IMG/VR virus record: IMGVR_UViG_3300021964_007369
Location: 27,801-91,800 of that record
Direction: 5' to 3' (one strand)
DNA from: a virus
DNA: 64,000 nt
Shown here: positions 1 to 64,000 of the stretch, one piece after another
Position numbering within the stretch: position 1 is the first letter of the stretch
Layout of the letters: the number at the start of each line of letters is the position of its first letter
Translations under genes and position numbers: made by a program
The notes under the pieces: model-generated
Seen by the model: only the letters and a program-made list of their open reading frames with translations
What the model was told of the DNA's origin: nothing
Database searches by the model: none

Positions 1-575
1 TGCTTTCGTGTGTTGTGAATATTTGCCAAGTATTCAACTATATCAAGAAATTCATCTATTAAAAATGTTTCTCCGCCTAAGAATGTGTATATTACACTTT
101 CTTTATCTCCAGTGTTATTTTCTATATGTTTATACAAACTTGTAAGAGCCGCTTCTTGCCATTCTGCATCAGGCTCTAAAATAGGTACACCTAATTTTTT
201 TGCCCATAAACTACTTACTTCTGGTATACAATATATGCATGTCTGATTACATTTACTAGAAAGTGCTATTTCAATTCTGTAGGAAAGATCATTTTTTAAA
301 TTAGGTGTTGACTTGTTTAACCAATTGTTCCAAGTGTTGTATTGACTATTAGGGTGGTTAGAGCTACAGGCTTCACAACCTTTAGGAAAATTATTATTTT
401 TTATCCAATACTGTTTTGCTTCTGTTAGTTCTTTGCGGTCGGTCCAAAACTTTGGGTCTGAAATTTCTTCTATTGTAGGTGTTTCAAGTTGTTGTCTTTT
501 ACAACAATTTACAACTTCTTTTCTATGGATGTTTAAGTTTATGTCCGTCCATAACCTACTGCAAGGAGTAATCAT
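1..575 (-). CDS. Radical SAM protein with N-terminal twitch/SPASM-like Cys domain (partial, runs off left edge; not in ORF track)
   Basis: Manual translation from ATG at 575 (TAATG overlap with upstream stop): MITPCSRLW...VNCC...CEAC...SSKCNQTCIYC...FLGGETF; contains CxxxCxxC and GGE motifs. Confidence 0.85.
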   Translation of the reverse strand, partial: MITPCSRLWTDINLNIHRKEVVNCCKRQQLETPTIEEISDPKFWTDRKELTEAKQYWIKNNNFPKGCEACSSNHPNSQYNTWNNWLNKSTPNLKNDLSYRIEIALSSKCNQTCIYCIPEVSSLWAKKLGVPILEPDAEWQEAALTSLYKHIENNTGDKESVIYTFLGGETFLIDEFLDIVEYLANIHNTRK

Positions 576-1333
576 TAGAATGCCTTTGTTATGCTCATTA
601 ACTTTAATACATTTTCCCAAGTTTTTGGTATATTCATTACAAGATGGATACTATCGTTTACCCAACTGTGTGTTCTATGAGTCTTTGTTGTGTCTACATA
701 GTAAACACCGCCGGGCTTTATTGGAACTTTTGTGTGTTCCATTTCCCATTCGAATTCGTCTCTTGTTACATTCCAACTAGGAAATGCAACTACTCTAAAA
801 GTGTCTCTTGTAAGTTTAGGATGATCTTTATGCGGAGGAAAATATCCTCCAGCATTTGCTTTAACTAACATTGTTCTACCTAATGGTTTCCAATAGTCTA
901 ATAATTCATGTAAACTAGGAAGCATATTATATGCTTCTGTAGGAGTGTTGAATTCTGTTTCGCTTAAACGTCTGCCAGCTTTTTTACATGCTTCTGGCAT
1001 ACTCAACCCTTCTTCCATAGAAGCATCAGGTAACCCAAAAAGAGATATTCCTTCTCTGTCGTTCATTATACCTTCTCTACGTAGGTACGGTACCCATCGG
1101 TCATCAAGTGCTTCAACTTCTTTCATAAATTGACTTGGATCTATTTTTATACTTAGAGGCTCCCAAAAACTAAGCATGCCTAATTGAAGTTCACACTTTA
1201 GATCTTCGTTACTAGGATCTAAAGACTCTGGATTGTCTAACCATGTTTGATAATAGTTTGCTTGTGTAGCTCTATTCGCAAGAGGTATTAAATTAAGTTG
1301 TTTACCGTCTTTATCGTATTTTTTATAGTCCAT
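575..1333 (-). CDS. Fe(II)/2-oxoglutarate oxygenase, Asp/Asn beta-hydroxylase-like cupin
   Basis: GGYFPPHKD (HxD) plus distal HRTHSW His; GGVYYVDT...H pattern typical of AspH-like domains. Confidence 0.7.
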   Translation of the reverse strand: MDYKKYDKDGKQLNLIPLANRATQANYYQTWLDNPESLDPSNEDLKCELQLGMLSFWEPLSIKIDPSQFMKEVEALDDRWVPYLRREGIMNDREGISLFGLPDASMEEGLSMPEACKKAGRRLSETEFNTPTEAYNMLPSLHELLDYWKPLGRTMLVKANAGGYFPPHKDHPKLTRDTFRVVAFPSWNVTRDEFEWEMEHTKVPIKPGGVYYVDTTKTHRTHSWVNDSIHLVMNIPKTWENVLKLMSITKAF

Positions 1334-1344
1334 ACTAATATTTA

Positions 1345-2055
1345 TTAGCGGACCACGTTGTTAAACCACTTCTTTGGCTTTTGTCCTGTATGTGTGACAC
1401 CGTCTTTGTATGTTGTAAAGCTGTGGTCTGTATTTGAAATACCTGTTCCGATACCGACGCTTATCATAGGTCTACCTATATAATCTTTGTTAAAATAAAA
1501 TGTTTGATCGTTGAAAGTTACATTTATTTTTTGAAGATTAGAACCAAATCTATTCCAAATTTTTTCAGCATATTCATAACTTGTATTGTTGTCTTGTTTA
1601 ATAGCCCAACCATCTACACAAGCAATTTGACAGGCATCGTATCCTAGTTGTAAAGTTTCGGAAACAAGAATACCAGCATGGAAAGAATTATTTCGTATTG
1701 CTTCTGTATTTTTAGAAATCTTAATATAACCTCTTTGTTCTTCTGTTAATATTTCATTTAGGTCCTGAGGAATTTTAATTTGAAAACTTGTAAACATATA
1801 CGGAGCATCTTGTAACGCCGTAAAATACTCATTGTGTCCTTGGTATTTGTCATCTGTAAAATAAATGTTTTCTACTAACCAATTTTTTAATGCTTCATCT
1901 TCTGGTGTAAGCAAACACCAAACATGATCAATAGATCCTAATTGACTAGGAATGTATTGTATCATTTCTACTAGATTGTCTATATCCTGTTGTGCTGGAA
2001 TGATACTACTGTCAAACGCTCTTACCGTCCACCTATTTTTCCATTTATTTAACAT
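1345..2055 (-). CDS. Nitroreductase-like (FMN-binding) protein
   Basis: N-terminal RWTVRAFD resembling the RRSxRxF motif, IPS resembling APS, QLGYDAC and C-terminal VGIG. Confidence 0.6.
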   Translation of the reverse strand: MLNKWKNRWTVRAFDSSIIPAQQDIDNLVEMIQYIPSQLGSIDHVWCLLTPEDEALKNWLVENIYFTDDKYQGHNEYFTALQDAPYMFTSFQIKIPQDLNEILTEEQRGYIKISKNTEAIRNNSFHAGILVSETLQLGYDACQIACVDGWAIKQDNNTSYEYAEKIWNRFGSNLQKINVTFNDQTFYFNKDYIGRPMISVGIGTGISNTDHSFTTYKDGVTHTGQKPKKWFNNVVR

Positions 2056-3389
2056 TAGCTCTTCTTTAAATTGCTGTGCTCAGATATTTCATTATATTCA
2101 TTATCGTAAATGCCAGGGTATTCTTTATTTAAAATATCTAATTCAGGTATTGCTTCAAATACATTTGTGTCTCTGCTAAAATCTAATACAGCACTTTTTC
2201 TTAAAAAGTTTATAGCACCTTGTTCACTGTGTGGTTTCTCTAATTCGTTATAGAAAGTTTTTAAGTTTTGAGGATTATGCACAAAAGTAGATTTTTCATA
2301 TCTTTTAATTTTTTTTCTAATTTCTTTTTTAAATTTATCAGGTAATACTTGTATGTTAAATGCTTTTGTAAATACCGGATTTAACGCAGGAGTAAATCTT
2401 TCATTGTCGCTTCTGTATAATTCTTTAAATTCTTCTAACATCTCCGGTAGCCTAAAAATATTATAACACCCTAAACTTATGATAGGACTACATCTAATAT
2501 CAGCTTCAACTAACTTACGAATATTAGAACTAACTATTTTCCAGTCAGTTCCGTATCTAATCCATTCAGCCCTTGCACCTAGTTCGTCCACACTATTTTC
2601 AATGTACAATCTATCCTTCTTCCATTTCTTCCAATAGTCGATTACATTTTTTCCTTTATAATCTAACTTTAAAAGATTAGAATTGTATTTCATTTTTACA
2701 TTATATTTTTTAAGATTATCTAATTTTTCTAATATGTACCAATGCTCGTCCATTACAAGTGGTTCGCCGCCTGCAAAATAAATTTTTTCTACATCATGTA
2801 TAGCATCGTCGACCCAACTAATTTTTTCTCCAAAGTTTTCAACTTTATCCATAGCGATAGTATCTTCTTCCGATAATACTAATGCTTGCATTAATCGACT
2901 CCTAGCATTGTCCGACGTCATGCTTTTATACAAACGGTTTGCTTCAATTGTCCACCTACTGCTAAATTGTGGTGTACACATAACGCAAGTCATATTGCAA
3001 ATATTACTAAAACGTAAATCCCAATACCGTATTTTAAAATCTGGCAGTGTACCATCTTCTTGAGTTGTAGGAATTATATCCATTACTTCGTCTGCATAGT
3101 TATGAGTGAAAGCCCATTGCCTAGGACTCTTTACACCAATCTTTTCATAATTTACACATTTATGACAAGTGTCCTCAGGCAATATACCATTAAGCATATC
3201 AACTCTAAGTTTTTTCATTTTGTCACCGTTAAATATTTCATCTATAGTTTTTTCTTTTACATTACCTAAGATTGTAGGATTTGCTCCACGCTGGTGACAA
3301 CAAGGCACAACATCACCGTTAGGATTAATTGCTAAGTGTGACCAAGGATGTATACATAAACTAGTTGATTTTAATTTATAAGGGTTCAT
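2055..3389 (-). CDS. Radical SAM protein, N-terminal twitch/SPASM-like domain
   Basis: CIHPW..VVPCC..CHKC, then CNMTCVMC and AGGEP. Confidence 0.9.
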   Translation of the reverse strand: MNPYKLKSTSLCIHPWSHLAINPNGDVVPCCHQRGANPTILGNVKEKTIDEIFNGDKMKKLRVDMLNGILPEDTCHKCVNYEKIGVKSPRQWAFTHNYADEVMDIIPTTQEDGTLPDFKIRYWDLRFSNICNMTCVMCTPQFSSRWTIEANRLYKSMTSDNARSRLMQALVLSEEDTIAMDKVENFGEKISWVDDAIHDVEKIYFAGGEPLVMDEHWYILEKLDNLKKYNVKMKYNSNLLKLDYKGKNVIDYWKKWKKDRLYIENSVDELGARAEWIRYGTDWKIVSSNIRKLVEADIRCSPIISLGCYNIFRLPEMLEEFKELYRSDNERFTPALNPVFTKAFNIQVLPDKFKKEIRKKIKRYEKSTFVHNPQNLKTFYNELEKPHSEQGAINFLRKSAVLDFSRDTNVFEAIPELDILNKEYPGIYDNEYNEISEHSNLKKS

Positions 3390-3393
3390 ACTA

Positions 3394-4293
3394 CTATTTA
3401 ACTTCCTTTATTTTTTCAGATATCTTTTTGGCAATATGTTTAATACTGTTAATATCGTAATGGTACGGACTTCTGCCTAATCTATGCTGATCGTCTCCAA
3501 CAACTTCTTCCCAATCAATTTCTAATAGTTTTGCTCTATAAGGACGCATCTGATGTTTAATACCTAGATGTATACCTTTTTGAAACCTGTGTACATCATA
3601 CCAACTGTTTACATCAAAATGTTTTCCATTTGTAACTTTGTTTTTAAATATATGTGTAAAATTTCCAGTGACTGGAATATCTTGATAGTATCCTATCTTT
3701 TTGTTAATCCAACGTCTAGCTGGTGGAGTATACACTAATTGTATTCTATCCTCAAATAATCCTGTGACTAATTCAGCAAAACGTCTTCCCCATTCACCTT
3801 GCATATTCCAATTTTCTTTTTGATTCCAAAATCCTCTAAATACTAAGTCGTCATCATATGTACATACATTACGTTTATCGTTCAGTATATCTAATATGTT
3901 TTCAGGAAACTTTAATTTAGTAAGTTCACTTGCTGATTTTTCTTTGATTAGTTGCTTAATTAATGTTACATGTTCTTTATTGTATTGACAACGTGCTTCT
4001 GATTCTCTTGTAAAACTAGCAATTAGATAGTTGTCTTTTTTATTTGTTTTAGGAACTATATCAAAATAATCTTTGCTTACAATTTCTTTGTATATACGTC
4101 TGCCAAACGGATACTTTTTTGCATCACTTTTATTATACCATTTGTCAACAGCATCAGCAATATATCCAATAGGTGAAAACAAACTACCTATAGTAGTTGT
4201 ATCTAATCTTTGAAATGTATGTTGCGGATATTTTTTAATTAGTATTGGTATAGTATCTTCTAATTCACATCCGCCCCAGAGGAAGAAGTTCAT
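3394..4293 (-). CDS. Hypothetical protein, possibly DUF6270/SGNH-like
   Basis: 299-aa ORF coupled in operon; N-terminal WGGCEL and C-terminal HRLGRSPYHY recall the DUF6270 pattern (weak). Confidence 0.45.
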   Translation of the reverse strand: MNFFLWGGCELEDTIPILIKKYPQHTFQRLDTTTIGSLFSPIGYIADAVDKWYNKSDAKKYPFGRRIYKEIVSKDYFDIVPKTNKKDNYLIASFTRESEARCQYNKEHVTLIKQLIKEKSASELTKLKFPENILDILNDKRNVCTYDDDLVFRGFWNQKENWNMQGEWGRRFAELVTGLFEDRIQLVYTPPARRWINKKIGYYQDIPVTGNFTHIFKNKVTNGKHFDVNSWYDVHRFQKGIHLGIKHQMRPYRAKLLEIDWEEVVGDDQHRLGRSPYHYDINSIKHIAKKISEKIKEVK

Positions 4294-5438
4294 ATATCCA
4301 ACTCCGGAACTACATCTACTAAATTTTGATTTCGACTTTCGTCTAACTTTGCAGTATACTCTTTAAATGCATCTAATTTATTTGACCAATCTTCTGCCCA
4401 CATGTAATCTATAATGCCTTGCACTTTAGGCAAATCTATATACGGTCTTAGTCTAAGGGCGGCTAAATTTTTCAAATCTTTCGGTAAACATCTTATGTTT
4501 AGATATTCAGGATGATTTAAAATATTAAAATATATTTTATGTTCATAGGGTAATGCCCATTCAATTAATTTATCTAAGTGTAATATGTTGTACATCTGCA
4601 CTGTACAATGTATTTCAATAGTTGCGTTATAAAGTTTTCTAATATCCTGAAAGTTGCGTTCTATAGTAGCCCAGTTACTAGGATATCGTATGTATCTATC
4701 AAGTTCGCCTGTTGCATCAATACTACAATTTAATTGTACATGTTTAAACTTACTCCATTTCCATATTAAATCTTTAGGAACATTTGTAAGATTAGTGTTA
4801 TACTTTAATTTTATTTTATGTGCTGTTTTATTATCTATAAAATAATCAAGCAATCTATGCTGTTCTTTAATAATAGTTGGTTCGCCACCTGTTAGATATA
4901 TTTCATCGACTGTATTAGCAATGCTGAATAAATTTTCCCAAGTCTTTTCATCTTCAGGCCAATCCATATTACTTAATCGTTTATATTCACTTTCACTTAG
5001 AGCTTCTTCAACTAGATTCCATTCTTTGACCCACATACTACTTGCATACGGATTGCACATTCTACATTTTAAATTACATAAGTTGCCTAACCGTAAGTCC
5101 ACATATTTAATATCAAAAGGTGCATCTACTGTATACTTAATATCTTCTTGCCATTTATGATTCCATGCTTGTCTTGCACTACGCACACCTGCATCTTCTT
5201 CACGGAAACATCTTGTACACATTTCAGGACGTTCACCGTCAAGCATTTGCTTACGTATTTTTTTATATACTTCGCTATTCCATGCTTCTTCTAAGTTATC
5301 TTTGTTTAGTTTAAAAGGGGTGCCATCTTCTTTGGTAATAAAATTTTGTCCAGGAATAGAGTTACAACACACACGAAGATTGCCACTAGCATTGGTAGCT
5401 AGATGCATCCACGGAAGTATACAAAATGTTTTACTCAT
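4290..5438 (-). CDS. Radical SAM protein, N-terminal twitch/SPASM-like domain
   Basis: FCILPW..LRVCC..CTRC; CNLKCRMC; TGGEP. Confidence 0.9.
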   Translation of the reverse strand: MSKTFCILPWMHLATNASGNLRVCCNSIPGQNFITKEDGTPFKLNKDNLEEAWNSEVYKKIRKQMLDGERPEMCTRCFREEDAGVRSARQAWNHKWQEDIKYTVDAPFDIKYVDLRLGNLCNLKCRMCNPYASSMWVKEWNLVEEALSESEYKRLSNMDWPEDEKTWENLFSIANTVDEIYLTGGEPTIIKEQHRLLDYFIDNKTAHKIKLKYNTNLTNVPKDLIWKWSKFKHVQLNCSIDATGELDRYIRYPSNWATIERNFQDIRKLYNATIEIHCTVQMYNILHLDKLIEWALPYEHKIYFNILNHPEYLNIRCLPKDLKNLAALRLRPYIDLPKVQGIIDYMWAEDWSNKLDAFKEYTAKLDESRNQNLVDVVPELDI

Positions 5439-6630
5439 ATCTTTTAAACTCCGGTACTATGTCAAACAGATTAGTGTCTCTACTTGCATCTAATTTTTTA
5501 CTAAATCTTAAAAACTGATCCCAGTTTTCAGATTTTTGTTCAGCAAGTAAAAAATTTAAATTAGTATTAATAAATCTTTCTATACGCTTTTTTCGAGAAG
5601 TACTTATATCGTATGTTTTAACTTTTTCTAAATATGCTTTGTATTTCTTTTCTGCTGTATCCTTTAATCCCACAGGCAATATTTGGGGGTTAATAAATTT
5701 AGGTGCCCATGCAATGTTTCCGTGTACAGGTAAATCTAATTCAAATGTAAAGTAGTCATATGCTTCAGGCAGTCCCATTACATTCCAAGCACTATAACAT
5801 AATGCCGCTCTGGCTTCAAACTTATCACCTAGTTCTAATTTAACTTTCTTTAAGTTTTCTGCAATTTGTTTTGTGTTTGCTTCAGTACGAATATATTCAT
5901 TTAGTTCTGGATGACCGTCTATACTCAAACTTATATCAACACTTCTAAAATCTTTCCATGCTTCTAGTGCATCAAACTTTCCGTACTTTAGTTTACTTAA
6001 ATTTGTGCTGTACTTAACTGTGATATGTTCACCATGGGGCCTCAGTGCCTCTAATACCTTATAATGCATAGGATCCATTAGAGGTTCTCCGCCAGCAAAC
6101 TCCACTATTTCCATAGTTGGTGCTAGTTTTTCTATGTTAGCTAAGAACTCTGGATTGTTATAGTTTTCTTGTCTAGTTGTATCATTTTTCCAACCTATGT
6201 CTTCATATTCGTCTTTGACTTTAGCCCAATCTTTTAACCATGTCGTTGAAAGGTCTGGCTTACATGTTCTACAACGGAAGTTACATAAGTTACTAAGTTT
6301 TAATTCTAGCACTGGAATATTAAACGGTACTTGTGTATGTTCTTCGTCTTCATCAAACGGATACATCCAATTGCGGGTCTTGTTCATAGTTTGACGCATA
6401 CTAACACTGCCTTGGTCTTCTAATTGATAACAAGGCCAACAACCTTCTGGACGTTCATCGTTCAAAAGTTCTTTACGCAACTTTTGCATATGTTTATTAT
6501 TCCAAATTTGTTCTAGTGTTTCATCAGCAATATTACCTACAGTTTGCATACTTCTACAACAAGGAGCAACGTTACCGTCAACTCTTGTGCTTAGATGTAT
6601 CCAGGGTAATATACAAAAATTATTCTTCAT
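5431..6630 (-). CDS. Radical SAM protein, N-terminal twitch/SPASM-like domain (start moved to MKNNFC)
   Basis: FCILPW..VAPCC..CWPC; CNFRCRTC; AGGEP; ATG at 6630 matches the N-termini of its paralogs. Confidence 0.9.
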   Translation of the reverse strand: MKNNFCILPWIHLSTRVDGNVAPCCRSMQTVGNIADETLEQIWNNKHMQKLRKELLNDERPEGCWPCYQLEDQGSVSMRQTMNKTRNWMYPFDEDEEHTQVPFNIPVLELKLSNLCNFRCRTCKPDLSTTWLKDWAKVKDEYEDIGWKNDTTRQENYNNPEFLANIEKLAPTMEIVEFAGGEPLMDPMHYKVLEALRPHGEHITVKYSTNLSKLKYGKFDALEAWKDFRSVDISLSIDGHPELNEYIRTEANTKQIAENLKKVKLELGDKFEARAALCYSAWNVMGLPEAYDYFTFELDLPVHGNIAWAPKFINPQILPVGLKDTAEKKYKAYLEKVKTYDISTSRKKRIERFINTNLNFLLAEQKSENWDQFLRFSKKLDASRDTNLFDIVPEFKRYE

Positions 6631-7744
6631 TCCAAATTTTCCTAAACTTTGGTTCAACATCAAACAACTTTTCGTTTCTGATTTTGTCTAATTTCTCAGT
6701 ATATTCTTTAAACTTCTTCCATTTGCTTTTATCTCGATTTTGAGTTTTTAACCATTTAACAATGTTATCAAAGCTAGGTTCTTTACTGTATCTTGCAATT
6801 AACTTTCTCTTTGTCTTGTCTGGTAAATTAGCAGGGTCTTGATAAGTCGGAAAATAACTAATATTACCAAATGCTTTACTATAATTTTCATGAGGGCCAA
6901 AATATTTTTTTATAACAGATAGCATTTGTTGTAGATGAAAGATATTATACATTGTAACTGTAATACTAATACCAGGAATAAAATTGGGCAGTCGGTCTCG
7001 CATATACTCCATATTTTTTACTGCTGTTTCAAGTGGATGATTAGGTCCGCCTCTTATATATTTGTAAAGTTCTCCTGTAGCTTCTAAACTTAGATTACAT
7101 TTTATTTTTTTGAACTGTTTTAATTTTTCAATATAATAATCACTTATGCCTGTGCCATTTGTAAAAACAACAAGTGTTGTATTTCTTTTAAAATTATCAT
7201 CTAATCTATCTATAAAGTTTAAGAACTGGTCAGTAACAAACGGCTCGCCACCTTTTACTTCTAATACAAAGTCGTCATAAGTTACATTATTACAATATTC
7301 AACAATTTGATCTAACCTATAATCAGGCATATCATATTTTGGTGTTATAACTCTTTCTAAATCAAATCCGCCTTCTACAAGTTTCTTTTCATCAGCAATC
7401 CATTTGGTGCTATTTCTACTTTCGCACATTCTGCATTTTAAATTACATGTATTACCAAATGTAATATCCAAATAAGTAATCTCGCCTTCTTTGGCGTCGC
7501 CCTTATTTCCTCGCCATTCTCGTCTACTCGGAATGCCTTTTTCTTCTGTAATCTTACAAACTTCACAACCTTTGTGAAGTAATCCTTTTTCTTTTACCTC
7601 ATTGTATGCGTTTGCATACCAATCAAATATATTTTCTTCGCCTTCTGGAGACACTGCATCTGTAAATATACAACAAGGTTTAATCGTACCTCTGTTGTTT
7701 ATATTCATATGATGCCATGGGCTTAAACAAAATTTCTCAGACAT
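6620..7744 (-). CDS. Radical SAM protein, N-terminal twitch/SPASM-like domain (start moved to MSEKFC)
   Basis: FCLSPW..IKPCC..CEVC; CNLKCRMC; KGGEP. Confidence 0.9.
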   Translation of the reverse strand: MSEKFCLSPWHHMNINNRGTIKPCCIFTDAVSPEGEENIFDWYANAYNEVKEKGLLHKGCEVCKITEEKGIPSRREWRGNKGDAKEGEITYLDITFGNTCNLKCRMCESRNSTKWIADEKKLVEGGFDLERVITPKYDMPDYRLDQIVEYCNNVTYDDFVLEVKGGEPFVTDQFLNFIDRLDDNFKRNTTLVVFTNGTGISDYYIEKLKQFKKIKCNLSLEATGELYKYIRGGPNHPLETAVKNMEYMRDRLPNFIPGISITVTMYNIFHLQQMLSVIKKYFGPHENYSKAFGNISYFPTYQDPANLPDKTKRKLIARYSKEPSFDNIVKWLKTQNRDKSKWKKFKEYTEKLDKIRNEKLFDVEPKFRKIWNEE

Positions 7745-8714
7745 GTTCTTTCCATTTCGTAGTATTGAGATCTGCCGCACAATTACACCATTGCTTTGCA
7801 CACAATATAGGATCTTGTTCTAGGGTAAAACCTGTTTCTATGTTACCCAATATGCCGCCCTGTTTGCAAGTAGCTCTATATACACTACCATCGTTATCAA
7901 TCATAAGCGTTTCTAAGCCTGCCATACACTTCCAACCTTTAAATGTATTCCATTTATTCTTTGTTAAAGTGTTTACATTATCTAGCCAATTTTTTTCTTT
8001 AGTCCATAGTTCGCAGTTTTCTTTATTAGTGCCTGCTTTGTTAAAACTATCCAAATATTCTAATTCTTCGTCGTTGTAATATCCTGTTGCTCCGCCCCAT
8101 TGAACTCCTTCAAATTCCATACCGCTTGCACCAGGCGGATTAAATTCGCCTTGCTTGTTTGTCATAGGACGTATTCTACGCATTACATATTGTATATCAT
8201 TTGTTTGTAGCCAGTCTACAACACCTTTAACTTCATCTAAGCGTCCAGGCAAATACATTAGATGAACATGTATATGTTTTGCTTTATCTTTTAAGCCTAG
8301 TAATACTTCTTTCATGTGTGGTATACGCAGATGTTCAAAGTGCCAACTAAAAATTATATTATCAATATACTCTAATGCTTTGGTATATTTTTCTAAAGGC
8401 AAACTTCCATTACTAATAATACTTGTTTCATCTACATTATATTTTTTAAACAATGCAAGTATATCTAATATTTGCGGATGTACAAACGGCTCGCCGCCTG
8501 TAAGGCTCATTCTAATTTTCTTATCTTTATAAAACTCTCTTAGTGTTTTGATTGTGTATTCAAAACTTTCAAGTGGCATATGTTTGCTTGTATTATCGTG
8601 TAGATCAGCACCACAGTAACTACAATCAAAGTTACAGCGTTTGCCCATATTCCATTCTATACGTACCCAAGATTTATATTTCTTAGCACTATGCTCTACA
8701 CGTACTAGATCCAT
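7737..8714 (-). CDS. Radical SAM protein with C-terminal twitch/SPASM-like domain
   Basis: CNFDCSYC near N-terminus; TGGEP; C-terminal CMAG..RATC..CAKQWCNC. Confidence 0.9.
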   Translation of the reverse strand: MDLVRVEHSAKKYKSWVRIEWNMGKRCNFDCSYCGADLHDNTSKHMPLESFEYTIKTLREFYKDKKIRMSLTGGEPFVHPQILDILALFKKYNVDETSIISNGSLPLEKYTKALEYIDNIIFSWHFEHLRIPHMKEVLLGLKDKAKHIHVHLMYLPGRLDEVKGVVDWLQTNDIQYVMRRIRPMTNKQGEFNPPGASGMEFEGVQWGGATGYYNDEELEYLDSFNKAGTNKENCELWTKEKNWLDNVNTLTKNKWNTFKGWKCMAGLETLMIDNDGSVYRATCKQGGILGNIETGFTLEQDPILCAKQWCNCAADLNTTKWKEHV

Positions 8715-10120
8715 CAAAGATGTCCTTTAAATAACGGGAATATTTCTTCGAAATTATCGTAGCCTCTTGTTTTATTAACTAGTTTAATGTATTCTTTAAA
8801 TTCAGGCATACGTGCAGACCAATCTTCTGCGTTCATAAACCTAATAACACCTTGATAACGTTTTAATCCATAAGGTGCATTCATCCATTGCTCCTTGGTA
8901 ATACCTGCTTCTTTTACTCCGGTAAACTTGTCCCAGTTTTCATCAAGCCAAGGATAGAATTCGTTTTCATATTTGTCTGTAACTTGTTTCTTAAGTTCAA
9001 GCGGTAGTGTTTTAACATTTAGTTGTGGAGGCCAATATGCAAAATGCATGTTGATACCGCCTGCTCCAAATGGCCATTTGTTCCATTTTTTAAAACCTTG
9101 CTCAACTTTCCATTTTATAAAGTCGGGAATGTAACCAATATTAAGTGCCATAATAGTTGTTGCTGTTGTTACTTCGACGTTATCTGTAGTTGCGTCAAGT
9201 TTCCACATTTGTTCTACTTGGTGATTCCATTTACTAGGATAGCGTATATAATCATTTTGATCTCCAAGTGCATCAACACTGTAATGGAAACGCACACGCT
9301 TAAATTCTGCCCATAGGTCAAATAAATCATCACGCCACTCTACAGCATTTGAATTATATCGCAGTTCCATATTCTTAGCATGGCCACGTTTAATACATTC
9401 TTCTAGCAATTCATAGTGTTCGTCAATAATTAAACTTTCTCCGCCTGCAAAATACAGTTGGTACATATGCGGAATTTGATCCATTAGGTCTGCCCAGAAC
9501 CTTGGATTGTTTTTATGCCAGTTATAACTTGCTCCGTCATTGCGACCTTTGTTATGCCAGCCACTGGTATTTTTTAATTTTTCATTTTTCATTTGCGGAT
9601 ACATTTCGTTCCACTCTTTAATCCAACCTGTTGAATCATGTGGTGAACACATAACACATGCTAGTTGACATTTACTACCTAAACGCAAATCAATATATCT
9701 AATCTTTGGAGGTATGCTTCCATCTTCTTTTGTCTCGGCAACTAGTTCGTCAAGATTAAACCTATTACCCCAATACTCTGTTTCCCAATTACGTTTACTT
9801 AGGTGTCCTGACTCTTCTTCTTTATAACATTTTAAACAACTAGCAGGCTTTTCTCCACGCAACATCATTTTACGAACGTTACGCATATAGCCACTATTCC
9901 ATGCTTCTTCCAATGTTGTGTGATTAAAGTTAGCAGGAACGCCGTCGTCATTTTTTACAACGCCAACTTCTCCGCCGCCTACTTTTTTATTACTGTCTGG
10001 ATCTTGTACACTACTTGCATTTGATGTACAGCAGGTCCTCATCTTTCCGTCTGGTCTACTACTTAGGTGCATCCAGGGTAAAGCACAAAATGTTTCTGAT
10101 GGTAAGGGTTTATTGCTCAT
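8714..10120 (-). CDS. Radical SAM protein, N-terminal twitch/SPASM-like domain (start moved to MSNKPL)
   Basis: FCALPW..MRTCC..CLKC; CQLACVMC; AGGES. Confidence 0.9.
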   Translation of the reverse strand: MSNKPLPSETFCALPWMHLSSRPDGKMRTCCTSNASSVQDPDSNKKVGGGEVGVVKNDDGVPANFNHTTLEEAWNSGYMRNVRKMMLRGEKPASCLKCYKEEESGHLSKRNWETEYWGNRFNLDELVAETKEDGSIPPKIRYIDLRLGSKCQLACVMCSPHDSTGWIKEWNEMYPQMKNEKLKNTSGWHNKGRNDGASYNWHKNNPRFWADLMDQIPHMYQLYFAGGESLIIDEHYELLEECIKRGHAKNMELRYNSNAVEWRDDLFDLWAEFKRVRFHYSVDALGDQNDYIRYPSKWNHQVEQMWKLDATTDNVEVTTATTIMALNIGYIPDFIKWKVEQGFKKWNKWPFGAGGINMHFAYWPPQLNVKTLPLELKKQVTDKYENEFYPWLDENWDKFTGVKEAGITKEQWMNAPYGLKRYQGVIRFMNAEDWSARMPEFKEYIKLVNKTRGYDNFEEIFPLFKGHL

Positions 10121-10127
10121 ACTGTAC

Positions 10128-11195
10128 TTATTTAAACTGTTCTGCAAAGGGATCGAACTCGGCGCCGCATTTCATTGCACACACTTTAAGTTTACCATCA
10201 CTGCAACTAGGCTTTGCCCAACTTTCTTGTATACGATCAAATATACCTGTGTTAAAAACTTTTCCTAATCCGTTTCGGGCATCGAGTACACTTTTATCAG
10301 GAATAAAATCCCATATTTGCTCTACTTTAGGATCTTTATGCCACCATTTGTACATACGTCCAGCTGTCCAACAACAAGGTAATGCTAGTCCTTCTGCTGT
10401 GATGAACAAACTGTTTTCTTTTTTAACTTTACAAATGATAGGAGCCGCATCATAATATGCATCCATACTACCGTATTTCTTGAGGATAGTTTCTTGCTTG
10501 GTAAGTGCTTTGTTTTGGTACTTTGTGTCTGGCTTTTTGAGCTCTGCTGTATCTTTGCCTTTGCGGTCTTTGGCTTGGTGCTTTTCTTTCTTGTTTGAAT
10601 TTGTGTCAATAAATCTTCCCGTCTTCTTTTTCATAAATTTTTCGCACCCCCATTTGTTAGCAAGTGCTTCTGCTTCTTCAACTTGGTGTTGATTATGTTC
10701 AAATATTAAATAATCCCAACGTGCTCTACCTCCTGCATTTATAAATGCTTGCATGTTGCGTTCTACGTTGTCCCAAACAACACCTTGACGATATATATGG
10801 TTAGTATCGCGTAAACCATCAACGCTAAAAATAACAGCCCCCATGCGACCAAAAGTTGTCGCCAAGTCGCTCCACCATTCTTCATTCTTTGCGCCTCCAT
10901 TTGTATTCATGCTTAACCACATATTAGGATTGTGTTGTCTAAAGTATTTGAATATTTCTAATGTGTCTCGAGCAACAATAGGATCACCTAAGTTACCACA
11001 CATATACATTGTATCTAATTGCTTAATGAATTCAGGAGTGAATATGCGTTGGCAATCGTTAAGAGATAATTCATCTAAATTAATATGAGGATTAATTCCT
11101 TCGCCGTTCATATTACGATCACACATAGGACAACTTGCTTGACAGTTTTGTGTTACTTCAAGATGAATTGTTTTTATATCATTATACTGATACAT
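10128..11195 (-). CDS. Radical SAM protein with C-terminal twitch-like domain
   Basis: CQASCPMC; CGNLGDP in place of GGEP; C-terminal C..LPCC..CAMKC. Confidence 0.88.
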   Translation of the reverse strand: MYQYNDIKTIHLEVTQNCQASCPMCDRNMNGEGINPHINLDELSLNDCQRIFTPEFIKQLDTMYMCGNLGDPIVARDTLEIFKYFRQHNPNMWLSMNTNGGAKNEEWWSDLATTFGRMGAVIFSVDGLRDTNHIYRQGVVWDNVERNMQAFINAGGRARWDYLIFEHNQHQVEEAEALANKWGCEKFMKKKTGRFIDTNSNKKEKHQAKDRKGKDTAELKKPDTKYQNKALTKQETILKKYGSMDAYYDAAPIICKVKKENSLFITAEGLALPCCWTAGRMYKWWHKDPKVEQIWDFIPDKSVLDARNGLGKVFNTGIFDRIQESWAKPSCSDGKLKVCAMKCGAEFDPFAEQFK

Positions 11196-11673
11196 TGAGC
11201 TCTCCTAATCTTTTGTTCACTAACCAAGCAACTGTCTGTAAATTATTAAAATATTTCCATGGCATAAAATCTGGAGTAACTGAAAAACTATCTGCATCAA
11301 TTAGCATTACTTTATTTTGTTTTGTTATAACAACATTATTTAATGATAGATCTCTATGCATAAAAAATTTGTCACTCCATCTATTTTTACTTAACTCTAA
11401 TGAATCTAAATAAATTTGATTATAAGTTGCATATATGTCTATATAAGTTTGTCTCGAAAATCTATGATGCTGTGTTAATGCATTTTCTACATCGCACAGT
11501 ATATCAAGTTTTTCTGTAGTATACTGTGTAGGACTTATCCAAGATATTACCTTCATAAAATGATCTTTATGACTTGACAATTCTCTATACAAATTAAAGT
11601 CTGATAAACTCCATTCATTTTTGTACAATGTTTTTCTTATACAGTTGTCTTCTATCTCAATCTTAGCTTCCAT
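11182..11673 (-). CDS. Small protein-kinase-like (PKL fold) phosphotransferase
   Basis: Catalytic loop HRDLSLNN followed by LIDAD (DFG-like); N-lobe IRK. Confidence 0.6.
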   Translation of the reverse strand: MEAKIEIEDNCIRKTLYKNEWSLSDFNLYRELSSHKDHFMKVISWISPTQYTTEKLDILCDVENALTQHHRFSRQTYIDIYATYNQIYLDSLELSKNRWSDKFFMHRDLSLNNVVITKQNKVMLIDADSFSVTPDFMPWKYFNNLQTVAWLVNKRLGELNVSV

Positions 11674-11890
11674 CTAGAACCATCTTTACATCTTTGCCGG
11701 GGCCAACACGACTGGGCAGATCACCGTATTCTTTTACATACCAATCAATTACTGCAACATACCAATTTTCACTGTTATGATGAGCTTGTTTGTTAAACTG
11801 CCAAATATTATTGTTAGTGGCTTGCATTGTACTTAACGCTCTAGCACTTTCGGTTTGCAGTTCTCTGAGTGTTAGTTTCTTTTTTTCCAT
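11663..11890 (-). CDS. Hypothetical 75-aa protein
   Basis: Fills the gap and overlaps both neighbours in the operon. Confidence 0.65.
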   Translation of the reverse strand: MEKKKLTLRELQTESARALSTMQATNNNIWQFNKQAHHNSENWYVAVIDWYVKEYGDLPSRVGPGKDVKMVLDGS

Positions 11891-12630
11891 ATCTTATTGT
11901 ATATCCTTTTGGCAAGATCATCATGATAACCTTTAATAATATGATTACATGCTGTATGAACTTTTTCATTTGGGTTATAATTAGGTGTTAAAGACATTAT
12001 ACTAGGATAAACTATATCTTTAATATATTTAAAATCATCGGCAGGATCAACTCCTTTTGTAAACCAAGCAGGAGTCTCTACTAGAATATAATCTACGTTA
12101 GGAATACTATCCATAATTTTAATTAATCCTAGAAAAGGTAACACTCCAATTATTTCTAATTCTAAATTACTAAACTTCTCTGCGTAGTCGGATAGTACTA
12201 ATTTTTTAGTTTTTGTATATTCGTTTGTACTACTAACCATATTCCATAGTAGGGTATTGTTTGGGTCATTTGGATAAAACAATCTCTGCGGATTGGTCAA
12301 CCCTATGACTGCTAAAATTTTTTCACGTTGTTTACTTAATTGTATTAAATCTTTAGTAGAATCAAGGGCAATGTTTGCTAAGCCGGCTCCGCCGAGGGCA
12401 TTATTAATTACTGGAACGTTTGCAAAGCGTCCAAGTGTAGTAGGGTATGAATTCTTTCTTTCTTCTGACTTCCAATCTTCTTTACTTTTATTTTTTCTTT
12501 TTTCGTTTGTTAACCTACACTTTTCAGTAACTTCGTCAGCTGATAAAGGACCCGTAGGATTATAAAGATGCTGAGCTAATCCAGATCCAGCAGTATAACT
12601 ATCTCCATTAGCGTATATTAGATCATACAT
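11872..12630 (-). CDS. SGNH hydrolase/acyltransferase-like protein
   Basis: Block I NGDSYTAG, block II NALGGAG, C-terminal His (CNHI). Confidence 0.65.
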   Translation of the reverse strand: MYDLIYANGDSYTAGSGLAQHLYNPTGPLSADEVTEKCRLTNEKRKNKSKEDWKSEERKNSYPTTLGRFANVPVINNALGGAGLANIALDSTKDLIQLSKQREKILAVIGLTNPQRLFYPNDPNNTLLWNMVSSTNEYTKTKKLVLSDYAEKFSNLELEIIGVLPFLGLIKIMDSIPNVDYILVETPAWFTKGVDPADDFKYIKDIVYPSIMSLTPNYNPNEKVHTACNHIIKGYHDDLAKRIYNKIWKKRN

Positions 12631-13465
12631 AACCAATCCTCATAAATCTTGTATATTTTTCTAAAGGCAATTTTCCTTCATACAATACTGTTGTAAGAGG
12701 TGCTTGGCTTGCAAATTCATCTAAATCATTTACGCAATTAACATGCTCATCTATTTCAAAAAAGTTATTACTTTGTAACACAACTAATTTACCTTTTGGT
12801 ATTTTTGTAAACCATTCTGTAAAATTTTCTATATGTTCACAACTTGTATTAATAATTGTATCAGGCTTATCTGTTATAGGATAACTCATCCTATTATTGG
12901 CATTGCTCCAATACTGCCAAGTATGTGTATCGTAACTAATATCGTGTATATCTGATACTAACGCTTTAAATTTCCATTGGTCAACAAACCAAGGCTTGTT
13001 AAAAACTTCTGCAATATTAACTGTTGATTCGTCAATATCAAAACTACGTATTTTGTTTATACGAAGATTACTTTCAAATAACATAGTAGCTAGAGTAGCG
13101 TACCAACCTGCACATAAAAATACTGTTCCTATATCAGGAGTAACTTTTCTAAGTTCTTGTACTAGCCAAACCTTACTTTGTAGTTGGCCGCGGGCAAAAC
13201 AATCTTCATCAATAATAGTTTCGTTTATAGTAAAATTTTTAAAAGCTGAAGTAAACTGTGTCCCTACAAACTTATCTAATAGAGGCCATAACTTCCATTT
13301 ATTATCTTCCATTACTAGTTTGCGTAGATCATCTTTGTTATTATCTTGTACAATCCTAAAAATGCTACTGAGGTCTTTGTCAATATATGCTCTACGTAAA
13401 TCGCTTAGTGTACTCTTTGTAGGATATAATATTTCGTATCTATCTAGTAATTCATGTATTTGCAT
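12623..13465 (-). CDS. Class I SAM-dependent methyltransferase-like protein
   Basis: Motif I-like VFLCAGWY, acidic IRSFDID, DTIINTSCEH. Confidence 0.6.
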   Translation of the reverse strand: MQIHELLDRYEILYPTKSTLSDLRRAYIDKDLSSIFRIVQDNNKDDLRKLVMEDNKWKLWPLLDKFVGTQFTSAFKNFTINETIIDEDCFARGQLQSKVWLVQELRKVTPDIGTVFLCAGWYATLATMLFESNLRINKIRSFDIDESTVNIAEVFNKPWFVDQWKFKALVSDIHDISYDTHTWQYWSNANNRMSYPITDKPDTIINTSCEHIENFTEWFTKIPKGKLVVLQSNNFFEIDEHVNCVNDLDEFASQAPLTTVLYEGKLPLEKYTRFMRIGYV

Positions 13466-14471
13466 TAAATTGTTCCTTTAGCCATTCAAAGTCATTAATT
13501 TTTTTGATTGCATCAGTGTTGCCTTTGTTAGCAAGTCCATACTGTCTGCCAGCTCTTGCACCTTTGATAGCATATTCGCCAAACGGTGCTCCGTTGTTTT
13601 TCGTACACCATATTTCCAAACGCTCATTAGTTTCATCGTCTTTTTGTCTATCAATAACTTTACTTGCAAGTTTACAACATTCTCTAAATGCACTTTTCCA
13701 TGTAGCAAACTCATTTGAATTAAAACTTGTAATACACGACATTTGATCCACTGCTTTAAACTTATTACTAATACTAGTTGTCATATCTGCTGTATCAACA
13801 TTCATGTCAATAGTCTTTTGTGTTGGAAATAATTTAATGCCTCCATATCCGTACACTAGATCATTTATTGGATTTCGACTACGGAAAACATGTACTGCAT
13901 CTTTATTCCAACACTCTACTTGGTAATCAAAATTAAATTCATCTACTACAGTTGCATCGCCATCTACAATATAAAACATATCTGTAGTTGCTAGTTTGGC
14001 GGCTTCAATATGTGCTTGGTGTATTCCTTTTACATCTTCGACTCTTTTGCAGGGGAAACGTCCATTAAGTAATCTATAATTGTCGTCGGCTGTTGGTTCT
14101 TTATAACTTATCATCACTATGTCATACTTAGGTATGATAGGATTACTTGCAACTATATCTAATTGTTTTTTCTTAGCAAAGAATCTATAACTTAGTTCTT
14201 GTTTACTTGGAGTTGCATTATTCGGAAACAAACACATACCATCATAGTGTTTACCGTTTTTAAAGATATGCGTATACTCGGTACTATGCGAATCTACTGT
14301 ATAATTAAAATCATAGTCTACTCTTATGTCATCCCATATAGCATAAAAATATTTTGTTAAACATATTTCTTTTGCATGGTCAAAGTTCGTTGCTTTCTTT
14401 AGTACGGGAATTTGTTTTTTGTGTGCATTATAGTTCTTTGTATTGCTACCTACATATATGACGTCATACAT
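13452..14471 (-). CDS. GT-A fold (GT2-like) glycosyltransferase with degenerate N-terminal duplicate domain
   Basis: FYIVDGD DxD motif; YGYGGIKLFP; paralog of 17917-18840. Confidence 0.7.
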   Translation of the reverse strand: MYDVIYVGSNTKNYNAHKKQIPVLKKATNFDHAKEICLTKYFYAIWDDIRVDYDFNYTVDSHSTEYTHIFKNGKHYDGMCLFPNNATPSKQELSYRFFAKKKQLDIVASNPIIPKYDIVMISYKEPTADDNYRLLNGRFPCKRVEDVKGIHQAHIEAAKLATTDMFYIVDGDATVVDEFNFDYQVECWNKDAVHVFRSRNPINDLVYGYGGIKLFPTQKTIDMNVDTADMTTSISNKFKAVDQMSCITSFNSNEFATWKSAFRECCKLASKVIDRQKDDETNERLEIWCTKNNGAPFGEYAIKGARAGRQYGLANKGNTDAIKKINDFEWLKEQFNANT

Positions 14472-15193
14472 TCGTACACCTCCTTTGCAAAAATTTCGTG
14501 CATTTGTTCAGTTGGATGTGACCCTGGTAATCTTGTATGCATTTTATTACTATAATCTAGTAACGTTTGACCAAAGTTTACTTTTACATCAAGTAAATTA
14601 TATAATTCGCAATCACGATTCTTTGTAGGGTCAATAGAAAAATGACACATTCCTGAATCTATTATTAACACAGGAATGTTTCTTGATGCTAATAAATTTT
14701 TTGTTCCAGTAATTACATTATATGTACGCCATAGGTTGTCGTAATCATTTGGCTCTGCTAACAAATTTGTTAACCAACTAGGACGTTGAGGGAGAAAACT
14801 TCTAAAATTATATTCAGTATGTTCACTGTGCATTGCATGACCAAATCTTGCAGGGTGTGTCAACATAATTATTACTAGATCGGGCTTACGGAAATTTCTT
14901 GATATTTGTTTGAGAACACGCCAACATATTTCTTCGTTACTAATTCCGCCCATAGAAACATTTTGTACTTCAAAATACGGATCTAATTTTTGTAACTTGG
15001 CAGGCCAAGCACGATCTCGTTGTCCGTTGAGTACTTCTTTGTATTTTGGTTTGTCATGATTCCACAAATTTGCTAATTGTTTCTGATGTTGTTCATGCAG
15101 GTTTTTGTTTACATCGCTTTCAAGATACCCTGGTACAAGTTCTACCAACTCATCACCTGCCGTAAAACTACAACCTGAAGTTATGATTTCCAT
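14450..15193 (-). CDS. SGNH hydrolase/acyltransferase-like protein
   Basis: SGCSFTAG, NVSMGGISN, C-terminal SHPTEQMH. Confidence 0.65.
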   Translation of the reverse strand: MEIITSGCSFTAGDELVELVPGYLESDVNKNLHEQHQKQLANLWNHDKPKYKEVLNGQRDRAWPAKLQKLDPYFEVQNVSMGGISNEEICWRVLKQISRNFRKPDLVIIMLTHPARFGHAMHSEHTEYNFRSFLPQRPSWLTNLLAEPNDYDNLWRTYNVITGTKNLLASRNIPVLIIDSGMCHFSIDPTKNRDCELYNLLDVKVNFGQTLLDYSNKMHTRLPGSHPTEQMHEIFAKEVYECMTSYM

Positions 15194-16536
15194 GAGTCGT
15201 AAACTCCTTTACAATAGTCATAAAACGCAGTATATTCAGGAAACGTGTTTAATAAGTTAGTTCCAATACGTTTATCATTTTCTGTAAAGAAACTATAAAA
15301 GTCTCTTTGTCCTTGTTTAATTTTTTGCGGATCAACAGGATTTTGATACATATAATCACGTACACGTTGCATCTTTGCAATTTCAACACTAGTAAAATAG
15401 TCTTTGTTGTTACTCATGTACTCTAAGTGTTCATCCATAAACTTGTTAAACATTTGAGGTAATATATTGATCATCCAATGCGGCGGCTCTTTTAGATATG
15501 GCGTATCAAATGCAAGTGCTTCTTTTCCGTATATCTTGCGCCAATGCATAACACGTTGTAAAAAGTTTTGGAATGTTGCTACACATAATACGTTAAATGT
15601 ACACATGATGTTAACTTTGAATCCACGCTTAATTGCTTCTTCAAAGTTTCTCTCCCAATGATCACATTTTAATCCTGTACGCATATACTCTGCTTGTTCT
15701 CCCCAACCTTCAATACTTGTAAACAAACTAAACTTTCGTATCTTCTTTTGATCTAATAAACTTTGTACTCTATCATACATCCTGTCCATTTTTGCAGTAG
15801 TAACACCTAAGTTACTATTAATGCTAATTTCTAATTGTGGTGCTGGTTCTTTTTCTAATAAGTCAAAGAACTGCATTGCACCGGGATTCATTAGAGGCTC
15901 GCCTCCTGTAATTCTAAGTGTGTGTAGATCTTTACGTAGATCAGGCCACCATTTCCAAAATGCCTCAATATAAGGATTTTCATCCTTGGGTGCGTAGTAA
16001 CGTCCGTTATCTAAAAATTCTGTGCCGTATTGATTATATGTTAAATCATAATTGCCATGTTTCTTAATCTCATCCATCCACTTTGTACTTGCTTGGGGAC
16101 AACAGTATCCACAACGATAATTACACCCGTTACCAAAACTAACTTCTAAATAACGTGGATTTACATTTTCTAACCAATGCTTTTTTGATATCTCTTCAAT
16201 CTCTGGTTCAGACCAATCACTTGCACTGTGTATCATCCTATCTGATATTTGATCTCCTTCAAGGTCTTCAATGTTCCAGCAATAGTAACATTCTTCAGGA
16301 CGCTCACCTTCTAACATTTTTTTACGCTGTTGTTTTTTCCATGCTGTATTGTGTAAAGCACTTGGATCAGCTTTTATTTCAGCTAGAGGTATATGCTGTG
16401 GACGTGGATGATAGCAACTATGATTATCACCTGTGTGCAAATACAATGTTTCATGAAGCCACTTCATTGTGCAAAATCCTTTGCCAATTTTGTTTAATCT
16501 ATCACGTACATCTTTAATATCGTCAACTCTACTCAT
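15181..16536 (-). CDS. Radical SAM protein, N-terminal twitch-like domain (SCYHP subtype)
   Basis: FCTMKW..HSCYHP..CYYC; CNYRCGYC; TGGEP. Confidence 0.9.
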   Translation of the reverse strand: MSRVDDIKDVRDRLNKIGKGFCTMKWLHETLYLHTGDNHSCYHPRPQHIPLAEIKADPSALHNTAWKKQQRKKMLEGERPEECYYCWNIEDLEGDQISDRMIHSASDWSEPEIEEISKKHWLENVNPRYLEVSFGNGCNYRCGYCCPQASTKWMDEIKKHGNYDLTYNQYGTEFLDNGRYYAPKDENPYIEAFWKWWPDLRKDLHTLRITGGEPLMNPGAMQFFDLLEKEPAPQLEISINSNLGVTTAKMDRMYDRVQSLLDQKKIRKFSLFTSIEGWGEQAEYMRTGLKCDHWERNFEEAIKRGFKVNIMCTFNVLCVATFQNFLQRVMHWRKIYGKEALAFDTPYLKEPPHWMINILPQMFNKFMDEHLEYMSNNKDYFTSVEIAKMQRVRDYMYQNPVDPQKIKQGQRDFYSFFTENDKRIGTNLLNTFPEYTAFYDYCKGVYDSWKS

Positions 16537-17920
16537 AATAATCCTTTAATGACGGGAACACATCTACAAAATTTGTATTTCTACGTTTGTCATGTTGTTG
16601 AAAGAATAACTTAAAATTCTTTTTTGCTGTTTCTCTGTCAAAGCCTGTATCAGCCTTAATCCAGTTTATTAGTCTTTTAACTTTGTTTATTTCAAAATCA
16701 CTAAATCCTTGGAATTCATTTTTATCACCGTCCTTATTATATTCCATATATTCTACACATTGTTCTAACTGTATAACACGTTCGGGCATTAGCTTAGGAT
16801 TCATATAATCAGGATTTGTTAATTGTGGAATATCAAACCATATCATTTGTCTTTGTTTGCTGTACTGTGTTCGTAACTTGTGTATTTGTTGCATATAATT
16901 AAATATCCCATTATAGCTAAGTGTATTGAATGTTATGATAAATGTTAAACTGTGTTTATCACATTGCTCTAAATATTGTACAACATTTTTATAAAATACA
17001 TCAAAGTCTAAACCGTTACGAATATATTCCGCTTGTTTGCCCCAACTGTCTAAACTTGCAAACAACATAAAATGATCTAGGTTAGGTGTAAGTGTTTGCA
17101 TACTATTAATAAACTTTTGCCATTGTCCTTTAGGAGGGCAACAGTTACTTGTAATACTCATATGCAAATCTTCTTTAGGATTTTCTTTTACATAATCAAA
17201 CATTTTAAAAGTATTTTTATCCATCAACGGTTCGCCACCGGTCATTCTAAATGTTTGAAGTGTAGGATAAATTTCTGGTAACCATTTCCAAAATGCATTT
17301 AAGTACATGTTGTCAGGACTGTTATCTACCTTTTCCATATACTGCATATCATTATGCTTGCGATTATGTAAATTGTACGGTCCTTCTTTTTTAATTTCTT
17401 TCATCCATTCTGTACTCAATATAGGAGAACAATATGAACACTTAAAATTACATGCTTGGTTAAAATTAACTTCTACATATCTTGGGCGGGCGTTGCCATC
17501 CATACCTAATTGCTTTGCTTCTTCTATAAGACCTGGTTCGTATACATCTTTACTTCTATATGCTCTATCACTTAGTTGTGAACCACTGTCTTCAGTTTGC
17601 CAACAGAATTCACACTCAGGTGGGCGTATTCCGTTAAGCATCATACCACGCTGTTCTTTTTTATGCTTGGTATTATGTAAGGCGCTGTTATCATCTTCGA
17701 GCTCTGTTTTTGGAATGAGATGACTTTTGGGATGATAACAGCTATGTGTCTTTCCGGTCGGTATATGTATGCTTACATTAAACCATTTGGCTAGACAAAA
17801 ACTTGGGCTAACTTCATTAAGTTTTTCTAACACGACTTCAGCATCGTGCATATATCGACTTTCAAACTTGCCGTCGATTTTTCTTAATTCATTACCTTTT
17901 ATGTTTCTATTATATTTCAT
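16529..17920 (-). CDS. Radical SAM protein, N-terminal twitch-like domain (SCYHP subtype)
   Basis: FCLAKW..HSCYHP..CEFC; CNFKCSYC; TGGEP. Confidence 0.9.
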   Translation of the reverse strand: MKYNRNIKGNELRKIDGKFESRYMHDAEVVLEKLNEVSPSFCLAKWFNVSIHIPTGKTHSCYHPKSHLIPKTELEDDNSALHNTKHKKEQRGMMLNGIRPPECEFCWQTEDSGSQLSDRAYRSKDVYEPGLIEEAKQLGMDGNARPRYVEVNFNQACNFKCSYCSPILSTEWMKEIKKEGPYNLHNRKHNDMQYMEKVDNSPDNMYLNAFWKWLPEIYPTLQTFRMTGGEPLMDKNTFKMFDYVKENPKEDLHMSITSNCCPPKGQWQKFINSMQTLTPNLDHFMLFASLDSWGKQAEYIRNGLDFDVFYKNVVQYLEQCDKHSLTFIITFNTLSYNGIFNYMQQIHKLRTQYSKQRQMIWFDIPQLTNPDYMNPKLMPERVIQLEQCVEYMEYNKDGDKNEFQGFSDFEINKVKRLINWIKADTGFDRETAKKNFKLFFQQHDKRRNTNFVDVFPSLKDYYE

Positions 17921-18840
17921 TCAATATCTATAAACTGCTGATTACTATTTCTACTAGGATTTTGATATACTGTTTTAAAGAAAGCACTTTGTTCTGGATC
18001 TAAAGGATCAGTTGCAATAGGAATATCTAATTCATGTTTAAGTGTTTCTCCTAGTCCCATAATTTCGTATGGCAACTTATCTTCAGTAATTCCACTATAA
18101 TTCTTTTTCCATATATCATTTAGGTATTCAAAGTCACGTACATTTACATAGTCCCAATCAGTACACATAGTTTTATACAATCCTTCTCTTGCTCCATAGA
18201 TTGCCCAATTACCATTTTCTACATCTGCACCTACCATTAACCAAATCCAAAGTCTATGCAAATTTTTCCAATGACCGTTTAAGAATTCTTGCTTGGTAGA
18301 TTTTACACCTCTGTCAAGTGCCATCTTAACTCCTTCACGGAATCCAGCACGCCAGGCTTGTTGTGGAGTATAATTATTCCACACATCAGAATAGCAACTA
18401 TTTTGTTGTATATACTTTAAGTCCCAACAAAAGTCTACCTGTGCATGTGGATTATCCGGATCAGCATTCTCGTGTGTTTTCATATTAAGTACAAACTCTT
18501 TAGGCCAACATTTAAGTCCACCGTTGCCGTATAACAATCCGTTAATTACATTCTTGCCACACCAACTAATAACACAATTTTCTAAATCTGTATGTTCATC
18601 AAAGTCTATTTCTTGCTCTAAGAACTTTGGGTGTACTGTGTTATCGCCATCAACTGTAATAAATCTGCTTGTTTCACTTAGGTTAGCACAGGCTTTGTGT
18701 GCGGCGTCTGAGCCTTCTACACCGTGTACACGTTTTGCCCATGGTACTTTAGTAAGTAAATCTGCATAATTTTTTTCAGCATTAGGTTCATCATAACTTA
18801 AATAGATGATATCACAGTCAATAACTTTAAATTTGTTCAT
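17917..18840 (-). CDS. GT-A fold (GT2-like) glycosyltransferase
   Basis: LSYDEP..KRVHGVEG..AH..FITVDGD; YGNGGLKCWP; AWRAGFRE. Confidence 0.7.
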   Translation of the reverse strand: MNKFKVIDCDIIYLSYDEPNAEKNYADLLTKVPWAKRVHGVEGSDAAHKACANLSETSRFITVDGDNTVHPKFLEQEIDFDEHTDLENCVISWCGKNVINGLLYGNGGLKCWPKEFVLNMKTHENADPDNPHAQVDFCWDLKYIQQNSCYSDVWNNYTPQQAWRAGFREGVKMALDRGVKSTKQEFLNGHWKNLHRLWIWLMVGADVENGNWAIYGAREGLYKTMCTDWDYVNVRDFEYLNDIWKKNYSGITEDKLPYEIMGLGETLKHELDIPIATDPLDPEQSAFFKTVYQNPSRNSNQQFIDIE

Positions 18841-19361
18841 GTTAGGTCCTTGTAATTATATTTTGCAAATTGGCGTTTTGTATAGATACTAAAGTTCTTA
18901 CTACTATCGAATAAGCAAGAATTATCTTTTCGTAAATCAACTCTAAATAAATGATATAATATGTGAGGATTATCTTTAGCTGTAATGCTAAAACTTGTTT
19001 CACTGTCTAGGCTTGTTGTATCTAATATTTTTTTAATTCTGTCATTTATATTAATTTTAAGTTTATCACCGTCATAGGTTATTTCAATATCTGCATCATC
19101 TATTCCGGATTCAATTTTTGTATATCCTTGATATGTTTGTAGTATTTCTGCTTCATGCTTTAGTTCAAACTTTGAGTCTATCGTATTAAACACAACTCTA
19201 TAATCTGCTTTATTATCTTTGAAGTTTAAAATTCTTTCAACAGATGAAAAATCAACTTCAATATTATCATATCCTTCTGCTTTACTTGGTCCTACAGAAT
19301 AAATTTTTCCAGTTGCAATTTCAAAATTCACAATCATTTGTGGAGTACAATCTATATTCAT
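18837..19361 (-). CDS. Hypothetical protein
   Basis: 174-aa ORF with ATGA-type overlaps on both sides. Confidence 0.7.
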   Translation of the reverse strand: MNIDCTPQMIVNFEIATGKIYSVGPSKAEGYDNIEVDFSSVERILNFKDNKADYRVVFNTIDSKFELKHEAEILQTYQGYTKIESGIDDADIEITYDGDKLKININDRIKKILDTTSLDSETSFSITAKDNPHILYHLFRVDLRKDNSCLFDSSKNFSIYTKRQFAKYNYKDLT

Positions 19362-20176
19362 AACACTTTACTTTCGTATTTTTTAATTAAACTTTCTGTA
19401 ACAAAATGATTTTCTGTATAATGAAATATACCTTCTTGAATAAAATTACCAATTATAAGTTTTACATCATCTGTAATTGTATAAGATACTCTGTCCTGCC
19501 AAGTAGAAGATTCGTTGCGCCAATCCTGGGCTCTTGATTTCATATGTGTAAATGTAGGCAAATTAATTTTAGGATTAGTAACTTGTTCTTCGATGTCCAT
19601 TGCTTTGATAGCAATGCTTGCAGTTACATCCATACTTGCATTTTTAGGATATTTTTTAGGAACATATTTTCCATAAAATAATTCTCTGTTGTTAATGATT
19701 AATTCTAAAAATTTATAAAATTCTAATGCTAAATTAGATTTTTTAAAATAATGATATCCAAAGTAAACGTTAGGTAAGTTGTTTACAGTAAATGCTTCTC
19801 TATAATAATCACTAGTTACTATATTATTTCTATATGTATGTACTTTGTTTGTAAAGAACAGTTCATAATTTTCAAGTAATTTCCAATAATGGCTTACATC
19901 TGTAAGAAATAACATATCGCTATCTAATATAACAGTTTCTTCATACGGTGATATATGATATAGTTTCCATCTATGTTCTACAGCATAACGTTGCTCTTCG
20001 ATCCAAGGTATATCTATAATATTATCAAATAGGCTTTTGTATTTTTCTGGCACTGGCGTGTCTGTTGCAATACTTACGCTATCAATTTGTTGTGTGTGCT
20101 TTATACTCATTGCACATAGACACGCTTGTATTACATATTCAGGTCCTGTAGCAAGTATTAGATATCCTTTACTCAT
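19358..20176 (-). CDS. GT-A fold glycosyltransferase (GT8/GT71-like)
   Basis: SPYEETVILDSD DxD motif, C-terminal FTHMK; paralog of 20169-21029. Confidence 0.7.
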   Translation of the reverse strand: MSKGYLILATGPEYVIQACLCAMSIKHTQQIDSVSIATDTPVPEKYKSLFDNIIDIPWIEEQRYAVEHRWKLYHISPYEETVILDSDMLFLTDVSHYWKLLENYELFFTNKVHTYRNNIVTSDYYREAFTVNNLPNVYFGYHYFKKSNLALEFYKFLELIINNRELFYGKYVPKKYPKNASMDVTASIAIKAMDIEEQVTNPKINLPTFTHMKSRAQDWRNESSTWQDRVSYTITDDVKLIIGNFIQEGIFHYTENHFVTESLIKKYESKVL

Positions 20177-21029
20177 ATATCATTTCCTCACGTATACGAT
20201 CGTTAAGACTAAATTTATTCATTACATGCATATCAAGTCCTTTTGTTGAAATTGCATTGTAATGACCAGTTGCTCCTTGTTGTTCAACTAAAAATGTATT
20301 TTCGCCTGCTTCCATTTCTATAAAAATGTCTCTATCTAATGTATAATATAATTTTCCTGGAAATTCTTTAGCATATCTTCCTGTTGTACCGTTTAGAATA
20401 TGTAATGCTATACTAAATGCATGATCATTTCTAAATGTTGTTGTACCAACATCATAGATTAAACTGTAATGTTCCCAATTACGTACTACATGTCTTAGTG
20501 TATCAAAAAATAACGAAGCATATTTTCCTTTGCGAAAGAAAAAACAAGTAGCCCAGTAAAAATCTATCCCAGTATCATTAATGTAGTCAAACTCATAGTC
20601 ATGTCTCCAACCTGATATATCAGTAGCGTCTTTATAAATTAGTAAATCATTTTTATCCTGAAATGCTTTTAGTAATTTTTTACTGTTAATCACATAATCT
20701 GTATCAATAACAATAGTTTCATCGTACGGCGACAGGTCATATGCCATATGCCTGTGCGAATTTCTAAATTGTAATACCTTGTAAGACGTTGACCCGTCAT
20801 AGTATCGTTTATAATTTAAAGGTAGTATACGTCGATTTTCTAAATCTATAATTTTATCAAATAGATTTCTATACTTTTTATATTTGCTGTTGAAATGAGC
20901 TCTATCAGTGGTTACTAACGTTACAGGTATGTTTAAAAATTGTTTGGCTCTTTTAGCAACAAAACACGCTTGAAGTACATAGTCAACATTATCATTATTT
21001 ACAGCAAATAGTAATATGCCTCTACTCAT
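20169..21029 (-). CDS. GT-A fold glycosyltransferase (GT8/GT71-like)
   Basis: SPYDETIVIDTD DxD motif, RNDHAFS, HVMNK. Confidence 0.7.
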   Translation of the reverse strand: MSRGILLFAVNNDNVDYVLQACFVAKRAKQFLNIPVTLVTTDRAHFNSKYKKYRNLFDKIIDLENRRILPLNYKRYYDGSTSYKVLQFRNSHRHMAYDLSPYDETIVIDTDYVINSKKLLKAFQDKNDLLIYKDATDISGWRHDYEFDYINDTGIDFYWATCFFFRKGKYASLFFDTLRHVVRNWEHYSLIYDVGTTTFRNDHAFSIALHILNGTTGRYAKEFPGKLYYTLDRDIFIEMEAGENTFLVEQQGATGHYNAISTKGLDMHVMNKFSLNDRIREEMIYE

Positions 21030-21369
21030 ATTTCAGCAACCCTAAAACTTTTCTATTTTTTATTAACTTATTATACTCTGTATGAAATCTATTTGAAGCA
21101 GTAAAATACACGTTCTTAATTTCTTCTAAGAAATCAGTAGGTGTCACTTCAACAGGTTGAGAATTGTCGTCAATAAGAATGAGAGAGTCTTGATTGCTGG
21201 TTGCCATATAACTAACAAAATTTATGAGTTCAGGATCTACTGTAAATTTAGAACCGTTGTGGTAATAAATTAGATCTTCTTGATACTTTTCGTTTAGTAT
21301 ACGCTTTTGATTGTTTAATGTTACATTAAAGTTAGAGAACTCTAATGCTTTTTCTAGTCTTTTGTCCAT
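21022..21369 (-). CDS. Hypothetical protein, first gene of the enzyme operon
   Basis: 115-aa ORF with AAGGA RBS, directly downstream of the promoter at 21393-21421. Confidence 0.7.
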   Translation of the reverse strand: MDKRLEKALEFSNFNVTLNNQKRILNEKYQEDLIYYHNGSKFTVDPELINFVSYMATSNQDSLILIDDNSQPVEVTPTDFLEEIKNVYFTASNRFHTEYNKLIKNRKVLGLLKYE

Positions 21370-21392
21370 ATCTCATTCCTTATACTTGTTAC

Positions 21393-21421
21393 AGTATACG
21401 ATATTTAAGACTAAATGTCAA
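21393..21421 (-). promoter_or_regulatory. Sigma70-type promoter TTGACA-N17-TATACT with embedded late-type TAAATA
   Basis: Minus strand reads TTGACA tttagtcttaaatatcg TATACT upstream of ATG at 21369. Confidence 0.75.
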
Positions 21422-21439
21422 GTAAAATATTAGATCTGA

Positions 21440-22366
21440 CTATGATAAATTGCGTGAAGTAGCAAATACTGGCTTATTAACATCAACACTATTAATATTA
21501 GATGGTCTGTTAACCTGTACAGTACTAGTTGTTCTTGGGGTTACTGCTTCGTCAAAGTTTGGATTAGGACCTTTGTCGTCATTGAAGAAGATTCTAAATC
21601 TTATTACAGCACCGTCATTTGTATCTTCTTTACCTTGAATTGTAAAGTCATTTTCGCTATATGAACTAGCAGTTTTTGTAAAAATGGTTTGATATGATGT
21701 TGTTAAATCAGCATGTCCTATTAAAGTACCTTCTGAACCGTTAGTAGTCTGTGTATAACTCATACGTATTGTACCTGCGGCATTTAACAAGTTGCGCCAA
21801 TCATTATTAATAGATCCGCCACCTGATGCTAGACTTGCACTAAACAAAATTTCTCCGCCTGCATTAAAAAATGCACGTCTATGATCTGTTGCTGTGATAT
21901 TAGTTGTAGTACCGTCGCCGTTTGTTACGTTATATGCTTGAAATGTTACAGTAACTTCATGATAAATTGTTCCATTCCAGTCTGTGTCAGTAAAACTTTC
22001 AACTCCTGCTTCAACACTTGCTTGACCTGCGGCAATATTTAATCTATCATTAACAATATCTAATGATAAACCTTCGTATTGTACAAGACCTTTTTTGTTA
22101 GTAGCGTTACTATCTTCAACTGTGTTTCCAACTGCAATAGTTGCAATTTCTGCAGGAATACTTCCAGATTGGTGTATTCTACATTTTCTCATATCAGTAT
22201 ATAACTCTGACATATGAGATGCTTCAATTGTTGTATTTGCAGATACTTGACTACTAGTTACCGATTGTCCATAACCTTCATTACCAGCACCTTTTCCTAA
22301 AATTGTTGCAATTCTTGCTTGTACTGCATTGTACCTTGCCGCTGTAATTGTATCGCCTACTGCCAT
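21440..22366 (-). CDS. Virion structural protein (tail fibre/baseplate-associated)
   Basis: Thr/Ser/Gly/Asn-rich, follows the fibre genes, preceded by TATAAATA. Confidence 0.6.
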   Translation of the reverse strand: MAVGDTITAARYNAVQARIATILGKGAGNEGYGQSVTSSQVSANTTIEASHMSELYTDMRKCRIHQSGSIPAEIATIAVGNTVEDSNATNKKGLVQYEGLSLDIVNDRLNIAAGQASVEAGVESFTDTDWNGTIYHEVTVTFQAYNVTNGDGTTTNITATDHRRAFFNAGGEILFSASLASGGGSINNDWRNLLNAAGTIRMSYTQTTNGSEGTLIGHADLTTSYQTIFTKTASSYSENDFTIQGKEDTNDGAVIRFRIFFNDDKGPNPNFDEAVTPRTTSTVQVNRPSNINSVDVNKPVFATSRNLS

Positions 22367-22407
22367 TTCAAATCCTTATTCATTAACTACGTATATATTC
22401 GTAAGTA

Positions 22408-22415
22408 TATTTATA
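22408..22415 (-). promoter_or_regulatory. T4-type late promoter TATAAATA
   Basis: Exact TATAAATA on minus strand about 40 nt upstream of ATG at 22366. Confidence 0.65.
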
Positions 22416-23883
22416 CTTTTAAAACACATTCGATTAATTTTTCCGAGTCGTCATCATGTGATTCTAGTGCAATACCGACTAAACCTGTAGAAGCTATTGT
22501 AGTACATACTCCATCTGCCCATGCATACACAGGTTGACCTTTTGATACTGGTCCTTTAACTCTAACTGGCACACGACCTTTTAATGCTATTGCTTGTCCT
22601 TCAGCATCGCTGTTCATTAAGTATGCAGGATTATCACTAATTGTTCCTACGCACATATCTGAAGCTTTAGCTGGACGAACTTCTGCTTCGCCGCCAACTG
22701 CTACTGCTGTACCTACAGGTAATTCTTCATTTGTTGCATATATTTCTGCTAAGTCAGCATATCTTGCTGTAGTAGCTGTACCTTGAAATAGATTTGCATA
22801 TAAATCACCATCATTATCTCTAATTGCTACTGTGTTTGCTGTTGAAGATGTTGATCCTGAATAATCAGTTCCACTTAATCTAATTGTACTTGCGGCTGTT
22901 GCTAATCCGTTGAACGAATTTGCATAAACTGTTTGCCATTTAAATGACGAACTACCTAAATCATAACTTAATGTAGTTGCAGGATTAAATCCTGTTTCTG
23001 TAATTTTTGCAATTTGTGTTTCTACGTTACTTGAAGTAATTGCAAATCTTAATTCTGTACCAACTTGGTTAACAATTTTACCTTGATTGCCATCTTCAAT
23101 AGAAATAAGCAAATCATTTGATGTACCAATTGTTAATCCATCATCAATAAATCTAGCAATACTGTTAAAAGAAGCATCAGCACCTGGTTCTGATTGAATA
23201 AAGTTTGACGCCGCTATTCCACCAAGTTTAAGTGCGTTAGTTGCTGTTCCCCAAAATCTATGATCTGAGCTAGTAACACCGTTTGTGCTATCTGTAGTAT
23301 TTCTTAAAGTAAGACCTTTTCGTACAACATCAAAACCTGTAATTGCATTTAATGGATCCGAACTGTCAATTGTAAACTGTTCCGAACTAACTGTAAATAA
23401 TGTTTCGTCATTTACTACTGCTGTTACTATTGTTCTAAGTTGTGCTGTGGTATCACGAACTTCTTTAGTAACCATTTGGCTAACACTATCACCTGTTGAT
23501 TGTGGTCCAACTAAAACAAATCCGCCTGCTCCGGCGTTGGCATACAATTGATTGTTTGTAGTGTCCCACCAAAAATCACCTTCGGTTAAACCTACTGGCT
23601 GTGTGGTGCTAACTTCTGCTCCGCCTGTTGTACGGAATTTTGTACCATCGTAAAATTTAAGTTTACTAGATGTGCTATCGAACCAAATTTGTCCTGATAT
23701 AGCTCTAGTAGGTTGCTGTCCACTTGCAAAGTTTTCAAGCAATGCAACCATGTTTTCATTTTGTATTTCACCGTATCCAGCGTAGTTTTTACCAACTAGC
23801 TTAAGATCGGTAGTCTGATCAATAGTACCATCTTCAACCACTGTAAGTTGCGTACCGTTTGTCTTATTAATTATGTATGCCAT
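22411..23883 (-). CDS. Tail fibre protein with probable C-terminal intramolecular chaperone (YADLAE) domain
   Basis: N-terminal module shared with the next two genes; C-terminal ARYADLAEIY..ALKGRVPVRV. Confidence 0.75.
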   Translation of the reverse strand: MAYIINKTNGTQLTVVEDGTIDQTTDLKLVGKNYAGYGEIQNENMVALLENFASGQQPTRAISGQIWFDSTSSKLKFYDGTKFRTTGGAEVSTTQPVGLTEGDFWWDTTNNQLYANAGAGGFVLVGPQSTGDSVSQMVTKEVRDTTAQLRTIVTAVVNDETLFTVSSEQFTIDSSDPLNAITGFDVVRKGLTLRNTTDSTNGVTSSDHRFWGTATNALKLGGIAASNFIQSEPGADASFNSIARFIDDGLTIGTSNDLLISIEDGNQGKIVNQVGTELRFAITSSNVETQIAKITETGFNPATTLSYDLGSSSFKWQTVYANSFNGLATAASTIRLSGTDYSGSTSSTANTVAIRDNDGDLYANLFQGTATTARYADLAEIYATNEELPVGTAVAVGGEAEVRPAKASDMCVGTISDNPAYLMNSDAEGQAIALKGRVPVRVKGPVSKGQPVYAWADGVCTTIASTGLVGIALESHDDDSEKLIECVLKV

Positions 23884-23916
23884 CAGTTATTAACTCCTAA
23901 TCGTATGTATTTATCG

Positions 23917-25716
23917 TTAAACACTAGAAGTCAGGTCTTCTATATATGCCCAAGAACCACCCACTACTCTAAATAATTTCAATGATCTATCAACTGTTAA
24001 AGATACCTGACCTGTTACATCAATAAATGTAATATCTCCTAAAACAGATGCAGAACCATCATCGTCACCGTTTCCATCTAATGCCTGTACAGCTACCTGT
24101 GTTTTTTGCAAGGCTGATATTAAATTAGCCCCTGTAAATGTTGCAGTAGCACTTGTTGTATCTGTGCAGTGTATTTTAGCTTCTGTGCCGTTTTCTTTAG
24201 TGGCCGCAGGAGCAATATCGTTTATAACTAGTGCTACTTGTGCATTTGTTAATCCTGTAACATCTAGAGCAAAACTTAGTGTTTCTAAGTTTATTGCACT
24301 ATCGACATATGATTTAGTAGCAACATCTTGTGCATCTGTAGGATTAGCAACACCACCAATTTTCTGGTTGTTGGTTACTAAGATTGTACCTGCACTTTCA
24401 ATTTGTAATCCTGAAAGGTTTGACGTTATTTTGTTTCCGTCAATATTTACATTATCAATATCAACACTTTGTAAAGCACCTAGTGATGTAATACCTGGAG
24501 CACTTGTTCCTTGAATAAGTGTAATACCAGATGATTTTAATGCTGTACCTGCTAAGTTAATTCCTACATTACTAGTCCAAGAATTTGTTGCTAAGTCCCA
24601 TACAAACTCTTTGCCGCCTGCTTGTGATTGTAAAATTATTCCACCACCGTCAGCAGTAGCATCGTCAATTACAGTACTGTCATCAGTTATACCTAATTCG
24701 ATATTTTTATCTTTAACACGTAATACTTCAGTTTCAATACCAATTCTAGAACCTTCAATAATTAGATCGCCGGCAATTCTTGCAGAACCATTTACGTCTA
24801 ATGTATATTGTGGAGAATCTTGGAATAATCCAACCCTTTTTGTACTGGTGTCAATATATAAAGCATCAATAGGACCATCAGTAGTTCTTACTCTTACTCG
24901 CCAGTCATGATCAGTAAGCTGATTTTCTGTAACAAAACTTGTTCCTAATACATAAAGTTTATTATTTTGTGATGTACCAACTGTTAAACCTTGTGAGTTC
25001 TGAATAATCAATGCACCACTTGTTGTACCATTTGTATCTGCTGGAAGAAACTGTGCCGCAAGTCTTGAAGTACCTGTTGCATCAATCAATGCATCAGCTC
25101 TTGTTGCTGTGCCGTTCCATTTAAAGTCAGCATCAACAACATTAAATCCTTTTTGTATTGTACTAGACAATCCACCTAATGCTGTGACAGCACCAACTGA
25201 TGGAGTAAATGAAATTTTACTATAAATGCCTACAATAGTATTTCCAATATAAAACTGTACTACAGTTCTACTTGTACTTTGATTATCAAGTACAGTTGCA
25301 ATTTTAGTTCCTGATATTCCTTGGAAAGCACTATACTCTGGTCCTAAAAGATATGTCTGATTGCCATCATAGAAGTACATTTGTTTTGATTCATTATTAA
25401 TCCACAAATCGCCTTCAACCATGTTAGGTTCTGTCGCACTAACAATTGGTCCGCCGCCTGATGTGAATTCAGTGCCTGTGTAAACTTTTAATCTATTTGT
25501 ACTTGTGTCCCACCAAAGTTGTCCTGTAATAGGATTTGCTGGAGGCAATGTATTTGCAAAATTTTCTAATACGCTAACAAAGTTTTCGTTAATAAATTCA
25601 CCAAACCCTTTGTAATTACGTCCTATTAATGTAATGTCTGTAGAACTATTATCTATTTGCCCGTCTGCTAGATCTACAAGTAAAGCACCATTTGTTTTGT
25701 TTATTTGATAACTCAT
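23917..25716 (-). CDS. Tail fibre protein
   Basis: Shared N-terminal module (GRNYKGFGE..ENFA..GQLWWD); VANPTDAQDVATKSYVD stalk-like motif. Confidence 0.75.
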   Translation of the reverse strand: MSYQINKTNGALLVDLADGQIDNSSTDITLIGRNYKGFGEFINENFVSVLENFANTLPPANPITGQLWWDTSTNRLKVYTGTEFTSGGGPIVSATEPNMVEGDLWINNESKQMYFYDGNQTYLLGPEYSAFQGISGTKIATVLDNQSTSRTVVQFYIGNTIVGIYSKISFTPSVGAVTALGGLSSTIQKGFNVVDADFKWNGTATRADALIDATGTSRLAAQFLPADTNGTTSGALIIQNSQGLTVGTSQNNKLYVLGTSFVTENQLTDHDWRVRVRTTDGPIDALYIDTSTKRVGLFQDSPQYTLDVNGSARIAGDLIIEGSRIGIETEVLRVKDKNIELGITDDSTVIDDATADGGGIILQSQAGGKEFVWDLATNSWTSNVGINLAGTALKSSGITLIQGTSAPGITSLGALQSVDIDNVNIDGNKITSNLSGLQIESAGTILVTNNQKIGGVANPTDAQDVATKSYVDSAINLETLSFALDVTGLTNAQVALVINDIAPAATKENGTEAKIHCTDTTSATATFTGANLISALQKTQVAVQALDGNGDDDGSASVLGDITFIDVTGQVSLTVDRSLKLFRVVGGSWAYIEDLTSSV

Positions 25717-27737
25717 TAGCCACCTACCCCTGTATATATAATGTAATTCATTGTGGTAAACGGTTGCATAACATCTAATGGTTCACCAACTGCATCGTTA
25801 GTTAATATTCCGCCTGATGTTGGATATGCTTGTCCAGCCTGCGAACCAGTTGGAGCATCATATTGAATACCTTCTGGGTCAGTTGGAACACCTTGAATAT
25901 CTCTAATAACATAGTACTGGTCACCACTTGGACCACGTAAATCATGTTCGTGTTCAGGTAAGTTCTCAACTTGAATATTTTTATTCTCATTACCGCCCGA
26001 GTTACCAATAACGTCTGCGTTAACATTTGTAACTCTTCCTGAACTTGTGCCACCCATATTATCAGCACCTAGTGGCTGACGTCCTCTTAAATCTGGTACA
26101 GCAAAGAATCCCGAAGTAACTAGTGATTGGTCTTTATATTTGTAACCTATTGTTTGAAATAGTGTTAAGAAATCTGAAATTTTAACTTCTGTTCCGTCAC
26201 ACAACAACCAACCAGATGGTGAAGTATCGCCTGCAAATGGACTTACAACACCTACAGGTGAAACACCTGTAACACTGTTTAATAAGTTACGCTGTGTTAT
26301 TTTGTATACACCCGGTGTACCACTTGTTCTGTTTATAATAAATTCGTCATCAATGTTTGATGTTGATACATCAGTTTTGTTAGCAATAAATGCATTACTA
26401 ATAGTACTTGTAAAAATTTTGTTTGTGCCACCTTGTTGTCCATCAAATGTAATTTGATTAGAACTTACATCGCCTTGCACTTCAAATGTTGTTGCTGTTG
26501 CTAATTTATTTGTACTTCCTGAACGTCCTGATACTGTACCTGTTACGTTACCTGTTAAGTTTCCAGTAAATGTTGTAGCATAAACATTTGCATACTTAAG
26601 AGATGCACTACCTAAAGTACTTGTATTATTAGCTTGTGGTAAAATATTAGCACTGTTAATATCTCCTGTAACATTTAAATCAGTACCAACATATAATTTC
26701 TTAGCAACTCCTAGGCCGCCTTTTACAGTTAGTGAACCTGTTCCAGTACTACTTGAATCTGCTGTACTATTTACAATTACTGCACCACTTGACTGAATAT
26801 TACCTGTAACATCTAGTGCTTCAATTGGACTCGGATTATTAATACCTACTTTTTCAGTTGAATCAACTCTAATAACATTTTTACTTACACCCAAGTTATT
26901 AATTCTTATATCAATACTTGAACCTGAGGTTAAGTTACTTATAATACCACTTGTGCCTTCAACGGCAAATGTTACAAGTCCATCCTGTCCAACTTGTAAT
27001 CCTTCATTGTTTCTAATAACAATCGGACTTGTTGTTGTACTTGTAATATCACTTCTTAAAAAGTTTGATGCTTGTACAGGCTCTCCGCCAATAACTAATG
27101 CTTCTGCTTTTTCACTTATACCGTAGTACTTCGGACTTGCATTTAATAAAGTTCTTGTTGATAAGTTAACACCTGCATTAATTGCTGTAAAGCCTGCAAT
27201 AGTTGATTTCGGTGTAAATCCTTTTGTACTATAAATTGCTAGTACTTCACCTTGTACTTCAAATGTTAATACTGTGTAATTAATGTCGTCTGTACCTACA
27301 AGCACAGTTGGCTTTGTACCAGTTAAAAGTCCGTCACTAAATTCTGGACCAACAAGTATCCAGCCAGTACCTGTAAATAGGTATAGCTGATTGTTATCTG
27401 TATCACTCCATAAGTCACCTGCTATAGCAGATGATACATCTGGTTCAATGTCACCTTTTTTAATTCCGCCTGCGTTTACCCATGATGTTCCATCATATAT
27501 TTTTAATGTTGAAACTCCTACACTTGTATCATACCACAGTTGTCCTGCAACTGGATTTAATGGTGCAGTTGGATTACTAAAATTTTCTAACAGTTGAATA
27601 AAGTTTTGTCCAATAACCGTACCGTAGTTGGCAGTGTTTCTTCCTGGAATACTTAAACTAGTTGTAGTGTCAGTGGTTCCGTCTTCCACTGTAATTGGTG
27701 TTTTATTCGGATCAGTAAAATTTATTGAATATGCCAT
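25716..27737 (-). CDS. Tail fibre protein with phage tail-collar domain
   Basis: PVGVVSPFAG..GWLLCDG..FAVPDLRGR..LPEHEH..MQPFTTMNYII collar/receptor-binding signature. Confidence 0.85.
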   Translation of the reverse strand: MAYSINFTDPNKTPITVEDGTTDTTTSLSIPGRNTANYGTVIGQNFIQLLENFSNPTAPLNPVAGQLWYDTSVGVSTLKIYDGTSWVNAGGIKKGDIEPDVSSAIAGDLWSDTDNNQLYLFTGTGWILVGPEFSDGLLTGTKPTVLVGTDDINYTVLTFEVQGEVLAIYSTKGFTPKSTIAGFTAINAGVNLSTRTLLNASPKYYGISEKAEALVIGGEPVQASNFLRSDITSTTTSPIVIRNNEGLQVGQDGLVTFAVEGTSGIISNLTSGSSIDIRINNLGVSKNVIRVDSTEKVGINNPSPIEALDVTGNIQSSGAVIVNSTADSSSTGTGSLTVKGGLGVAKKLYVGTDLNVTGDINSANILPQANNTSTLGSASLKYANVYATTFTGNLTGNVTGTVSGRSGSTNKLATATTFEVQGDVSSNQITFDGQQGGTNKIFTSTISNAFIANKTDVSTSNIDDEFIINRTSGTPGVYKITQRNLLNSVTGVSPVGVVSPFAGDTSPSGWLLCDGTEVKISDFLTLFQTIGYKYKDQSLVTSGFFAVPDLRGRQPLGADNMGGTSSGRVTNVNADVIGNSGGNENKNIQVENLPEHEHDLRGPSGDQYYVIRDIQGVPTDPEGIQYDAPTGSQAGQAYPTSGGILTNDAVGEPLDVMQPFTTMNYIIYTGVGG

Positions 27738-28348
27738 TAGCTAGTTAACCCCGATAAACTTTGTACCCTTACTGTGTAATCAATTTGAATTAATCTATTC
27801 AAACTTTTTTGTACAGGATGGAAAATAACATGTGTTAACAATCTGCCAGTGCCAGTTGGGTCATATCCAACTAGACCTAATTCGTCAAATACGTATAAAT
27901 TTTCTGTACTTGATGCATTATCAATTGCATCTTGCCCACTTGGCTCACCATAGTCTAATAAGCAAGTAACTAGAATATCTGTATAGTTAGTGCCACTTAC
28001 ATGTCTTGTTTCAATTTTGTTACGTGTAGGATCAAGGTTATTAACACTTCTATCGTCAACTACTTTTGTATAAGTTTGATTATACAAACTTGCATTTGTT
28101 CCTGTTGAGTTAGGTGTTAAGTATGTAATAATACCTGTTGGGTCTATACTTGTGCCGCCATTTCCAAATGCCATTTGATATATAAATCCTTCACCTGCAT
28201 TACTTAAACTTTCTGCTAGTGAAATACTCATATTCTCATAATGAATAGCATTTCTTTTGTCAATAAGAACTTCTCCGCTTTTAGGGTCGGATATTTTAAT
28301 GTGTCCTTGTATTAACGTTCCTTGTGTGTCTTTAAATTTATCTGTCAT
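27737..28348 (-). CDS. Baseplate/tail-associated structural protein
   Basis: Position in module; MAFGNGG..FDELGL..HPVQKS..IDYTV resembles fibre-attachment proteins. Confidence 0.55.
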   Translation of the reverse strand: MTDKFKDTQGTLIQGHIKISDPKSGEVLIDKRNAIHYENMSISLAESLSNAGEGFIYQMAFGNGGTSIDPTGIITYLTPNSTGTNASLYNQTYTKVVDDRSVNNLDPTRNKIETRHVSGTNYTDILVTCLLDYGEPSGQDAIDNASSTENLYVFDELGLVGYDPTGTGRLLTHVIFHPVQKSLNRLIQIDYTVRVQSLSGLTS

Positions 28349-28369
28349 TTCATGATCCTATATACGTAT

Positions 28370-31300
28370 TTATTCGGGCAACGCGGCTTGCTCTGCCTTC
28401 AAGAAGCGTGTTATCAAATTATTTGTAGTTTCTAATGAACTTCCGTTCGGTGTCCATAGTCTACCAATTTTCCTTGTTATTATTACTTTTTCTCCCATTT
28501 CAGGTGCTACAGCTAGTGTTACAACACTTGTAGTACCGTCTACAGTAAATTCCGCCGGAATTGTTTCATCCGCTTCCGGTGAATCTTGATCAAGCAAAAC
28601 ATTAAACTTACTTATTGAATTTTTACGTAAACGCTTTCCGCCTACAAAAACATCAAATTCGTTGTTAGTAGCAGGAGTAAATCCTAAATCATATGCTGTA
28701 GTACTACCGTCTCCGTCAAATGTAAGTGTTACTGTTTCGTCTTTGTACGGTACAGTTTGCTGGAAGCCTTGATTTAATACTTCACTTCCTGCTGTATGAG
28801 TAGTTGCTACTCCTGTACCTAATGTTCCTCGAGTAAGTTGTGATAACTTGTTTTCAGTCATTTTAAAGAATTCAATTCTTTCACTTCCTATCATAATTAC
28901 TCCAGGTAAATTATCTTTTGGATTAGGCTGGGCAATTCCTGAAACATCATCTAATACTATTTCCTTATCAAATACATTTAAGTCATTTAATAGTCTATAT
29001 TCCTTTGCATCACCTAAGCGTTTGTAAACAGTTCTATTAGTTAAATCTTTAAATTGTCTAAAGCCAAATTTATTTCCAAGCACGCCTTCAGTACTAAACT
29101 GTATAATTTCTATAGTATCGTTATCTGCAGGATTATTTTTTAACTTAATTGCTTTTTTATTGCTTGTAAGTTTATAATCTATACTAGGTGTTAAAAGGAC
29201 TTTATTTAATGTTACCCACACATAGTTTACATCTACAGGAATATTAGGTAACGGTACTACACCATTACGTAATCTATGATATTCTTCATGTTCATCTGTT
29301 CCAACAGTTAATGCAACTCTGTTTACAACATCAAAGTTTTGTTTTTCAATATTTTGTACATCGTGATTACTAAAATGATAAACTTCAATCGTTTGGTTTA
29401 TTGTTGGTATACTATCAAATGTAATTGTAGTAAATCCTGTACTATCATCATCTACAGTTGTTAACGAGTATTCACTATCAACTGTTACATAAATCTCTAA
29501 TAAGTCTCCAGGTACACCAACGCCTTCAAATAATTCAATACTACTATTGAACGGACGTATGATATAGTCCTGAGCACTTATAAGTTCTCTGGTACCATTC
29601 AGATAAACTTTAATATCGTTACTACTTAATTTGCCCGGCTCTTGTTGCCATTCTCTCATTTGATATTCTCTACCAGTAACAACATTAAATGTTTCTTTGT
29701 AACCACTTGATAAAATTGTATTTCCTACTTTTACAATCATATTTTGTATTGCAGGCTGTGCTGTGAAAGGAGTTAGGCTAAGTGTAAACGTTCCTGTTGA
29801 TCCGTCTCCAACAAAATTGTCAATTTTAATCTCACTAAATGTTTGTGCTTCGCCTTCGTAGATTGCATAATTGATAATGCTTCCATCTTTTGGTGCTTCA
29901 CCAAATGTTAACACGTAACGTCCGTCAACTATGTCAATAATACTTTCAGGTACTTTGCCGTCTATCGTTACATAATAATTTACTTCGTCTTGTTTATTAA
30001 CTCTAGTTACAAAAGAAGTTGTTGATCCATCTCCTATAAACACATCCATGTCTAATATTTTTTCACCATTACCTGATAAGCTAACAAGATTTACTAACGA
30101 ACCAGTAGACGGTGCTGTTGTAAATGTTATTTGTTTATTAGCATAGTCAACTGTGTATTGTGTTTTTGCATATAAAGTACTATTAACTTTGATAAACAAA
30201 CTATCTTCATTTTGTGGTAACACACCAAATTTAAATACTGTAGTATTGCCGTCACCTCTGTATGAGTTGCTACTAATAACACTTCCGCCTTTTCCTGATC
30301 TATGGAATACTTTAATGTCAACTGTATCTAATATTTGTCCTGGAACTAATTCTTCCGGACCCTTTGATGTTGTAGGTGTAACAAATCCATCACCATCGAT
30401 AATAATATCTTCTGGTCTAACTCCTGAAGCTGTAGTATAATTTAAATTTCCACCTTGAATAAGTGTATCATAACTTGCAGGGTCTGCAACAAAAGAACCA
30501 TCTGATGTTTGCTTTCTAATTATGAAAATATCTTCATCTTGTACAGTTACAACTTCTTCATCAAATTGTACTATATTTTCTAAGTTCTGATCATCTTGGA
30601 ATGTAAATCCTGTTTGACCGGATCCTGTAATACTAGAAATAATTGCAGAAGTATTTGTTTGTGCATCTGTTCCGAAGTTTGGATCATCTATTCTAATACC
30701 GTTTCTATAAACATTATAAACAGTACCCGAAGCCAAAGGCTTGGCTAATGTATAAACTTTAGTACTATCATCTGTAATTCTAAATACTTCGTCTTCGTAT
30801 GTTGTATCAAATGTATCGTAAGAGCTTGTGAACCATTTATCTGCGTCCCAGCCTGCGCCGCCGCCAAAGTTAATACTGTTAACTTCAACTCCGCCATAAT
30901 CAATTCCCTCTAGTAATTGAGAAAGATCATTTGCTAACATACCTGTTGTTGGATTATAAAATAATGATATCCTGTCTTGTGCTTGCAACATTGTAATATC
31001 TTTGTTATATTTTATAACAATATTACTGTTTGTTGTTGGAGCAGTATTAAACGATACTCTACCTGTTTGTCTAGTATAACCTTTTTTAGTATCTTTGATA
31101 TTAGATATAGTATACTGACTTCTTAGTGCTTCGATACCATTTACTGTTATAGTAACTGAATTTGTATCTAAGCTCATAGGATATTTTAAATCAAATAACT
31201 GTTGGTTTGCTAAACTTACGAAACTTTCGGTAGTATCAAGTGTTTGTAAGAGCATAGTGCCGGTTGTTCTATCAAATTTACAAATAATATGTGCATTTCG

Positions 31301-34300
31301 AATTTTTCCGTTACCTAGTTCTGCACTTACTGAAGCTTCAACGCCACCGTCTTCAATACTTCCGTTTAGTGTAACTGCTGGTGCTGTAATATATCCAGAC
31401 CCTGAATTAGTTACCTTAATACTAGATATTTTTCCGTTAGATCCTAAGTATGCCTGTGCTGTTGCTCCACTACCGCCGCCACCAGTAATTACTACTGCTG
31501 GAGCACTACTATAAAGTTTTCCGGCGTTTCCTATTACAATTTTAGTTATTTCGTATCCAACATTGTCAATAAAATATTTACTAGGATAGATATCTGTCTC
31601 TGCATCGCCTGTTAATACTCTATCACCATCAACAATAATTCCTTGTGGACGTATTTCTCCTGCACGTTCGTTATATACCGGTGGAGCATCAAAATCGGTT
31701 ACACTAGATTGTGAATTTTCAATCTGTGTGTAAGAACTTACATATTCACGTATCTTAGATTTGTATGGCTTTGCTTCTTTGATAAACTCTTCATAACTTG
31801 GTAAACTATCATTTTTAAATGTAATTTTTTGTTCTAAGTTTCCAACATTATGTTTTGCTTTTACAAAACTTGTTTTAAATGCCCAATCAATGTATGGCTG
31901 TTCTGCAAATGCATAACGTAAACTACTAAAGAATAATTTATTATATTCTATTTCAAGATCTGTTATAAAGATTTTTTCTTTAATTGCAGTTAATATTATT
32001 CTTAATTCTTCAACTGGTTGTAAATCAAAAAATCCACTATCGTAACTAATACCGTCAAACCCAGTATTTGATATTTTACTATCATAAATTAAACTGTTAA
32101 ATTTAATTGTACCATTTTGTCTACCAACTGTTTGATAATTTACTGTATAGTCAACACCCGGCAAGTCGTTAATTTTCTTTAGCAATAACCAGCCGCCTGT
32201 TCCTACACTATTAATTTTTACAACACTACCTAACGAGTCTTGTATTGACTCTAATTCGTATGCACCGTTAACAACAAAATTAATTGCAGTGTTTGCATTA
32301 TAGCCTGTGGCATACCAATCAATGTAACTCCAATATCTTGATACATTGTATGCTTGACTTGATGCTCTCTGGAATGTTGTACCTGTTAATGCATAAGTTG
32401 CCCATCTACCACCAATTGTTTCGTCTGCATTTATAAGAATTGTAAATGGCCTAACTATTGCAGAAACAGAATCGCTATAATTTTTACCTTCGTTAATAAT
32501 ATTTGCACTATTAACTTTACCATCAGAATCAATAGTTAATGATATTTCTCCTGCTTCGCCTTGAGAATCAATAATCTCAACTGTAGGAGGAGTAATATAG
32601 CCGGCACCTTGATCAGTAACTTGTATTTCTGCAATTTTGCCATTAACAAGAATTAAGTTTAATTTTGCTTGTTTAACAGTTGCAGTATTAACTAATCTCA
32701 ATTCTGCATATGTATCAATCGAACGATCAAATTCATTACTTGCAATACTCGGTGTAGGCGATCTTCTATTTAAATCACTTAGATCATATTCATCAACGAT
32801 TAACTTTTCTTTTAGTACAATATTAATACGTTCAAATAATTGTTTTACTGCTTCGTTACGGTTTATAAACATACTTTGACGTGGAATGTTTTGTATTCCG
32901 TACTTTTGCTTTGCACTTAGTACAGGATCTGGAACTACTCTTGCCTGAGCATCATATCCAATTAAACTGTCAAACCATTTACGTTCAATATCTACATTAG
33001 GCTTACTATTAGCAAGTCCTTCAGTTAATATTTGATACTCGTTATGTATATTAATATCTTGATTGTCCAACGTCCAATATCTTACATTTAGTGCAATGTC
33101 ATTATCTTCTATTAAACTTTCGCAGTTGTGTAAAGCAAATTTATTGTTACCAAGGAATGTTAAGAATTTGTATCCTTGATTATCAGGGTTGTCAATAAAT
33201 TGTGTAACTTCAAACGCACTTATCTTTCTGCCTGGTATATTTGGAACAATTCTTTTATTCTTAACCCAAAAGTAATAATAAGTTGTAAATGTACCTGTTG
33301 ATTCGTCATACTCTCTTATTAAGCTGTATGCATTGTTACCATATAACGATACACCACTAATACCTTGAGCAAGGCCTGATTCACTATCTGCTAACTGATC
33401 CCATTGTTCTGGATTAAGTGTCGATTGTACCCATTCGTAAACATTAACAGTTGTTCCGGGGAACTTTGAACTAAAATTGTTTATACTTGTTATAATATCA
33501 CCTTGATAAGGATTAATCCAACGTGTTGAATCAATATCCCACCATAGTTTTCCAACAAACTTTTTATTTGTGTAGTTTAGTGTATCTTGTGTTGCTACAT
33601 TATCAGTTACATTACTATATGTTGCAGGATCATAACTTGTTTTAAATGCAAGTTCTTGTTCTGCAGGACCTGCAATTTTTCCTTGTATAGGATCAATATA
33701 GTCTAAGTAAGTAACTAGTTTCTGAGTTTTTGTGTTATACAAAAACGCTCCATTAAATTTTTCTAAGTTTGCTTGATCAATTGGCGAACGTAACGTTCTC
33801 CATGATTTTGACCCTCTTATCTTCTTATAATCTATAATGAGACCTTTTGCAGTTGTACTATCATCTGGATTATCGTATTCAGGTAAACTTACATATACAT
33901 GATTGGAACTTACTTTAACATTATCACCGTAGTATAATACATCTCTGTTTAAACTAAAGTCTTGTGCATATACTAACGTATTATTAATCAGCTCAAATAT
34001 ACTAACTGTTCCACTATCACTGTCAGTGGTTACAAATGTTGTTAATTTATTATCAAATACAGTTGTGCCACTATCAAATCTTGTTTTATTTTCAATGTCT
34101 CCGCCTCTTGACGTAACTGATAGCGTTCCAGCATCGTAACTTAAAGCAGTACCAAACTGTGTGTTAATTTCTTTATCAATACTTCTAATAGTTTGAGTTA
34201 AATCAAATGTTCCGTTTACTTGATTATAAACATAAACAGTTCCGGAGTCAATTGCTTCTACGCTATTTTGTGGAGCACCTATAAATATTTTTGTTCCGTC

Positions 34301-37300
34301 ATCGGAAATACTTAGGCTTGCTCCAAATCCTTCATACTCGCTAATAGGAGAGTCTATAATTTGACTATATTGATATCTTCCGTTTGTCTTTCTATAGACA
34401 GCAACTTTTATTAGTGGCTTAGTACTGTCTTGATGATTAGTATAAGAAGCTGTTGTTACAAGTACTTCACCGTTTGCACTTACATCAAATTGTTCTCCAA
34501 AATTAGTAAGTAAATCTTGTTCAATTGCACTATCATCGCCTAATGTAATTCCACTTAGGTTCGGAATAAAGCCTTGTATTGCTGTGCTTTCAGAAATTTC
34601 AGTCCAAAAGTTGCTATTAAACGCTTGACTTGTAAGATTAGTTTTTGCTGTGTACAATTTATTATTATAGAATACAATTTCATCTTCAAAATAATCTGTT
34701 GTATTATCAAATACACCTCTATACTTAGGATCTTTACCTAATTGGAAAGTTGTATCGGTGCTTGTTTTATTAAAGAAATACAATCTTCCTTCATTATCTT
34801 CAGTATTATTTCCTGATGCATGAGCAATAATTGTATAGGTTGTGCCATCTTTAACAATTTTAATCTTATTACCTAGACGTAGATTATTTTGTGCTGTAGG
34901 CACTGTGAAATATCCATCTAAATTATAATCTTTTCCTGAACTTTTCTTGTATACTCCAATAACACCTTCATTTGTAAACCCACTTGCACTTGCTGTAGAT
35001 GATACTGGAATTTTATTTGTTTGTTGCCAGTCAAAGTTAAACTGATTCGGAGCGTCTACTGTTCTAGTAATACCTGTCTTTGATGTGTCTTCATATATCC
35101 AATATTCTAATCCAGTTAAACTAGTACTTGGACTAATAGGGATATCCTCTCCTTGATCAACTACAATTAATTTTCCAGCTGTTGCTGTATCAAGTTTAGT
35201 ATTAACAATATTACCAACAAGTCTTTCTGTACTATCATTTAAGAAAAACGATAGTGTAGATAAATCATTGTTTGCTTGTCCTAAACTCCAACCTGTAGTT
35301 GTATTTTTAACAAATAATCTTACTCTATCAAATAATCTAATAACTTTGGTTACTTCTGCACTTGCATTTGTTGCTTGGTCAAGAACTGTATCACCTACAA
35401 CAGGTATAAAAGGATTACCTTGTAAGTCAAAGTTTGTAAACAATACTTCAATTTCGCCATCCCATATATCATTTACAACATGTGTTGAACTGTTTAGATA
35501 ACTAAACGACAATCCTATAGCCGACGGGTTTTGTACAGCATTATTAACTCTTAGTGTATTAAGATTAAATCTAAATAGATCACCAATATCTAAAGTAGAG
35601 TTTACTGGTGCTCTAAATATCCATTCACTTGATAATGTTACAACTTCAGTTTGTCCTTCGACAAAACTTAAAGTTTCAATATAACTAATTGGAGTAACTT
35701 GTGCGGCAGGTACTGTTTTTAAATTATCATAGATATTTTGATATAAGTTTACAGTATCTACTTCATCAAGTTTAATAATATCTTTAATTATTAAATTTGG
35801 ATTAGTTTCAGCAACTACATCACTACTAAAAGTAGAACCAACATTTATTAACCACCAGCCATTGTAAGCTGTATAATCAGTTGGGAACACTTTTGTATAT
35901 TCACCTAAGTATGCAACTCCTGAATATATATCATCAGTAGTTTCAAAATCACCATTTACATCTTTTAAATAAATTATTGTTTTATTATCCGGATTATTAA
36001 ACCTATAATAAACTTCTGCTTTACCAGCGGTAGTTTGTACAGTATCACCTACACCCGGAACAGCTTGTGTGTTATCAATAAGAATAATTAAATCAATTTT
36101 TTCAACAATACTATGTTCACCGTTTATAAATTCTTTCGAAAGTACTGGACTATTGTCAAACGGTAATACTCCGCTTGCACTTAAAGTTGTATACTGATTC
36201 CATTTTAATTGTAATTTATCGCCTATCTTTGTAGCTTCGTACTGTGTAGCAGGTGCTTTAATTAAAATATGATCAGTTGCTTCAGATGGAAAGCTATAAT
36301 TTCCTCTAATTATATAAGGTATGTCTGGATAGTTTCCGTTTGCATCTACTAAAGGACTTATATTCAATGCACTACTATTAAATGTAGTAAATGTTGTTGT
36401 TTCTGCAGGGAGTATCTGTCGTCTTGCTCTCCAAAGTTGTTCTTTATACGAAACAATATCACCCTGGGCATAAGTTCTACCAAATTCAAACGTATCTTGA
36501 TATTGAGTCTTTACATTACTTGCATCAGGTGCTCCTATTGCAAAATATTCAGCATCTTTACTTATTGCAATACCCTTGCCAAAATTTGCATCAGCATCAA
36601 ATAGTGTAGAAGCTTCAGGTATATTTTGATTCTTTTTAAAGTCCTCTGATTCAGAAGCTCTTAAGAACACATCTACATCACCAATTCCTGAACTATTTTT
36701 GCCAGAAGCTATAAGTGTAGTGTTGTTAAGATCGACTGAAAAAGCACTTCCTAAAGTAGTACCTGTTTCGTCTGCTTCTATAAGTTTATCTTCTGAGTAA
36801 ATTATGTTATTCTGTAATACTTGCCACTTGCCAGTATCATCGTCATCAACCCATACTGTTTCGTCATTAAATAGTTTTGTTCGTGCAACAAATTCATTTA
36901 AATTTGAAAGTTTACTAATTCTTGCACTTTCAAATTTTGTTAAAAATCCATCAATGTTTTCTTCGTCAGTTACAGTACCTTGAATGGTAAGTTTGTTAAT
37001 ACTAACTTCTGTAACTTTATAGAATCCATCATTAGACGTATTAACTAATCCTACTATATCTCCAACTGTTATACTAGGAATAGTATCTAATGTTAAAGTA
37101 GCAGTATCACCGTTATTAACAATGTCTGTAATTCTATTTTCAGTACCGATGTGCTTATAAACATTCCAACTTTGTTTTTCGATTGCTACCCATACATATT
37201 CACCTGTAGCTACAAGTGTAATATCAAGGTCTGCAATGTTATCATAATTTAAAACTTTAAATTTAACATCGTCAGTATTAACATATCCAGCGTCTTTATA

Positions 37301-40300
37301 AGTTCCATCTGCAAAATACTTTGTAGGAAATGGTTTATGATCATAGTTATTAGGTTTAACATATACATCGCTAGGTAATGCTTTAACAATTAAACTAGTA
37401 TCTCTTGGATCTATTTGATTTACTAAATCAATCGGTTGTGGAGATAGTCTAAAATCTTTTTCATTAAGTTTAATTTCAAATTCTTCAAATCCACTACTTG
37501 CACCATACTGTCCTGACCTAATAGCCCATTCTTCAAAGAACTCTAAGCTCTCTTTACTGGCACTTCCTAGTTTGTCAAATAACTTTGTTAGTGCATTTTT
37601 TGTACCTTTGTCTCTAATAAAGCCTTGATAGAATTTGTATTGGCTAACGGAATCTGGAATAATATTTTCTAAATATTTTCTAGTTTGATAACCTATCAAA
37701 TGCTGTGCAAGTTTTTGTTGCTCAGTATCAAAATTATCACTTTCTAAATCATAAAAGTCTGCAAATTGATTTGCTTTATAATCCCAGTTAGGCAATAATC
37801 CTGATTCAGGTTTACTAGCTAACGCTATGAAATCGTCTGACTGGAATTTTTGTGATCCTATAATTTTGTTTTGTGCAGTATAATAAAACTGTTTGTATTT
37901 TACAATATCACCTATTGCATAATCTTTCCAAGCAACCCATTCAGTAGTTTCAGCAGAGTCATATATAAATCCTGGAATGTCTAGGCCGCCTGTCCAATCA
38001 TCACTTCTATAACCTAAAACTTTAATTCTTTCTTGCCTGTATCCACTTGGCTTATCATAGATAGTATCATTGAATACTGTGCTGTTATCTAATAATACAA
38101 CGTGTTCTTTTTGAACTGTTGGTATTTTAATATGGAATATGCCGTCAGCAGTATTAACAGTTTGTAACCCAAATTGATTACTATTATCTCTCGATATACT
38201 AGAAAACTCAGGAATAAACTTCTTTCCGTCGGCTTTTAGTAAACTATAATCAAAGAAGTTGTTAAACACATCATCAACTACTGCATATTCTTTTTCAAAT
38301 TTAATTATATTAGCACTAGGACTAATTGTTAATAAAGTTCCTTCTTTCCAATTCTGCAAAGTCCAGAACATAAACTCTTTTGCACTTAATTTCCAATCTT
38401 CAATTGATGTAATATTTGAATTGAAATTATCAAAAACAAAACCTTGAGCTTTTAAATATTCACCGTAGCCCAGTATAAAATCTACAACACTTTGTACATC
38501 TGAAAATGTTGTTCCATAACTTACTTCGGAAACTTCTTTTTCGTATACTTTTGCTATTAATGCTGTTGTGCCACCGTCTTCTGGTAAGAAAGGAAGTTTT
38601 GCAAAGTTATCTGCATTAAATGTATCTGAACTAGTATGTGCTGTAGTTACTCTATAAAATGTTGTATTAAACTGTACTATCTGATCCTGTGTATACACAC
38701 TATTAGAATCCCACGAAATAAATGACTGGCTTATTCCACCAATTCTAATTGCAGGATCATTTTGTTGTCTAATAGGAGCAAAATATTTAAACACAGGCGA
38801 AGTTTTATCATAACCTCGTACCATAAACCCATTAGCTCTTTTTTCTATAATAATTCCACTATAAGATACTAAGTCTAAAGGAGAACTAGTGTTTAAAAAT
38901 ATTTTATAATTTTCATCAGGAACAAAAAGATTTCCTTCATTAGTTGGAGTTCTGCTATCAAGAATTAATTTAAATTTATCTTTTTGTGTAAACCCGCCAA
39001 TTTTTATACCTAATTTATTATTAAGAGATTTAATTTCAGTCTTGTATTTTTTATAAGATTCTTCACTATTGCCTAATAAAATTGCTTGCATGTAATTTAC
39101 AAGACCTGAAGTATTTACTCTAGTATCATCATCTGCACCGTTAGGAAAAATAATATTTGTAGGTGACAAACGTTTACCTGTTGTTCCGTAAACTAAGTTT
39201 CCTGAAGCATCTCTTGAAGTTCTACTTCTATCAAATGCTGTTGCAAATACTTTTGATGGTTGATTTATTAGCCATGCTATTAATACTGAGAACGAGTAAT
39301 CAGAACTTTTACGCCATGCACTTTCAACTGGGCCTTCGTCACCGAATCTAAACGAGCTTGCAAATAAAGGTGTAATTGTATTTTTTGCTAATCCAGTTAA
39401 GTTCGGAGGCATTAGGTTTCCGTCATTATCAACAGGAATATATTTTAATAAATCTACATGTTTATATTTAGAAACTGTTTTTGTAGGTTGGTTTATAATT
39501 CCGTTTTGTATATCTGTCCATAAAACAAGGTTATCACTTGTATAAGGTGCAGTACCATATTCATCATCCCACCATGTGGGTTTGATAGTAAATCCTAAAC
39601 ACTCCCACGGATGTGTATGAGGTCTATCAGTTCCGTAGTATTCTTTATATATTGCTCTCCAATATCCAGGTAAATTATCTCCGTTTGGATATTGAGCGTG
39701 ACTATAATTATAAGTAAATCCATTGCCTATAGCATGTATTGTATTGTTTGTATAATCTATACTGCCAACTAAATCTAACCATTGATTAAAATCTACAATT
39801 AAAGAACTAGTAATTTCATATCGGTCAAAGTTTGTAGGATTTTCATAAGAACCTATAAAATCTTCTATATTAAATATAGTTTGATCGTATGCTTGCTTTA
39901 TATTATTGTAGATTCTTTTTTCTAATTCAATAATTAAATTATCTCTATAATCACCATAGGCTTTAATCTTACTTCCGTCGTGACCTTGAATCGTACATAC
40001 TAGTTTTGGATATGATTCGTAATCGTCAATATTATTTCCTGCTTCAGTACCACCAGTTGTAGGTAGATAAAAAACAATATTTGAACCATCAAACATAATA
40101 GGCTTGCTAGTTCCGTTGCCGCCGTTGTCAGTATCTAAAGAATTAGCATCTACTTCAGTAGTATACAAAGGATAATACCAGCCAAGTTTATTATTTTCAG
40201 TTCCGTATATTTTAAATGGGCCAGTTGTTTCAGGATCATTTAATACATATGAATCATCTATTGTAGCTGTAGGTATATACTTCGGATACAATCCTAATTT

Positions 40301-43216
40301 AGTAGGAGTAGCTGGTATCCAACACCCATCAGTTGACGTATAATCGTATATTGTTATTTGATCATTTTCAACTAACGTTCCTGTAATATTAATAAAGCCT
40401 TCGGTTGTTAAAACATAATCTTCATTTATTACTAGTTGTTGGTTATTTTTATAAACTGCTATTGCACGATTTGAAAGTACATTATTATCAAAAGTATCAC
40501 CGAAGCTAAAAAATTTGTCATTAATATCAAACACAGTATAATCGTATCTTAAAAATCCTTCAAAAGGAACCATGTCTGAAAAATAAAACGGATCAGTTTT
40601 TGTTTTATCTTGCATCATAGTTTTTAAAATAAGATCTACATGCTCCTTAACTGCGCCGTCGTATCCTAAAGAATCTGCTGTTTGGATGAACAAACGTTTA
40701 AACTTACCGTATTCAGCTTTTGCAAATCTAATTGCTTTTACAATATCACTTTCTTTATTTGTTAAATGATATGCTGAAAGGTTAATACTTCCGCTATGTT
40801 GTACAAATCTTGTTCCGTATTTTGATACAGGTCCTAAGTTTCTTAGGTTACTTGTTCCTGGATATGTTCCTTCAAAATCAGGAGTGTTTTCAATAATACT
40901 TTCAACGTGATCACTTACTTGTCCAAAAGTAAATGACGTAACATTTTCGTTAAGAGGATTATTTTCTAAGTTAATTGGAAACTCAAAATATCCGTTTGAA
41001 TTTTTCTTTGCTTTTGATTGTGTTTTTACTATTAACTTATCAGTTTCTGATAAATTATTTTCTAAGTTAACAAATCTAATATCATTTAAATTATATAAAC
41101 TATAATCTGAACCATTTTTTAGTTTTTTATTGTTAAGAAAAACTTCAACTATTAAATCTGATAAATTTCCACTATTTTTGTATACATCTATAGGATAATC
41201 ATTTATTAGTTCTTCTGTGTTATATTGTCTAACAACTTTTTGTTTACTGTCAGTGTCAGCCTTTATCCAGGATGTTACACTACTAAACTTTGTTCTATCT
41301 TGATATTGTTGTAAAAATAAATTATCTGTTGTTACGGTAATAACATCAGTACCTGATTGATAATTGAACTCATCACTTAGCAAATTAAAATCAAATATTA
41401 TATCTCCACTATTATTAATACTTTTATAACTTAACGGAAATCCTAATTCAGTATCTACTGTTCCAGTACCTTCTTTATAACTAAAAAGTTTAGTACCTGT
41501 AAATGTACTTGACTCGTATGTTGAAACACTTACTCCATCGTTATCAAACAAATCAAACAAAGGTGCTTGATTAATCTTAGTTTTTTCCTGTGCTATATTC
41601 CAAGTAGTTCCGTTATAAAATAAAATTTTACCTTTGTAGGCATTACCTGTTTTAACAAGTACTGTTTCGTTTAGTAAAGGATCGGAATCAGTTTCTTCTT
41701 TAAGAGCAATTTGTGTATTACCATTATGTAAAAGTAATGTAACTTTATAAACTTTGCCTTTTACTCGTGCATCAGTGTCTGCTCCAAATATAACACGCAT
41801 TCCTTCAACAAGTTCAATACCATCAACATTATAACCTAAACTACCTTCAACAACCGATAATGCATCTTTAGTAAAGTTATCAAATACGTCAACATCTTTT
41901 TTAACTTGTGTACCAGTGTTAATAAGTTTTAGTCCTTCGTCAAACTCAATAATAGGACGCTTTGCTCTATTATTTTGATCTAACAATGTTGTTAGTCCTA
42001 ATATTTTACTTGTAGTTGCAACAGTATCTTTATGGAACCATTTATTATATCTTGACCACTGGTTACTATCTGGTGAAGATCTATTAATAACAATATAATC
42101 TTTTGTTCCAGCATAACTTAGAGCATCATCAAAAGGAAGTTTGTCAAAAGGATTAGTATCAAATTCTGTGTTTATATCAGATAGATAACTTGCTGTAATT
42201 TCTAAATTATTAGCCAAAACTAATTTAATAGACTTACCAACACCTTCAACATACCATTCGCCTGTATCATATTTTGCTGGACTTACAATGCCTTCAAATT
42301 TTAATTTCATTCCATTTGAAAGTTCATATCCATTATTCATGGTATATGTTTTTCTGCCTATTATTTCTTCTTCAACATTTATTTCACTGTTTTCTTCTAT
42401 GTTTAATATTTTGATTAAACCACTTGCTTCAATATCAAGGTCATTCATGTAATACAAGTAAGGCGGTGCATCTAACGGAACAGTAAATGTAACTACTCCT
42501 TGCTCAACTTTTTGTTCTGATAAACCTTTGTTGTACAAATTATCATCTGCGATTCTACTAGTATTTCTAATAGCAAATGGCATATCATCTGTGTTAATAT
42601 TAAATGTATACGTTTGTCCACGATAAAGTGTAAGAGTAGGATTTGGTGTAGGTGTATCGTCGTCAAATGCATATGCAATATTGTCAACATTATCTACTTT
42701 TGTCACACTAATTGTTGATTGCAAATTTCGAGGTTCGCCAATTACAGTAATACTGTCTGGGCCGTTTGGTAGCCAATAGTATTCGCGGAAGTTAGTAAAC
42801 TTATCCCAATCAATATTAGGATTCCATGCATAATATTCTTGTGCATTTAGTTTACTATGATCTGTAACATTTCCTTGTCTTACTTTAATACTGTTGACAT
42901 AGTCATTATAATCAGCATAATAGTTTACGTTGTCAAGGTCATCTTCAATTACAACTGCTGGTTCAAGTTGATAATTTGATCTTTCATCACTTACATCACC
43001 AATATAGTTGTCTATTGTTTGGTTGTATGCTTTAGATGATTTGCGTCCAAAATAACCGTCAATCTTTTCAACTACACCAGGTTGGGTAAGTTGATCTAAT
43101 GTGCTGGTTAGAAATTTTTGGTTTGCTACTGTTCTAAAGTACTTAGGAAGCAACTCATGACTTCTACGCTTTTTATTGTTTTTTCCTAAAGGAATATTAA
43201 ATTCATCATTGGCCAT
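28370..43216 (-). CDS. Giant (4948 aa) multidomain virion/baseplate protein
   Basis: Uninterrupted 14.8-kb ORF downstream of the gp6-like gene; CBM5/12-like, FG-GAP-like, GxGY..P and GDGxTxxF repeats. Confidence 0.8.
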   Translation of the reverse strand: MANDEFNIPLGKNNKKRRSHELLPKYFRTVANQKFLTSTLDQLTQPGVVEKIDGYFGRKSSKAYNQTIDNYIGDVSDERSNYQLEPAVVIEDDLDNVNYYADYNDYVNSIKVRQGNVTDHSKLNAQEYYAWNPNIDWDKFTNFREYYWLPNGPDSITVIGEPRNLQSTISVTKVDNVDNIAYAFDDDTPTPNPTLTLYRGQTYTFNINTDDMPFAIRNTSRIADDNLYNKGLSEQKVEQGVVTFTVPLDAPPYLYYMNDLDIEASGLIKILNIEENSEINVEEEIIGRKTYTMNNGYELSNGMKLKFEGIVSPAKYDTGEWYVEGVGKSIKLVLANNLEITASYLSDINTEFDTNPFDKLPFDDALSYAGTKDYIVINRSSPDSNQWSRYNKWFHKDTVATTSKILGLTTLLDQNNRAKRPIIEFDEGLKLINTGTQVKKDVDVFDNFTKDALSVVEGSLGYNVDGIELVEGMRVIFGADTDARVKGKVYKVTLLLHNGNTQIALKEETDSDPLLNETVLVKTGNAYKGKILFYNGTTWNIAQEKTKINQAPLFDLFDNDGVSVSTYESSTFTGTKLFSYKEGTGTVDTELGFPLSYKSINNSGDIIFDFNLLSDEFNYQSGTDVITVTTDNLFLQQYQDRTKFSSVTSWIKADTDSKQKVVRQYNTEELINDYPIDVYKNSGNLSDLIVEVFLNNKKLKNGSDYSLYNLNDIRFVNLENNLSETDKLIVKTQSKAKKNSNGYFEFPINLENNPLNENVTSFTFGQVSDHVESIIENTPDFEGTYPGTSNLRNLGPVSKYGTRFVQHSGSINLSAYHLTNKESDIVKAIRFAKAEYGKFKRLFIQTADSLGYDGAVKEHVDLILKTMMQDKTKTDPFYFSDMVPFEGFLRYDYTVFDINDKFFSFGDTFDNNVLSNRAIAVYKNNQQLVINEDYVLTTEGFINITGTLVENDQITIYDYTSTDGCWIPATPTKLGLYPKYIPTATIDDSYVLNDPETTGPFKIYGTENNKLGWYYPLYTTEVDANSLDTDNGGNGTSKPIMFDGSNIVFYLPTTGGTEAGNNIDDYESYPKLVCTIQGHDGSKIKAYGDYRDNLIIELEKRIYNNIKQAYDQTIFNIEDFIGSYENPTNFDRYEITSSLIVDFNQWLDLVGSIDYTNNTIHAIGNGFTYNYSHAQYPNGDNLPGYWRAIYKEYYGTDRPHTHPWECLGFTIKPTWWDDEYGTAPYTSDNLVLWTDIQNGIINQPTKTVSKYKHVDLLKYIPVDNDGNLMPPNLTGLAKNTITPLFASSFRFGDEGPVESAWRKSSDYSFSVLIAWLINQPSKVFATAFDRSRTSRDASGNLVYGTTGKRLSPTNIIFPNGADDDTRVNTSGLVNYMQAILLGNSEESYKKYKTEIKSLNNKLGIKIGGFTQKDKFKLILDSRTPTNEGNLFVPDENYKIFLNTSSPLDLVSYSGIIIEKRANGFMVRGYDKTSPVFKYFAPIRQQNDPAIRIGGISQSFISWDSNSVYTQDQIVQFNTTFYRVTTAHTSSDTFNADNFAKLPFLPEDGGTTALIAKVYEKEVSEVSYGTTFSDVQSVVDFILGYGEYLKAQGFVFDNFNSNITSIEDWKLSAKEFMFWTLQNWKEGTLLTISPSANIIKFEKEYAVVDDVFNNFFDYSLLKADGKKFIPEFSSISRDNSNQFGLQTVNTADGIFHIKIPTVQKEHVVLLDNSTVFNDTIYDKPSGYRQERIKVLGYRSDDWTGGLDIPGFIYDSAETTEWVAWKDYAIGDIVKYKQFYYTAQNKIIGSQKFQSDDFIALASKPESGLLPNWDYKANQFADFYDLESDNFDTEQQKLAQHLIGYQTRKYLENIIPDSVSQYKFYQGFIRDKGTKNALTKLFDKLGSASKESLEFFEEWAIRSGQYGASSGFEEFEIKLNEKDFRLSPQPIDLVNQIDPRDTSLIVKALPSDVYVKPNNYDHKPFPTKYFADGTYKDAGYVNTDDVKFKVLNYDNIADLDITLVATGEYVWVAIEKQSWNVYKHIGTENRITDIVNNGDTATLTLDTIPSITVGDIVGLVNTSNDGFYKVTEVSINKLTIQGTVTDEENIDGFLTKFESARISKLSNLNEFVARTKLFNDETVWVDDDDTGKWQVLQNNIIYSEDKLIEADETGTTLGSAFSVDLNNTTLIASGKNSSGIGDVDVFLRASESEDFKKNQNIPEASTLFDADANFGKGIAISKDAEYFAIGAPDASNVKTQYQDTFEFGRTYAQGDIVSYKEQLWRARRQILPAETTTFTTFNSSALNISPLVDANGNYPDIPYIIRGNYSFPSEATDHILIKAPATQYEATKIGDKLQLKWNQYTTLSASGVLPFDNSPVLSKEFINGEHSIVEKIDLIILIDNTQAVPGVGDTVQTTAGKAEVYYRFNNPDNKTIIYLKDVNGDFETTDDIYSGVAYLGEYTKVFPTDYTAYNGWWLINVGSTFSSDVVAETNPNLIIKDIIKLDEVDTVNLYQNIYDNLKTVPAAQVTPISYIETLSFVEGQTEVVTLSSEWIFRAPVNSTLDIGDLFRFNLNTLRVNNAVQNPSAIGLSFSYLNSSTHVVNDIWDGEIEVLFTNFDLQGNPFIPVVGDTVLDQATNASAEVTKVIRLFDRVRLFVKNTTTGWSLGQANNDLSTLSFFLNDSTERLVGNIVNTKLDTATAGKLIVVDQGEDIPISPSTSLTGLEYWIYEDTSKTGITRTVDAPNQFNFDWQQTNKIPVSSTASASGFTNEGVIGVYKKSSGKDYNLDGYFTVPTAQNNLRLGNKIKIVKDGTTYTIIAHASGNNTEDNEGRLYFFNKTSTDTTFQLGKDPKYRGVFDNTTDYFEDEIVFYNNKLYTAKTNLTSQAFNSNFWTEISESTAIQGFIPNLSGITLGDDSAIEQDLLTNFGEQFDVSANGEVLVTTASYTNHQDSTKPLIKVAVYRKTNGRYQYSQIIDSPISEYEGFGASLSISDDGTKIFIGAPQNSVEAIDSGTVYVYNQVNGTFDLTQTIRSIDKEINTQFGTALSYDAGTLSVTSRGGDIENKTRFDSGTTVFDNKLTTFVTTDSDSGTVSIFELINNTLVYAQDFSLNRDVLYYGDNVKVSSNHVYVSLPEYDNPDDSTTAKGLIIDYKKIRGSKSWRTLRSPIDQANLEKFNGAFLYNTKTQKLVTYLDYIDPIQGKIAGPAEQELAFKTSYDPATYSNVTDNVATQDTLNYTNKKFVGKLWWDIDSTRWINPYQGDIITSINNFSSKFPGTTVNVYEWVQSTLNPEQWDQLADSESGLAQGISGVSLYGNNAYSLIREYDESTGTFTTYYYFWVKNKRIVPNIPGRKISAFEVTQFIDNPDNQGYKFLTFLGNNKFALHNCESLIEDNDIALNVRYWTLDNQDINIHNEYQILTEGLANSKPNVDIERKWFDSLIGYDAQARVVPDPVLSAKQKYGIQNIPRQSMFINRNEAVKQLFERINIVLKEKLIVDEYDLSDLNRRSPTPSIASNEFDRSIDTYAELRLVNTATVKQAKLNLILVNGKIAEIQVTDQGAGYITPPTVEIIDSQGEAGEISLTIDSDGKVNSANIINEGKNYSDSVSAIVRPFTILINADETIGGRWATYALTGTTFQRASSQAYNVSRYWSYIDWYATGYNANTAINFVVNGAYELESIQDSLGSVVKINSVGTGGWLLLKKINDLPGVDYTVNYQTVGRQNGTIKFNSLIYDSKISNTGFDGISYDSGFFDLQPVEELRIILTAIKEKIFITDLEIEYNKLFFSSLRYAFAEQPYIDWAFKTSFVKAKHNVGNLEQKITFKNDSLPSYEEFIKEAKPYKSKIREYVSSYTQIENSQSSVTDFDAPPVYNERAGEIRPQGIIVDGDRVLTGDAETDIYPSKYFIDNVGYEITKIVIGNAGKLYSSAPAVVITGGGGSGATAQAYLGSNGKISSIKVTNSGSGYITAPAVTLNGSIEDGGVEASVSAELGNGKIRNAHIICKFDRTTGTMLLQTLDTTESFVSLANQQLFDLKYPMSLDTNSVTITVNGIEALRSQYTISNIKDTKKGYTRQTGRVSFNTAPTTNSNIVIKYNKDITMLQAQDRISLFYNPTTGMLANDLSQLLEGIDYGGVEVNSINFGGGAGWDADKWFTSSYDTFDTTYEDEVFRITDDSTKVYTLAKPLASGTVYNVYRNGIRIDDPNFGTDAQTNTSAIISSITGSGQTGFTFQDDQNLENIVQFDEEVVTVQDEDIFIIRKQTSDGSFVADPASYDTLIQGGNLNYTTASGVRPEDIIIDGDGFVTPTTSKGPEELVPGQILDTVDIKVFHRSGKGGSVISSNSYRGDGNTTVFKFGVLPQNEDSLFIKVNSTLYAKTQYTVDYANKQITFTTAPSTGSLVNLVSLSGNGEKILDMDVFIGDGSTTSFVTRVNKQDEVNYYVTIDGKVPESIIDIVDGRYVLTFGEAPKDGSIINYAIYEGEAQTFSEIKIDNFVGDGSTGTFTLSLTPFTAQPAIQNMIVKVGNTILSSGYKETFNVVTGREYQMREWQQEPGKLSSNDIKVYLNGTRELISAQDYIIRPFNSSIELFEGVGVPGDLLEIYVTVDSEYSLTTVDDDSTGFTTITFDSIPTINQTIEVYHFSNHDVQNIEKQNFDVVNRVALTVGTDEHEEYHRLRNGVVPLPNIPVDVNYVWVTLNKVLLTPSIDYKLTSNKKAIKLKNNPADNDTIEIIQFSTEGVLGNKFGFRQFKDLTNRTVYKRLGDAKEYRLLNDLNVFDKEIVLDDVSGIAQPNPKDNLPGVIMIGSERIEFFKMTENKLSQLTRGTLGTGVATTHTAGSEVLNQGFQQTVPYKDETVTLTFDGDGSTTAYDLGFTPATNNEFDVFVGGKRLRKNSISKFNVLLDQDSPEADETIPAEFTVDGTTSVVTLAVAPEMGEKVIITRKIGRLWTPNGSSLETTNNLITRFLKAEQAALPE

Positions 43217-46200
43217 TAGTAAGCACTTCCTCCGCTACCGCCGCTAGATCCACTACCGCTATTGCTACTTGAACTGCTACTTGAACTGCTACTTGATAGT
43301 CCTACATTTATACTACTTTGCACACCAACTGGTGCTGTAATAGATGCTGTAACAATGTCGCCGTTTTCTGCTTTAATTCTTGTTGCTGTAATACTATCAA
43401 TTATTTCTATATTATCTACTGTTGCTCCACTTACAAAAATTTCATAGTCTTCTGCTTTAATTTCGTACAGGCTACCAAATGCTTGAGAATCTTGTGTTGG
43501 AACAATAACAATGTTTGCTATATCAGGTGCAGTTGCATTCATGATATATGTTGCAAGTTCTGTAAAACTAAAGTTATCACCAAAATCCCAATTATCTAAT
43601 GTAAAGAATTGATTAATTGCTTGCACAACTCTTGTTTTAATATCGCTATCGTTAGTTACTTGGTCTGGATTTTTAACTATTTTAAATTTTGCTTGCACGT
43701 CTTCAGTTGCCTTATTTCCAAATAGTACTTTGTATCTAACAGGGTGATAAATGATTTCATCACTCACTGATTTCTTTTTATTAATTTCTGCACCGTAAGA
43801 CAAAAATAATTCATCACTACTTGGCGGCAATGGTTGTGTAGGTATACCACCTTTAAGCCATTTTCTAAAGTTTGTATCGTACTGTCTTGTTAGTATATAT
43901 GTGTCAATAATATTACTTGAACTAGGATCGATTCTACTATTTTCATCTGCACTGTGAACATACTGGAATCTTAAATTTGCTCTACCTACAAAGGCTTTAT
44001 AACTTGCACTTATAGTAAGCACTGTTCCATTAATATATTTAAATGCATTAATGTCTGCAATATAAAATACTTGGCCGTTATCATATTGACTATACGCACC
44101 TATATCAGTTTCAGTAGCAACAATTTTTACACTATTACTATTATCATAAACAAATATATTGCTACCTTGTGACGAGTTAGTTTTCTTTAGTATAATATAT
44201 TTTTGTAATGGATTAACTAATTCATCAACAACATTTTCAAAAATGTCTGGGTCATCAACTACACCGTCGTCGTTTTTGTCGTAAAAACCTGCTTCAATTT
44301 TTTTACTATTAACATAACCGTCAATGTCTCTAAACTCTTTAACAATTTCCCAAATAATACCGTTAGTATAAGGAGCTGTTGTGTCTGGCTTAGTATTAAT
44401 ACTTAATAACTCAATTTTATCTTTAATTAATTGACTAGTTTTATTGTCATAAATTTTCTTTGTGCTATCGAAGTAAAAGTTTACTTCGTTATCGCTTTCA
44501 AACACATATCTTAAACTACGCTGTGTAATTGTATACGATTCGCCATTAGTTTCAAACAATAATAACCAACTTGAGTCAAGTTCAGCATTACTAATATCCC
44601 CTGCTTTACCATTACTAAAATCGCCTGCTACATTTAGATTTTCTTTTGTAATAACACGCCATTCTCTTACAGGTTGATCATAACGTAATCCAAAAGTTTT
44701 GTAAGCAAATACTTGATCGATAATTTGTGTTTTAACATCTGTAGATAGGAATCTATTTAATTTTGGTCTTACTTCTTGTAGTACTGCTCCTGTTGGAACT
44801 ACATCGTTAAATGTAATAGGTCCAGATCCGTCTGTTTGTACTTCAGTTCCGTTGCCAACTACACTAATAACTCTTAACCATTTGTAAGTACTCGATCCTG
44901 TATGATCCGCTGAACCAAGCATAGAAGTTCCGTCCGGCATAAAATGATATCCAGGCGCTGGAGTAAATTTAACTAGGCATCCTGGTTCAATATATCTTAA
45001 CGCACCGCCAGTAAACGATCCAACTTGATACTTTTCATCATTGGTGTCTATCAAATAACCTGTACTAGCATTTGTTGATTTGCTGGATTGTACAAGTGTG
45101 GCACCTAAGTCGTTAACAATAATTTTTGAATAGTTGCTGTTATAAAAATTATTAATATCTCTACTACTAAGTAAAGGCTGAATTAAATTTTCAATTTGAC
45201 CTTCGATGTCAGTTTGTGAAGTAAATGTAAAACTGTATTTGTTTACATATTGTTCTTTATAAAGTACACCGTCATTGGCGTATATATTTGTACTAGAGTA
45301 TTTTGCAGTTGGATCTTTTAAATCAAAGTATCTACTAATACCACTCGATGTACGATTAACACTTTTTGTTTTAATAATTTCTTGGCTAACCCCTAAAGGA
45401 ACAACTTGATAATCTTCAGCTGTTATCATTCTGTCTTGTGAATAATATGTTTGCGGTGCAAGGTTTCTTATACTAGCACTTGTTTCACTTACACTTGCAT
45501 TATCAATATTAGATTTTAATCCAAGGCCTATTGTTAGTGTTTCTCTAGTTCCTGCTTTACTTGTATAATCAACTGTTATACTAATGTTTACAAGATCTTC
45601 TGGTCTAATAATAAACTGTCTATTAGCACTTTGTCTATAATATATTCTAAATGAGCCTCTTGGTAAGTTACCAAAAATTCCGTCAGCAAATATTAAATTA
45701 ATTCTATCATCAACTCTTGTTTGTACTGCATAAACATTACGTTTATCTTTTGAGGTTGAGTTGTATATTACGTTATTGCCAGTTGTTGAATCAACTTTAG
45801 ACCAAAGCTGTGATTCAAATCCGATACTATTTAATTTGTACAACCAGACATCACTGTTATTAATGTTAGTTGCATCAATGTTAACAATTTGATTGCTTGT
45901 AGGATTATCAATTGTGAAAGATCCTGTTTGTGTTAATCCTTGTCTAAAGTGTACAAAGTAACCTGTGTTACTACTTCCGTTACCTTGGCCGTCTTCTCTG
46001 TATAAGAATCCTAAATTATTTCCAGGCAATGGAGCTTCTTCAACAATATTGCCAGCATTAATATTTGAACTTGTAACTTCAAATTGTGTATTGCTTCCGT
46101 TTACTGTTTTACTAAAACTATATGTTGGAACGTTAGTGTTCGTAGCATTAAAACGATATTGCTGTGTAAGTACACCATTAACTGTATCTGAGTTATTTGG

Positions 46201-46716
46201 TTTACCAATAATACCATTTTGAGGTAATGCTGAATTTAACGTTTTTGTAAATTGTTCTTGCCAATTTTCATTGCTAGGATCATTCCAAGTAATTGTTTGT
46301 CCAGAAAGATTTATTCCATTACTGTCAATAATAGATTCTGTACTTGATATGCTTTCTAGTTTTAATAAACCGTTTGCCGCTTGGTTACGCTTAGGATTGT
46401 ATGAAAGCAAACGTGCAAGACGTAATACACTTTCTCTACGATCTGCAAGTTCAATAAAGTTTTCTCTAGCATTTAGGTCTGATCGGAAAGCAAGGTTTTG
46501 CCCGAGGAAAGCAATCAAATCTATAAGAGCTAGGTACTCTGAACTTTCAATATAATCGTTAAAGTCTTCTGGATAATTTTGACGTAGGTATCCTATCATC
46601 GCACGACGAAGATTGTCGAAATCGTATGATTTAAAGTCTGCATTTCTAAAGCTCTGGTATACTTTTTTCCAGTCTTCAGCTAATAATAATCTGTTTTGTC
46701 TATCTGTTGTTGACAT
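43216..46716 (-). CDS. gp6: Baseplate wedge subunit, T4 gp6-like
   Basis: DFDNLR..FNDYIESS..LIDLIAF..ENFIELA..SVLRLARLLSYNP; QDRMITAEDY; follows gp25-like gene. Confidence 0.8.
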   Translation of the reverse strand: MSTTDRQNRLLLAEDWKKVYQSFRNADFKSYDFDNLRRAMIGYLRQNYPEDFNDYIESSEYLALIDLIAFLGQNLAFRSDLNARENFIELADRRESVLRLARLLSYNPKRNQAANGLLKLESISSTESIIDSNGINLSGQTITWNDPSNENWQEQFTKTLNSALPQNGIIGKPNNSDTVNGVLTQQYRFNATNTNVPTYSFSKTVNGSNTQFEVTSSNINAGNIVEEAPLPGNNLGFLYREDGQGNGSSNTGYFVHFRQGLTQTGSFTIDNPTSNQIVNIDATNINNSDVWLYKLNSIGFESQLWSKVDSTTGNNVIYNSTSKDKRNVYAVQTRVDDRINLIFADGIFGNLPRGSFRIYYRQSANRQFIIRPEDLVNISITVDYTSKAGTRETLTIGLGLKSNIDNASVSETSASIRNLAPQTYYSQDRMITAEDYQVVPLGVSQEIIKTKSVNRTSSGISRYFDLKDPTAKYSSTNIYANDGVLYKEQYVNKYSFTFTSQTDIEGQIENLIQPLLSSRDINNFYNSNYSKIIVNDLGATLVQSSKSTNASTGYLIDTNDEKYQVGSFTGGALRYIEPGCLVKFTPAPGYHFMPDGTSMLGSADHTGSSTYKWLRVISVVGNGTEVQTDGSGPITFNDVVPTGAVLQEVRPKLNRFLSTDVKTQIIDQVFAYKTFGLRYDQPVREWRVITKENLNVAGDFSNGKAGDISNAELDSSWLLLFETNGESYTITQRSLRYVFESDNEVNFYFDSTKKIYDNKTSQLIKDKIELLSINTKPDTTAPYTNGIIWEIVKEFRDIDGYVNSKKIEAGFYDKNDDGVVDDPDIFENVVDELVNPLQKYIILKKTNSSQGSNIFVYDNSNSVKIVATETDIGAYSQYDNGQVFYIADINAFKYINGTVLTISASYKAFVGRANLRFQYVHSADENSRIDPSSSNIIDTYILTRQYDTNFRKWLKGGIPTQPLPPSSDELFLSYGAEINKKKSVSDEIIYHPVRYKVLFGNKATEDVQAKFKIVKNPDQVTNDSDIKTRVVQAINQFFTLDNWDFGDNFSFTELATYIMNATAPDIANIVIVPTQDSQAFGSLYEIKAEDYEIFVSGATVDNIEIIDSITATRIKAENGDIVTASITAPVGVQSSINVGLSSSSSSSSSSSNSGSGSSGGSGGSAY

Positions 46717-46763
46717 CTATTTTCCTCTTACAAACTATTTATTTGATTGAGAAAAGTACATAC

Positions 46764-47210
46764 TTAATTCAGTAATCCATTACGCTCGTCAAACTGAAAT
46801 TTTAGTTGTTCTGAGATGTTATATGGCAAGTAAGTAATATTGCACTCTATCTGTATTCCATGCTCAAAGCTGTCTACTATTATGTTTGACGCTCTAGTTC
46901 TAGGATCATAATTAACAATTTGTGTTACATTCTTCGCTATTGCTTCTTTTAGTGTTTCTGTTAGTGGTTCAAACAAGGCATCCCAAATAATACAACCAAA
47001 TTCAGGATTTTCTAATCTTTCACCTTGTCTTATATGAAAATGATTAAGCAAATCTTGCTTTATAAGTCCTATATCATAAAGTGCAAAGGATTTGTTTGAA
47101 TTGTTTACTGTAGATGTGCCCCTATATGCTCTAGATGGTACATTAGGCTTCGGCGCTTCGGGCGTTTCAATTTTAATATTTTTATATAAATCTTTTTCTA
47201 CACTACTCAT
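46764..47210 (-). CDS. gp25: Baseplate wedge subunit, gp25-like (start moved to MSSVEK)
   Basis: IKQDLLNHFHIRQGERLENPEFG..LFEP..YDPR GPW/gp25 signature. Confidence 0.85.
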   Translation of the reverse strand: MSSVEKDLYKNIKIETPEAPKPNVPSRAYRGTSTVNNSNKSFALYDIGLIKQDLLNHFHIRQGERLENPEFGCIIWDALFEPLTETLKEAIAKNVTQIVNYDPRTRASNIIVDSFEHGIQIECNITYLPYNISEQLKFQFDERNGLLN

Positions 47211-47218
47211 AACACTAT

Positions 47219-47491
47219 TTAACCTATTATTACCTGCGTTGCACCCGTATCTCTCACGTGTCCGCAACTGTCTGCATCACCTTGTCTATTAATAGGAATG
47301 CCGCCTATTGTTACTAAAGCATTACCATTTGCAGTTACTGGTGAAGCATGTTCGCCAACACCATGACTTTCTATAGGATCGCCGTCTGTAGCAATCGGCT
47401 GTCCTCCTACAGATACAAGTGTTTGTTTTGTACTTGTTATTGCCGCGCCTGCATCATTTTGGTCGCCTAATCTATGTATTTGTCCTGGCAT
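47219..47491 (-). CDS. PAAR-domain spike-tip protein
   Basis: Three PAAR-like repeats (IHRLGD, IATDGD, INRQGD), His residues and CGH metal ligands. Confidence 0.8.
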   Translation of the reverse strand: MPGQIHRLGDQNDAGAAITSTKQTLVSVGGQPIATDGDPIESHGVGEHASPVTANGNALVTIGGIPINRQGDADSCGHVRDTGATQVIIG

Positions 47492-48249
47492 TATACTGTA
47501 GAATCCGTTCCTGCTGTTGCCGCCGCTGTACCATCAATAGGTACATTGTACTGATCGGGTATACTCCAATTACGTTTAATGCTTTTTACGTACTGACTTT
47601 TGCTGTTAAATTGATAATTAGAAACTTTTGCATTATTTCCTTGGTTTCCGCCGAGTACTTTAATAACACCGTTTGAAGTAATTTCTTGTACAAATCCAAT
47701 GTGTCCGCCCGAACGTGTTTTTGATTTAAAAATAATAACGTCCCATTTACGTATTTGACTTGTGTCGCGCCAATCAACTTCGCTACCCCATTTATACCAA
47801 CCTTGACTACTCATTGTTTTTAAAGTAGGAACTCCTGCTGTAAACAATGCCCAACTTACAAATGCCGCACACCATGCATATGCCATTTCACTACTATCTC
47901 TAGTGTAAGCGTTACCACATACTTTATAAGTTTCTAATATTCTTGGGTTGCCTGGATTTCCTCTTTCACGCCAGTCCTGTGTAAGTACATTTTTTAGCAA
48001 GGCATCTAACTTTTCCCATCCTGGACCTTCAGGTAAAGGACCTGGTGTAATATTAGGATCCATTGGAGGTAAATTACTGCTGTTAACATAGCCGCCGCCA
48101 CTTGGGCCGCCGCCTGTTGGAGCTGGATAGTCTCCTTCTAAATCTAAATAATTGTATCTATTTGATTCAATTAATTCGTTCCAGCCTGCATTGTCTTGAA
48201 TTTGTGCAGGATTTACTACTGGACTATTTGGTATTAAAATTTGACACAT
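47491..48249 (-). CDS. CHAP/NlpC-P60 (TIGR02594-like) peptidoglycan hydrolase
   Basis: AWCAAFVSW (catalytic Cys), GGHIGFV (His), LGGNQ. Confidence 0.8.
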   Translation of the reverse strand: MCQILIPNSPVVNPAQIQDNAGWNELIESNRYNYLDLEGDYPAPTGGGPSGGGYVNSSNLPPMDPNITPGPLPEGPGWEKLDALLKNVLTQDWRERGNPGNPRILETYKVCGNAYTRDSSEMAYAWCAAFVSWALFTAGVPTLKTMSSQGWYKWGSEVDWRDTSQIRKWDVIIFKSKTRSGGHIGFVQEITSNGVIKVLGGNQGNNAKVSNYQFNSKSQYVKSIKRNWSIPDQYNVPIDGTAAATAGTDSTV

Positions 48250-48250
48250 A

Positions 48251-50773
48251 TTAAACTCCTATTGTCCTATTAGGATCTCTAATCCAGTCTGGATCATATC
48301 TTCCGTTTGCTAAAAACTTAGCGTTGTAATATCCTTGATCTTTAGGACGTCCTAAATTATAGCCGCCTTCTGTTCCAGCAATAGCAAATCTAAAATTACC
48401 TAATATTCCGCGACCAAAATCTTTGTAACGTTCTTTTAGGTATGCCGCTGTTACAGCAACGCTTGCTTCTACATCTGTTAATAGTAATGTAGGATCATCA
48501 ACAATTTTAACACCAAAAGGATTATATTCTGAAACTAATGCTTCGTCTGTTAGTCCTGCTAATTTACCATAACGTTGGTAATTTGCTTTACCTGTTAATT
48601 GGATCAATCCTCTACCTATAAACTTGCCTCCGTCACCTGGTGATGTATTTCCCATGCCAGGTCCAATACTACTTGTATTACCATATACAAGTTCAAAGAA
48701 TTGTGTTTTGTCTGCTTTAATTGTTGTGAGCTGTGAATCACTAACTGTACGTGCCGCACTAAAGATAGAGCGTATTCTATCATTACTTGTTCCGGCATAG
48801 CTAGATTCTGTTTTAAGCTGAAGTGCTGATTCTGTTTCAGCACATGCTATTGCTGAATAAACTTGTTCTTCTGTAAATCCTTGAGCTGACAGTGCCGCCG
48901 CAAATTTACGTGATAGCTCTTGTTTGCTAATTTTTGTTGCTGGCGGATCTGGTGGAATATCTGCCGCCGCTGTTGGGTCAAAACTGGAACTACCTTCAGG
49001 TGCTCCGCTACTATTGTAACTGTTTGGCACTGAGCCTGACTCAGTAACTGTTCCTGCTGGTCCACGCTTAAATGTATCAGGTGTACTAGGTGGATAAGTT
49101 TCACCTTGTTGATTACCTGCTCTAGTATTTGCATGTCCATATTTTATAGGATCCATATTTTCATGTTCAAACCACGGTTCGTGTTGTGGCACTCTAGATG
49201 TCGGTAATGCCTTTTCAGGTGGTGTAGGTGAAGTTACATATGGTGCCGCTGGTATGGTTGCAGAATCTGGAGCTGTTGGTTCAATATTTTGTATGTCAAT
49301 AGTTGCATCACTTTTAACATAAACAATTCCTGTGCCTTTAATATTAAAACTTTCACCTGACGATAACCTTGTTTGTGCGCCAGCTTTAATATTAAAGTTT
49401 GTATCTGATTCTTGTTTAATATCGCCTAATGCTTTAATATCAATAGTTCCATCAGTTGACACTTTTATACTTGCACAAGACTCTATTCCTAAAGTTGTAG
49501 CACTTCCTATTGCCATATTACCTGTACTAATAAAACTTCCTTGTCCTTGTGAAGCCATCATTGTGTTGCCTTCAGAAAATGTTATCATGTCACTACTTGT
49601 GTTTAGTGTAATATCTTTACTTGCATTTACACTGTAGGTTGTTCCGCTTATAATATTTGTGCTGTCAAAACTACTTTGTTTAATTTTGTTTGCAACTACA
49701 TTTAAATCTTGTCCAGCAGTTAAATTAATATCTCTATCTGCTGTAAAATTTAAATCTTGTTGTGAGTGTACACTTACACTATCAGCCGCATAAATGTCAA
49801 TTTTACCATTTGATGTTAATTCTATCCATGCTGTACCTCTGCCATTAGCAATATAAATTAAATCTTCGGAGTTATGCATAAGGATCTGATGTCCTGTACG
49901 TGTTCGTAGTCTAACCAAATCACTAAACGGAAGTGATTGATCTCCTCCTGTTTCGCCAGCTTCTTTATTAACATACTGCATTGCTGTATCTTTAGGATGG
50001 CCTTTTCTAATTAATCTATGATCTCCGTCATCCATAGCAAATGAACTGCCACCTAATCTACTTCTATAATAATCAACTGCTTGACTAGTAGGTCCATATT
50101 TTCCTTTAGGTGCGCCTTGGCGTTTATCTAATGGTCCAGGAGTACTCCACCCAAATACATTACTAGGAACTTCTCTTCTAGCACCTGTTGTAGTTACACC
50201 TCGTATTTCGTCTTCAACTAATCCACTAGAGACAAGTTGATTAACACTATCAATATTAATTGGTTTTTTGTAACTTGTTGGATTTGGCCCTGTATTATTA
50301 AGTTTTTTATTATATTCACCTGTAGGTAATTTTTTACCTTTTAAATCCGATGGAGTGCTATCTGACGTAAGTGTTGTACTAGGATTTCCTGGTACCATAA
50401 AATTCATATATTCGTCTTGAATACAGCCAATCCAATATGCTTGGTTTAAAGAACCTTCTGCAAGTATTACTAAAACCTTTGTACCTGGATCAGGCGGTAC
50501 TGCCCAAAATCCATAACTTTGTTGTGTTGAACGATAATCATCATTTCTTGTATTACTAGAAACATCACTTACACCATAAAAAGGCATAAGATATCTTGCT
50601 GTAATTATTTGACCTTCTTCGTTTGCATCGTTACCACTAAATGCATTAGTTTGTAATTCTACTCTTAGGTCTCCAGAATGCCTAGGATCAACGTGACTAA
50701 TAACTTTTGCAACATATGGTCCTGGATTATCAATAGCTTTTCTTGCATAAGGGGTCCGTTTATTTACTGGCAT
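48251..50773 (-). CDS. gp5: Central spike gp5/VgrG-like protein with C-terminal GH19 lysozyme/chitinase-like domain
   Basis: OB-fold (DPRHSGDLRV..PPDPGTKVLV), RTGH, beta-helix repeats, HEPW; C-terminal AETES..FIGRGLIQLTGKANY (GH19). Confidence 0.8.
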   Translation of the reverse strand: MPVNKRTPYARKAIDNPGPYVAKVISHVDPRHSGDLRVELQTNAFSGNDANEEGQIITARYLMPFYGVSDVSSNTRNDDYRSTQQSYGFWAVPPDPGTKVLVILAEGSLNQAYWIGCIQDEYMNFMVPGNPSTTLTSDSTPSDLKGKKLPTGEYNKKLNNTGPNPTSYKKPINIDSVNQLVSSGLVEDEIRGVTTTGARREVPSNVFGWSTPGPLDKRQGAPKGKYGPTSQAVDYYRSRLGGSSFAMDDGDHRLIRKGHPKDTAMQYVNKEAGETGGDQSLPFSDLVRLRTRTGHQILMHNSEDLIYIANGRGTAWIELTSNGKIDIYAADSVSVHSQQDLNFTADRDINLTAGQDLNVVANKIKQSSFDSTNIISGTTYSVNASKDITLNTSSDMITFSEGNTMMASQGQGSFISTGNMAIGSATTLGIESCASIKVSTDGTIDIKALGDIKQESDTNFNIKAGAQTRLSSGESFNIKGTGIVYVKSDATIDIQNIEPTAPDSATIPAAPYVTSPTPPEKALPTSRVPQHEPWFEHENMDPIKYGHANTRAGNQQGETYPPSTPDTFKRGPAGTVTESGSVPNSYNSSGAPEGSSSFDPTAAADIPPDPPATKISKQELSRKFAAALSAQGFTEEQVYSAIACAETESALQLKTESSYAGTSNDRIRSIFSAARTVSDSQLTTIKADKTQFFELVYGNTSSIGPGMGNTSPGDGGKFIGRGLIQLTGKANYQRYGKLAGLTDEALVSEYNPFGVKIVDDPTLLLTDVEASVAVTAAYLKERYKDFGRGILGNFRFAIAGTEGGYNLGRPKDQGYYNAKFLANGRYDPDWIRDPNRTIGV

Positions 50774-53532
50774 TATAAACCGCCTCCGCTTTTAAGTTTT
50801 GCTTTAATACGTTTACGTTCTTCTTCAGTTCTTATTCCATTAATATAAATTTCTTTTTCTTCTGCGTTTGCAACATTACCTAGTTCGCCAGCTGTAAGAT
50901 TACCGTTGCCGTCTGTATCTAATATCTTAAATGCTATTTCTTCTTTAGATGCTCCGGCGTCTTGCATTTCTGAAATTAGTTTTTCTTTAGCGTGTTTTAC
51001 TGCAAGCAATGATTGTTTTTCGTCTGTTGCTACTTGAGTTAGCTGTTGATTCTTACGTCTAATCATTGCTAATTCTTGTGTAAACTGTCCACCACTAAAA
51101 GAACTTGTTAAAGTGTTTACCATATACAACCCACTAAAAGCATCAACGCCTACCGAATCTCCAAAGTCGTACATACCGTTTGACTTTATATCTATTGGTG
51201 TTCTAAAATTCAATCTAATGTCCACTTGTCCTGATTGGTAATCCATTGTAGTATCTGATGTTAAATTAAAAAATTCAGTTTCCTTAGCAGAGTAATTTCC
51301 CATACCACTATCTGCAAGATAATACGGATCTCCCCAAATCTTCATTGTAGTACTAATTAAGTCTACATCCGAATTGATTAAGGCATCATTGAAACGTCGG
51401 GCAATTTCAACTTTACCCGATTCTGATATTGCTCCAGCTGTTCCGTTTTCAGTTCCTAATGTAGTGTTTACTGATGCTCCGTCACCTTGTACATCTTGTG
51501 CCGCATTTGAAATAACATATTCCTCGTTAAGTTCTGACTCATCCTTAGATCCTGACAATGCACTTAAATCAGTACTTGCTTTATTTCTATTTGCTGTTGG
51601 ACTAATTGCTTGGAAAAATGCATTTTGAAACTGTAGATTAAATTCTAAAACATCTGTATTTTTTCCTGTATACATATAATTGTATTCTCTAGCACACTGT
51701 CTTTCAAGTGCTTTATAACCGGAGTATGCTCTGTTAGGACTTGCAAATACACTTTGGTGTACTTTCCATGGAACAATTTTATATACAATTACTCTCGGCG
51801 GACGTCCTGTTTGTGCTTCTTGTTGTTTGTTATCTATGTTATAAATGTTTGCTTCAATCTTAAACCAATCAACCATGCCCTTTTCATCTGGCTGTGTATC
51901 AGGAGAACTATTCTCACCGTATAAACTAATTAAAACTAAATCTTCTAATATTTTTTGTATTTTTGATCCTTTTGCAAATTTAATACTTCTACGTGCAGGA
52001 TCAATAGTTATGTTATCTCGTTTTAATAATCCGTTTTCTTTATCATAATTAAAACTTGCTTGGCCAAATGGTACTGTTCCCGGACCTAACGGATCAACTA
52101 TACTAATTTGTGCTTGTCCTATATCATTTACATTTTCTGTTGATTCATTAAAACTCTTAATTGTTTCACTAAGATTTGATCTTTTTAGAATATAACCTTT
52201 TTGGTTATACAAAAAATTTCTATATTCTTGTTGGTTGTCAGCATCAATATATGTCCCTGAACTTATACTGTCAATAGCTCTTTGTAAATCTGTAGAATTA
52301 TAAGTATTAACACGTCTTGCTGGTGCAGGGAAATCACTGAAATCTGATGCATAAGAATTACTTGTTGTTTGAGTAGCATGATCATCTTCGTCTGAACTTT
52401 GTATTGCAGTAGCTAAACTAGATCTATCTTTTGGAAAAACAAAAACATATTCATCAGGTTCGACGCCAGCTTGTGCTTCTACGTTTCTTAATAAATGTGT
52501 ATTAATAACTGTTGCTAAACTTCCTGCGCCAGTTTGTATAAGTTCGTTAAGTGTTCTACCTGTAATTTCAATATCAACAGGTAATGTTTGTACTGCATCA
52601 CTAAATGCTTGATCGTTAAACGGAACACCTCGCATGTTATAAACACTTCCTTGTGTAGTAACTTCAAATTCACCGTTAACCCATTTAAAAGGAAAAATTC
52701 TTCTAGTTTTTCTAGGACGATACATTTTTCCAGCACTGTCCCAGCCTGTAAATTCAAACATGAGTGCATACGGTGCTTCTAGAAAATTTCTATGACCTGC
52801 TTCTCTTGCCGCTATTTGCATTGCTTGAACAAATAATCCCATACTATAAGGTTCAATAATATCAAAACTCATGTGAGTTGCATTTGTTCCTCTTGATTTT
52901 ACGTTAGGATGAATAATCTGTTTCATTTCTATATTATCGATATAGAATTCAATTTTTTTACCGTTCCTTTCAAATGCTGTCATTACTTTTGCATCGCCGG
53001 CGCCGCCGGAACTTCGGCAAACTACGTGTTGTAGTCCTGCTGTTCTGTATGTTGTATCTGGTGTGTTTAATTCATCGCTTGAAAGTGCCGCTAGTGTTAC
53101 AATATAGTTGTAAGTCTTAAAAGCGTTTAAAGGATTTTTTAAAGGTCCTGGTAAAGGAGTTGATATTCCCGGAGTACTAGTGTCTATGCCGTCAAGTATA
53201 TAATCTCCACCGGGTATGTTTCCATCTGGATTAAAACTTGTATTACCAAATGATGCTGTTGCTAAATCTTCTTCAAGCTCTTTAAGATCGCTTGCTATTG
53301 AAATTTTTGTATTTTGTACTTGAGGAATAGATTTAAAAAGATCAGTTAACGTTTTGTCCATTCCAGGCAACAACGTTTCTGATATAATTGGATTATCTTT
53401 AAACAATCCGTTTACTATAGGAGACAAATCATTTACTACTGTGCCGCCTAGTTCAGCTGTTTTGCCAACTAAGTTACTAACATCTTTATCAATTTTTCCA
53501 ATTAAAGCGTCAGGATTAAAATTTCTAGACAT
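50773..53532 (-). CDS. Baseplate hub protein (gp27/GpD-like)
   Basis: Lies between gp53-like and gp5; IWGDP and SGLYMVNTLTSSFSGGQFTQEL hub C-terminal signature. Confidence 0.65.
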   Translation of the reverse strand: MSRNFNPDALIGKIDKDVSNLVGKTAELGGTVVNDLSPIVNGLFKDNPIISETLLPGMDKTLTDLFKSIPQVQNTKISIASDLKELEEDLATASFGNTSFNPDGNIPGGDYILDGIDTSTPGISTPLPGPLKNPLNAFKTYNYIVTLAALSSDELNTPDTTYRTAGLQHVVCRSSGGAGDAKVMTAFERNGKKIEFYIDNIEMKQIIHPNVKSRGTNATHMSFDIIEPYSMGLFVQAMQIAAREAGHRNFLEAPYALMFEFTGWDSAGKMYRPRKTRRIFPFKWVNGEFEVTTQGSVYNMRGVPFNDQAFSDAVQTLPVDIEITGRTLNELIQTGAGSLATVINTHLLRNVEAQAGVEPDEYVFVFPKDRSSLATAIQSSDEDDHATQTTSNSYASDFSDFPAPARRVNTYNSTDLQRAIDSISSGTYIDADNQQEYRNFLYNQKGYILKRSNLSETIKSFNESTENVNDIGQAQISIVDPLGPGTVPFGQASFNYDKENGLLKRDNITIDPARRSIKFAKGSKIQKILEDLVLISLYGENSSPDTQPDEKGMVDWFKIEANIYNIDNKQQEAQTGRPPRVIVYKIVPWKVHQSVFASPNRAYSGYKALERQCAREYNYMYTGKNTDVLEFNLQFQNAFFQAISPTANRNKASTDLSALSGSKDESELNEEYVISNAAQDVQGDGASVNTTLGTENGTAGAISESGKVEIARRFNDALINSDVDLISTTMKIWGDPYYLADSGMGNYSAKETEFFNLTSDTTMDYQSGQVDIRLNFRTPIDIKSNGMYDFGDSVGVDAFSGLYMVNTLTSSFSGGQFTQELAMIRRKNQQLTQVATDEKQSLLAVKHAKEKLISEMQDAGASKEEIAFKILDTDGNGNLTAGELGNVANAEEKEIYINGIRTEEERKRIKAKLKSGGGL

Positions 53533-53533
53533 A

Positions 53534-53833
53534 TTAAATTCCTAACATTGTTCTGAGCTTATCTCCTTGCGGCAGATATATTTGTGTCCCCGGTAACATA
53601 TCGTAAATTGGATCTTTTATAACATCCATATTACGTTGAGCAAATACCCACCATAATTTAGGGTCATCATACAAATCGTACGCTAAAAGATCTGGACGAT
53701 GTGTGTATTGTGGTTCAATTTTATATAGGACATCATTAGTTTCCTGTGGAACTGGACGTATCTTAAAATGTCCTAAATGAAAATTTTCTTGTCTTGTTTT
53801 TGAATAAGGACTTGTTTCACCATAACTTGCCAT
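53534..53833 (-). CDS. gp53: Baseplate wedge gp53/LysM-like protein
   Basis: RPDLLAYDLYDDPKLWWVFAQRN..GTQIYLP. Confidence 0.8.
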   Translation of the reverse strand: MASYGETSPYSKTRQENFHLGHFKIRPVPQETNDVLYKIEPQYTHRPDLLAYDLYDDPKLWWVFAQRNMDVIKDPIYDMLPGTQIYLPQGDKLRTMLGI

Positions 53834-54693
53834 TAGATAAATCCTCTACCGCTTAATATCATATCACCTCTAACAAAACTATCTAAACTAAACTGTTCTA
53901 CTTCTGATCTACTGTAGGTTGGTTGTACTGTAACTGTAATTTGCGATTCAACTGGAGTGAAACTTACACCTTGAGCACTTTCTACTCCATTTTGTACACT
54001 AGTGTTATTACCTATCTGTGTTGCTATGTAATCTATTTCACCTGGAAGGTCTAGTGTAAAGTTTGTTATTACTACTGGAACATCGTTGAATACATAATCT
54101 CCGTATCCGTTAAGTCTAACAACTGGTGGCGGATTACCGTTATTCGCAGATTGCCCATAATACATTTTAGTAACTGAACGTAAGTAATGTAATACAGCTA
54201 CCCAATACTGTGCTTCTAATGCATTTTGAATTACAAAAGGACCAGTAATAACCATTTGATCAATTTGGCTGTTCTCATAAGCATAGAAAGGATAATTAGT
54301 ATGTACAGGTTGAATTGCTTGATAGTTTGCTGTATGCGACATAACTATCGAAGGCGTAAACGGAAACGTTAAACCACCTGTTGCAACTAATGGCGATAAT
54401 ATAGGATTACTATTGACAAAGTTTGGATCCATCGGAAGTGATAACCTCACTCTCCAATCTTTTCCTTGTGTGCTTGAAAAGCTCGCCGTTTCAGCGACTA
54501 TACTAGTCGGACTACCATCTTTAGGAAGATTTGTACTCCTGTTTAATTTTGCAAAACCTGCGGGGTTTGCAGACAGTTGTGCAAAATCTTGGACAGTTTC
54601 TTTGACAATGTTGGTTGCATTTTGTGCCATTCCTTTGGCCTTATCTGCAAACGAATCATACGTAACATTATCGAATATATTAAATCTGGACAT
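53833..54693 (-). CDS. Tail tube initiator / baseplate protein (gp48/gp54-like)
   Basis: FPFTPSI..PPPVVRL..FNDVPVVITNF; first gene of the baseplate operon. Confidence 0.6.
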   Translation of the reverse strand: MSRFNIFDNVTYDSFADKAKGMAQNATNIVKETVQDFAQLSANPAGFAKLNRSTNLPKDGSPTSIVAETASFSSTQGKDWRVRLSLPMDPNFVNSNPILSPLVATGGLTFPFTPSIVMSHTANYQAIQPVHTNYPFYAYENSQIDQMVITGPFVIQNALEAQYWVAVLHYLRSVTKMYYGQSANNGNPPPVVRLNGYGDYVFNDVPVVITNFTLDLPGEIDYIATQIGNNTSVQNGVESAQGVSFTPVESQITVTVQPTYSRSEVEQFSLDSFVRGDMILSGRGFI

Positions 54694-54713
54694 AAAGTGT
54701 TCTCCTACTACAT

Positions 54714-54719
54714 TATTTA
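54714..54719 (-). promoter_or_regulatory. Late-type promoter core TAAATA for the baseplate operon
   Basis: TAAATA about 20 nt upstream of ATG at 54693; same hexamer precedes many structural genes. Confidence 0.55.
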
Positions 54720-54720
54720 G

Positions 54721-54749
54721 TTGACAAAGTTAAGTACATAGTTTATAAT
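54721..54749 (+). promoter_or_regulatory. Perfect sigma70 consensus promoter TTGACA-N17-TATAAT
   Basis: TTGACA 54721-54726, TATAAT 54744-54749, AGGAG RBS downstream. Confidence 0.85.
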
Positions 54750-54772
54750 ATATATAATTTTAGGAGAATCAT

Positions 54773-55600
54773 GTGAAAAGAGTGAATTATTTAAACAATA
54801 AAGACATATTGAAAGAGATACACAAATCAAAATCAACATTTTGTAGTTTTGTAGATCCTGCATATGCACAATACGATATAATACTACCTAGTGTAGATAA
54901 AATTAATATCCGTACAGTTGCAGAAGCAAAGAGAAATAAAGCAAAAAGACTAACACTAGCCGATTACGAAGCAAAAAAAGCACAAGGAATCAAGGTAAAA
55001 CAATCCGAATGTGAAGTAGAATACACTAAAATGATTAAAGAAGAATTAATTTTTCGTGTAATGACGTATGATCATATACCAGAAGAACCAGGACGCAAGA
55101 AAAATCCTAAAACTATTGCAGATACTAAAGAGAAGTTAAATTTTCCTCCATTTGTGCATTACAAGTTTGATGACAAAGGAGAATTAGTTGTTGTTGGTAA
55201 ATCACACTGGGAAGGTGGCATGGACAACGGATACTTTAATAAAACAGGAGGCAAGGCAACTAATAAACTTGCTATGATGTGGATGAAACTGTGTGATAGA
55301 TATGCAACTAGAGGAAATGTACGTGGGTACACATACAATGACGAAATGCGTGGACAAGCAATTCTGCAATTAGCACAGATTGGCTTACAGTTTGACGAAT
55401 CAAAATCAAATAACCCTTTTGCTTATTATACTGCGGCAGTAACAAATTCATTTGTAAGAGTTATTAATATAGAAAAACGTGCTCAGAATATTCGAGACGA
55501 TATATTAGAAATGAACAATATGAATCCAAGTTACACTCGTCAAATGAAGGGTGAGTGGGAAGCACAACAGAAACGCGAAACGGATTTATCCAAAAAGTAA
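54773..55600 (+). CDS. gp55: Phage late-transcription sigma factor, T4 gp55-like
   Basis: YLNNKD, GYTYNDEM, FDESKSNNPFAYYT; gp55-gp47-gp46 synteny; GTG start after AGGAG. Confidence 0.8.
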   Translation: MKRVNYLNNKDILKEIHKSKSTFCSFVDPAYAQYDIILPSVDKINIRTVAEAKRNKAKRLTLADYEAKKAQGIKVKQSECEVEYTKMIKEELIFRVMTYDHIPEEPGRKKNPKTIADTKEKLNFPPFVHYKFDDKGELVVVGKSHWEGGMDNGYFNKTGGKATNKLAMMWMKLCDRYATRGNVRGYTYNDEMRGQAILQLAQIGLQFDESKSNNPFAYYTAAVTNSFVRVINIEKRAQNIRDDILEMNNMNPSYTRQMKGEWEAQQKRETDLSKK

Positions 55601-55609
55601 TTTTTTTGC

Positions 55610-55638
55610 TTGACAAAGCACTATAATGAACGTATAAT
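55610..55638 (+). promoter_or_regulatory. Perfect sigma70 consensus promoter TTGACA-N17-TATAAT
   Basis: TTGACA 55610-55615, TATAAT 55633-55638, upstream of gp47-like gene. Confidence 0.85.
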
Positions 55639-55667
55639 ATTATAGATTATGGAAAGAGGTACAAATT

Positions 55668-56678
55668 TTGTTCAAAAAAGCGGCAGTATTCACTGACATT
55701 CACCTTGGATTAAAAGGAAACAGTAAAGTACACAATGACGACTGTGAAGCATTTGTAGATTGGTTTATTGAGCAAGCTCAAGCCAATGGATGCGAAACAG
55801 GTATTTTTTGTGGCGACTGGCATCATAATAGAAGCAGTCTTAACCTAACAACTATGGACGCAACAATACGTTGTCTTGAAAAGTTAGGCGGAGCATTTAA
55901 AAACTTTTATATGTTTGTTGGTAATCATGACTTGTATTATAAAGACAAACGTGACGTAAGTTCAACAGAATTTGCTAGACATATACCAGGCATCACTGTT
56001 GTAGATAAATTTACTGAGATTGAAGACGTTGCATTGGTTCCTTGGCTTGTAGGTGATGAATGGAAAAAGATTGAAAAATGCACTGCCAAGTATATGTTTG
56101 GTCATTTTGAACTTCCTAGCTTCTATATGAACGCTATGGTACAGATGCCTGATCACGGTGACTTAAAAGCACAACATTTTAAGCATCAAGACTATGTGTT
56201 TAGTGGACACTTCCATAAACGTCAAGTACAAGGTAAGATTCATTACATCGGTAATGCATTTCCGCACAACTATGCAGATGCATGGGACGATGAGCGTGGC
56301 ATGATGATACTCGATCGAGAAAATAGCAAAGATCCAGAATACCTTAATTGGGGACAATGCCCGAAATATAGAACTGTTAAGTTATCTCAATTAATCGACG
56401 AACAAGAATCTTTAATAAAACCCAACATGTATCTACGTGTTACTTTAGATCTTCCTATATCTTATGAAGAAGCAAGTTTTATTAAAGAAACTTACATAAA
56501 CAATTTTGGGTGTAGAGAGATTACACTTATACCACAGAAACAAGATGAGGAAATATCAACTTCGTTGGATATATCAAAGTTTGAAAGTGTTGATGAAATA
56601 GTTTCTAAAGAAATTAGTGAAATTGATAGTGATAGTTTTGATAAGAAGACATTGTTAGATATCTATAGCGACTTATAA
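55668..56678 (+). CDS. gp47: Mre11/SbcD-like recombination nuclease (T4 gp47-like)
   Basis: Metallophosphoesterase motifs DIH, GDWHH, GNHD, GHF, SGHFH. Confidence 0.9.
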   Translation: MFKKAAVFTDIHLGLKGNSKVHNDDCEAFVDWFIEQAQANGCETGIFCGDWHHNRSSLNLTTMDATIRCLEKLGGAFKNFYMFVGNHDLYYKDKRDVSSTEFARHIPGITVVDKFTEIEDVALVPWLVGDEWKKIEKCTAKYMFGHFELPSFYMNAMVQMPDHGDLKAQHFKHQDYVFSGHFHKRQVQGKIHYIGNAFPHNYADAWDDERGMMILDRENSKDPEYLNWGQCPKYRTVKLSQLIDEQESLIKPNMYLRVTLDLPISYEEASFIKETYINNFGCREITLIPQKQDEEISTSLDISKFESVDEIVSKEISEIDSDSFDKKTLLDIYSDL

Positions 56679-58451
56679 ATGATAAAAATTAAAGACCTAA
56701 CCGTAAAGAATTTCATGAGTGTGGGTAATCAAACCCAAGCTGTTGACTTTGATAAGCAACAACTTACACTTGTGTTGGGAGAAAACTTAGATCAAGGCGG
56801 AGACGATAGTGGTTCACGTAATGGTACAGGTAAGACTACAATTATTAATGCACTAAGTTATGCATTGTATGGATTAGCATTAACAAACATACGCAGAAAT
56901 AACTTAATTAATAAAACTAATTCAAAAGGTATGTTAGTTACACTACATTTTGAAAAAGATAACGTAGACTATCGCATCGAAAGAGGTCGTAGTCCTAATA
57001 TTCTTAAGTTTTATGTAAACAATGAAGAACAAGAAATGACAGACGAATCGCAAGGCGATAGTCGCAAAACACAAGAAGATATTAACACACTTCTTGGTAT
57101 GAGCCATGATATGTTTAAACATATTGTTGCACTAAACACTTATACTGAGCCATTCCTTAGTATGAAACAAAATGATCAACGTGCTATTATAGAACAGTTG
57201 TTAGGTATTACTATTCTTAGTGAAAAAGCTGATATCCTAAAAGAACAAGTTAAACAAACTAAAGATGCTATTACACAAGAAACCTTAAAGATTGAAGCAA
57301 TACAAACTGCTAATAGTAAAATTGAAGGCACTATTACTAGTTTACAAGGAACGCAACGTGCTTGGATTGCTAAGAAGCAACAAGACATGAATAATTTAGC
57401 ATCTGCAATCGACGAATTAGAACACTTAGATGTTAATGTTGAGTTAGAATCACATGAAAAACTAGTAAATTGGAACGAGCATAACAATGCTATTTTGGCT
57501 CTTAAAAAAGAATTAAGCACATTGGAGCCAGCATTACAACGTGCGGAGAAGAGTGTTGAAAAAGCAACTAAAGACATATCAAATCTTGAAGAGGCTACTT
57601 GTTATACTTGTGGACAAGAACTACATGCAGATAAAAAAGCAGAATTAGAAGCACGTAAAGAAAAAGAATTAGATGAGGCAATCGACTATCGATCGGAGAT
57701 TACTAAAAAAGTAGATGACGTTATTAAAGGTCTTGATGACATTGGTGATATCAATGGCAAACCTACTACTTACTATGAAACAGCAAAAGAAGCATACGAG
57801 CATAGACAAAATGTTGACAGTTTAAAAACTGCACTTGAAAATAAAACATCTGAAACAGATCCTTATCAAACACAGATTGACGAATTAAACAATACTGCTA
57901 TACAAACTGTTGACTGGGTTGAAGTTAATCAACTTACAAATTATAAAGACCATCAAGAATTCTTGTTGAAACTGTTAACTAACAAAGATAGTTTTATTCG
58001 TAAGAAAATTATTGAACAAAACTTAGCATACTTAAACAATAGACTTACATATTACTTGGATAAGTTAGGATTACCGCATCAGGTTGAATTCTTAAACGAC
58101 TTAACAGTACAAATTACACAACTTGGACAAGACTTAGATTTTGATAACTTGAGTAGAGGTGAACGTAATAGACTTATACTTGGTATGAGTTTTGCATTTA
58201 GAGATGTTTGGGAAAGTCTATATCAGAATATCAACTTATTGTTTATTGATGAGTTAATTGATAGTGGCATGGATATTTCAGGTGTTGAAAATTCACTTGC
58301 TGTAATTAAGAAAATGGGTCGTGAGCGTCAAAAAAATGTATTTTTAATCTCACACAAAGACGAGCTTATAGGACGTGTGAATCATTTGCTTAAAGTAGTT
58401 AAAGAAAATGGGTTTACATCATATGAAAATGATATTGATATTGTAGAATGA
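56679..58451 (+). CDS. gp46: Rad50/SbcC-like ATPase (T4 gp46-like)
   Basis: Walker A NGTGKT, zinc hook CYTC in coiled coil, LSRGE signature, LFIDE, ISH. Confidence 0.92.
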   Translation: MIKIKDLTVKNFMSVGNQTQAVDFDKQQLTLVLGENLDQGGDDSGSRNGTGKTTIINALSYALYGLALTNIRRNNLINKTNSKGMLVTLHFEKDNVDYRIERGRSPNILKFYVNNEEQEMTDESQGDSRKTQEDINTLLGMSHDMFKHIVALNTYTEPFLSMKQNDQRAIIEQLLGITILSEKADILKEQVKQTKDAITQETLKIEAIQTANSKIEGTITSLQGTQRAWIAKKQQDMNNLASAIDELEHLDVNVELESHEKLVNWNEHNNAILALKKELSTLEPALQRAEKSVEKATKDISNLEEATCYTCGQELHADKKAELEARKEKELDEAIDYRSEITKKVDDVIKGLDDIGDINGKPTTYYETAKEAYEHRQNVDSLKTALENKTSETDPYQTQIDELNNTAIQTVDWVEVNQLTNYKDHQEFLLKLLTNKDSFIRKKIIEQNLAYLNNRLTYYLDKLGLPHQVEFLNDLTVQITQLGQDLDFDNLSRGERNRLILGMSFAFRDVWESLYQNINLLFIDELIDSGMDISGVENSLAVIKKMGRERQKNVFLISHKDELIGRVNHLLKVVKENGFTSYENDIDIVE

Positions 58452-58669
58452 ACGATATAGAAGACGATATACACGATCAATTAACAAAAGCGTATCTTGA
58501 TTATTTCAAAGCAAACGAAAAGTTTGAAAGAAATAACTCTATTAGAACACATCGAGAAGTAAGAAAATGGCTACGGGTAATACGTAGCCTAGCAAAACAA
58601 CGTTCTGACGAGATACATCTAAAGCATACAACTACAAGGCAAACCAGATCAGGCGACGATAAAAAATAG
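58448..58669 (+). CDS. Small basic helical protein, possibly Hc1/histone-H1-like nucleoid protein
   Basis: 73 aa, ATGA overlap with gp46; NEKFE..R..R..L..I..LAK.R.. helical hairpin pattern (weak). Confidence 0.5.
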   Translation: MNDIEDDIHDQLTKAYLDYFKANEKFERNNSIRTHREVRKWLRVIRSLAKQRSDEIHLKHTTTRQTRSGDDKK

Positions 58670-58686
58670 GTCCAATATATAATGCT

Positions 58687-59136
58687 ATGCAGTGGACTTA
58701 TGACGGAAAAATAATAGACGAAATACCAGAAGAATATGAAGGATTTGTTTATCTTATTACCAATACCACTACAGGCCAAAAATACATAGGCAAAAAACTA
58801 GCAAAATTTAAAACTACTAAGCCACCACTCAAAGGCAAGAAAAACAAAAGACGAGGCTACAAAGAAAGCGACTGGCGTACTTACTGGGGATCCAGTGATA
58901 GACTAAACGCAGATGTGGCCGCACTAGGCGAAGACAAGTTTACAAGAGAAATACTATACCTATGTAAAGGTAGGGGCGAAATGTCCTATATAGAGGCAAG
59001 AGAACAGTTTGATAGGCGTGTGCTTGAAACAGATGAATACTATAATGGTATTATTAATGTTAGAGTAGGCGGATCAGACAAACTCAAACAGGCATTGCTA
59101 GAACAAAACATCAAGGCAAAACAATCTAACACTTAA
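58687..59136 (+). CDS. GIY-YIG endonuclease (T4 endonuclease II/Seg-like)
   Basis: GFVYLITN..KYIGKK, YWGSS, conserved E (YIEAREQ) and YYN. Confidence 0.85.
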   Translation: MQWTYDGKIIDEIPEEYEGFVYLITNTTTGQKYIGKKLAKFKTTKPPLKGKKNKRRGYKESDWRTYWGSSDRLNADVAALGEDKFTREILYLCKGRGEMSYIEAREQFDRRVLETDEYYNGIINVRVGGSDKLKQALLEQNIKAKQSNT

Positions 59137-59545
59137 GGTTGGCGGGCCAGTTTATAATACCGCTGAGTAAAGGGTGACGTGAAAATCACACTCGTACACG
59201 TTGAGCCGCGTCCGGTAGTAGGGCGGCAGGATTGGCGTAGATTGACTGTTAGCAATCGAAAAACACAACACAGTTCATAAAAACTCTTTAGCAATAGGAA
59301 CGAAGCGAGAGGTATTACGGTGTAGCGTATATTTTAAGAATATACGGCGTAGCGTAAGATGTCGACGTAGGTTGGGAAAGGTCAGAGCCCATTGAACTAA
59401 GTGTATAAACAAATAACCTACTTCCAATGTCTCGGCTGTGGCGAACTCACATGAAGACCAAGATTAGATGGAACCAGCGATTAGGTTCCGTCTGACTGAA
59501 ACAATCTACATGAAGTAACTACAATATTACTTCGTAATATTGCTT
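59137..59545 (+). ncRNA. Candidate large structured non-coding RNA, family not recognised
   Basis: Gene-free, GC-richer than flanks; multiple stems with G-U pairs and long-range pairing GTAGATTG(59237-44)/CAATCTAC(59502-09). Confidence 0.5.
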
Positions 59546-59637
59546 TAATTATTGTTTATCACTTCTATCACACATAATCAAATACGAAGTAAATAGTTTG
59601 AGCGTTAGCGAAAACAAATATCTACGAAGTAGATATT
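59522..59637. repeat. Cluster of inverted repeats with TAC-GAA-GTA triloop core
   Basis: CAATATTAC-TTC-GTAATATTG (59522-42), TACGAAGTA (59583-91), AATATCTAC-GAA-GTAGATATT (59617-37). Confidence 0.75.
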
Positions 59638-59687
59638 GAATATATATGCATAAATAATGTATAAGACAAATATAGGTAGGAACACTA

Positions 59688-60395
59688 ATGAGATTAATTG
59701 ATATTACTTCAACAGATTCTGACTTAAACGAAGCACCTGCTGGTTTTTTTAAACAAGGACTTAAGAAGATAGGTGCAAAAGCGGCCGCTAAAGTTGGAAT
59801 GAAGGGTACAGCCGCAAGTTTAGCCCAGCAAGTAGACACTGGAGCGTCAGCAAACCAACTTAAAGTAGATCTTCAAGGATACTTAGGTGGTATTGGCGGT
59901 AGTTTAAAGAAATTAGATGCTACTGAACTAAAAGCATTTTTAGCAAGTAAAAAAATGCCTACTAATTCAGTACCTGCAAGCGGAATTGTTCCTCCAAAAG
60001 AATTAGATAACATCCTTTTAAAAACATTACAACAAAGTAAAAAAGTTACAGGCGCACCGGCTGTTGGAGCAAAACAAGATCCATCAGCAATCGGAAGCGG
60101 AACAGCACCAGCAGGTGGTGGACAAGCACAAGGTGGATCACAGGCACCACAAGCACAAGGTGGACAAGCACAAGGTGGACAAGCACCGGCACAGGGTGGC
60201 GGACAAGCGCCAGCGCCAAACGATGCTAATAATGACGGTAAAGACGATACAACAGGAAAAGTTATTCCAATGAAAAAACCTGGAGCGGCACCTGCCGCAG
60301 GCGGACAGGCTTCTGCTGGAATTCCTGATGCATTACAAACACAATTAGATGCGTTGACGCCAACTGAGAAAAAAGCACTAGCAGGAATAATATAA
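59688..60395 (+). CDS. Probable internal head (ejection) protein with N-terminal LxE propeptide
   Basis: MRLIDIT..DLNE|AP; preceded by TAAATA (59651-56); Ala/Gly/Lys/Gln-rich. Confidence 0.55.
   Translation: MRLIDITSTDSDLNEAPAGFFKQGLKKIGAKAAAKVGMKGTAASLAQQVDTGASANQLKVDLQGYLGGIGGSLKKLDATELKAFLASKKMPTNSVPASGIVPPKELDNILLKTLQQSKKVTGAPAVGAKQDPSAIGSGTAPAGGGQAQGGSQAPQAQGGQAQGGQAPAQGGGQAPAPNDANNDGKDDTTGKVIPMKKPGAAPAAGGQASAGIPDALQTQLDALTPTEKKALAGII
60117..60210 (+). repeat. Coding tandem repeat (GGQAQ units, ~15 nt)
   Basis: GGTGGACAAGCACAA-like units repeated within the ORF. Confidence 0.7.
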
Positions 60396-62572
60396 TGAAA
60401 CTAACAGAAGTAACAGGTTATAATTCAAAAACAGCACAAATCCTTAAAGAAGGATTTCAAGATCTTACTGAAACACAGATTGTTTATCTAAACAGGTGGG
60501 AAAAAGAACTTTGGCCATTAGTTGAACAATATGTTAATGAAGCGGCACAACAATTAACTCCAGATCAAATACAAGATATTTTTAAAGGAGCCGAAAGTGT
60601 TGCTGATGCTAGTGGCGAAAACAAAAATACACTAGGAAAAGCCGCCGGTGCTGTAGGAGCGGCCGCTAAGTTACCTATAGATATTGCTAAAAAAGTAGAT
60701 GCCAAAATTAATGAACTTGGTAAAATGGCACAAAATGCTGGTCCAGTTAAAAACATGGATCAAAAATTTGAGCAACTTAAAAAAGACATTACTGCAAATA
60801 ATTCAGATTCAAAAATTGTACAAGGAATACAAAAAGTAAGCGATTGGGCAAAAGAAAATCCAGGCAAAGCAAGTATTGCTGTAGGTGTTCTTACAACTAT
60901 AGCGGCTTTTGCAGGCGGACCAATGGGTGGCGCGGCCGCTGGTTTGGTATTACGTGCTTCTAAAGATTTATTACAAGGTGAAAAATTATCAACAGCAGTT
61001 GGTAAGTCAGTTAAAACAGCGGCATATGGTGCTCTTGCTGGTATGGCAATTCAAGGTTTAACTGATAATATGATTGACAATATTGCAACAGGTAGCGAAG
61101 CAGAAGCAGACGCAATGCTAGATGGTTTTGAAAAAGCTAATTTTCAAGCGTCTGTAGATGGCGCGGCGGCAGAAGCGGGTCTTGATGCAGGTGTGCTTGA
61201 TGGTGCTATGAACTATAGCAGTGAAGGTAACATAAACGGTTTCTATTACAACTATGATTTTACTATGACTGCAGATCAAGTTGAAAAATTTAAAGCACTT
61301 AAAGATGCCGTAACAAATTCAAAAACATTCAGCCCAGAGTTTTACAAAGCGGCTGGCGAATTACACGGATTTCTTTCAACAGCACAACAAGCAAACACAG
61401 ACTTATCAGCACTTGCACGAACAATAGCAAACATTCCAAAAGATGTGTTGACAGGTGATCAGATGGATGCGGCAATCGCTGTGCTTGACAATGCAGATGA
61501 AGCAATTGAAAAAATTATGGCTGTAGGAGGAGGCGCGGCTTCGGCGGCACAAGGTGCTCTTGCAACTGTAGATGATAATAATAAAAAAATGCACAAGGTC
61601 AAACCAATTGATCCTGAAGAAAAGAAACAATTAGAATTAAGTTTAAAAGGCGGAGAAGATTCTCCAGCAGACGATAAAGTTGCAGTGCGTGGAACTGAAT
61701 CTGTAGATTTTTCTAACGACATGGATGTGTTGTTTGATGAATGGTTGCGTGAAGCAGACCCTGCACAAGGTGAACTTCCATTAAACAATCCAAATACAAC
61801 AGGTGCAAAAGTTAAAAGAGGTTTTGGAAATTTAGTCAAAGGTGCAAAAGGCGCTGTTGGTAAAGCGGCTAGTAAAGTAAAAGCTGGTGCAAAAGAATTA
61901 ACATCTAACGTAACAGCGGCAAAACTAAATTCACAATGGAAAAAAATGGGAGAACCAACTGATGCAGGATCTATATACAATTTACTTACAACATTTGGTA
62001 TGGACGATGCAATGGTGCAACAAATTGCAACAGGTGCAAAAGTTGAATTAAAACCGTCAGGTGATGCAAAGACTGTTACAACAGCACCAGGCAAAGATGC
62101 AGGAGCAAGTAAAACAGGTGATGCGGCTGATACAACTACAAGTACAGTGAAAAAAGGTGACGTACAAGAAATAGGTGGTGTGCAATACAAATGGGAAGGC
62201 GCACTATGGGTTAATGTTTCAACAAATAAACCTGTAGGAATTATACCAGCGATTGAATTAGGATTACCTAATCCTAAAATTGATCCTATTGTAGCGGCGG
62301 CTAAAAAAGATCCAGAACTTGCAAAACTAATTAAAGCACAAATAACATCAAAAGGTGTAGAAGCAGGTACAGCTGGCGCGGCCAAAGCGGCTAAAGCAGG
62401 TGTTAAAGGTACTGGTAGTTTAGATGCAGGCGGAGTTGGAGCAGATAAAACAAAAATAGTTCCAGGTAGTAAGCCAAAAGCGGCACCAGTAAAAGCGGCA
62501 CCAAAAGCGGCACCAAAAGCGGCTAAGAAATCACCTAATCCAAAAGCACCACCTAAAAAAGCAGTAGCTTAA
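60395..62572 (+). CDS. Probable internal head/ejection protein, 725 aa, with hydrophobic Gly/Ala segment and Lys/Ala/Pro-rich tail
   Basis: MKLTE..ILKE..LTE; segment IAVGVLTTIAAFAGGPMGGAAAGLV; C-terminal KAAP repeats. Confidence 0.5.
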   Translation: MKLTEVTGYNSKTAQILKEGFQDLTETQIVYLNRWEKELWPLVEQYVNEAAQQLTPDQIQDIFKGAESVADASGENKNTLGKAAGAVGAAAKLPIDIAKKVDAKINELGKMAQNAGPVKNMDQKFEQLKKDITANNSDSKIVQGIQKVSDWAKENPGKASIAVGVLTTIAAFAGGPMGGAAAGLVLRASKDLLQGEKLSTAVGKSVKTAAYGALAGMAIQGLTDNMIDNIATGSEAEADAMLDGFEKANFQASVDGAAAEAGLDAGVLDGAMNYSSEGNINGFYYNYDFTMTADQVEKFKALKDAVTNSKTFSPEFYKAAGELHGFLSTAQQANTDLSALARTIANIPKDVLTGDQMDAAIAVLDNADEAIEKIMAVGGGAASAAQGALATVDDNNKKMHKVKPIDPEEKKQLELSLKGGEDSPADDKVAVRGTESVDFSNDMDVLFDEWLREADPAQGELPLNNPNTTGAKVKRGFGNLVKGAKGAVGKAASKVKAGAKELTSNVTAAKLNSQWKKMGEPTDAGSIYNLLTTFGMDDAMVQQIATGAKVELKPSGDAKTVTTAPGKDAGASKTGDAADTTTSTVKKGDVQEIGGVQYKWEGALWVNVSTNKPVGIIPAIELGLPNPKIDPIVAAAKKDPELAKLIKAQITSKGVEAGTAGAAKAAKAGVKGTGSLDAGGVGADKTKIVPGSKPKAAPVKAAPKAAPKAAKKSPNPKAPPKKAVA
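62477..62524 (+). repeat. Coding tandem repeat AAAGCGGCACCA (KAAP)
   Basis: Three to four near-identical 12-nt units. Confidence 0.7.
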
Positions 62573-62796
62573 AAATAAGGTAATTTACTTTCTTTAGTAA
62601 TATTAAGATTTTCTTCAACTAACTTACCGATAATTTCTCTATCAGCAAAGTCTATGGCATATGCTTCGTCAAGACTAAGTCCGCCTCTCATGTGCCAACA
62701 AAGTTTATAAGTTTCAAACTTAATTTGTTTAACCCTGTCGTCTAGGACCTTAACCTCTTGCAATATACGCTCAAGAGGCCAGGTTAAGATCCTCAT
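62569..62796 (-). CDS. Small baseplate/tail assembly protein (gp51-like position), possibly made as a -1 frameshift extension of the upstream gene
   Basis: LCWHMRGGLSLDEAY..DRE; ATG overlaps upstream stop in the -1 frame after AAATTTTTTC. Confidence 0.6.
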   Translation of the reverse strand: MRILTWPLERILQEVKVLDDRVKQIKFETYKLCWHMRGGLSLDEAYAIDFADREIIGKLVEENLNITKESKLPYF

Positions 62797-63677
62797 ACGA
62801 AAAAATTTGATTGATCAAATACAATTGGCACATCGTAAGTTTTAGGAGCACCAGCTTTTATTTCTTCTGGTGTTGCTTCAACTTTCATAGGCTTGTTACT
62901 AAAATTATCTTTAATCTTCTCTACGTGATTTCTAATTGCATTGTATACTTTTGCATCTGCATTTTCTACAAACTCTCTGATATGTGCAGTATTTGTAACA
63001 GGGTCTTCTTCCTGATATTGAATAGCACTAATACTATCACAGATCATATTAACGTTTATGTCTGTCATTGTCTTAAATGATGATTGAAATCTAGCAAGTT
63101 TTTCTTCTTGTTTCATATCTTCATTAGATACAGTTTGTAATAAACGTTGTTCTTCAAAAGTTTTCATTGCTACTGATGTAAATGTTTTATAAGACATAGG
63201 ACGTATTTGTACTAAAAATTCCCCAGCTTGTAAAATATCTTCATATTTTGTAGTAGTGTATTTGTCAAGCAATGTACGCATATCTAATTCAAATGATTTT
63301 TCAATATCTGTATTAGGCACTTTAGTATTCATTGTTAACTTTTCACCATACGTAGCAATTCTTATTGCAATTAATAAAGTGTCGAGGTCGATGCTAGGAC
63401 ATTGCCAAGCATCTTTTATATTAGGACAACAACTTTGCAATACATCTACAGTTGACTGACCATTTAATAATGCATCAGGAGTATTCATTGTAATTTCATC
63501 CTTTGCGGTCATTGCAAATATTGGCAACTCACCGTTTTCAGGATAATCTATTGTTCCTTTTGGCCAAAACTTACCACCACTTGGTAAACTAATATAAATT
63601 TTAGCTTGCCTGAAGTGTTTTGCTAAGGGGTTAGCCCCTAGTGGTTGTATTGGTTTCATTTCCATATTATCTGACAT
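62793..63677 (-). CDS. gp26: Baseplate hub assembly protein, T4 gp26-like (start moved to MSDNME)
   Basis: ISLPSGG..MTAKDE..DLDTLLIAIRIATYGE; ends NFF; next to probable tape-measure gene. Confidence 0.7.
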   Translation of the reverse strand: MSDNMEMKPIQPLGANPLAKHFRQAKIYISLPSGGKFWPKGTIDYPENGELPIFAMTAKDEITMNTPDALLNGQSTVDVLQSCCPNIKDAWQCPSIDLDTLLIAIRIATYGEKLTMNTKVPNTDIEKSFELDMRTLLDKYTTTKYEDILQAGEFLVQIRPMSYKTFTSVAMKTFEEQRLLQTVSNEDMKQEEKLARFQSSFKTMTDINVNMICDSISAIQYQEEDPVTNTAHIREFVENADAKVYNAIRNHVEKIKDNFSNKPMKVEATPEEIKAGAPKTYDVPIVFDQSNFFV

Positions 63678-63716
63678 GTTTATTCTCCAGCTAAATACAT
63701 TGTGTAGTAGCACTCG

Positions 63717-63724
63717 TATTTATA
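63717..63724 (-). promoter_or_regulatory. T4-type late promoter TATAAATA; a divergent TAAATA lies on + at 63692-63697
   Basis: Exact octamer 40 nt upstream of ATG at 63677. Confidence 0.65.
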
Positions 63725-63751
63725 GGACTCAGTTAAGTAGGTATTTAATAT

Positions 63752-64000
63752 ATGGCAGAAGTATCAGTAGAAATTCCAGGTATCGGACAGGTAAACGCAG
63801 TTAACGCGGCTACAGAGTCTACATTACAGGAAATTCTAAAAGCAATGAAAAAAGGCGGTGGCCTTGGTGGTGGCGGCGGCGCAGGTGGTGGCGGCGGCGT
63901 AGGTGGTGCGGCCGGAAAAGCTGGTAAAGAGCTAGGAAAATTTGAAAAAGAAGTAGCTGAATCAACTACAGCCCTTGACGATATGGGCAAAGCGGCTGTT
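63752..64000 (+). CDS. N-terminus of probable tape-measure protein (partial; not in ORF track)
   Basis: Manual translation MAEVSVEIPGIGQVNAVNAATESTLQEILKAMKKGGGLGGGGG..., open to the window end; helical A/E/K-rich; adjacent to gp26-like gene. Confidence 0.55.
   Translation, partial: MAEVSVEIPGIGQVNAVNAATESTLQEILKAMKKGGGLGGGGGAGGGGGVGGAAGKAGKELGKFEKEVAESTTALDDMGKAAV

Follow-up and report, generated by a model that had tools for sequence, protein, structure and literature searches.

We asked what a marine jumbo phage might make with a long operon of radical-SAM enzymes that begins directly behind its tail-fiber genes, and what such an operon might act upon. The stretch analyzed (the window) is 64,000 nt long and corresponds to positions 27801 to 91800 of a 91.8-kb IMG/VR phage record; unless otherwise stated, coordinates are those of the window and named features lie on its minus strand. 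Positions 1 to 21421 hold 24 co-oriented open reading frames (ORFs), 23 of at least 80 amino acids (aa) and one of 75 aa, nearly all of which overlap by 1 to 20 nt or sit no more than 11 nt from the next gene. The sole true gap in this packing measures 71 nt (21370 to 21439). An earlier reading of the letters alone had described this tight packing and a cluster running beyond the left edge of the window, and both descriptions hold: nine further genes, one of them on the plus strand, carry the island 6.8 kb farther, down to contig position 21019, for a minus-strand operon of ~28 kb. In this extension lie the 11th radical-SAM gene, genes for two TauD oxygenases, and one for a fatty-acid-desaturase-like protein, and the full operon, with its 11 radical-SAM proteins, is thus larger than had been reported. 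No island protein carries a signal peptide, and transmembrane segments occur in the desaturase-like protein only; the pathway is therefore probably cytoplasmic.

All 10 CxxxCxxC proteins that the sequence-only reading had called radical-SAM enzymes match Radical_SAM or NF033640. The latter (N-terminal twitch radical SAM, N_Twi_rSAM) is a curated, uncharacterized NCBIfam family with a model of 398 positions and a cut-off of 170 bits, and it accounts for 8 of the 11 proteins. Seven score between 233 and 417 bits over the entire model: NTwi1 (16529 to 17920; 315 bits), NTwi2 (15181 to 16536; 312 bits), NTwi3 (8714 to 10147; 417 bits), NTwi4 (6620 to 7801; 233 bits), NTwi5 (5431 to 6663; 356 bits), NTwi6 (4290 to 5438; 405 bits), and NTwi7 (2055 to 3389; 320 bits). 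NTwi8, whose C-terminal part with the motif CNQTCIYC lies at 3 to 620 (full gene, L001:17164-18420, 418 aa), scores 155 bits, under the cut-off. These proteins keep an invariant four-cysteine N-terminal twitch, CxxxCxxC, and GGE; in NTwi7, a SPASM match at residues 12 to 78 precedes Radical_SAM at residues 127 to 324. NTwi6 has 2645 homologs at E values of ≤1e-10, with marine metagenomes as their main source. The N-twitch paralogs are, judging by their sequences, ancient rather than recent duplicates. None are sister tips, and several have their own orthologs at 60 to 81% identity (81% for those of NTwi3 in loci L018 and L040), which argues for distinct, retained functions.

The other two radical-SAM enzymes of the window are rSAM_b (7737 to 8717; PF04055, 50 bits), which has the conventional domain order, a Cys motif at residue 28, a Cys-rich C-terminal tail, and only generic NCBIfam matches far under cut-offs, and rSAM_c (10128 to 11195; PF04055, 27 bits), which has a Cys-rich, SPASM/twitch-like C-terminal region and weak NCBIfam matches to W-cofactor maturase and MftC models. 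BtrN, NeoN, and AprD4, which are sugar-acting twitch enzymes of aminoglycoside antibiotic pathways, likewise pair their radical-SAM core with a single auxiliary 4Fe-4S (twitch) domain. Their twitch is C-terminal, however, whereas that of the island proteins is N-terminal, and NCBIfam profiles detected no specific sequence relationship between the two groups.

The four glycosyltransferases proposed earlier are supported, two as GT2-like GT-A enzymes by structure and two, weakly, as GT8-like by profile. The AF2 model of GT-A1 (w17917; 17917 to 18840; pLDDT, 90.7) has Foldseek matches to ThuS/SunS, PBCV-1 A64R, TarP, and WrtF, with VIA Z scores of about 9 to 10 against GT-A enzymes. It belongs to a “DGD” family of at least 7998 homologs that Pfam does not recognize, a few of which carry PF00535. 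GT-A2 (w13452; 13452 to 14471), a paralog with an N-terminal extension, is a member of the same alignment (A4), and its fold is taken from the GT-A1 model. GT8-like glycosyltransferases a (w20169; 20169 to 21029) and b (w19358; 19358 to 20176; phrog_1903) share alignment A6, whose profile weakly matches glycogenin-1 (GT8) in the DxD half (E value, 0.002).

Among the remaining enzymes, the methyltransferase, nitroreductase, and Fe/2OG assignments stood up to closer comparison. The methyltransferase (12623 to 13465; AF2 pLDDT, 91.9) has a class I SAM-dependent fold with an N-terminal helical domain and Foldseek matches to PsoF, SibL, NRMT, and DnrK (E value, 5e-8; probability, 1.0), and its family has members at 28 loci in viruses and 15 in bacteria. 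NTR1 (1345 to 2055) is a nitroreductase-fold flavoenzyme by comparison of profile A9 to PDB nitroreductases (E value, 8.7e-9), with a paralog on the plus strand at L001:15794-16504. The cupin cupC (575 to 1333) resembles Fe(II)/2OG hydroxylases, with an invariant HxD...H in alignment A7 and profile matches to the beta-hydroxylase 7v4o (E value, 1e-7) and to proline hydroxylases. The proposed SGNH pair fared less evenly: block I, II, and V motifs are present, but profile support is limited to a Lipase_GDSL match of the second protein (E value, 0.039). That protein (11872 to 12636) has its GDS block from residue 11 and conserved S, G, N, and H residues in alignment A11, while a profile search against the PDB gave no match; the first (14450 to 15193) has motif blocks in A11 with GCS for GDS, and HMM searches gave it no support. 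Neither has a signal peptide. A 163-aa protein (11182 to 11673) is a candidate small protein kinase by its HRDLSLNN and IDADS motifs, but its Pfam and PDB kinase matches are weak (E values, 0.005 to 0.5) and do not confirm the earlier assignment. Neither a 299-aa protein (3394 to 4293), which has one homolog, in L040, nor a 174-aa protein (18837 to 19361) matched Pfam or PHROG models.

At the head of the island, the sequence-only reading had placed late-promoter cores before several operon genes. This was not borne out: TATAAATA occurs 3 times in the 64 kb, where ~14 copies would be expected, and the island itself contains none; one copy lies at 22408 to 22415, upstream of a 308-aa fiber gene. 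Instead, the only intergenic gap holds a sigma-70-like promoter (TTGACA-17-TATACT, 11/12; 21393 to 21421), the top promoter match in the interval from 10 to 29 kb. Directly upstream of the island lie four tail-fiber or baseplate-fiber genes (21440 to 27737; Peptidase_G2 IMC domain, Collar, Gp10_C). The first island gene encodes a 115-aa protein (21022 to 21369) whose homologs in eight loci always sit between fiber genes and GT8-like gene a.

The island comprises two modules, each with a GT-A glycosyltransferase first and NF033640 enzymes after it. Linkage to fiber genes across relatives, which are jumbo phages of 236 to 347 kb, proved to be a property of one module. The fiber-proximal module follows fiber genes in every relative checked (G000, G001, G002, G005, and seven further loci; 25 to 50% protein identity), but module B, home to the majority of the radical-SAM genes, is >100 kb away from the fibers in a complete relative of 328 kb. 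This genome has 14 N-twitch copies in at least seven places, mostly far from fibers. A unit of GT-A, methyltransferase, and N-twitch radical-SAM genes is kept in both phages and bacteria: a “DGD” gene is present at 31 of 80 viral N-twitch loci and at 18 of 79 bacterial ones, lying immediately upstream of an N-twitch gene at 11 and 8 of them, respectively, and being fused to one in L093. Bacterial N-twitch homologs, in Bdellovibrionota and elsewhere, mostly have glycosyltransferase genes as their nearest neighbors; among 142 nearest neighbors on 30 long contigs, the top non-radical-SAM families are GT2 (16) and GT1/GT4 (5), and one Bdellovibrio isolate has its N-twitch genes amid five GT2 genes. 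A fiber gene lies beside the bacterial locus in 3 of 19 genomes, against ~1 by chance on a rough estimate. The partners that Pfam recognizes in phage islands speak against a glycan pathway: besides further radical-SAM proteins, they comprise Asp/Asn beta-hydroxylases, QueC-like ATPases, B12-radical-SAM enzymes, and nitroreductases, and neither classical sugar-nucleotide enzymes nor Pfam glycosyltransferases are among the 25 commonest partner families.

An assembly line for a heavily tailored glycan, as the sequence-only reading proposed, is the best-supported interpretation of the island, given its four GT-A-fold proteins, its conserved module, and bacterial homologs amid GT2/GT4 genes. We give an even chance to a cytoplasmic jumbo-phage pathway that builds and heavily tailors such a glycan. 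Since no N-twitch member has an assigned substrate, the argument for a glycan is one of association. From the gene content, folds, conserved modules, glycosyltransferase linkage, and synteny observed here, we infer both the acceptor and the chemistry that each enzyme performs. In this scheme, transferases of the GT8-like and GT2-like kinds would move sugars from nucleotide sugars onto an acceptor. Each N-twitch paralog, with its SAM cluster and four-cysteine auxiliary cluster, could abstract hydrogen at a different position, with oxidation, epimerization, dehydration, or C-C chemistry as the outcome, as in BtrN, NeoN, and AprD4. Fe/2OG hydroxylases, nitroreductase-fold flavoenzymes, the methyltransferase, SGNH-type acyltransferases/esterases, and the kinase-like protein may supply finishing steps. 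Fiber or virion decoration is the leading candidate for the target; for the fiber-proximal module at least, the acceptor is most likely a protein with which the virion recognizes its host, a tail fiber for example, or another cytoplasmic target. Chlorovirus PBCV-1 A64R, among the top Foldseek matches of the GT-A1 model, is a virus-encoded cytoplasmic GT-A enzyme that acts on structural proteins, and virus-encoded glycosylation of capsid and tail tube is described for mycobacteriophages. Neither system is known to include radical-SAM enzymes.

The island might instead mature a peptide or protein as in RiPP pathways, with radical-SAM, Asp/Pro-hydroxylase-like, and nitroreductase-fold enzymes modifying amino acid residues of a fiber protein or of s75, a 75-aa protein overlooked by the sequence-only reading (11663 to 11890), and with GT-A enzymes akin to glycocin S/O-glycosyltransferases. 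We consider this unlikely, if still a credible contender. Most SPASM/twitch enzymes characterized so far are peptide maturases, and weak NCBIfam matches in the island go to such models; ThuS and SunS are top matches of the GT-A1 model, the cupins match beta- and proline hydroxylases, and Asp_Arg_Hydrox is the top non-radical-SAM partner family in phage islands. Sactipeptide, ranthipeptide, and mycofactocin clusters are also multienzyme operons of SPASM/twitch type with a small conserved ORF beside a radical-SAM gene. Here, s75 adjoins rSAM_c, of which it is a candidate partner or scaffold, and is more conserved than the surrounding enzymes (24 loci at 54 to 80% identity; mean column identity of 73% in alignment A8); no known fold or family was found for it by Pfam and structure/profile comparison. 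Its conservation is even along its length, however, with no leader/core pattern, cysteine, or conserved C terminus; profile scans of the island found no RRE, leader protease, or exporter; and the auxiliary domain of the island enzymes is N-terminal. The fusion of s75 to rSAM_c, seen once (in P0121), may be a sequencing error, and it is runs of GT2 genes that dominate the bacterial loci.

That the phage remodels the surface of its infected host, be it LPS, O-chain, or capsule, to block superinfection seems to us distinctly unlikely. GT8 enzymes are typically LPS glycosyltransferases, and the sigma-70-like promoter would permit early expression. O-chain modification is also the role that one study favors for a tail-fiber hypervariable cluster containing GT8 genes and radical-SAM cassettes (PMC7029224). 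Yet Pfam and hydropathy scans of the island revealed no flippase, polymerase, or Gtr-type protein, nor any further component of membrane or periplasm, the SGNH proteins open with their catalytic block, and 11 radical-SAM enzymes far exceed any known serotype-conversion cassette. A diffusible small molecule that manipulates host or competitors, whether a metabolite resembling an aminoglycoside or nucleoside, a modified lipid, or a cofactor, is more doubtful still: the antibiotic-pathway origin of BtrN, NeoN, and AprD4, the membrane desaturase-like protein, TauD oxygenases, PsoF/SibL/DnrK-type methyltransferase, and nitroreductases, and the dispersal of N-twitch copies over the genome, not bound to one structure, would suit it, but Pfam scans detected no enzyme that forms a scaffold (inositol/sugar cyclase, NRPS, PKS, or aminotransferase), and the fiber-proximal module is conserved beside fiber genes. 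That the island hypermodifies phage DNA, glycosylating a modified base or tailoring it by radical chemistry, appears highly improbable. Phage glycosyltransferases are described as often targeting DNA, and some related islands have QueC-like genes, but a ThyA-type hydroxymethylase is absent from the complete 328-kb relative, the TGT Pfam model had no match in five related records, and the GT-A, methyltransferase, and N-twitch module also occurs in bacterial chromosomes amid GT2 genes.

The claim that so many radical-SAM paralogs lack phage precedent is softened by the curated NF033640 model and by two papers that mention such cassettes in passing. The family, with the same N-terminal four-cysteine domain followed by CxxxCxxC, is known as a sequence model only, and our literature search found no paper citing its accession. 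The two papers list annotations, without the family, its permuted domain order, the module of GT-A, methyltransferase, and 75-aa protein, or bacterial counterparts. One mentions a marine T4-like genome with 12 radical-SAM genes (PMC5332604), and in the other, radical-SAM cassettes adjoin GT8 genes in the host-recognition/tail-fiber clusters of pelagimyophages (PMC7029224). What these marine T4-like myophages share with ours is an order in which GT8-type genes and radical-SAM cassettes come after the fiber genes, along with many radical-SAM genes in each genome.

Ten proteins of the window, and an 11th encoded upstream of it, carry the CxxxCxxC motif of the SAM-cleaving 4Fe-4S cluster, so that all ten radical-SAM proteins counted by the sequence-only reading were found, with one more outside its view. 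PF04055 matched at eight places at or above its cut-off of 29.5 bits and at three places just under it, all with E values of 1.3e-5 or lower. Eight of the proteins (NTwi1 to NTwi8) have an unusual domain order, in which a SPASM/twitch-type Cys domain (PF13186, residues ~6 to 108) comes first and the radical-SAM core (PF04055, residues ~113 to 324) second. Against the full-length model NF033640 ("twitch domain-containing radical SAM protein," N_Twi_rSAM; NCBIfam curated cut-off of 170 bits), seven of these N-twitch paralogs score 233 to 417 bits and the eighth scores 155 bits, under the cut-off; no member above the cut-off occurs among 14 control genomes. An alignment of all eight, with pairwise identities of only 21 to 35%, retains the CxxxCxxC and GGE motifs and four invariant cysteines (C6, C24, C74, and C77), and the N-terminal four-Cys region is predicted to be an auxiliary twitch/SPASM domain. 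In the remaining three radical-SAM proteins, the domain order is conventional and the C terminus is a Cys-rich tail; they match generic models only. In the literature searched, no paper cites the NF033640 accession and no functional study of the family was found.

Among the 174 representatives in a tree, window paralogs never pair as sister tips; the nearest neighbor of each is a gene of another phage locus. Since NTwi3, NTwi5, and NTwi6 also have orthologs at 60 to 81% identity in many loci, the expansion appears to consist of retained copies with diverged functions and not of a recent tandem duplication. NF033640 copies number 14, at no fewer than seven places, in a complete 328-kb relative (G001) and 11 in each of three partial relatives. 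A single in-frame TGA interrupts one N-twitch copy in each of two partial relatives (G002:C1:223219-224286 and G003:C1:33266-34327) and could mark a pseudogene, an error of sequencing, or codon recoding. Among cultured vibriophages, KVP40 relatives and K566 have one to four distant copies; Vibrio phage K566 has four, and the GT-A, methyltransferase, and 75-aa families are all absent from it.

From window position 21369 to the left edge, all genes lie on the minus strand and overlap or are at most 11 nt apart. When the whole contig was read, this run was found to go on beyond the edge for nine genes, to contig position 21019, with one plus-strand gene within it. The proposed continuation of the operon past the left edge is thereby borne out, and its size is revised from 21 kb to ~28 kb and ~33 genes. 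GC content over the island is 31 to 36%, the same as in the remainder of the window. The window corresponds to positions 27801-91800 of the 91.8-kb IMG/VR record. CheckV puts completeness of this source phage record at 25%, and since close homologs are carried on contigs of 343 to 347 kb, the record is a fragment of a marine jumbo phage; IscA- and IscU-type Fe-S assembly genes were not found on this 25%-complete fragment. Megablast searches of the island and the right end of the window against GenBank phages returned no match, and 14 island ORFs had no match in Pfam or PHROGs. As most accessory genes were blank in these two databases, they were approached through family alignments from related loci, profile searches, and structure prediction, and all functional assignments made here are based on homology, fold, or association. 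The gene just beyond the left end of the island (L001:9787-10926, plus strand, in locus coordinates; contig 19787-20926) matches Mtd_N, the major tropism determinant N-terminal domain (E = 1.7e-9), so that receptor-binding-type genes flank the island on both sides. Just past the fiber genes, a giant 4948-aa ORF (window 28370-43216, minus strand) contains CBM_5_12 carbohydrate-binding modules, an FG-GAP repeat, and a weak match to the tail-protein model DUF2460, and is probably a giant baseplate or fiber protein.

Two of the glycosyltransferase genes, w17917 (GT-A1) and w13452 (GT-A2; genes are numbered by window start), encode members of one family with the motif VDGDN, VDADN, or VNGDN after beta-4, at the DxD metal/nucleotide-sugar position. 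Across 31 aligned sequences of this GT-A "DGD" family, the second Asp (D66) is invariant and the first residue is Asp or Asn. The AlphaFold model (pLDDT 90.7) has a GT-A Rossmann-like fold, for which Foldseek returned ThuS/SunS, the PBCV-1 capsid glycosyltransferase A64R, TarP, and WrtF. Matches by VIA-align (Z of 8.3 to 10.3 over 121 to 227 residues) are mostly GT-A glycosyltransferases, and the list also contains the nucleotidyltransferases IspD and MobA at Z of ~9. The family has at least 7998 members, whose source names, as shown, are all "hypothetical protein" or an uninformative gene-call line. Pfam GT2 models did not match the window GT-A proteins at E < 0.01 and a PDB profile search with the family returned no match, while PF00535 or PF13641 was detected in 7 of 120 listed homologs. 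Among the matches listed, the closest homologs of GT-A1 (P0123 to P0242) are ~530 to 540 aa long, compared with 307 aa here, which suggests an extra domain of ~230 aa in many relatives. The two GT8-like proteins, w20169 (a) and w19358 (b), have no Pfam match; the profile of their family alignment (A6) matches the GT8 enzyme glycogenin-1 weakly (E = 0.002) and over the N-terminal 105 residues only.

The model of w12623 (pLDDT 91.9) has a class I Rossmann-like seven-strand fold with at least 500 Foldseek matches at E values of 0.001 or lower, and almost every listed one is a SAM-dependent methyltransferase or a relative such as spermidine synthase. Judged by this predicted structure, w12623 is a class I SAM-dependent methyltransferase; a PDB profile search with its family gave no match. 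Two nitroreductase-like proteins have profile support (E = 9e-9), and three Fe/2OG cupins share an HxD...H motif (H168, D170, and H219, invariant in 17 sequences) and match a beta-hydroxylase and proline hydroxylases in PDB profile searches (E = 1e-7). Upstream of the window are two TauD-family oxygenases (E = 1e-16 to 1e-18) and a homolog of membrane fatty-acid desaturases. In the pair of SGNH-like proteins, S13, N78, G82-G83, and H238 are conserved (alignment A11) as candidate residues of blocks I (GDS), II (G), III (N), and V (H); Lipase_GDSL matched one of the two at E = 0.039 at best, and a PDB profile search with the pair was without match. The assignments of these two proteins and of one kinase-like protein are accordingly putative, being drawn from motifs and weak scores only. 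Rows for cullin and cholera toxin in the PDB profile searches were rejected as low-complexity or chance matches.

A 75-aa protein is encoded at window 11663-11890 (minus strand) by an ORF missing from the list of the sequence-only reading, where it fills an apparent 200-nt gap (11673-11872), the sole apparent gap inside the operon. It recurs in 24 related loci at 54 to 80% identity, always with the methyltransferase gene just before it, and its mean column identity of 73% (alignment A8) is above that of the enzymes around it. The protein is evenly conserved along its length, with no cysteine and no leader/core pattern, and Pfam, a PDB profile search, and the ESM Atlas gave it no fold or family. 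In a single record, the 436-aa metagenomic protein P0121, it is fused in frame to an ortholog of rSAM_c, the conventional-order radical-SAM protein encoded downstream of it. P0121 could be a real fusion or the product of a lost stop codon, and it offers weak evidence that the two proteins act together. The 75-aa protein could be a substrate or a partner.

Comparison of 80 related viral loci resolves the island into two modules placed side by side. Module A (window 15181-21369) runs from the fiber genes (window 21440-27737) through a 115-aa protein, GT8-like a, GT8-like b, a gene of no assigned family, and GT-A1 to NTwi1 and NTwi2, and it stands behind fiber genes here, in seven diverged loci, and in three larger records (G001, G002, and G005). 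Module B begins with GT-A2, the methyltransferase, the 75-aa protein, rSAM_c, and NTwi3 (window 8714-14471), after which come further radical-SAM enzymes and redox enzymes. Its genes recur as a unit, and in the complete 328-kb genome the module lies >100 kb from the fiber-like gene. The expectation that the cluster follows the fiber genes in relatives is therefore upheld for module A and not for module B.

In bacteria, the N-twitch family occurs mostly in Bdellovibrionota and also in Acidobacteriota, Gammaproteobacteria, and Reichenbachiella, at one to six copies per 20-kb locus (bacterial genomes were scanned with a four-paralog alignment, the eight-paralog alignment being too diverse). A Bdellovibrio isolate has two N-twitch genes among five GT2 genes, accompanied by a further radical-SAM gene and by a methyltransferase gene of the same family as that of the island, and the top families among 142 nearest neighbors on 30 long bacterial contigs are GT2 (16), other radical-SAM (14), and GT1/GT4 (5). 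The GT-A family is present in 31 of 80 viral and 18 of 79 bacterial N-twitch loci, with a GT-A gene immediately preceding an N-twitch gene in 11 and 8 of them, respectively. In a Pseudobdellovibrionaceae MAG, a 722-aa ORF (L093:3208-5376, plus strand) fuses a GT-A "DGD" domain (residues 2 to 229) to an N-twitch radical-SAM domain (residues 240 to 686). The 174-tip tree requires ~35 switches between viruses and bacteria, suggesting that these genes move between the two, and part of the "bacterial" contigs may be mis-binned phage. The Bdellovibrio GT2/N-twitch cluster adjoins a 1355-aa protein (L089:17251-21318, minus strand) with a Peptidase_S74 intramolecular-chaperone domain, a hallmark of phage-like trimeric fibers; one phage fiber in the window has the related Peptidase_G2 IMC domain. 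Of 19 Bdellovibrionota genomes, 3 (including two close relatives) have such a fiber beside the N-twitch locus, with ~1 expected by chance on a rough estimate, and we treat fiber adjacency in bacteria as a lead only, below significance. Further Peptidase_S74 proteins of ~165 aa each, with little beyond the chaperone domain, lie near N-twitch loci of Bdellovibrio/Bacteriovoracaceae (L155:14860-15354, L122:14304-14804, and L114:12769-13263).

Because coupling to glycosyltransferases recurs in two very different kinds of genome, phage and bacterial, we favor, at about an even chance, a glycan-building and tailoring pathway as the role of the island, in line with the tailored-glycan assembly line put forward by the sequence-only reading. 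The acceptor is likely cytoplasmic, given that signal peptides were found in none of the island proteins, transmembrane segments were found only in the desaturase-like protein, and the SGNH-like proteins start directly with the catalytic block. Fibers or virions would be the leading candidate target of decoration, since module A keeps its place behind the fiber genes. A rival role in peptide or protein-residue chemistry seems to us rather unlikely. In its favor, most SPASM/twitch enzymes mature peptides, Asp/Asn-hydroxylase-like, nitroreductase, B12-radical-SAM, and QueC-like genes abound in the phage islands, and the 75-aa protein, the sole small ORF seen in the island (overlapping small ORFs were covered in part), is a candidate substrate; against it, Pfam and PHROGs detected no RRE/PqqD-like domain, leader protease, or exporter of a RiPP cluster in any island gene.

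Modification of the host O antigen, as proposed for similar pelagimyophage cassettes (PMC7029224), is weakened as an explanation by Pfam scans of the island genes, in which GtrA/B/C, Wzx/Wzy, an AT3 acyltransferase, a flippase, and a polymerase were not found. DNA glycosylation or hypermodification is an unlikely role, given that PF00303 (ThyA-type hydroxymethylase) matches nothing in the complete G001 and that homologs sit in bacterial chromosomes. PF00303 likewise had no match in the partial G002, G003, and G005 and gave one match of 13.8 bits, under the cut-off, in the 91.8-kb fragment itself. The TGT Pfam model PF01702 had no match on the phage contig or in four relatives. Read as a glycan-building and tailoring pathway, the island is a variant of the virus-encoded islands already known for glycosylation and tailoring. 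Passing mention has been made of marine T4-like genomes that have 12 radical-SAM genes (PMC5332604) and of fiber clusters in which radical-SAM cassettes stand beside GT8 genes (PMC7029224). The literature searched contains no description of how large and how old the expansion is, of the conserved GT-A/methyltransferase/75-aa/radical-SAM module, of its presence in both phages and predatory bacteria, or of any function.

A more specific proposal, which we hold only tentatively and think improbable as a whole, is that the N-twitch proteins make up a new enzyme class that edits glycans or glycoproteins by radical chemistry. Together with the GT2-like family, the methyltransferase, and the 75-aa partner, they would give trimeric host-recognition fibers a variable chemical coat, with a toolkit that marine jumbo phages would share with predatory Bdellovibrionota. 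Radical-SAM enzymes rank among the main sources of new enzyme chemistry, and the island indicates untested radical chemistry in abundant ocean viruses: a permuted-domain family has expanded in abundant marine jumbo phages, to 11 to 14 copies per genome, has thousands of homologs in ocean metagenomes, and is tied to three other unannotated families, namely, the GT2-like transferase (at least 8000 members), the methyltransferase, and the 75-aa protein. The product, once worked out, would define several new enzyme functions together and could reveal whether large phages place chemical decorations on the apparatus with which they recognize hosts, a matter relevant to host range and to the arms races between phages and hosts in the ocean. 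The question is testable at the bench, since smaller versions are available in culture, in vibriophages (KVP40 relatives and K566) and in Bdellovibrio isolates.

The argument for virion decoration from late promoters, according to which several operon genes carry late-promoter cores, did not hold: the T4-type late motif TATAAATA occurs less often in the window than expected by chance, and not at all within the island. One copy lies at 22408-22415, upstream of the gene for a 308-aa fiber protein. No terminator was found between the fiber genes and the island. The strongest sigma-70-like match in the region (TTGACA-17-TATACT, 11 of 12 positions; window 21393-21421, minus strand) falls in the 71-nt gap between the last fiber gene and the first island gene, and the island may be expressed early and possibly also by late read-through.

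What the first reader, a model, noticed from the sequence alone, without database searches (positions are those of the whole stretch)
59137..59520. Candidate unrecognised large structured RNA directly downstream of the GIY-YIG nuclease
Seen: the only long gene-free stretch in 64 kb, GC-richer than its flanks and starting right at the nuclease stop. Stems include GCCGC/GCGGC (59205-27), CGTATATT/AATATACG (59326-46), GTAGGTTG/TAACCTAC (59367-59421) and the 12-bp TTAGATGGAACC/GGTTCCGTCTGA with two G-U pairs (59464-95). GTAGATTG/CAATCTAC closes a ~270-nt domain. GGTCAGA (59380-86) can pair with TCTGACT (59491-97) as a pseudoknot or alternative fold. TTAGCAAT and ACATGAAG each occur twice. G-U-compatible mismatches favour folding of the + strand transcript. 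Inference: a large ncRNA or ribozyme, possibly a partner of the adjacent nuclease. I could not match it to tmRNA, RNase P, group I/II introns or tRNA.
Basis: partly seen in the sequence, partly recalled or inferred. Interest (0 to 1): 0.78.

Follow-up and report, generated by a model that had tools for sequence, protein, structure and literature searches.

The report
Twin-box structured RNA of aquatic phages
The gene-free stretch behind a small nuclease gene of this uncultured giant marine phage encodes a real, intricately knotted RNA of about 500 bases from a widespread family that matched no Rfam model here; it carries one 7-letter word twice, the two copies change together between phages, and its job is still unknown.

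Summary
Window 59137-59548 is the only long ORF-free gap in 64 kb, and its GC is 0.45 against 0.34. It lies in a conserved element of about 510 nt (59125-59637, + strand). On 58 non-redundant members, 91% of pair cells form standard pairs, against 34-40% when the 3' partners are slid. 44 pairs show changes on both sides.

- GTAGATTG/CAATCTAC: GATTG pairs locally instead.
- GGTCAGA/TCTGACT: loop GUC (59381-83) covaries with GAC (59364-66), a pseudoknot I derived here.

A long two-part pseudoknot (59268-77 with 59393-404) is well supported.

ACATGAA occurs at 59449 and 59508. The two copies are identical in 117 of 123 unique members, through ten different variant words. I found no complement in cis, none within ±3.5 kb, and no co-varying site across seven phage contigs.

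No Rfam family matches, including Polynucleobacter-1, which earlier notes of this scan name for freshwater relatives. The nuclease looks like a neighbour, not a partner. Function is unknown. My best guess is a trans-acting scaffold or ribozyme-like RNA whose two boxes are read by one nucleic-acid partner. The scan has met this family before on other DNA.

The parts
58687..59136 (+). 149-aa GIY-YIG-only protein gene. It is the upstream neighbour, and its last codons overlap the conserved 5' end of the RNA element.
   Evidence: Pfam PF19835 SegE_GIY-YIG, E 4.7e-35. PHROG 447, 1.1e-38. A homolog lies directly upstream in 117 of 126 loci.
59125..59637 (+). The whole conserved structured RNA element, about 510 nt: a 5' domain, a pseudoknotted core, the twin-box region and a 3' tail of four hairpins.
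   Evidence: Conservation profile and alignments A1 and A2. Where a different ORF lies upstream, conservation still begins at TCTAACAC. 91.2% of pair cells are paired, against 34-40% in slid controls.
59142..59194 (+). 5' domain: Pa 59142-45/59160-63, Pb 59164-67/59191-94, and inner hairpin Pb2 59174-77/59186-89.
   Evidence: Pa is 98.7% paired and nearly invariant. Pb is 97.4% paired, with UA changing to AU. In Pb2, 4 of 4 pairs show changes on both sides.
59198..59238 (+). Helix Pc 59198-201/59235-38, enclosing a variable-length domain. In this window that domain is the hairpin GCCGC/GCGGC at 59205-27.
   Evidence: Pc is 98.7% paired, and 3 of 4 pairs are compensated (UA/CG, AU/GC). The domain length varies from about 20 to about 110 nt.
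59240..59257 (+). Hairpin Pd, GATTG/CAATC.
   Evidence: 97.6% paired; 4 of 5 pairs show changes on both sides.
59268..59277 (+). 5' strands of pseudoknot PK1: ACAC 59268-71 and GTTCA 59273-77.
   Evidence: 59273-77 pairs with 59393-97: 97.2% paired, 5 of 5 pairs compensated (GTTCA/TGAAC, GTAC/GTAC, TACAC/GTGTA). The second part (ACAC/GTGT changing to CTGC/GCAG) was read by eye. It counts only 66% paired because the alignment shifts there.
59284..59311 (+). Hairpin Pf (CTCTT/GAGAG) with the conserved 18-nt loop TAGCAATAGGAACGAAGC (59289-59306).
   Evidence: 88.6% paired; 3 pairs compensated (CUCU/AGAG, CCCC/GGGG, CCGU/ACGG). GGAACGA is invariant.
59316..59356 (+).
   Evidence: Other members have a different hairpin here, a GNRA-capped mini-hairpin, or nothing.
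59364..59383 (+). Pseudoknot PK3, derived here: GAC 59364-66 pairs with GUC 59381-83 in the loop of hairpin Pi.
   Evidence: 3 of 3 pairs hold in 121 of 122 unique members. Variants are GUG/CAC, GCA/UGC, GCU/AGC, GAU/AUC, GAU/AUU and GAU/GUU.
59367..59421 (+). Core stem Ph, GTAGGT/ACCTAC. It encloses hairpin Pi (TGGG 59373-76 / CCCA 59388-91) and the 3' strands of PK1 (59393-97 and 59401-04).
   Evidence: Ph and Pi are 100% paired. Compensations are GCAGGT/ACCTGT for Ph, and GGGG/CCCC, CGGG/CCCG and TGGA/TCCA for Pi. The 21-mer at 59370-90 is identical in at least 120 contigs.
59449..59455 (+). Twin box 1, ACATGAA.
   Evidence: Identical to box 2 in 117 of 123 unique members, through 10 variant words.
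59467..59492 (+). Hairpin Pj, GATGGAACC/GGTTCCGTC, between the two boxes.
   Evidence: 98.7% paired. Changes are mostly one-sided (G-U to G-C, A-U to G-U), with one UA compensation. U-A replaces G-C at the base in L201.
59491..59497 (+). Nearly invariant strand TCTGACT. Its partner is unknown; it is not the loop GUC.
   Evidence: It stays unchanged while loop bases 59381-83 vary.
59508..59514 (+). Twin box 2, ACATGAA.
   Evidence: The spacing from box 1 is 51-68 nt across members, with no multiple-of-3 constraint.
59522..59637 (+). 3' tail of four hairpins: T1 59522-30/59534-42 (UUC loop), T2 59561-65/59586-90, T3 59596-99/59612-15 (conserved loop GAGCGTTAGCGA), and T4 59618-25/59629-36 (GAA loop).
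   Evidence: Pairs with changes on both sides: T1 7 of 8, T3 4 of 4, T4 8 of 8. Inside the T3 loop, C4-G9 changes to U4-A9. No canonical terminator or sigma-70 promoter stands out.

Best explanation
This is a gene for a large non-coding RNA of about 510 nt with at least two pseudoknots, read from the + strand. It is one member of a widespread family carried by uncultured aquatic phages.

Shown: the RNA folds into three parts.
- A 5' domain (Pa-Pd) with a variable insert.
- A core in which stem Ph/Pi is locked by two pseudoknots, PK1 (59268-77 with 59393-404) and PK3 (59364-66 with 59381-83).
- A 3' region that presents the same single-stranded 7-nt word, ACAUGAA, on either side of hairpin Pj, followed by four further hairpins.

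Inferred:
- It is transcribed together with, or from within, the upstream gene. The conserved RNA sequence begins right at that gene's stop codon, and no promoter stands out.
- It acts in trans as a folded scaffold or ribozyme-like RNA, not as a leader of the downstream gene.
- The two boxes are read by base pairing with one and the same short nucleic-acid partner, either two copies of it or the same strand at two steps of a reaction. That would explain why the boxes must stay identical while their sequence is free to drift.
It is either host-derived or produced by copying one box.
- The GIY-YIG nuclease is a syntenic neighbour, not a functional partner.
For: Family size: at least 120 contigs with the 21-mer, and 58 loci not fetched by the first scan that carry a 5' motif. 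Three MAG contigs also match.

Structure: 91.2% of pair cells paired against 34-40% slid; 44 pairs and 462 cells with changes on both sides, against 75-135 cells slid; 0 of 500 shuffles reach the observed values. PK1 has 5 of 5 pairs compensated. PK3 holds in 121 of 122 members with six compensating variant types.

Non-coding: stops in every frame and 1-nt indels.

Strand: frequent G-U pairs on +.

Twin boxes: identical in 117 of 123 unique members, with 10 variant words. Their strongest covariation partner in the alignment is always the other box.

No cis reader:
- No complement within -450 to +600 nt or within ±3.5 kb.
- No reverse match of the 10-mer on the 335-kb phage contig.
- No complement in that phage's tRNAs or tmRNA.
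- 0 of 11 informative homologous sites co-vary across seven contigs with six different box words.

Not a leader: in L126, L057 and L043 the downstream genes are on the other strand.

Nuclease separable from the RNA.
Against: No transcript data exist, so the ends, the processing and even the expression are inferred. No partner for the boxes was found anywhere, so base pairing in trans is an argument by exclusion. A sequence-specific protein that differs between hosts could also demand two identical sites. Covariation of hairpins alone would also fit single-stranded DNA. The minimum-free-energy z-score is not significant. The partner of the nearly invariant strand TCTGACT is unknown.
Confidence: 0.45

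Rival explanations
1. Processing model. The two boxes are identical recognition or cleavage sites for one sequence-specific endoribonuclease or for the RNA's own catalytic core. Cutting at both sites releases the roughly 59-nt hairpin unit between them. The released unit could act as a small RNA or decoy, as the repeat units of type III antitoxin RNAs do, or it could be circularised.
For: One structured unit (Pj) is flanked by two identical words. The core has a 21-mer that is invariant in at least 120 contigs, as catalytic or protein-binding cores often are. Identity of the boxes without any complement is what two sites for one enzyme would give. Differences between host enzymes could explain the drift.
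Against: There is only one unit, never an array. The large conserved scaffold is not needed for a decoy. No toxin or nuclease partner is known. No Rfam self-cleaving ribozyme matches.
Confidence: 0.17
2. Template-jump model. A polymerase copies the stretch between the boxes. Because the boxes are identical, the nascent strand made on one box can re-anneal on the other. This would give either repeated copying or skipping of the unit. From my own knowledge, not tested here: the direct repeats in retroviral R regions and in the DRT2 defence RNA work this way.
For: It explains box identity without any third locus, which fits the empty searches. The word length of 7-10 nt is close to the length of a primer-template hybrid.
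Against: No reverse transcriptase is found in the 91.8-kb record. The unit length varies from 51 to 68 nt with no frame constraint. The unit carries stop codons on both strands, read from the sequence, so it cannot give an endless ORF. The inter-box segment includes a nearly invariant strand, which suggests a structural role.
Confidence: 0.08
3. One reading: the RNA is the guide or cofactor of the adjacent GIY-YIG nuclease, forming an RNA-protein system.
For: The synteny is tight. A GIY-YIG homolog lies directly upstream in 117 of 126 loci, and it is often more conserved than SbcC, for example 97% against 83% in L096.
Against: - Another ORF intervenes in L119, L126, L057 and L043.
- L046 has the RNA next to a terminase gene, with no GIY-YIG match within 3.5 kb on either side.
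- Phage Melnitz has the nuclease at 71% identity but no RNA.
- No nuclease column tracks the box word.
- From my own knowledge, no GIY-YIG enzyme is known to use an RNA guide.
Confidence: 0.07
4. A DNA-level or cis-regulatory element: a replication origin, a packaging signal, or a long 3' UTR or 5' leader that controls neighbouring genes.
For: It sits at the border between the gp55-47-46-type early cluster and the structural genes. Its tail holds stable triloop hairpins, which another first-stage note flagged (note 1). In L046 it lies about 1.2 kb upstream of the terminase gene.
Against: Pseudoknots with compensatory changes, strand-specific G-U pairs and GNRA/UUCG-type loops indicate folded RNA. 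The downstream genes differ, or lie on the other strand, in several members. There is no GC-skew turn at the site.
Confidence: 0.08
5. A degenerate group I intron or another known ribozyme class, associated with a homing endonuclease gene.
For: GIY-YIG genes often sit in group I introns. The size fits, and the word GGGAAAGG...AGCC recalls the P element of group I introns. That resemblance is from memory only.
Against: No Intron_gpI or other ribozyme hit appears even at E up to 10 or in 25 relatives. No split host gene exists: SbcC and the flanking ORFs are complete. The helix topology differs, since the partner of the post-hairpin strand is not a P7-like strand and the loop pairs 5' of its own stem.
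Confidence: 0.03

Closest known systems
Polynucleobacter-1 RNA motif (Rfam RF01718; Weinberg et al. 2010, PMC2864571)
   Same: It is an orphan structured RNA from aquatic metagenomes. Its authors describe it as lying downstream of a small phage-like gene family (GOS11034, similar to cyanophage P-SSM2 locus 218). In their Stockholm file the 3' flank ends with GUAGGUUGAAUCUAGCGAAAGUUCAUAAAAC, which resembles Pd plus the PK1 5' strand here. Earlier notes of this scan report that in freshwater relatives it forms the first third of the same RNA.
   Different: The model does not match this window at E up to 10. It also does not match 25 diverse family members. The 5' domain here is shorter and of a different sequence type. 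The core, the twin boxes and the tail are not part of that motif.
Large 'ornate' orphan RNAs often carried by phages: GOLLD (RF01998), ROOL (RF03087), HEARO, OLE
   Same: These are several hundred nucleotides long, have many helices with covariation plus pseudoknots, are phage-borne and have no known function.
   Different: No sequence or structure match appears in cmscan. None of them is known to carry a pair of co-varying direct repeats; that statement rests on my own knowledge.
Free-standing Seg-type GIY-YIG genes of T4-like phages, and T4 endonuclease II
   Same: The upstream neighbour is a SegE-type GIY-YIG domain protein inserted between core genes.
   Different: It is only 149 aa, with no DNA-binding tail. 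It is conserved across the whole clade, not patchy. It concerns the neighbouring gene, not the RNA.
Type III antitoxin RNAs (ToxI) and the DRT2 template RNA. These are functional analogies drawn from my own knowledge.
   Same: Short direct repeats delimit a structured RNA unit, which is read by one enzyme (ToxN) or used for template jumping (DRT2).
   Different: There is a single unit inside a 500-nt scaffold. No toxin or reverse transcriptase gene is nearby. There is no array.

Membership tests
Polynucleobacter-1 (RF01718) | Match to the Rfam covariance model at or above the gathering score | tested here: not met
   No hit at gathering in the window. No hit at E up to 10 in 58900-59800, at E up to 1 in 10 relatives, or at gathering in 15 more.
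Polynucleobacter-1 (RF01718) | Position downstream of the GOS11034 / PSSM2_218-like small gene | tested here: inconclusive
   The RNA lies downstream of a 149-aa GIY-YIG gene that has many cyanophage homologs. I did not show that this gene is GOS11034.
Group I intron (RF00028) | Model match, P3-P7 pseudoknot topology and flanking exons | tested here: not met
   No hit. No interrupted gene. The topology differs.
tRNA / tmRNA | Detection by ARAGORN or Rfam | tested here: not met
   0 genes in the window and no Rfam hit. As a control, both tools found tRNAs and a permuted tmRNA on the related 335-kb contig, away from the RNA locus.
RNase P RNA, GOLLD, ROOL, HEARO, 6S and known self-cleaving ribozymes | Match to the Rfam model | tested here: not met
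RNA guide of an adjacent nuclease (as in OMEGA or CRISPR systems) | Obligate co-occurrence with the nuclease gene, and co-variation with it | tested here: not met
   The RNA occurs with no GIY-YIG match within 3.5 kb on either side (L046). The nuclease occurs without the RNA (Melnitz). No co-varying protein column was found.
Repeat arrays (CRISPR, ToxI-type) | Three or more tandem units | tested here: not met
   There are exactly two boxes and one unit in 110 of 123 members. Extra copies are scattered and not in register.
Structured non-coding RNA (generic) | Compensatory base changes that preserve helices, and no conserved reading frame | tested here: met

The most novel reading that the evidence does not exclude
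The twin-box RNA is a new class of phage ribozyme or ribonucleoprotein. Its two identical boxes mark the two ends of a unit that is either excised or copied by template jumping, or they dock the same host nucleic acid twice. If so, selection keeps two sites identical without any complementary partner encoded in the genome, a mode of RNA sequence constraint that I do not know to have been described for structured bacterial or phage RNAs.
Probability: 0.2. Interest if true: 0.9.

Novelty: new variant of a known kind. Interest (0 to 1): 0.75.

Why it matters
Large, highly structured RNAs with no assigned function are rare and have repeatedly led to new biochemistry; ribozymes, riboswitches and the RNA cages of ROOL and GOLLD are examples from my own knowledge. 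This RNA is abundant in uncultured aquatic giant phages. It has a 21-nt stretch that is identical in more than a hundred divergent contigs, and at least two pseudoknots. It also shows an unusual signature: two direct repeats that co-vary. That signature gives a concrete, testable handle, namely to mutate one box, then both. Any explanation (a trans partner, a processing enzyme or a template jump) would be informative about how phages use RNA.

Tried and rejected
- **Coding potential:** rejected. Stops occur in all frames, relatives differ by 1-nt indels, and the box spacing is not a multiple of 3.
- **Thermodynamic test alone:** uninformative, with z about -1 on both strands.
- **Cultured phages:** blastn of the region against 50,697 phage records found nothing. 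Melnitz has the nuclease but not the RNA.
- **Complement of the boxes in cis:** none within -450 to +600 nt or ±3.5 kb. No third covariation partner appears in the alignment.
- **Box words elsewhere:** no enrichment of the box word in the window. On the 335-kb contig the 10-mer has no reverse-strand match, and its two extra forward copies are an internal coding site and an ordinary gene start.
- **tRNAs and tmRNA of the 335-kb phage:** no complement to the boxes.
- **Co-varying third site:** a comparison across seven contigs with six different box words gave 0 of 11.
- **Anticodon-loop reading of the box complement:** rejected. The implied loops (G37, U38 with a CAU anticodon) are not those of natural tRNAs. 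This rests on my own knowledge.
- **Box-box antiparallel pairing through the palindrome CAUG:** rejected. It fails for CAUA and CAGA variants.
- **Reverse transcriptase in the 91.8-kb record:** none.
- **Association of GIY-YIG or the 73-aa protein with the box word:** only clade signal.
rejected.
- **Resemblances to the RNase P P4 helix, the group I P element and a 16S rRNA segment:** these came from memory only. No model hit supports them, so I do not rely on them.

Full report
**Where the window comes from.** The window is the last 64 kb of a 91.8-kb IMG/VR viral record estimated at 25% complete. The genes around the finding are:
- an SbcD-like phosphoesterase (55668-56678);
- an SbcC/Rad50-like ATPase (56679-58451);
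- a 73-aa ORF (58448-58669);
- a 149-aa SegE-type GIY-YIG protein (58687-59136);
- the gap;
- a 235-aa low-complexity protein (59688-60395) and a 725-aa protein;
- a T4-type baseplate protein on the other strand.

The best cultured relatives of the SbcC-like protein are the Pseudomonas jumbo phage PA5oct and its kin, at only 50% identity. There the same order is seen: late sigma factor, SbcD, SbcC. This is therefore an uncultured T4-like giant phage.

**Checking the observation.**
- 59137-59548 is the only stretch of 300 nt or more in the window without an ORF of 90 aa or more. Its GC is 0.448 against 0.34.
- All forward frames are closed.
- Neither Rfam (gathering, whole window; E up to 10, 58900-59800) nor ARAGORN recognises anything.
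- Folding energy alone does not single the region out: z = -0.96 and -1.14 on the two strands. The case rests on comparison.

**Relatives.**
- Six viral contigs with the same gene order, about 75% identical in the coding flanks, show a block at 59357-59512 that is nearly invariant yet contains 1-nt indels.
- It also occurs in three MAG contigs. One is a 335-kb contig binned with a Neomarinimicrobiota MAG. That contig has the same locus and is most likely a giant phage genome.
It added 58 loci not fetched by the first scan. In all 29 of these that reach far enough downstream, the 21-mer is not exact.
- None of 50,697 cultured-phage records matches.

**Extent.** Conservation runs from about 59125 to about 59637. 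The first conserved word, TCTAACAC, stays the same even where a different ORF precedes it. So the element is about 510 nt, longer than the finding.

**Structure.** I tested sixteen named helices (85 pairs) on 58 non-redundant members (A2).
- 91.2% of cells form standard pairs, against 34-40% when the 3' partners are slid by 1-3 columns.
- 44 pairs and 462 cells show changes on both sides, against 75-135 cells in the slid controls.
- No shuffle out of 500 reaches the observed values.
- Independent mutual-information and helix scans found the same helices.
- Well supported: Pb2, Pc, Pd, Pf, Ph, Pj and the tail hairpins T1, T3 and T4.
- Also well supported is the long-range pseudoknot PK1. In 59273-77/59393-97, all 5 pairs are compensated, through GUUCA/UGAAC, GUAC/GUAC and UACAC/GUGUA.
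- A second part of PK1 (ACAC/GUGU changing to CUGC/GCAG, 59268-71/59401-04) is clear by eye. It counts only 66% paired because the alignment shifts there.
- Many pairs are G-U on the + strand. These would be A-C on the other strand, so the + strand is the one that folds.

- The proposed closing helix GTAGATTG/CAATCTAC is not real. GATTG forms a local hairpin with CAATC, with compensation, while CAATCT never changes with it.
- The proposed pseudoknot GGTCAGA/TCTGACT could not be judged on the first sample, which I had selected for that very loop. The second, unbiased sample settles it. Loop bases 59381-83 vary (CAC, UGC, AGC, AUC, AUU, GUU), and the 3' strand stays UCUGAC, so only 0-2 of 3 pairs remain. 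The same changes are matched by the triplet just 5' of stem Ph (59364-66: GUG, GCA, GCU, GAU).
- This new pseudoknot, PK3, holds with 3 of 3 pairs in 121 of 122 unique sequences.
- Pi also gains compensations in this sample (GGGG/CCCC, CGGG/CCCG, UGGA/UCCA).
- The partner of the nearly invariant strand TCTGACT is unknown.

**The twin boxes.**
- ACATGAA occurs at 59449 and 59508, on either side of hairpin Pj.
- Across 123 unique members the two 7-mers are identical in 117. Four of the six exceptions are parsing slips, and two are real single differences.
- The shared word takes ten non-consensus forms: ACATGAT, ACATAAT, ACGTGAA, GCATGAA, GCATAAA, GTATGAA, ACAGAAA, ACATGAG, ACATAAA and ACAGGAA in L188.
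- For every variable box column, the best covariation partner in the alignment is the same column of the other box.
- The repeats are direct, not complementary. The spacing varies from 51 to 68 nt with no codon periodicity.

**Looking for a reader of the word.**
- No complementary 7-mer at a consistent place within -450 to +600 nt or ±3.5 kb.
- No reverse-strand copy of the 10-mer on the 335-kb contig, and nothing in that phage's tRNAs or tmRNA.
- A homologous-site comparison of seven contigs carrying six different words gave no co-varying complement or third copy, 0 of 11 informative sites. The contigs measure 92, 335, 83, 46, 40, 31 and 24 kb.
- The record holds no reverse transcriptase.
- Neither the GIY-YIG protein nor the 73-aa protein has a column that separates the box types beyond clade signal.

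**Relation to the nuclease.**
- A GIY-YIG homolog lies directly upstream in 117 of 126 loci. Most of the rest simply lack upstream sequence.
- In L119, L126, L057 and L043 another small ORF intervenes.
- In L046 the RNA sits in a quite different phage context, about 1.2 kb upstream of a terminase large-subunit gene, with no SbcCD or GIY-YIG match within 3.5 kb on either side.
- The cultured methylophage Melnitz has the protein at 71% identity but no trace of the RNA.
- I therefore read the nuclease as a neighbour conserved by synteny, not as a partner.

**Comparison with what is known.**
- No Rfam family matches the window or 25 diverse relatives.
- Earlier notes of this scan call this family the 'twin-box RNA'. 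They state that in freshwater relatives its first third is the Polynucleobacter-1 motif (RF01718).
- In my sample that model never hits, so membership is not met here.
- The 2010 description does place that motif downstream of a small phage-like gene family. The 3' flank in the authors' alignment resembles Pd and the PK1 5' strand. A distant relationship of the 5' domains is therefore plausible but unproven by me.
- In kind, the RNA resembles the large orphan RNAs GOLLD, ROOL, HEARO and OLE.
- From my own knowledge, the co-varying direct repeats have no counterpart among them.

**How it most likely works.**
- Shown: a large pseudoknotted RNA fold with two identical single-stranded words.
- Inferred: identity without a fixed sequence, and without any complement in cis or in the sampled phage DNA, is most simply explained if one nucleic-acid strand reads both boxes by pairing. 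That strand could be host-derived or copied from one of the boxes.
- The main rival is one sequence-specific enzyme that cuts or binds at both sites and releases the inter-box hairpin.
- I rate a trans-acting scaffold or ribozyme-like RNA with a base-pairing reader at about 0.45, the processing model at 0.17, template jumping at 0.08, a nuclease partner at 0.07, a DNA-level or cis-regulatory element at 0.08, and a degenerate known ribozyme or intron at 0.03.

**Verdict.** This is a real feature of high interest. It is a new, largely uncatalogued family within the known kind of large orphan structured RNAs, with an unusual direct-repeat constraint. Function remains unknown. The scan has found the same family before on other genomes.

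Noticed in passing
window 28370-43216 (- strand): A single giant ORF of 4948 aa. One chance copy of the box word lies inside it.
   Followed up: no
window 59688-60395: The 235-aa protein just downstream of the RNA is rich in repeats of the QGGQAQGG type and has no Pfam or PHROG match. Relatives keep it at only 27-67% identity.
   Followed up: partly
L141-L157 (G001:C57, 335,231 bp): This contig, binned with a Candidatus Neomarinimicrobiota MAG, carries the same GIY-YIG-plus-RNA locus. It also holds 10 tRNA genes, a permuted alphaproteobacterial-type tmRNA (RF01849, 145 bits) and a glutamine riboswitch (RF01739). It is most likely a mis-binned giant phage whose host may be a marine alphaproteobacterium.
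   Followed up: partly
window 58687-59136 and relatives: The GIY-YIG protein is often better conserved than SbcC in the same contigs, for example 97% against 83% in L096 and 96% against 83% in L044. That is unusual for a selfish homing endonuclease. PHROG 447 labels this family 'NAD synthetase', which looks like an annotation error.
   Followed up: partly
window 59317-59354: Inside the variable hairpin Pg, the word ACGG(T/C)GTAGCG occurs twice, at 59317-27 and 59344-54, flanking the stem. Several relatives share this arrangement.
   Followed up: no
window 59600-59611: The conserved T3 loop GAGCGTTAGCGA contains its own mini-hairpin: C4-G9 changes to U4-A9 in relatives. It is flanked by possible tandem G-A pairs and capped by GNNA-type loops.
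   Followed up: partly
L046 (IMGVR_UViG_3300006925_002229, 8.2 kb): This is a divergent family member in a different phage context. The RNA lies upstream of two small ORFs and a terminase large subunit, and a near-perfect sigma-70 promoter lies about 470 nt upstream.
   Followed up: partly
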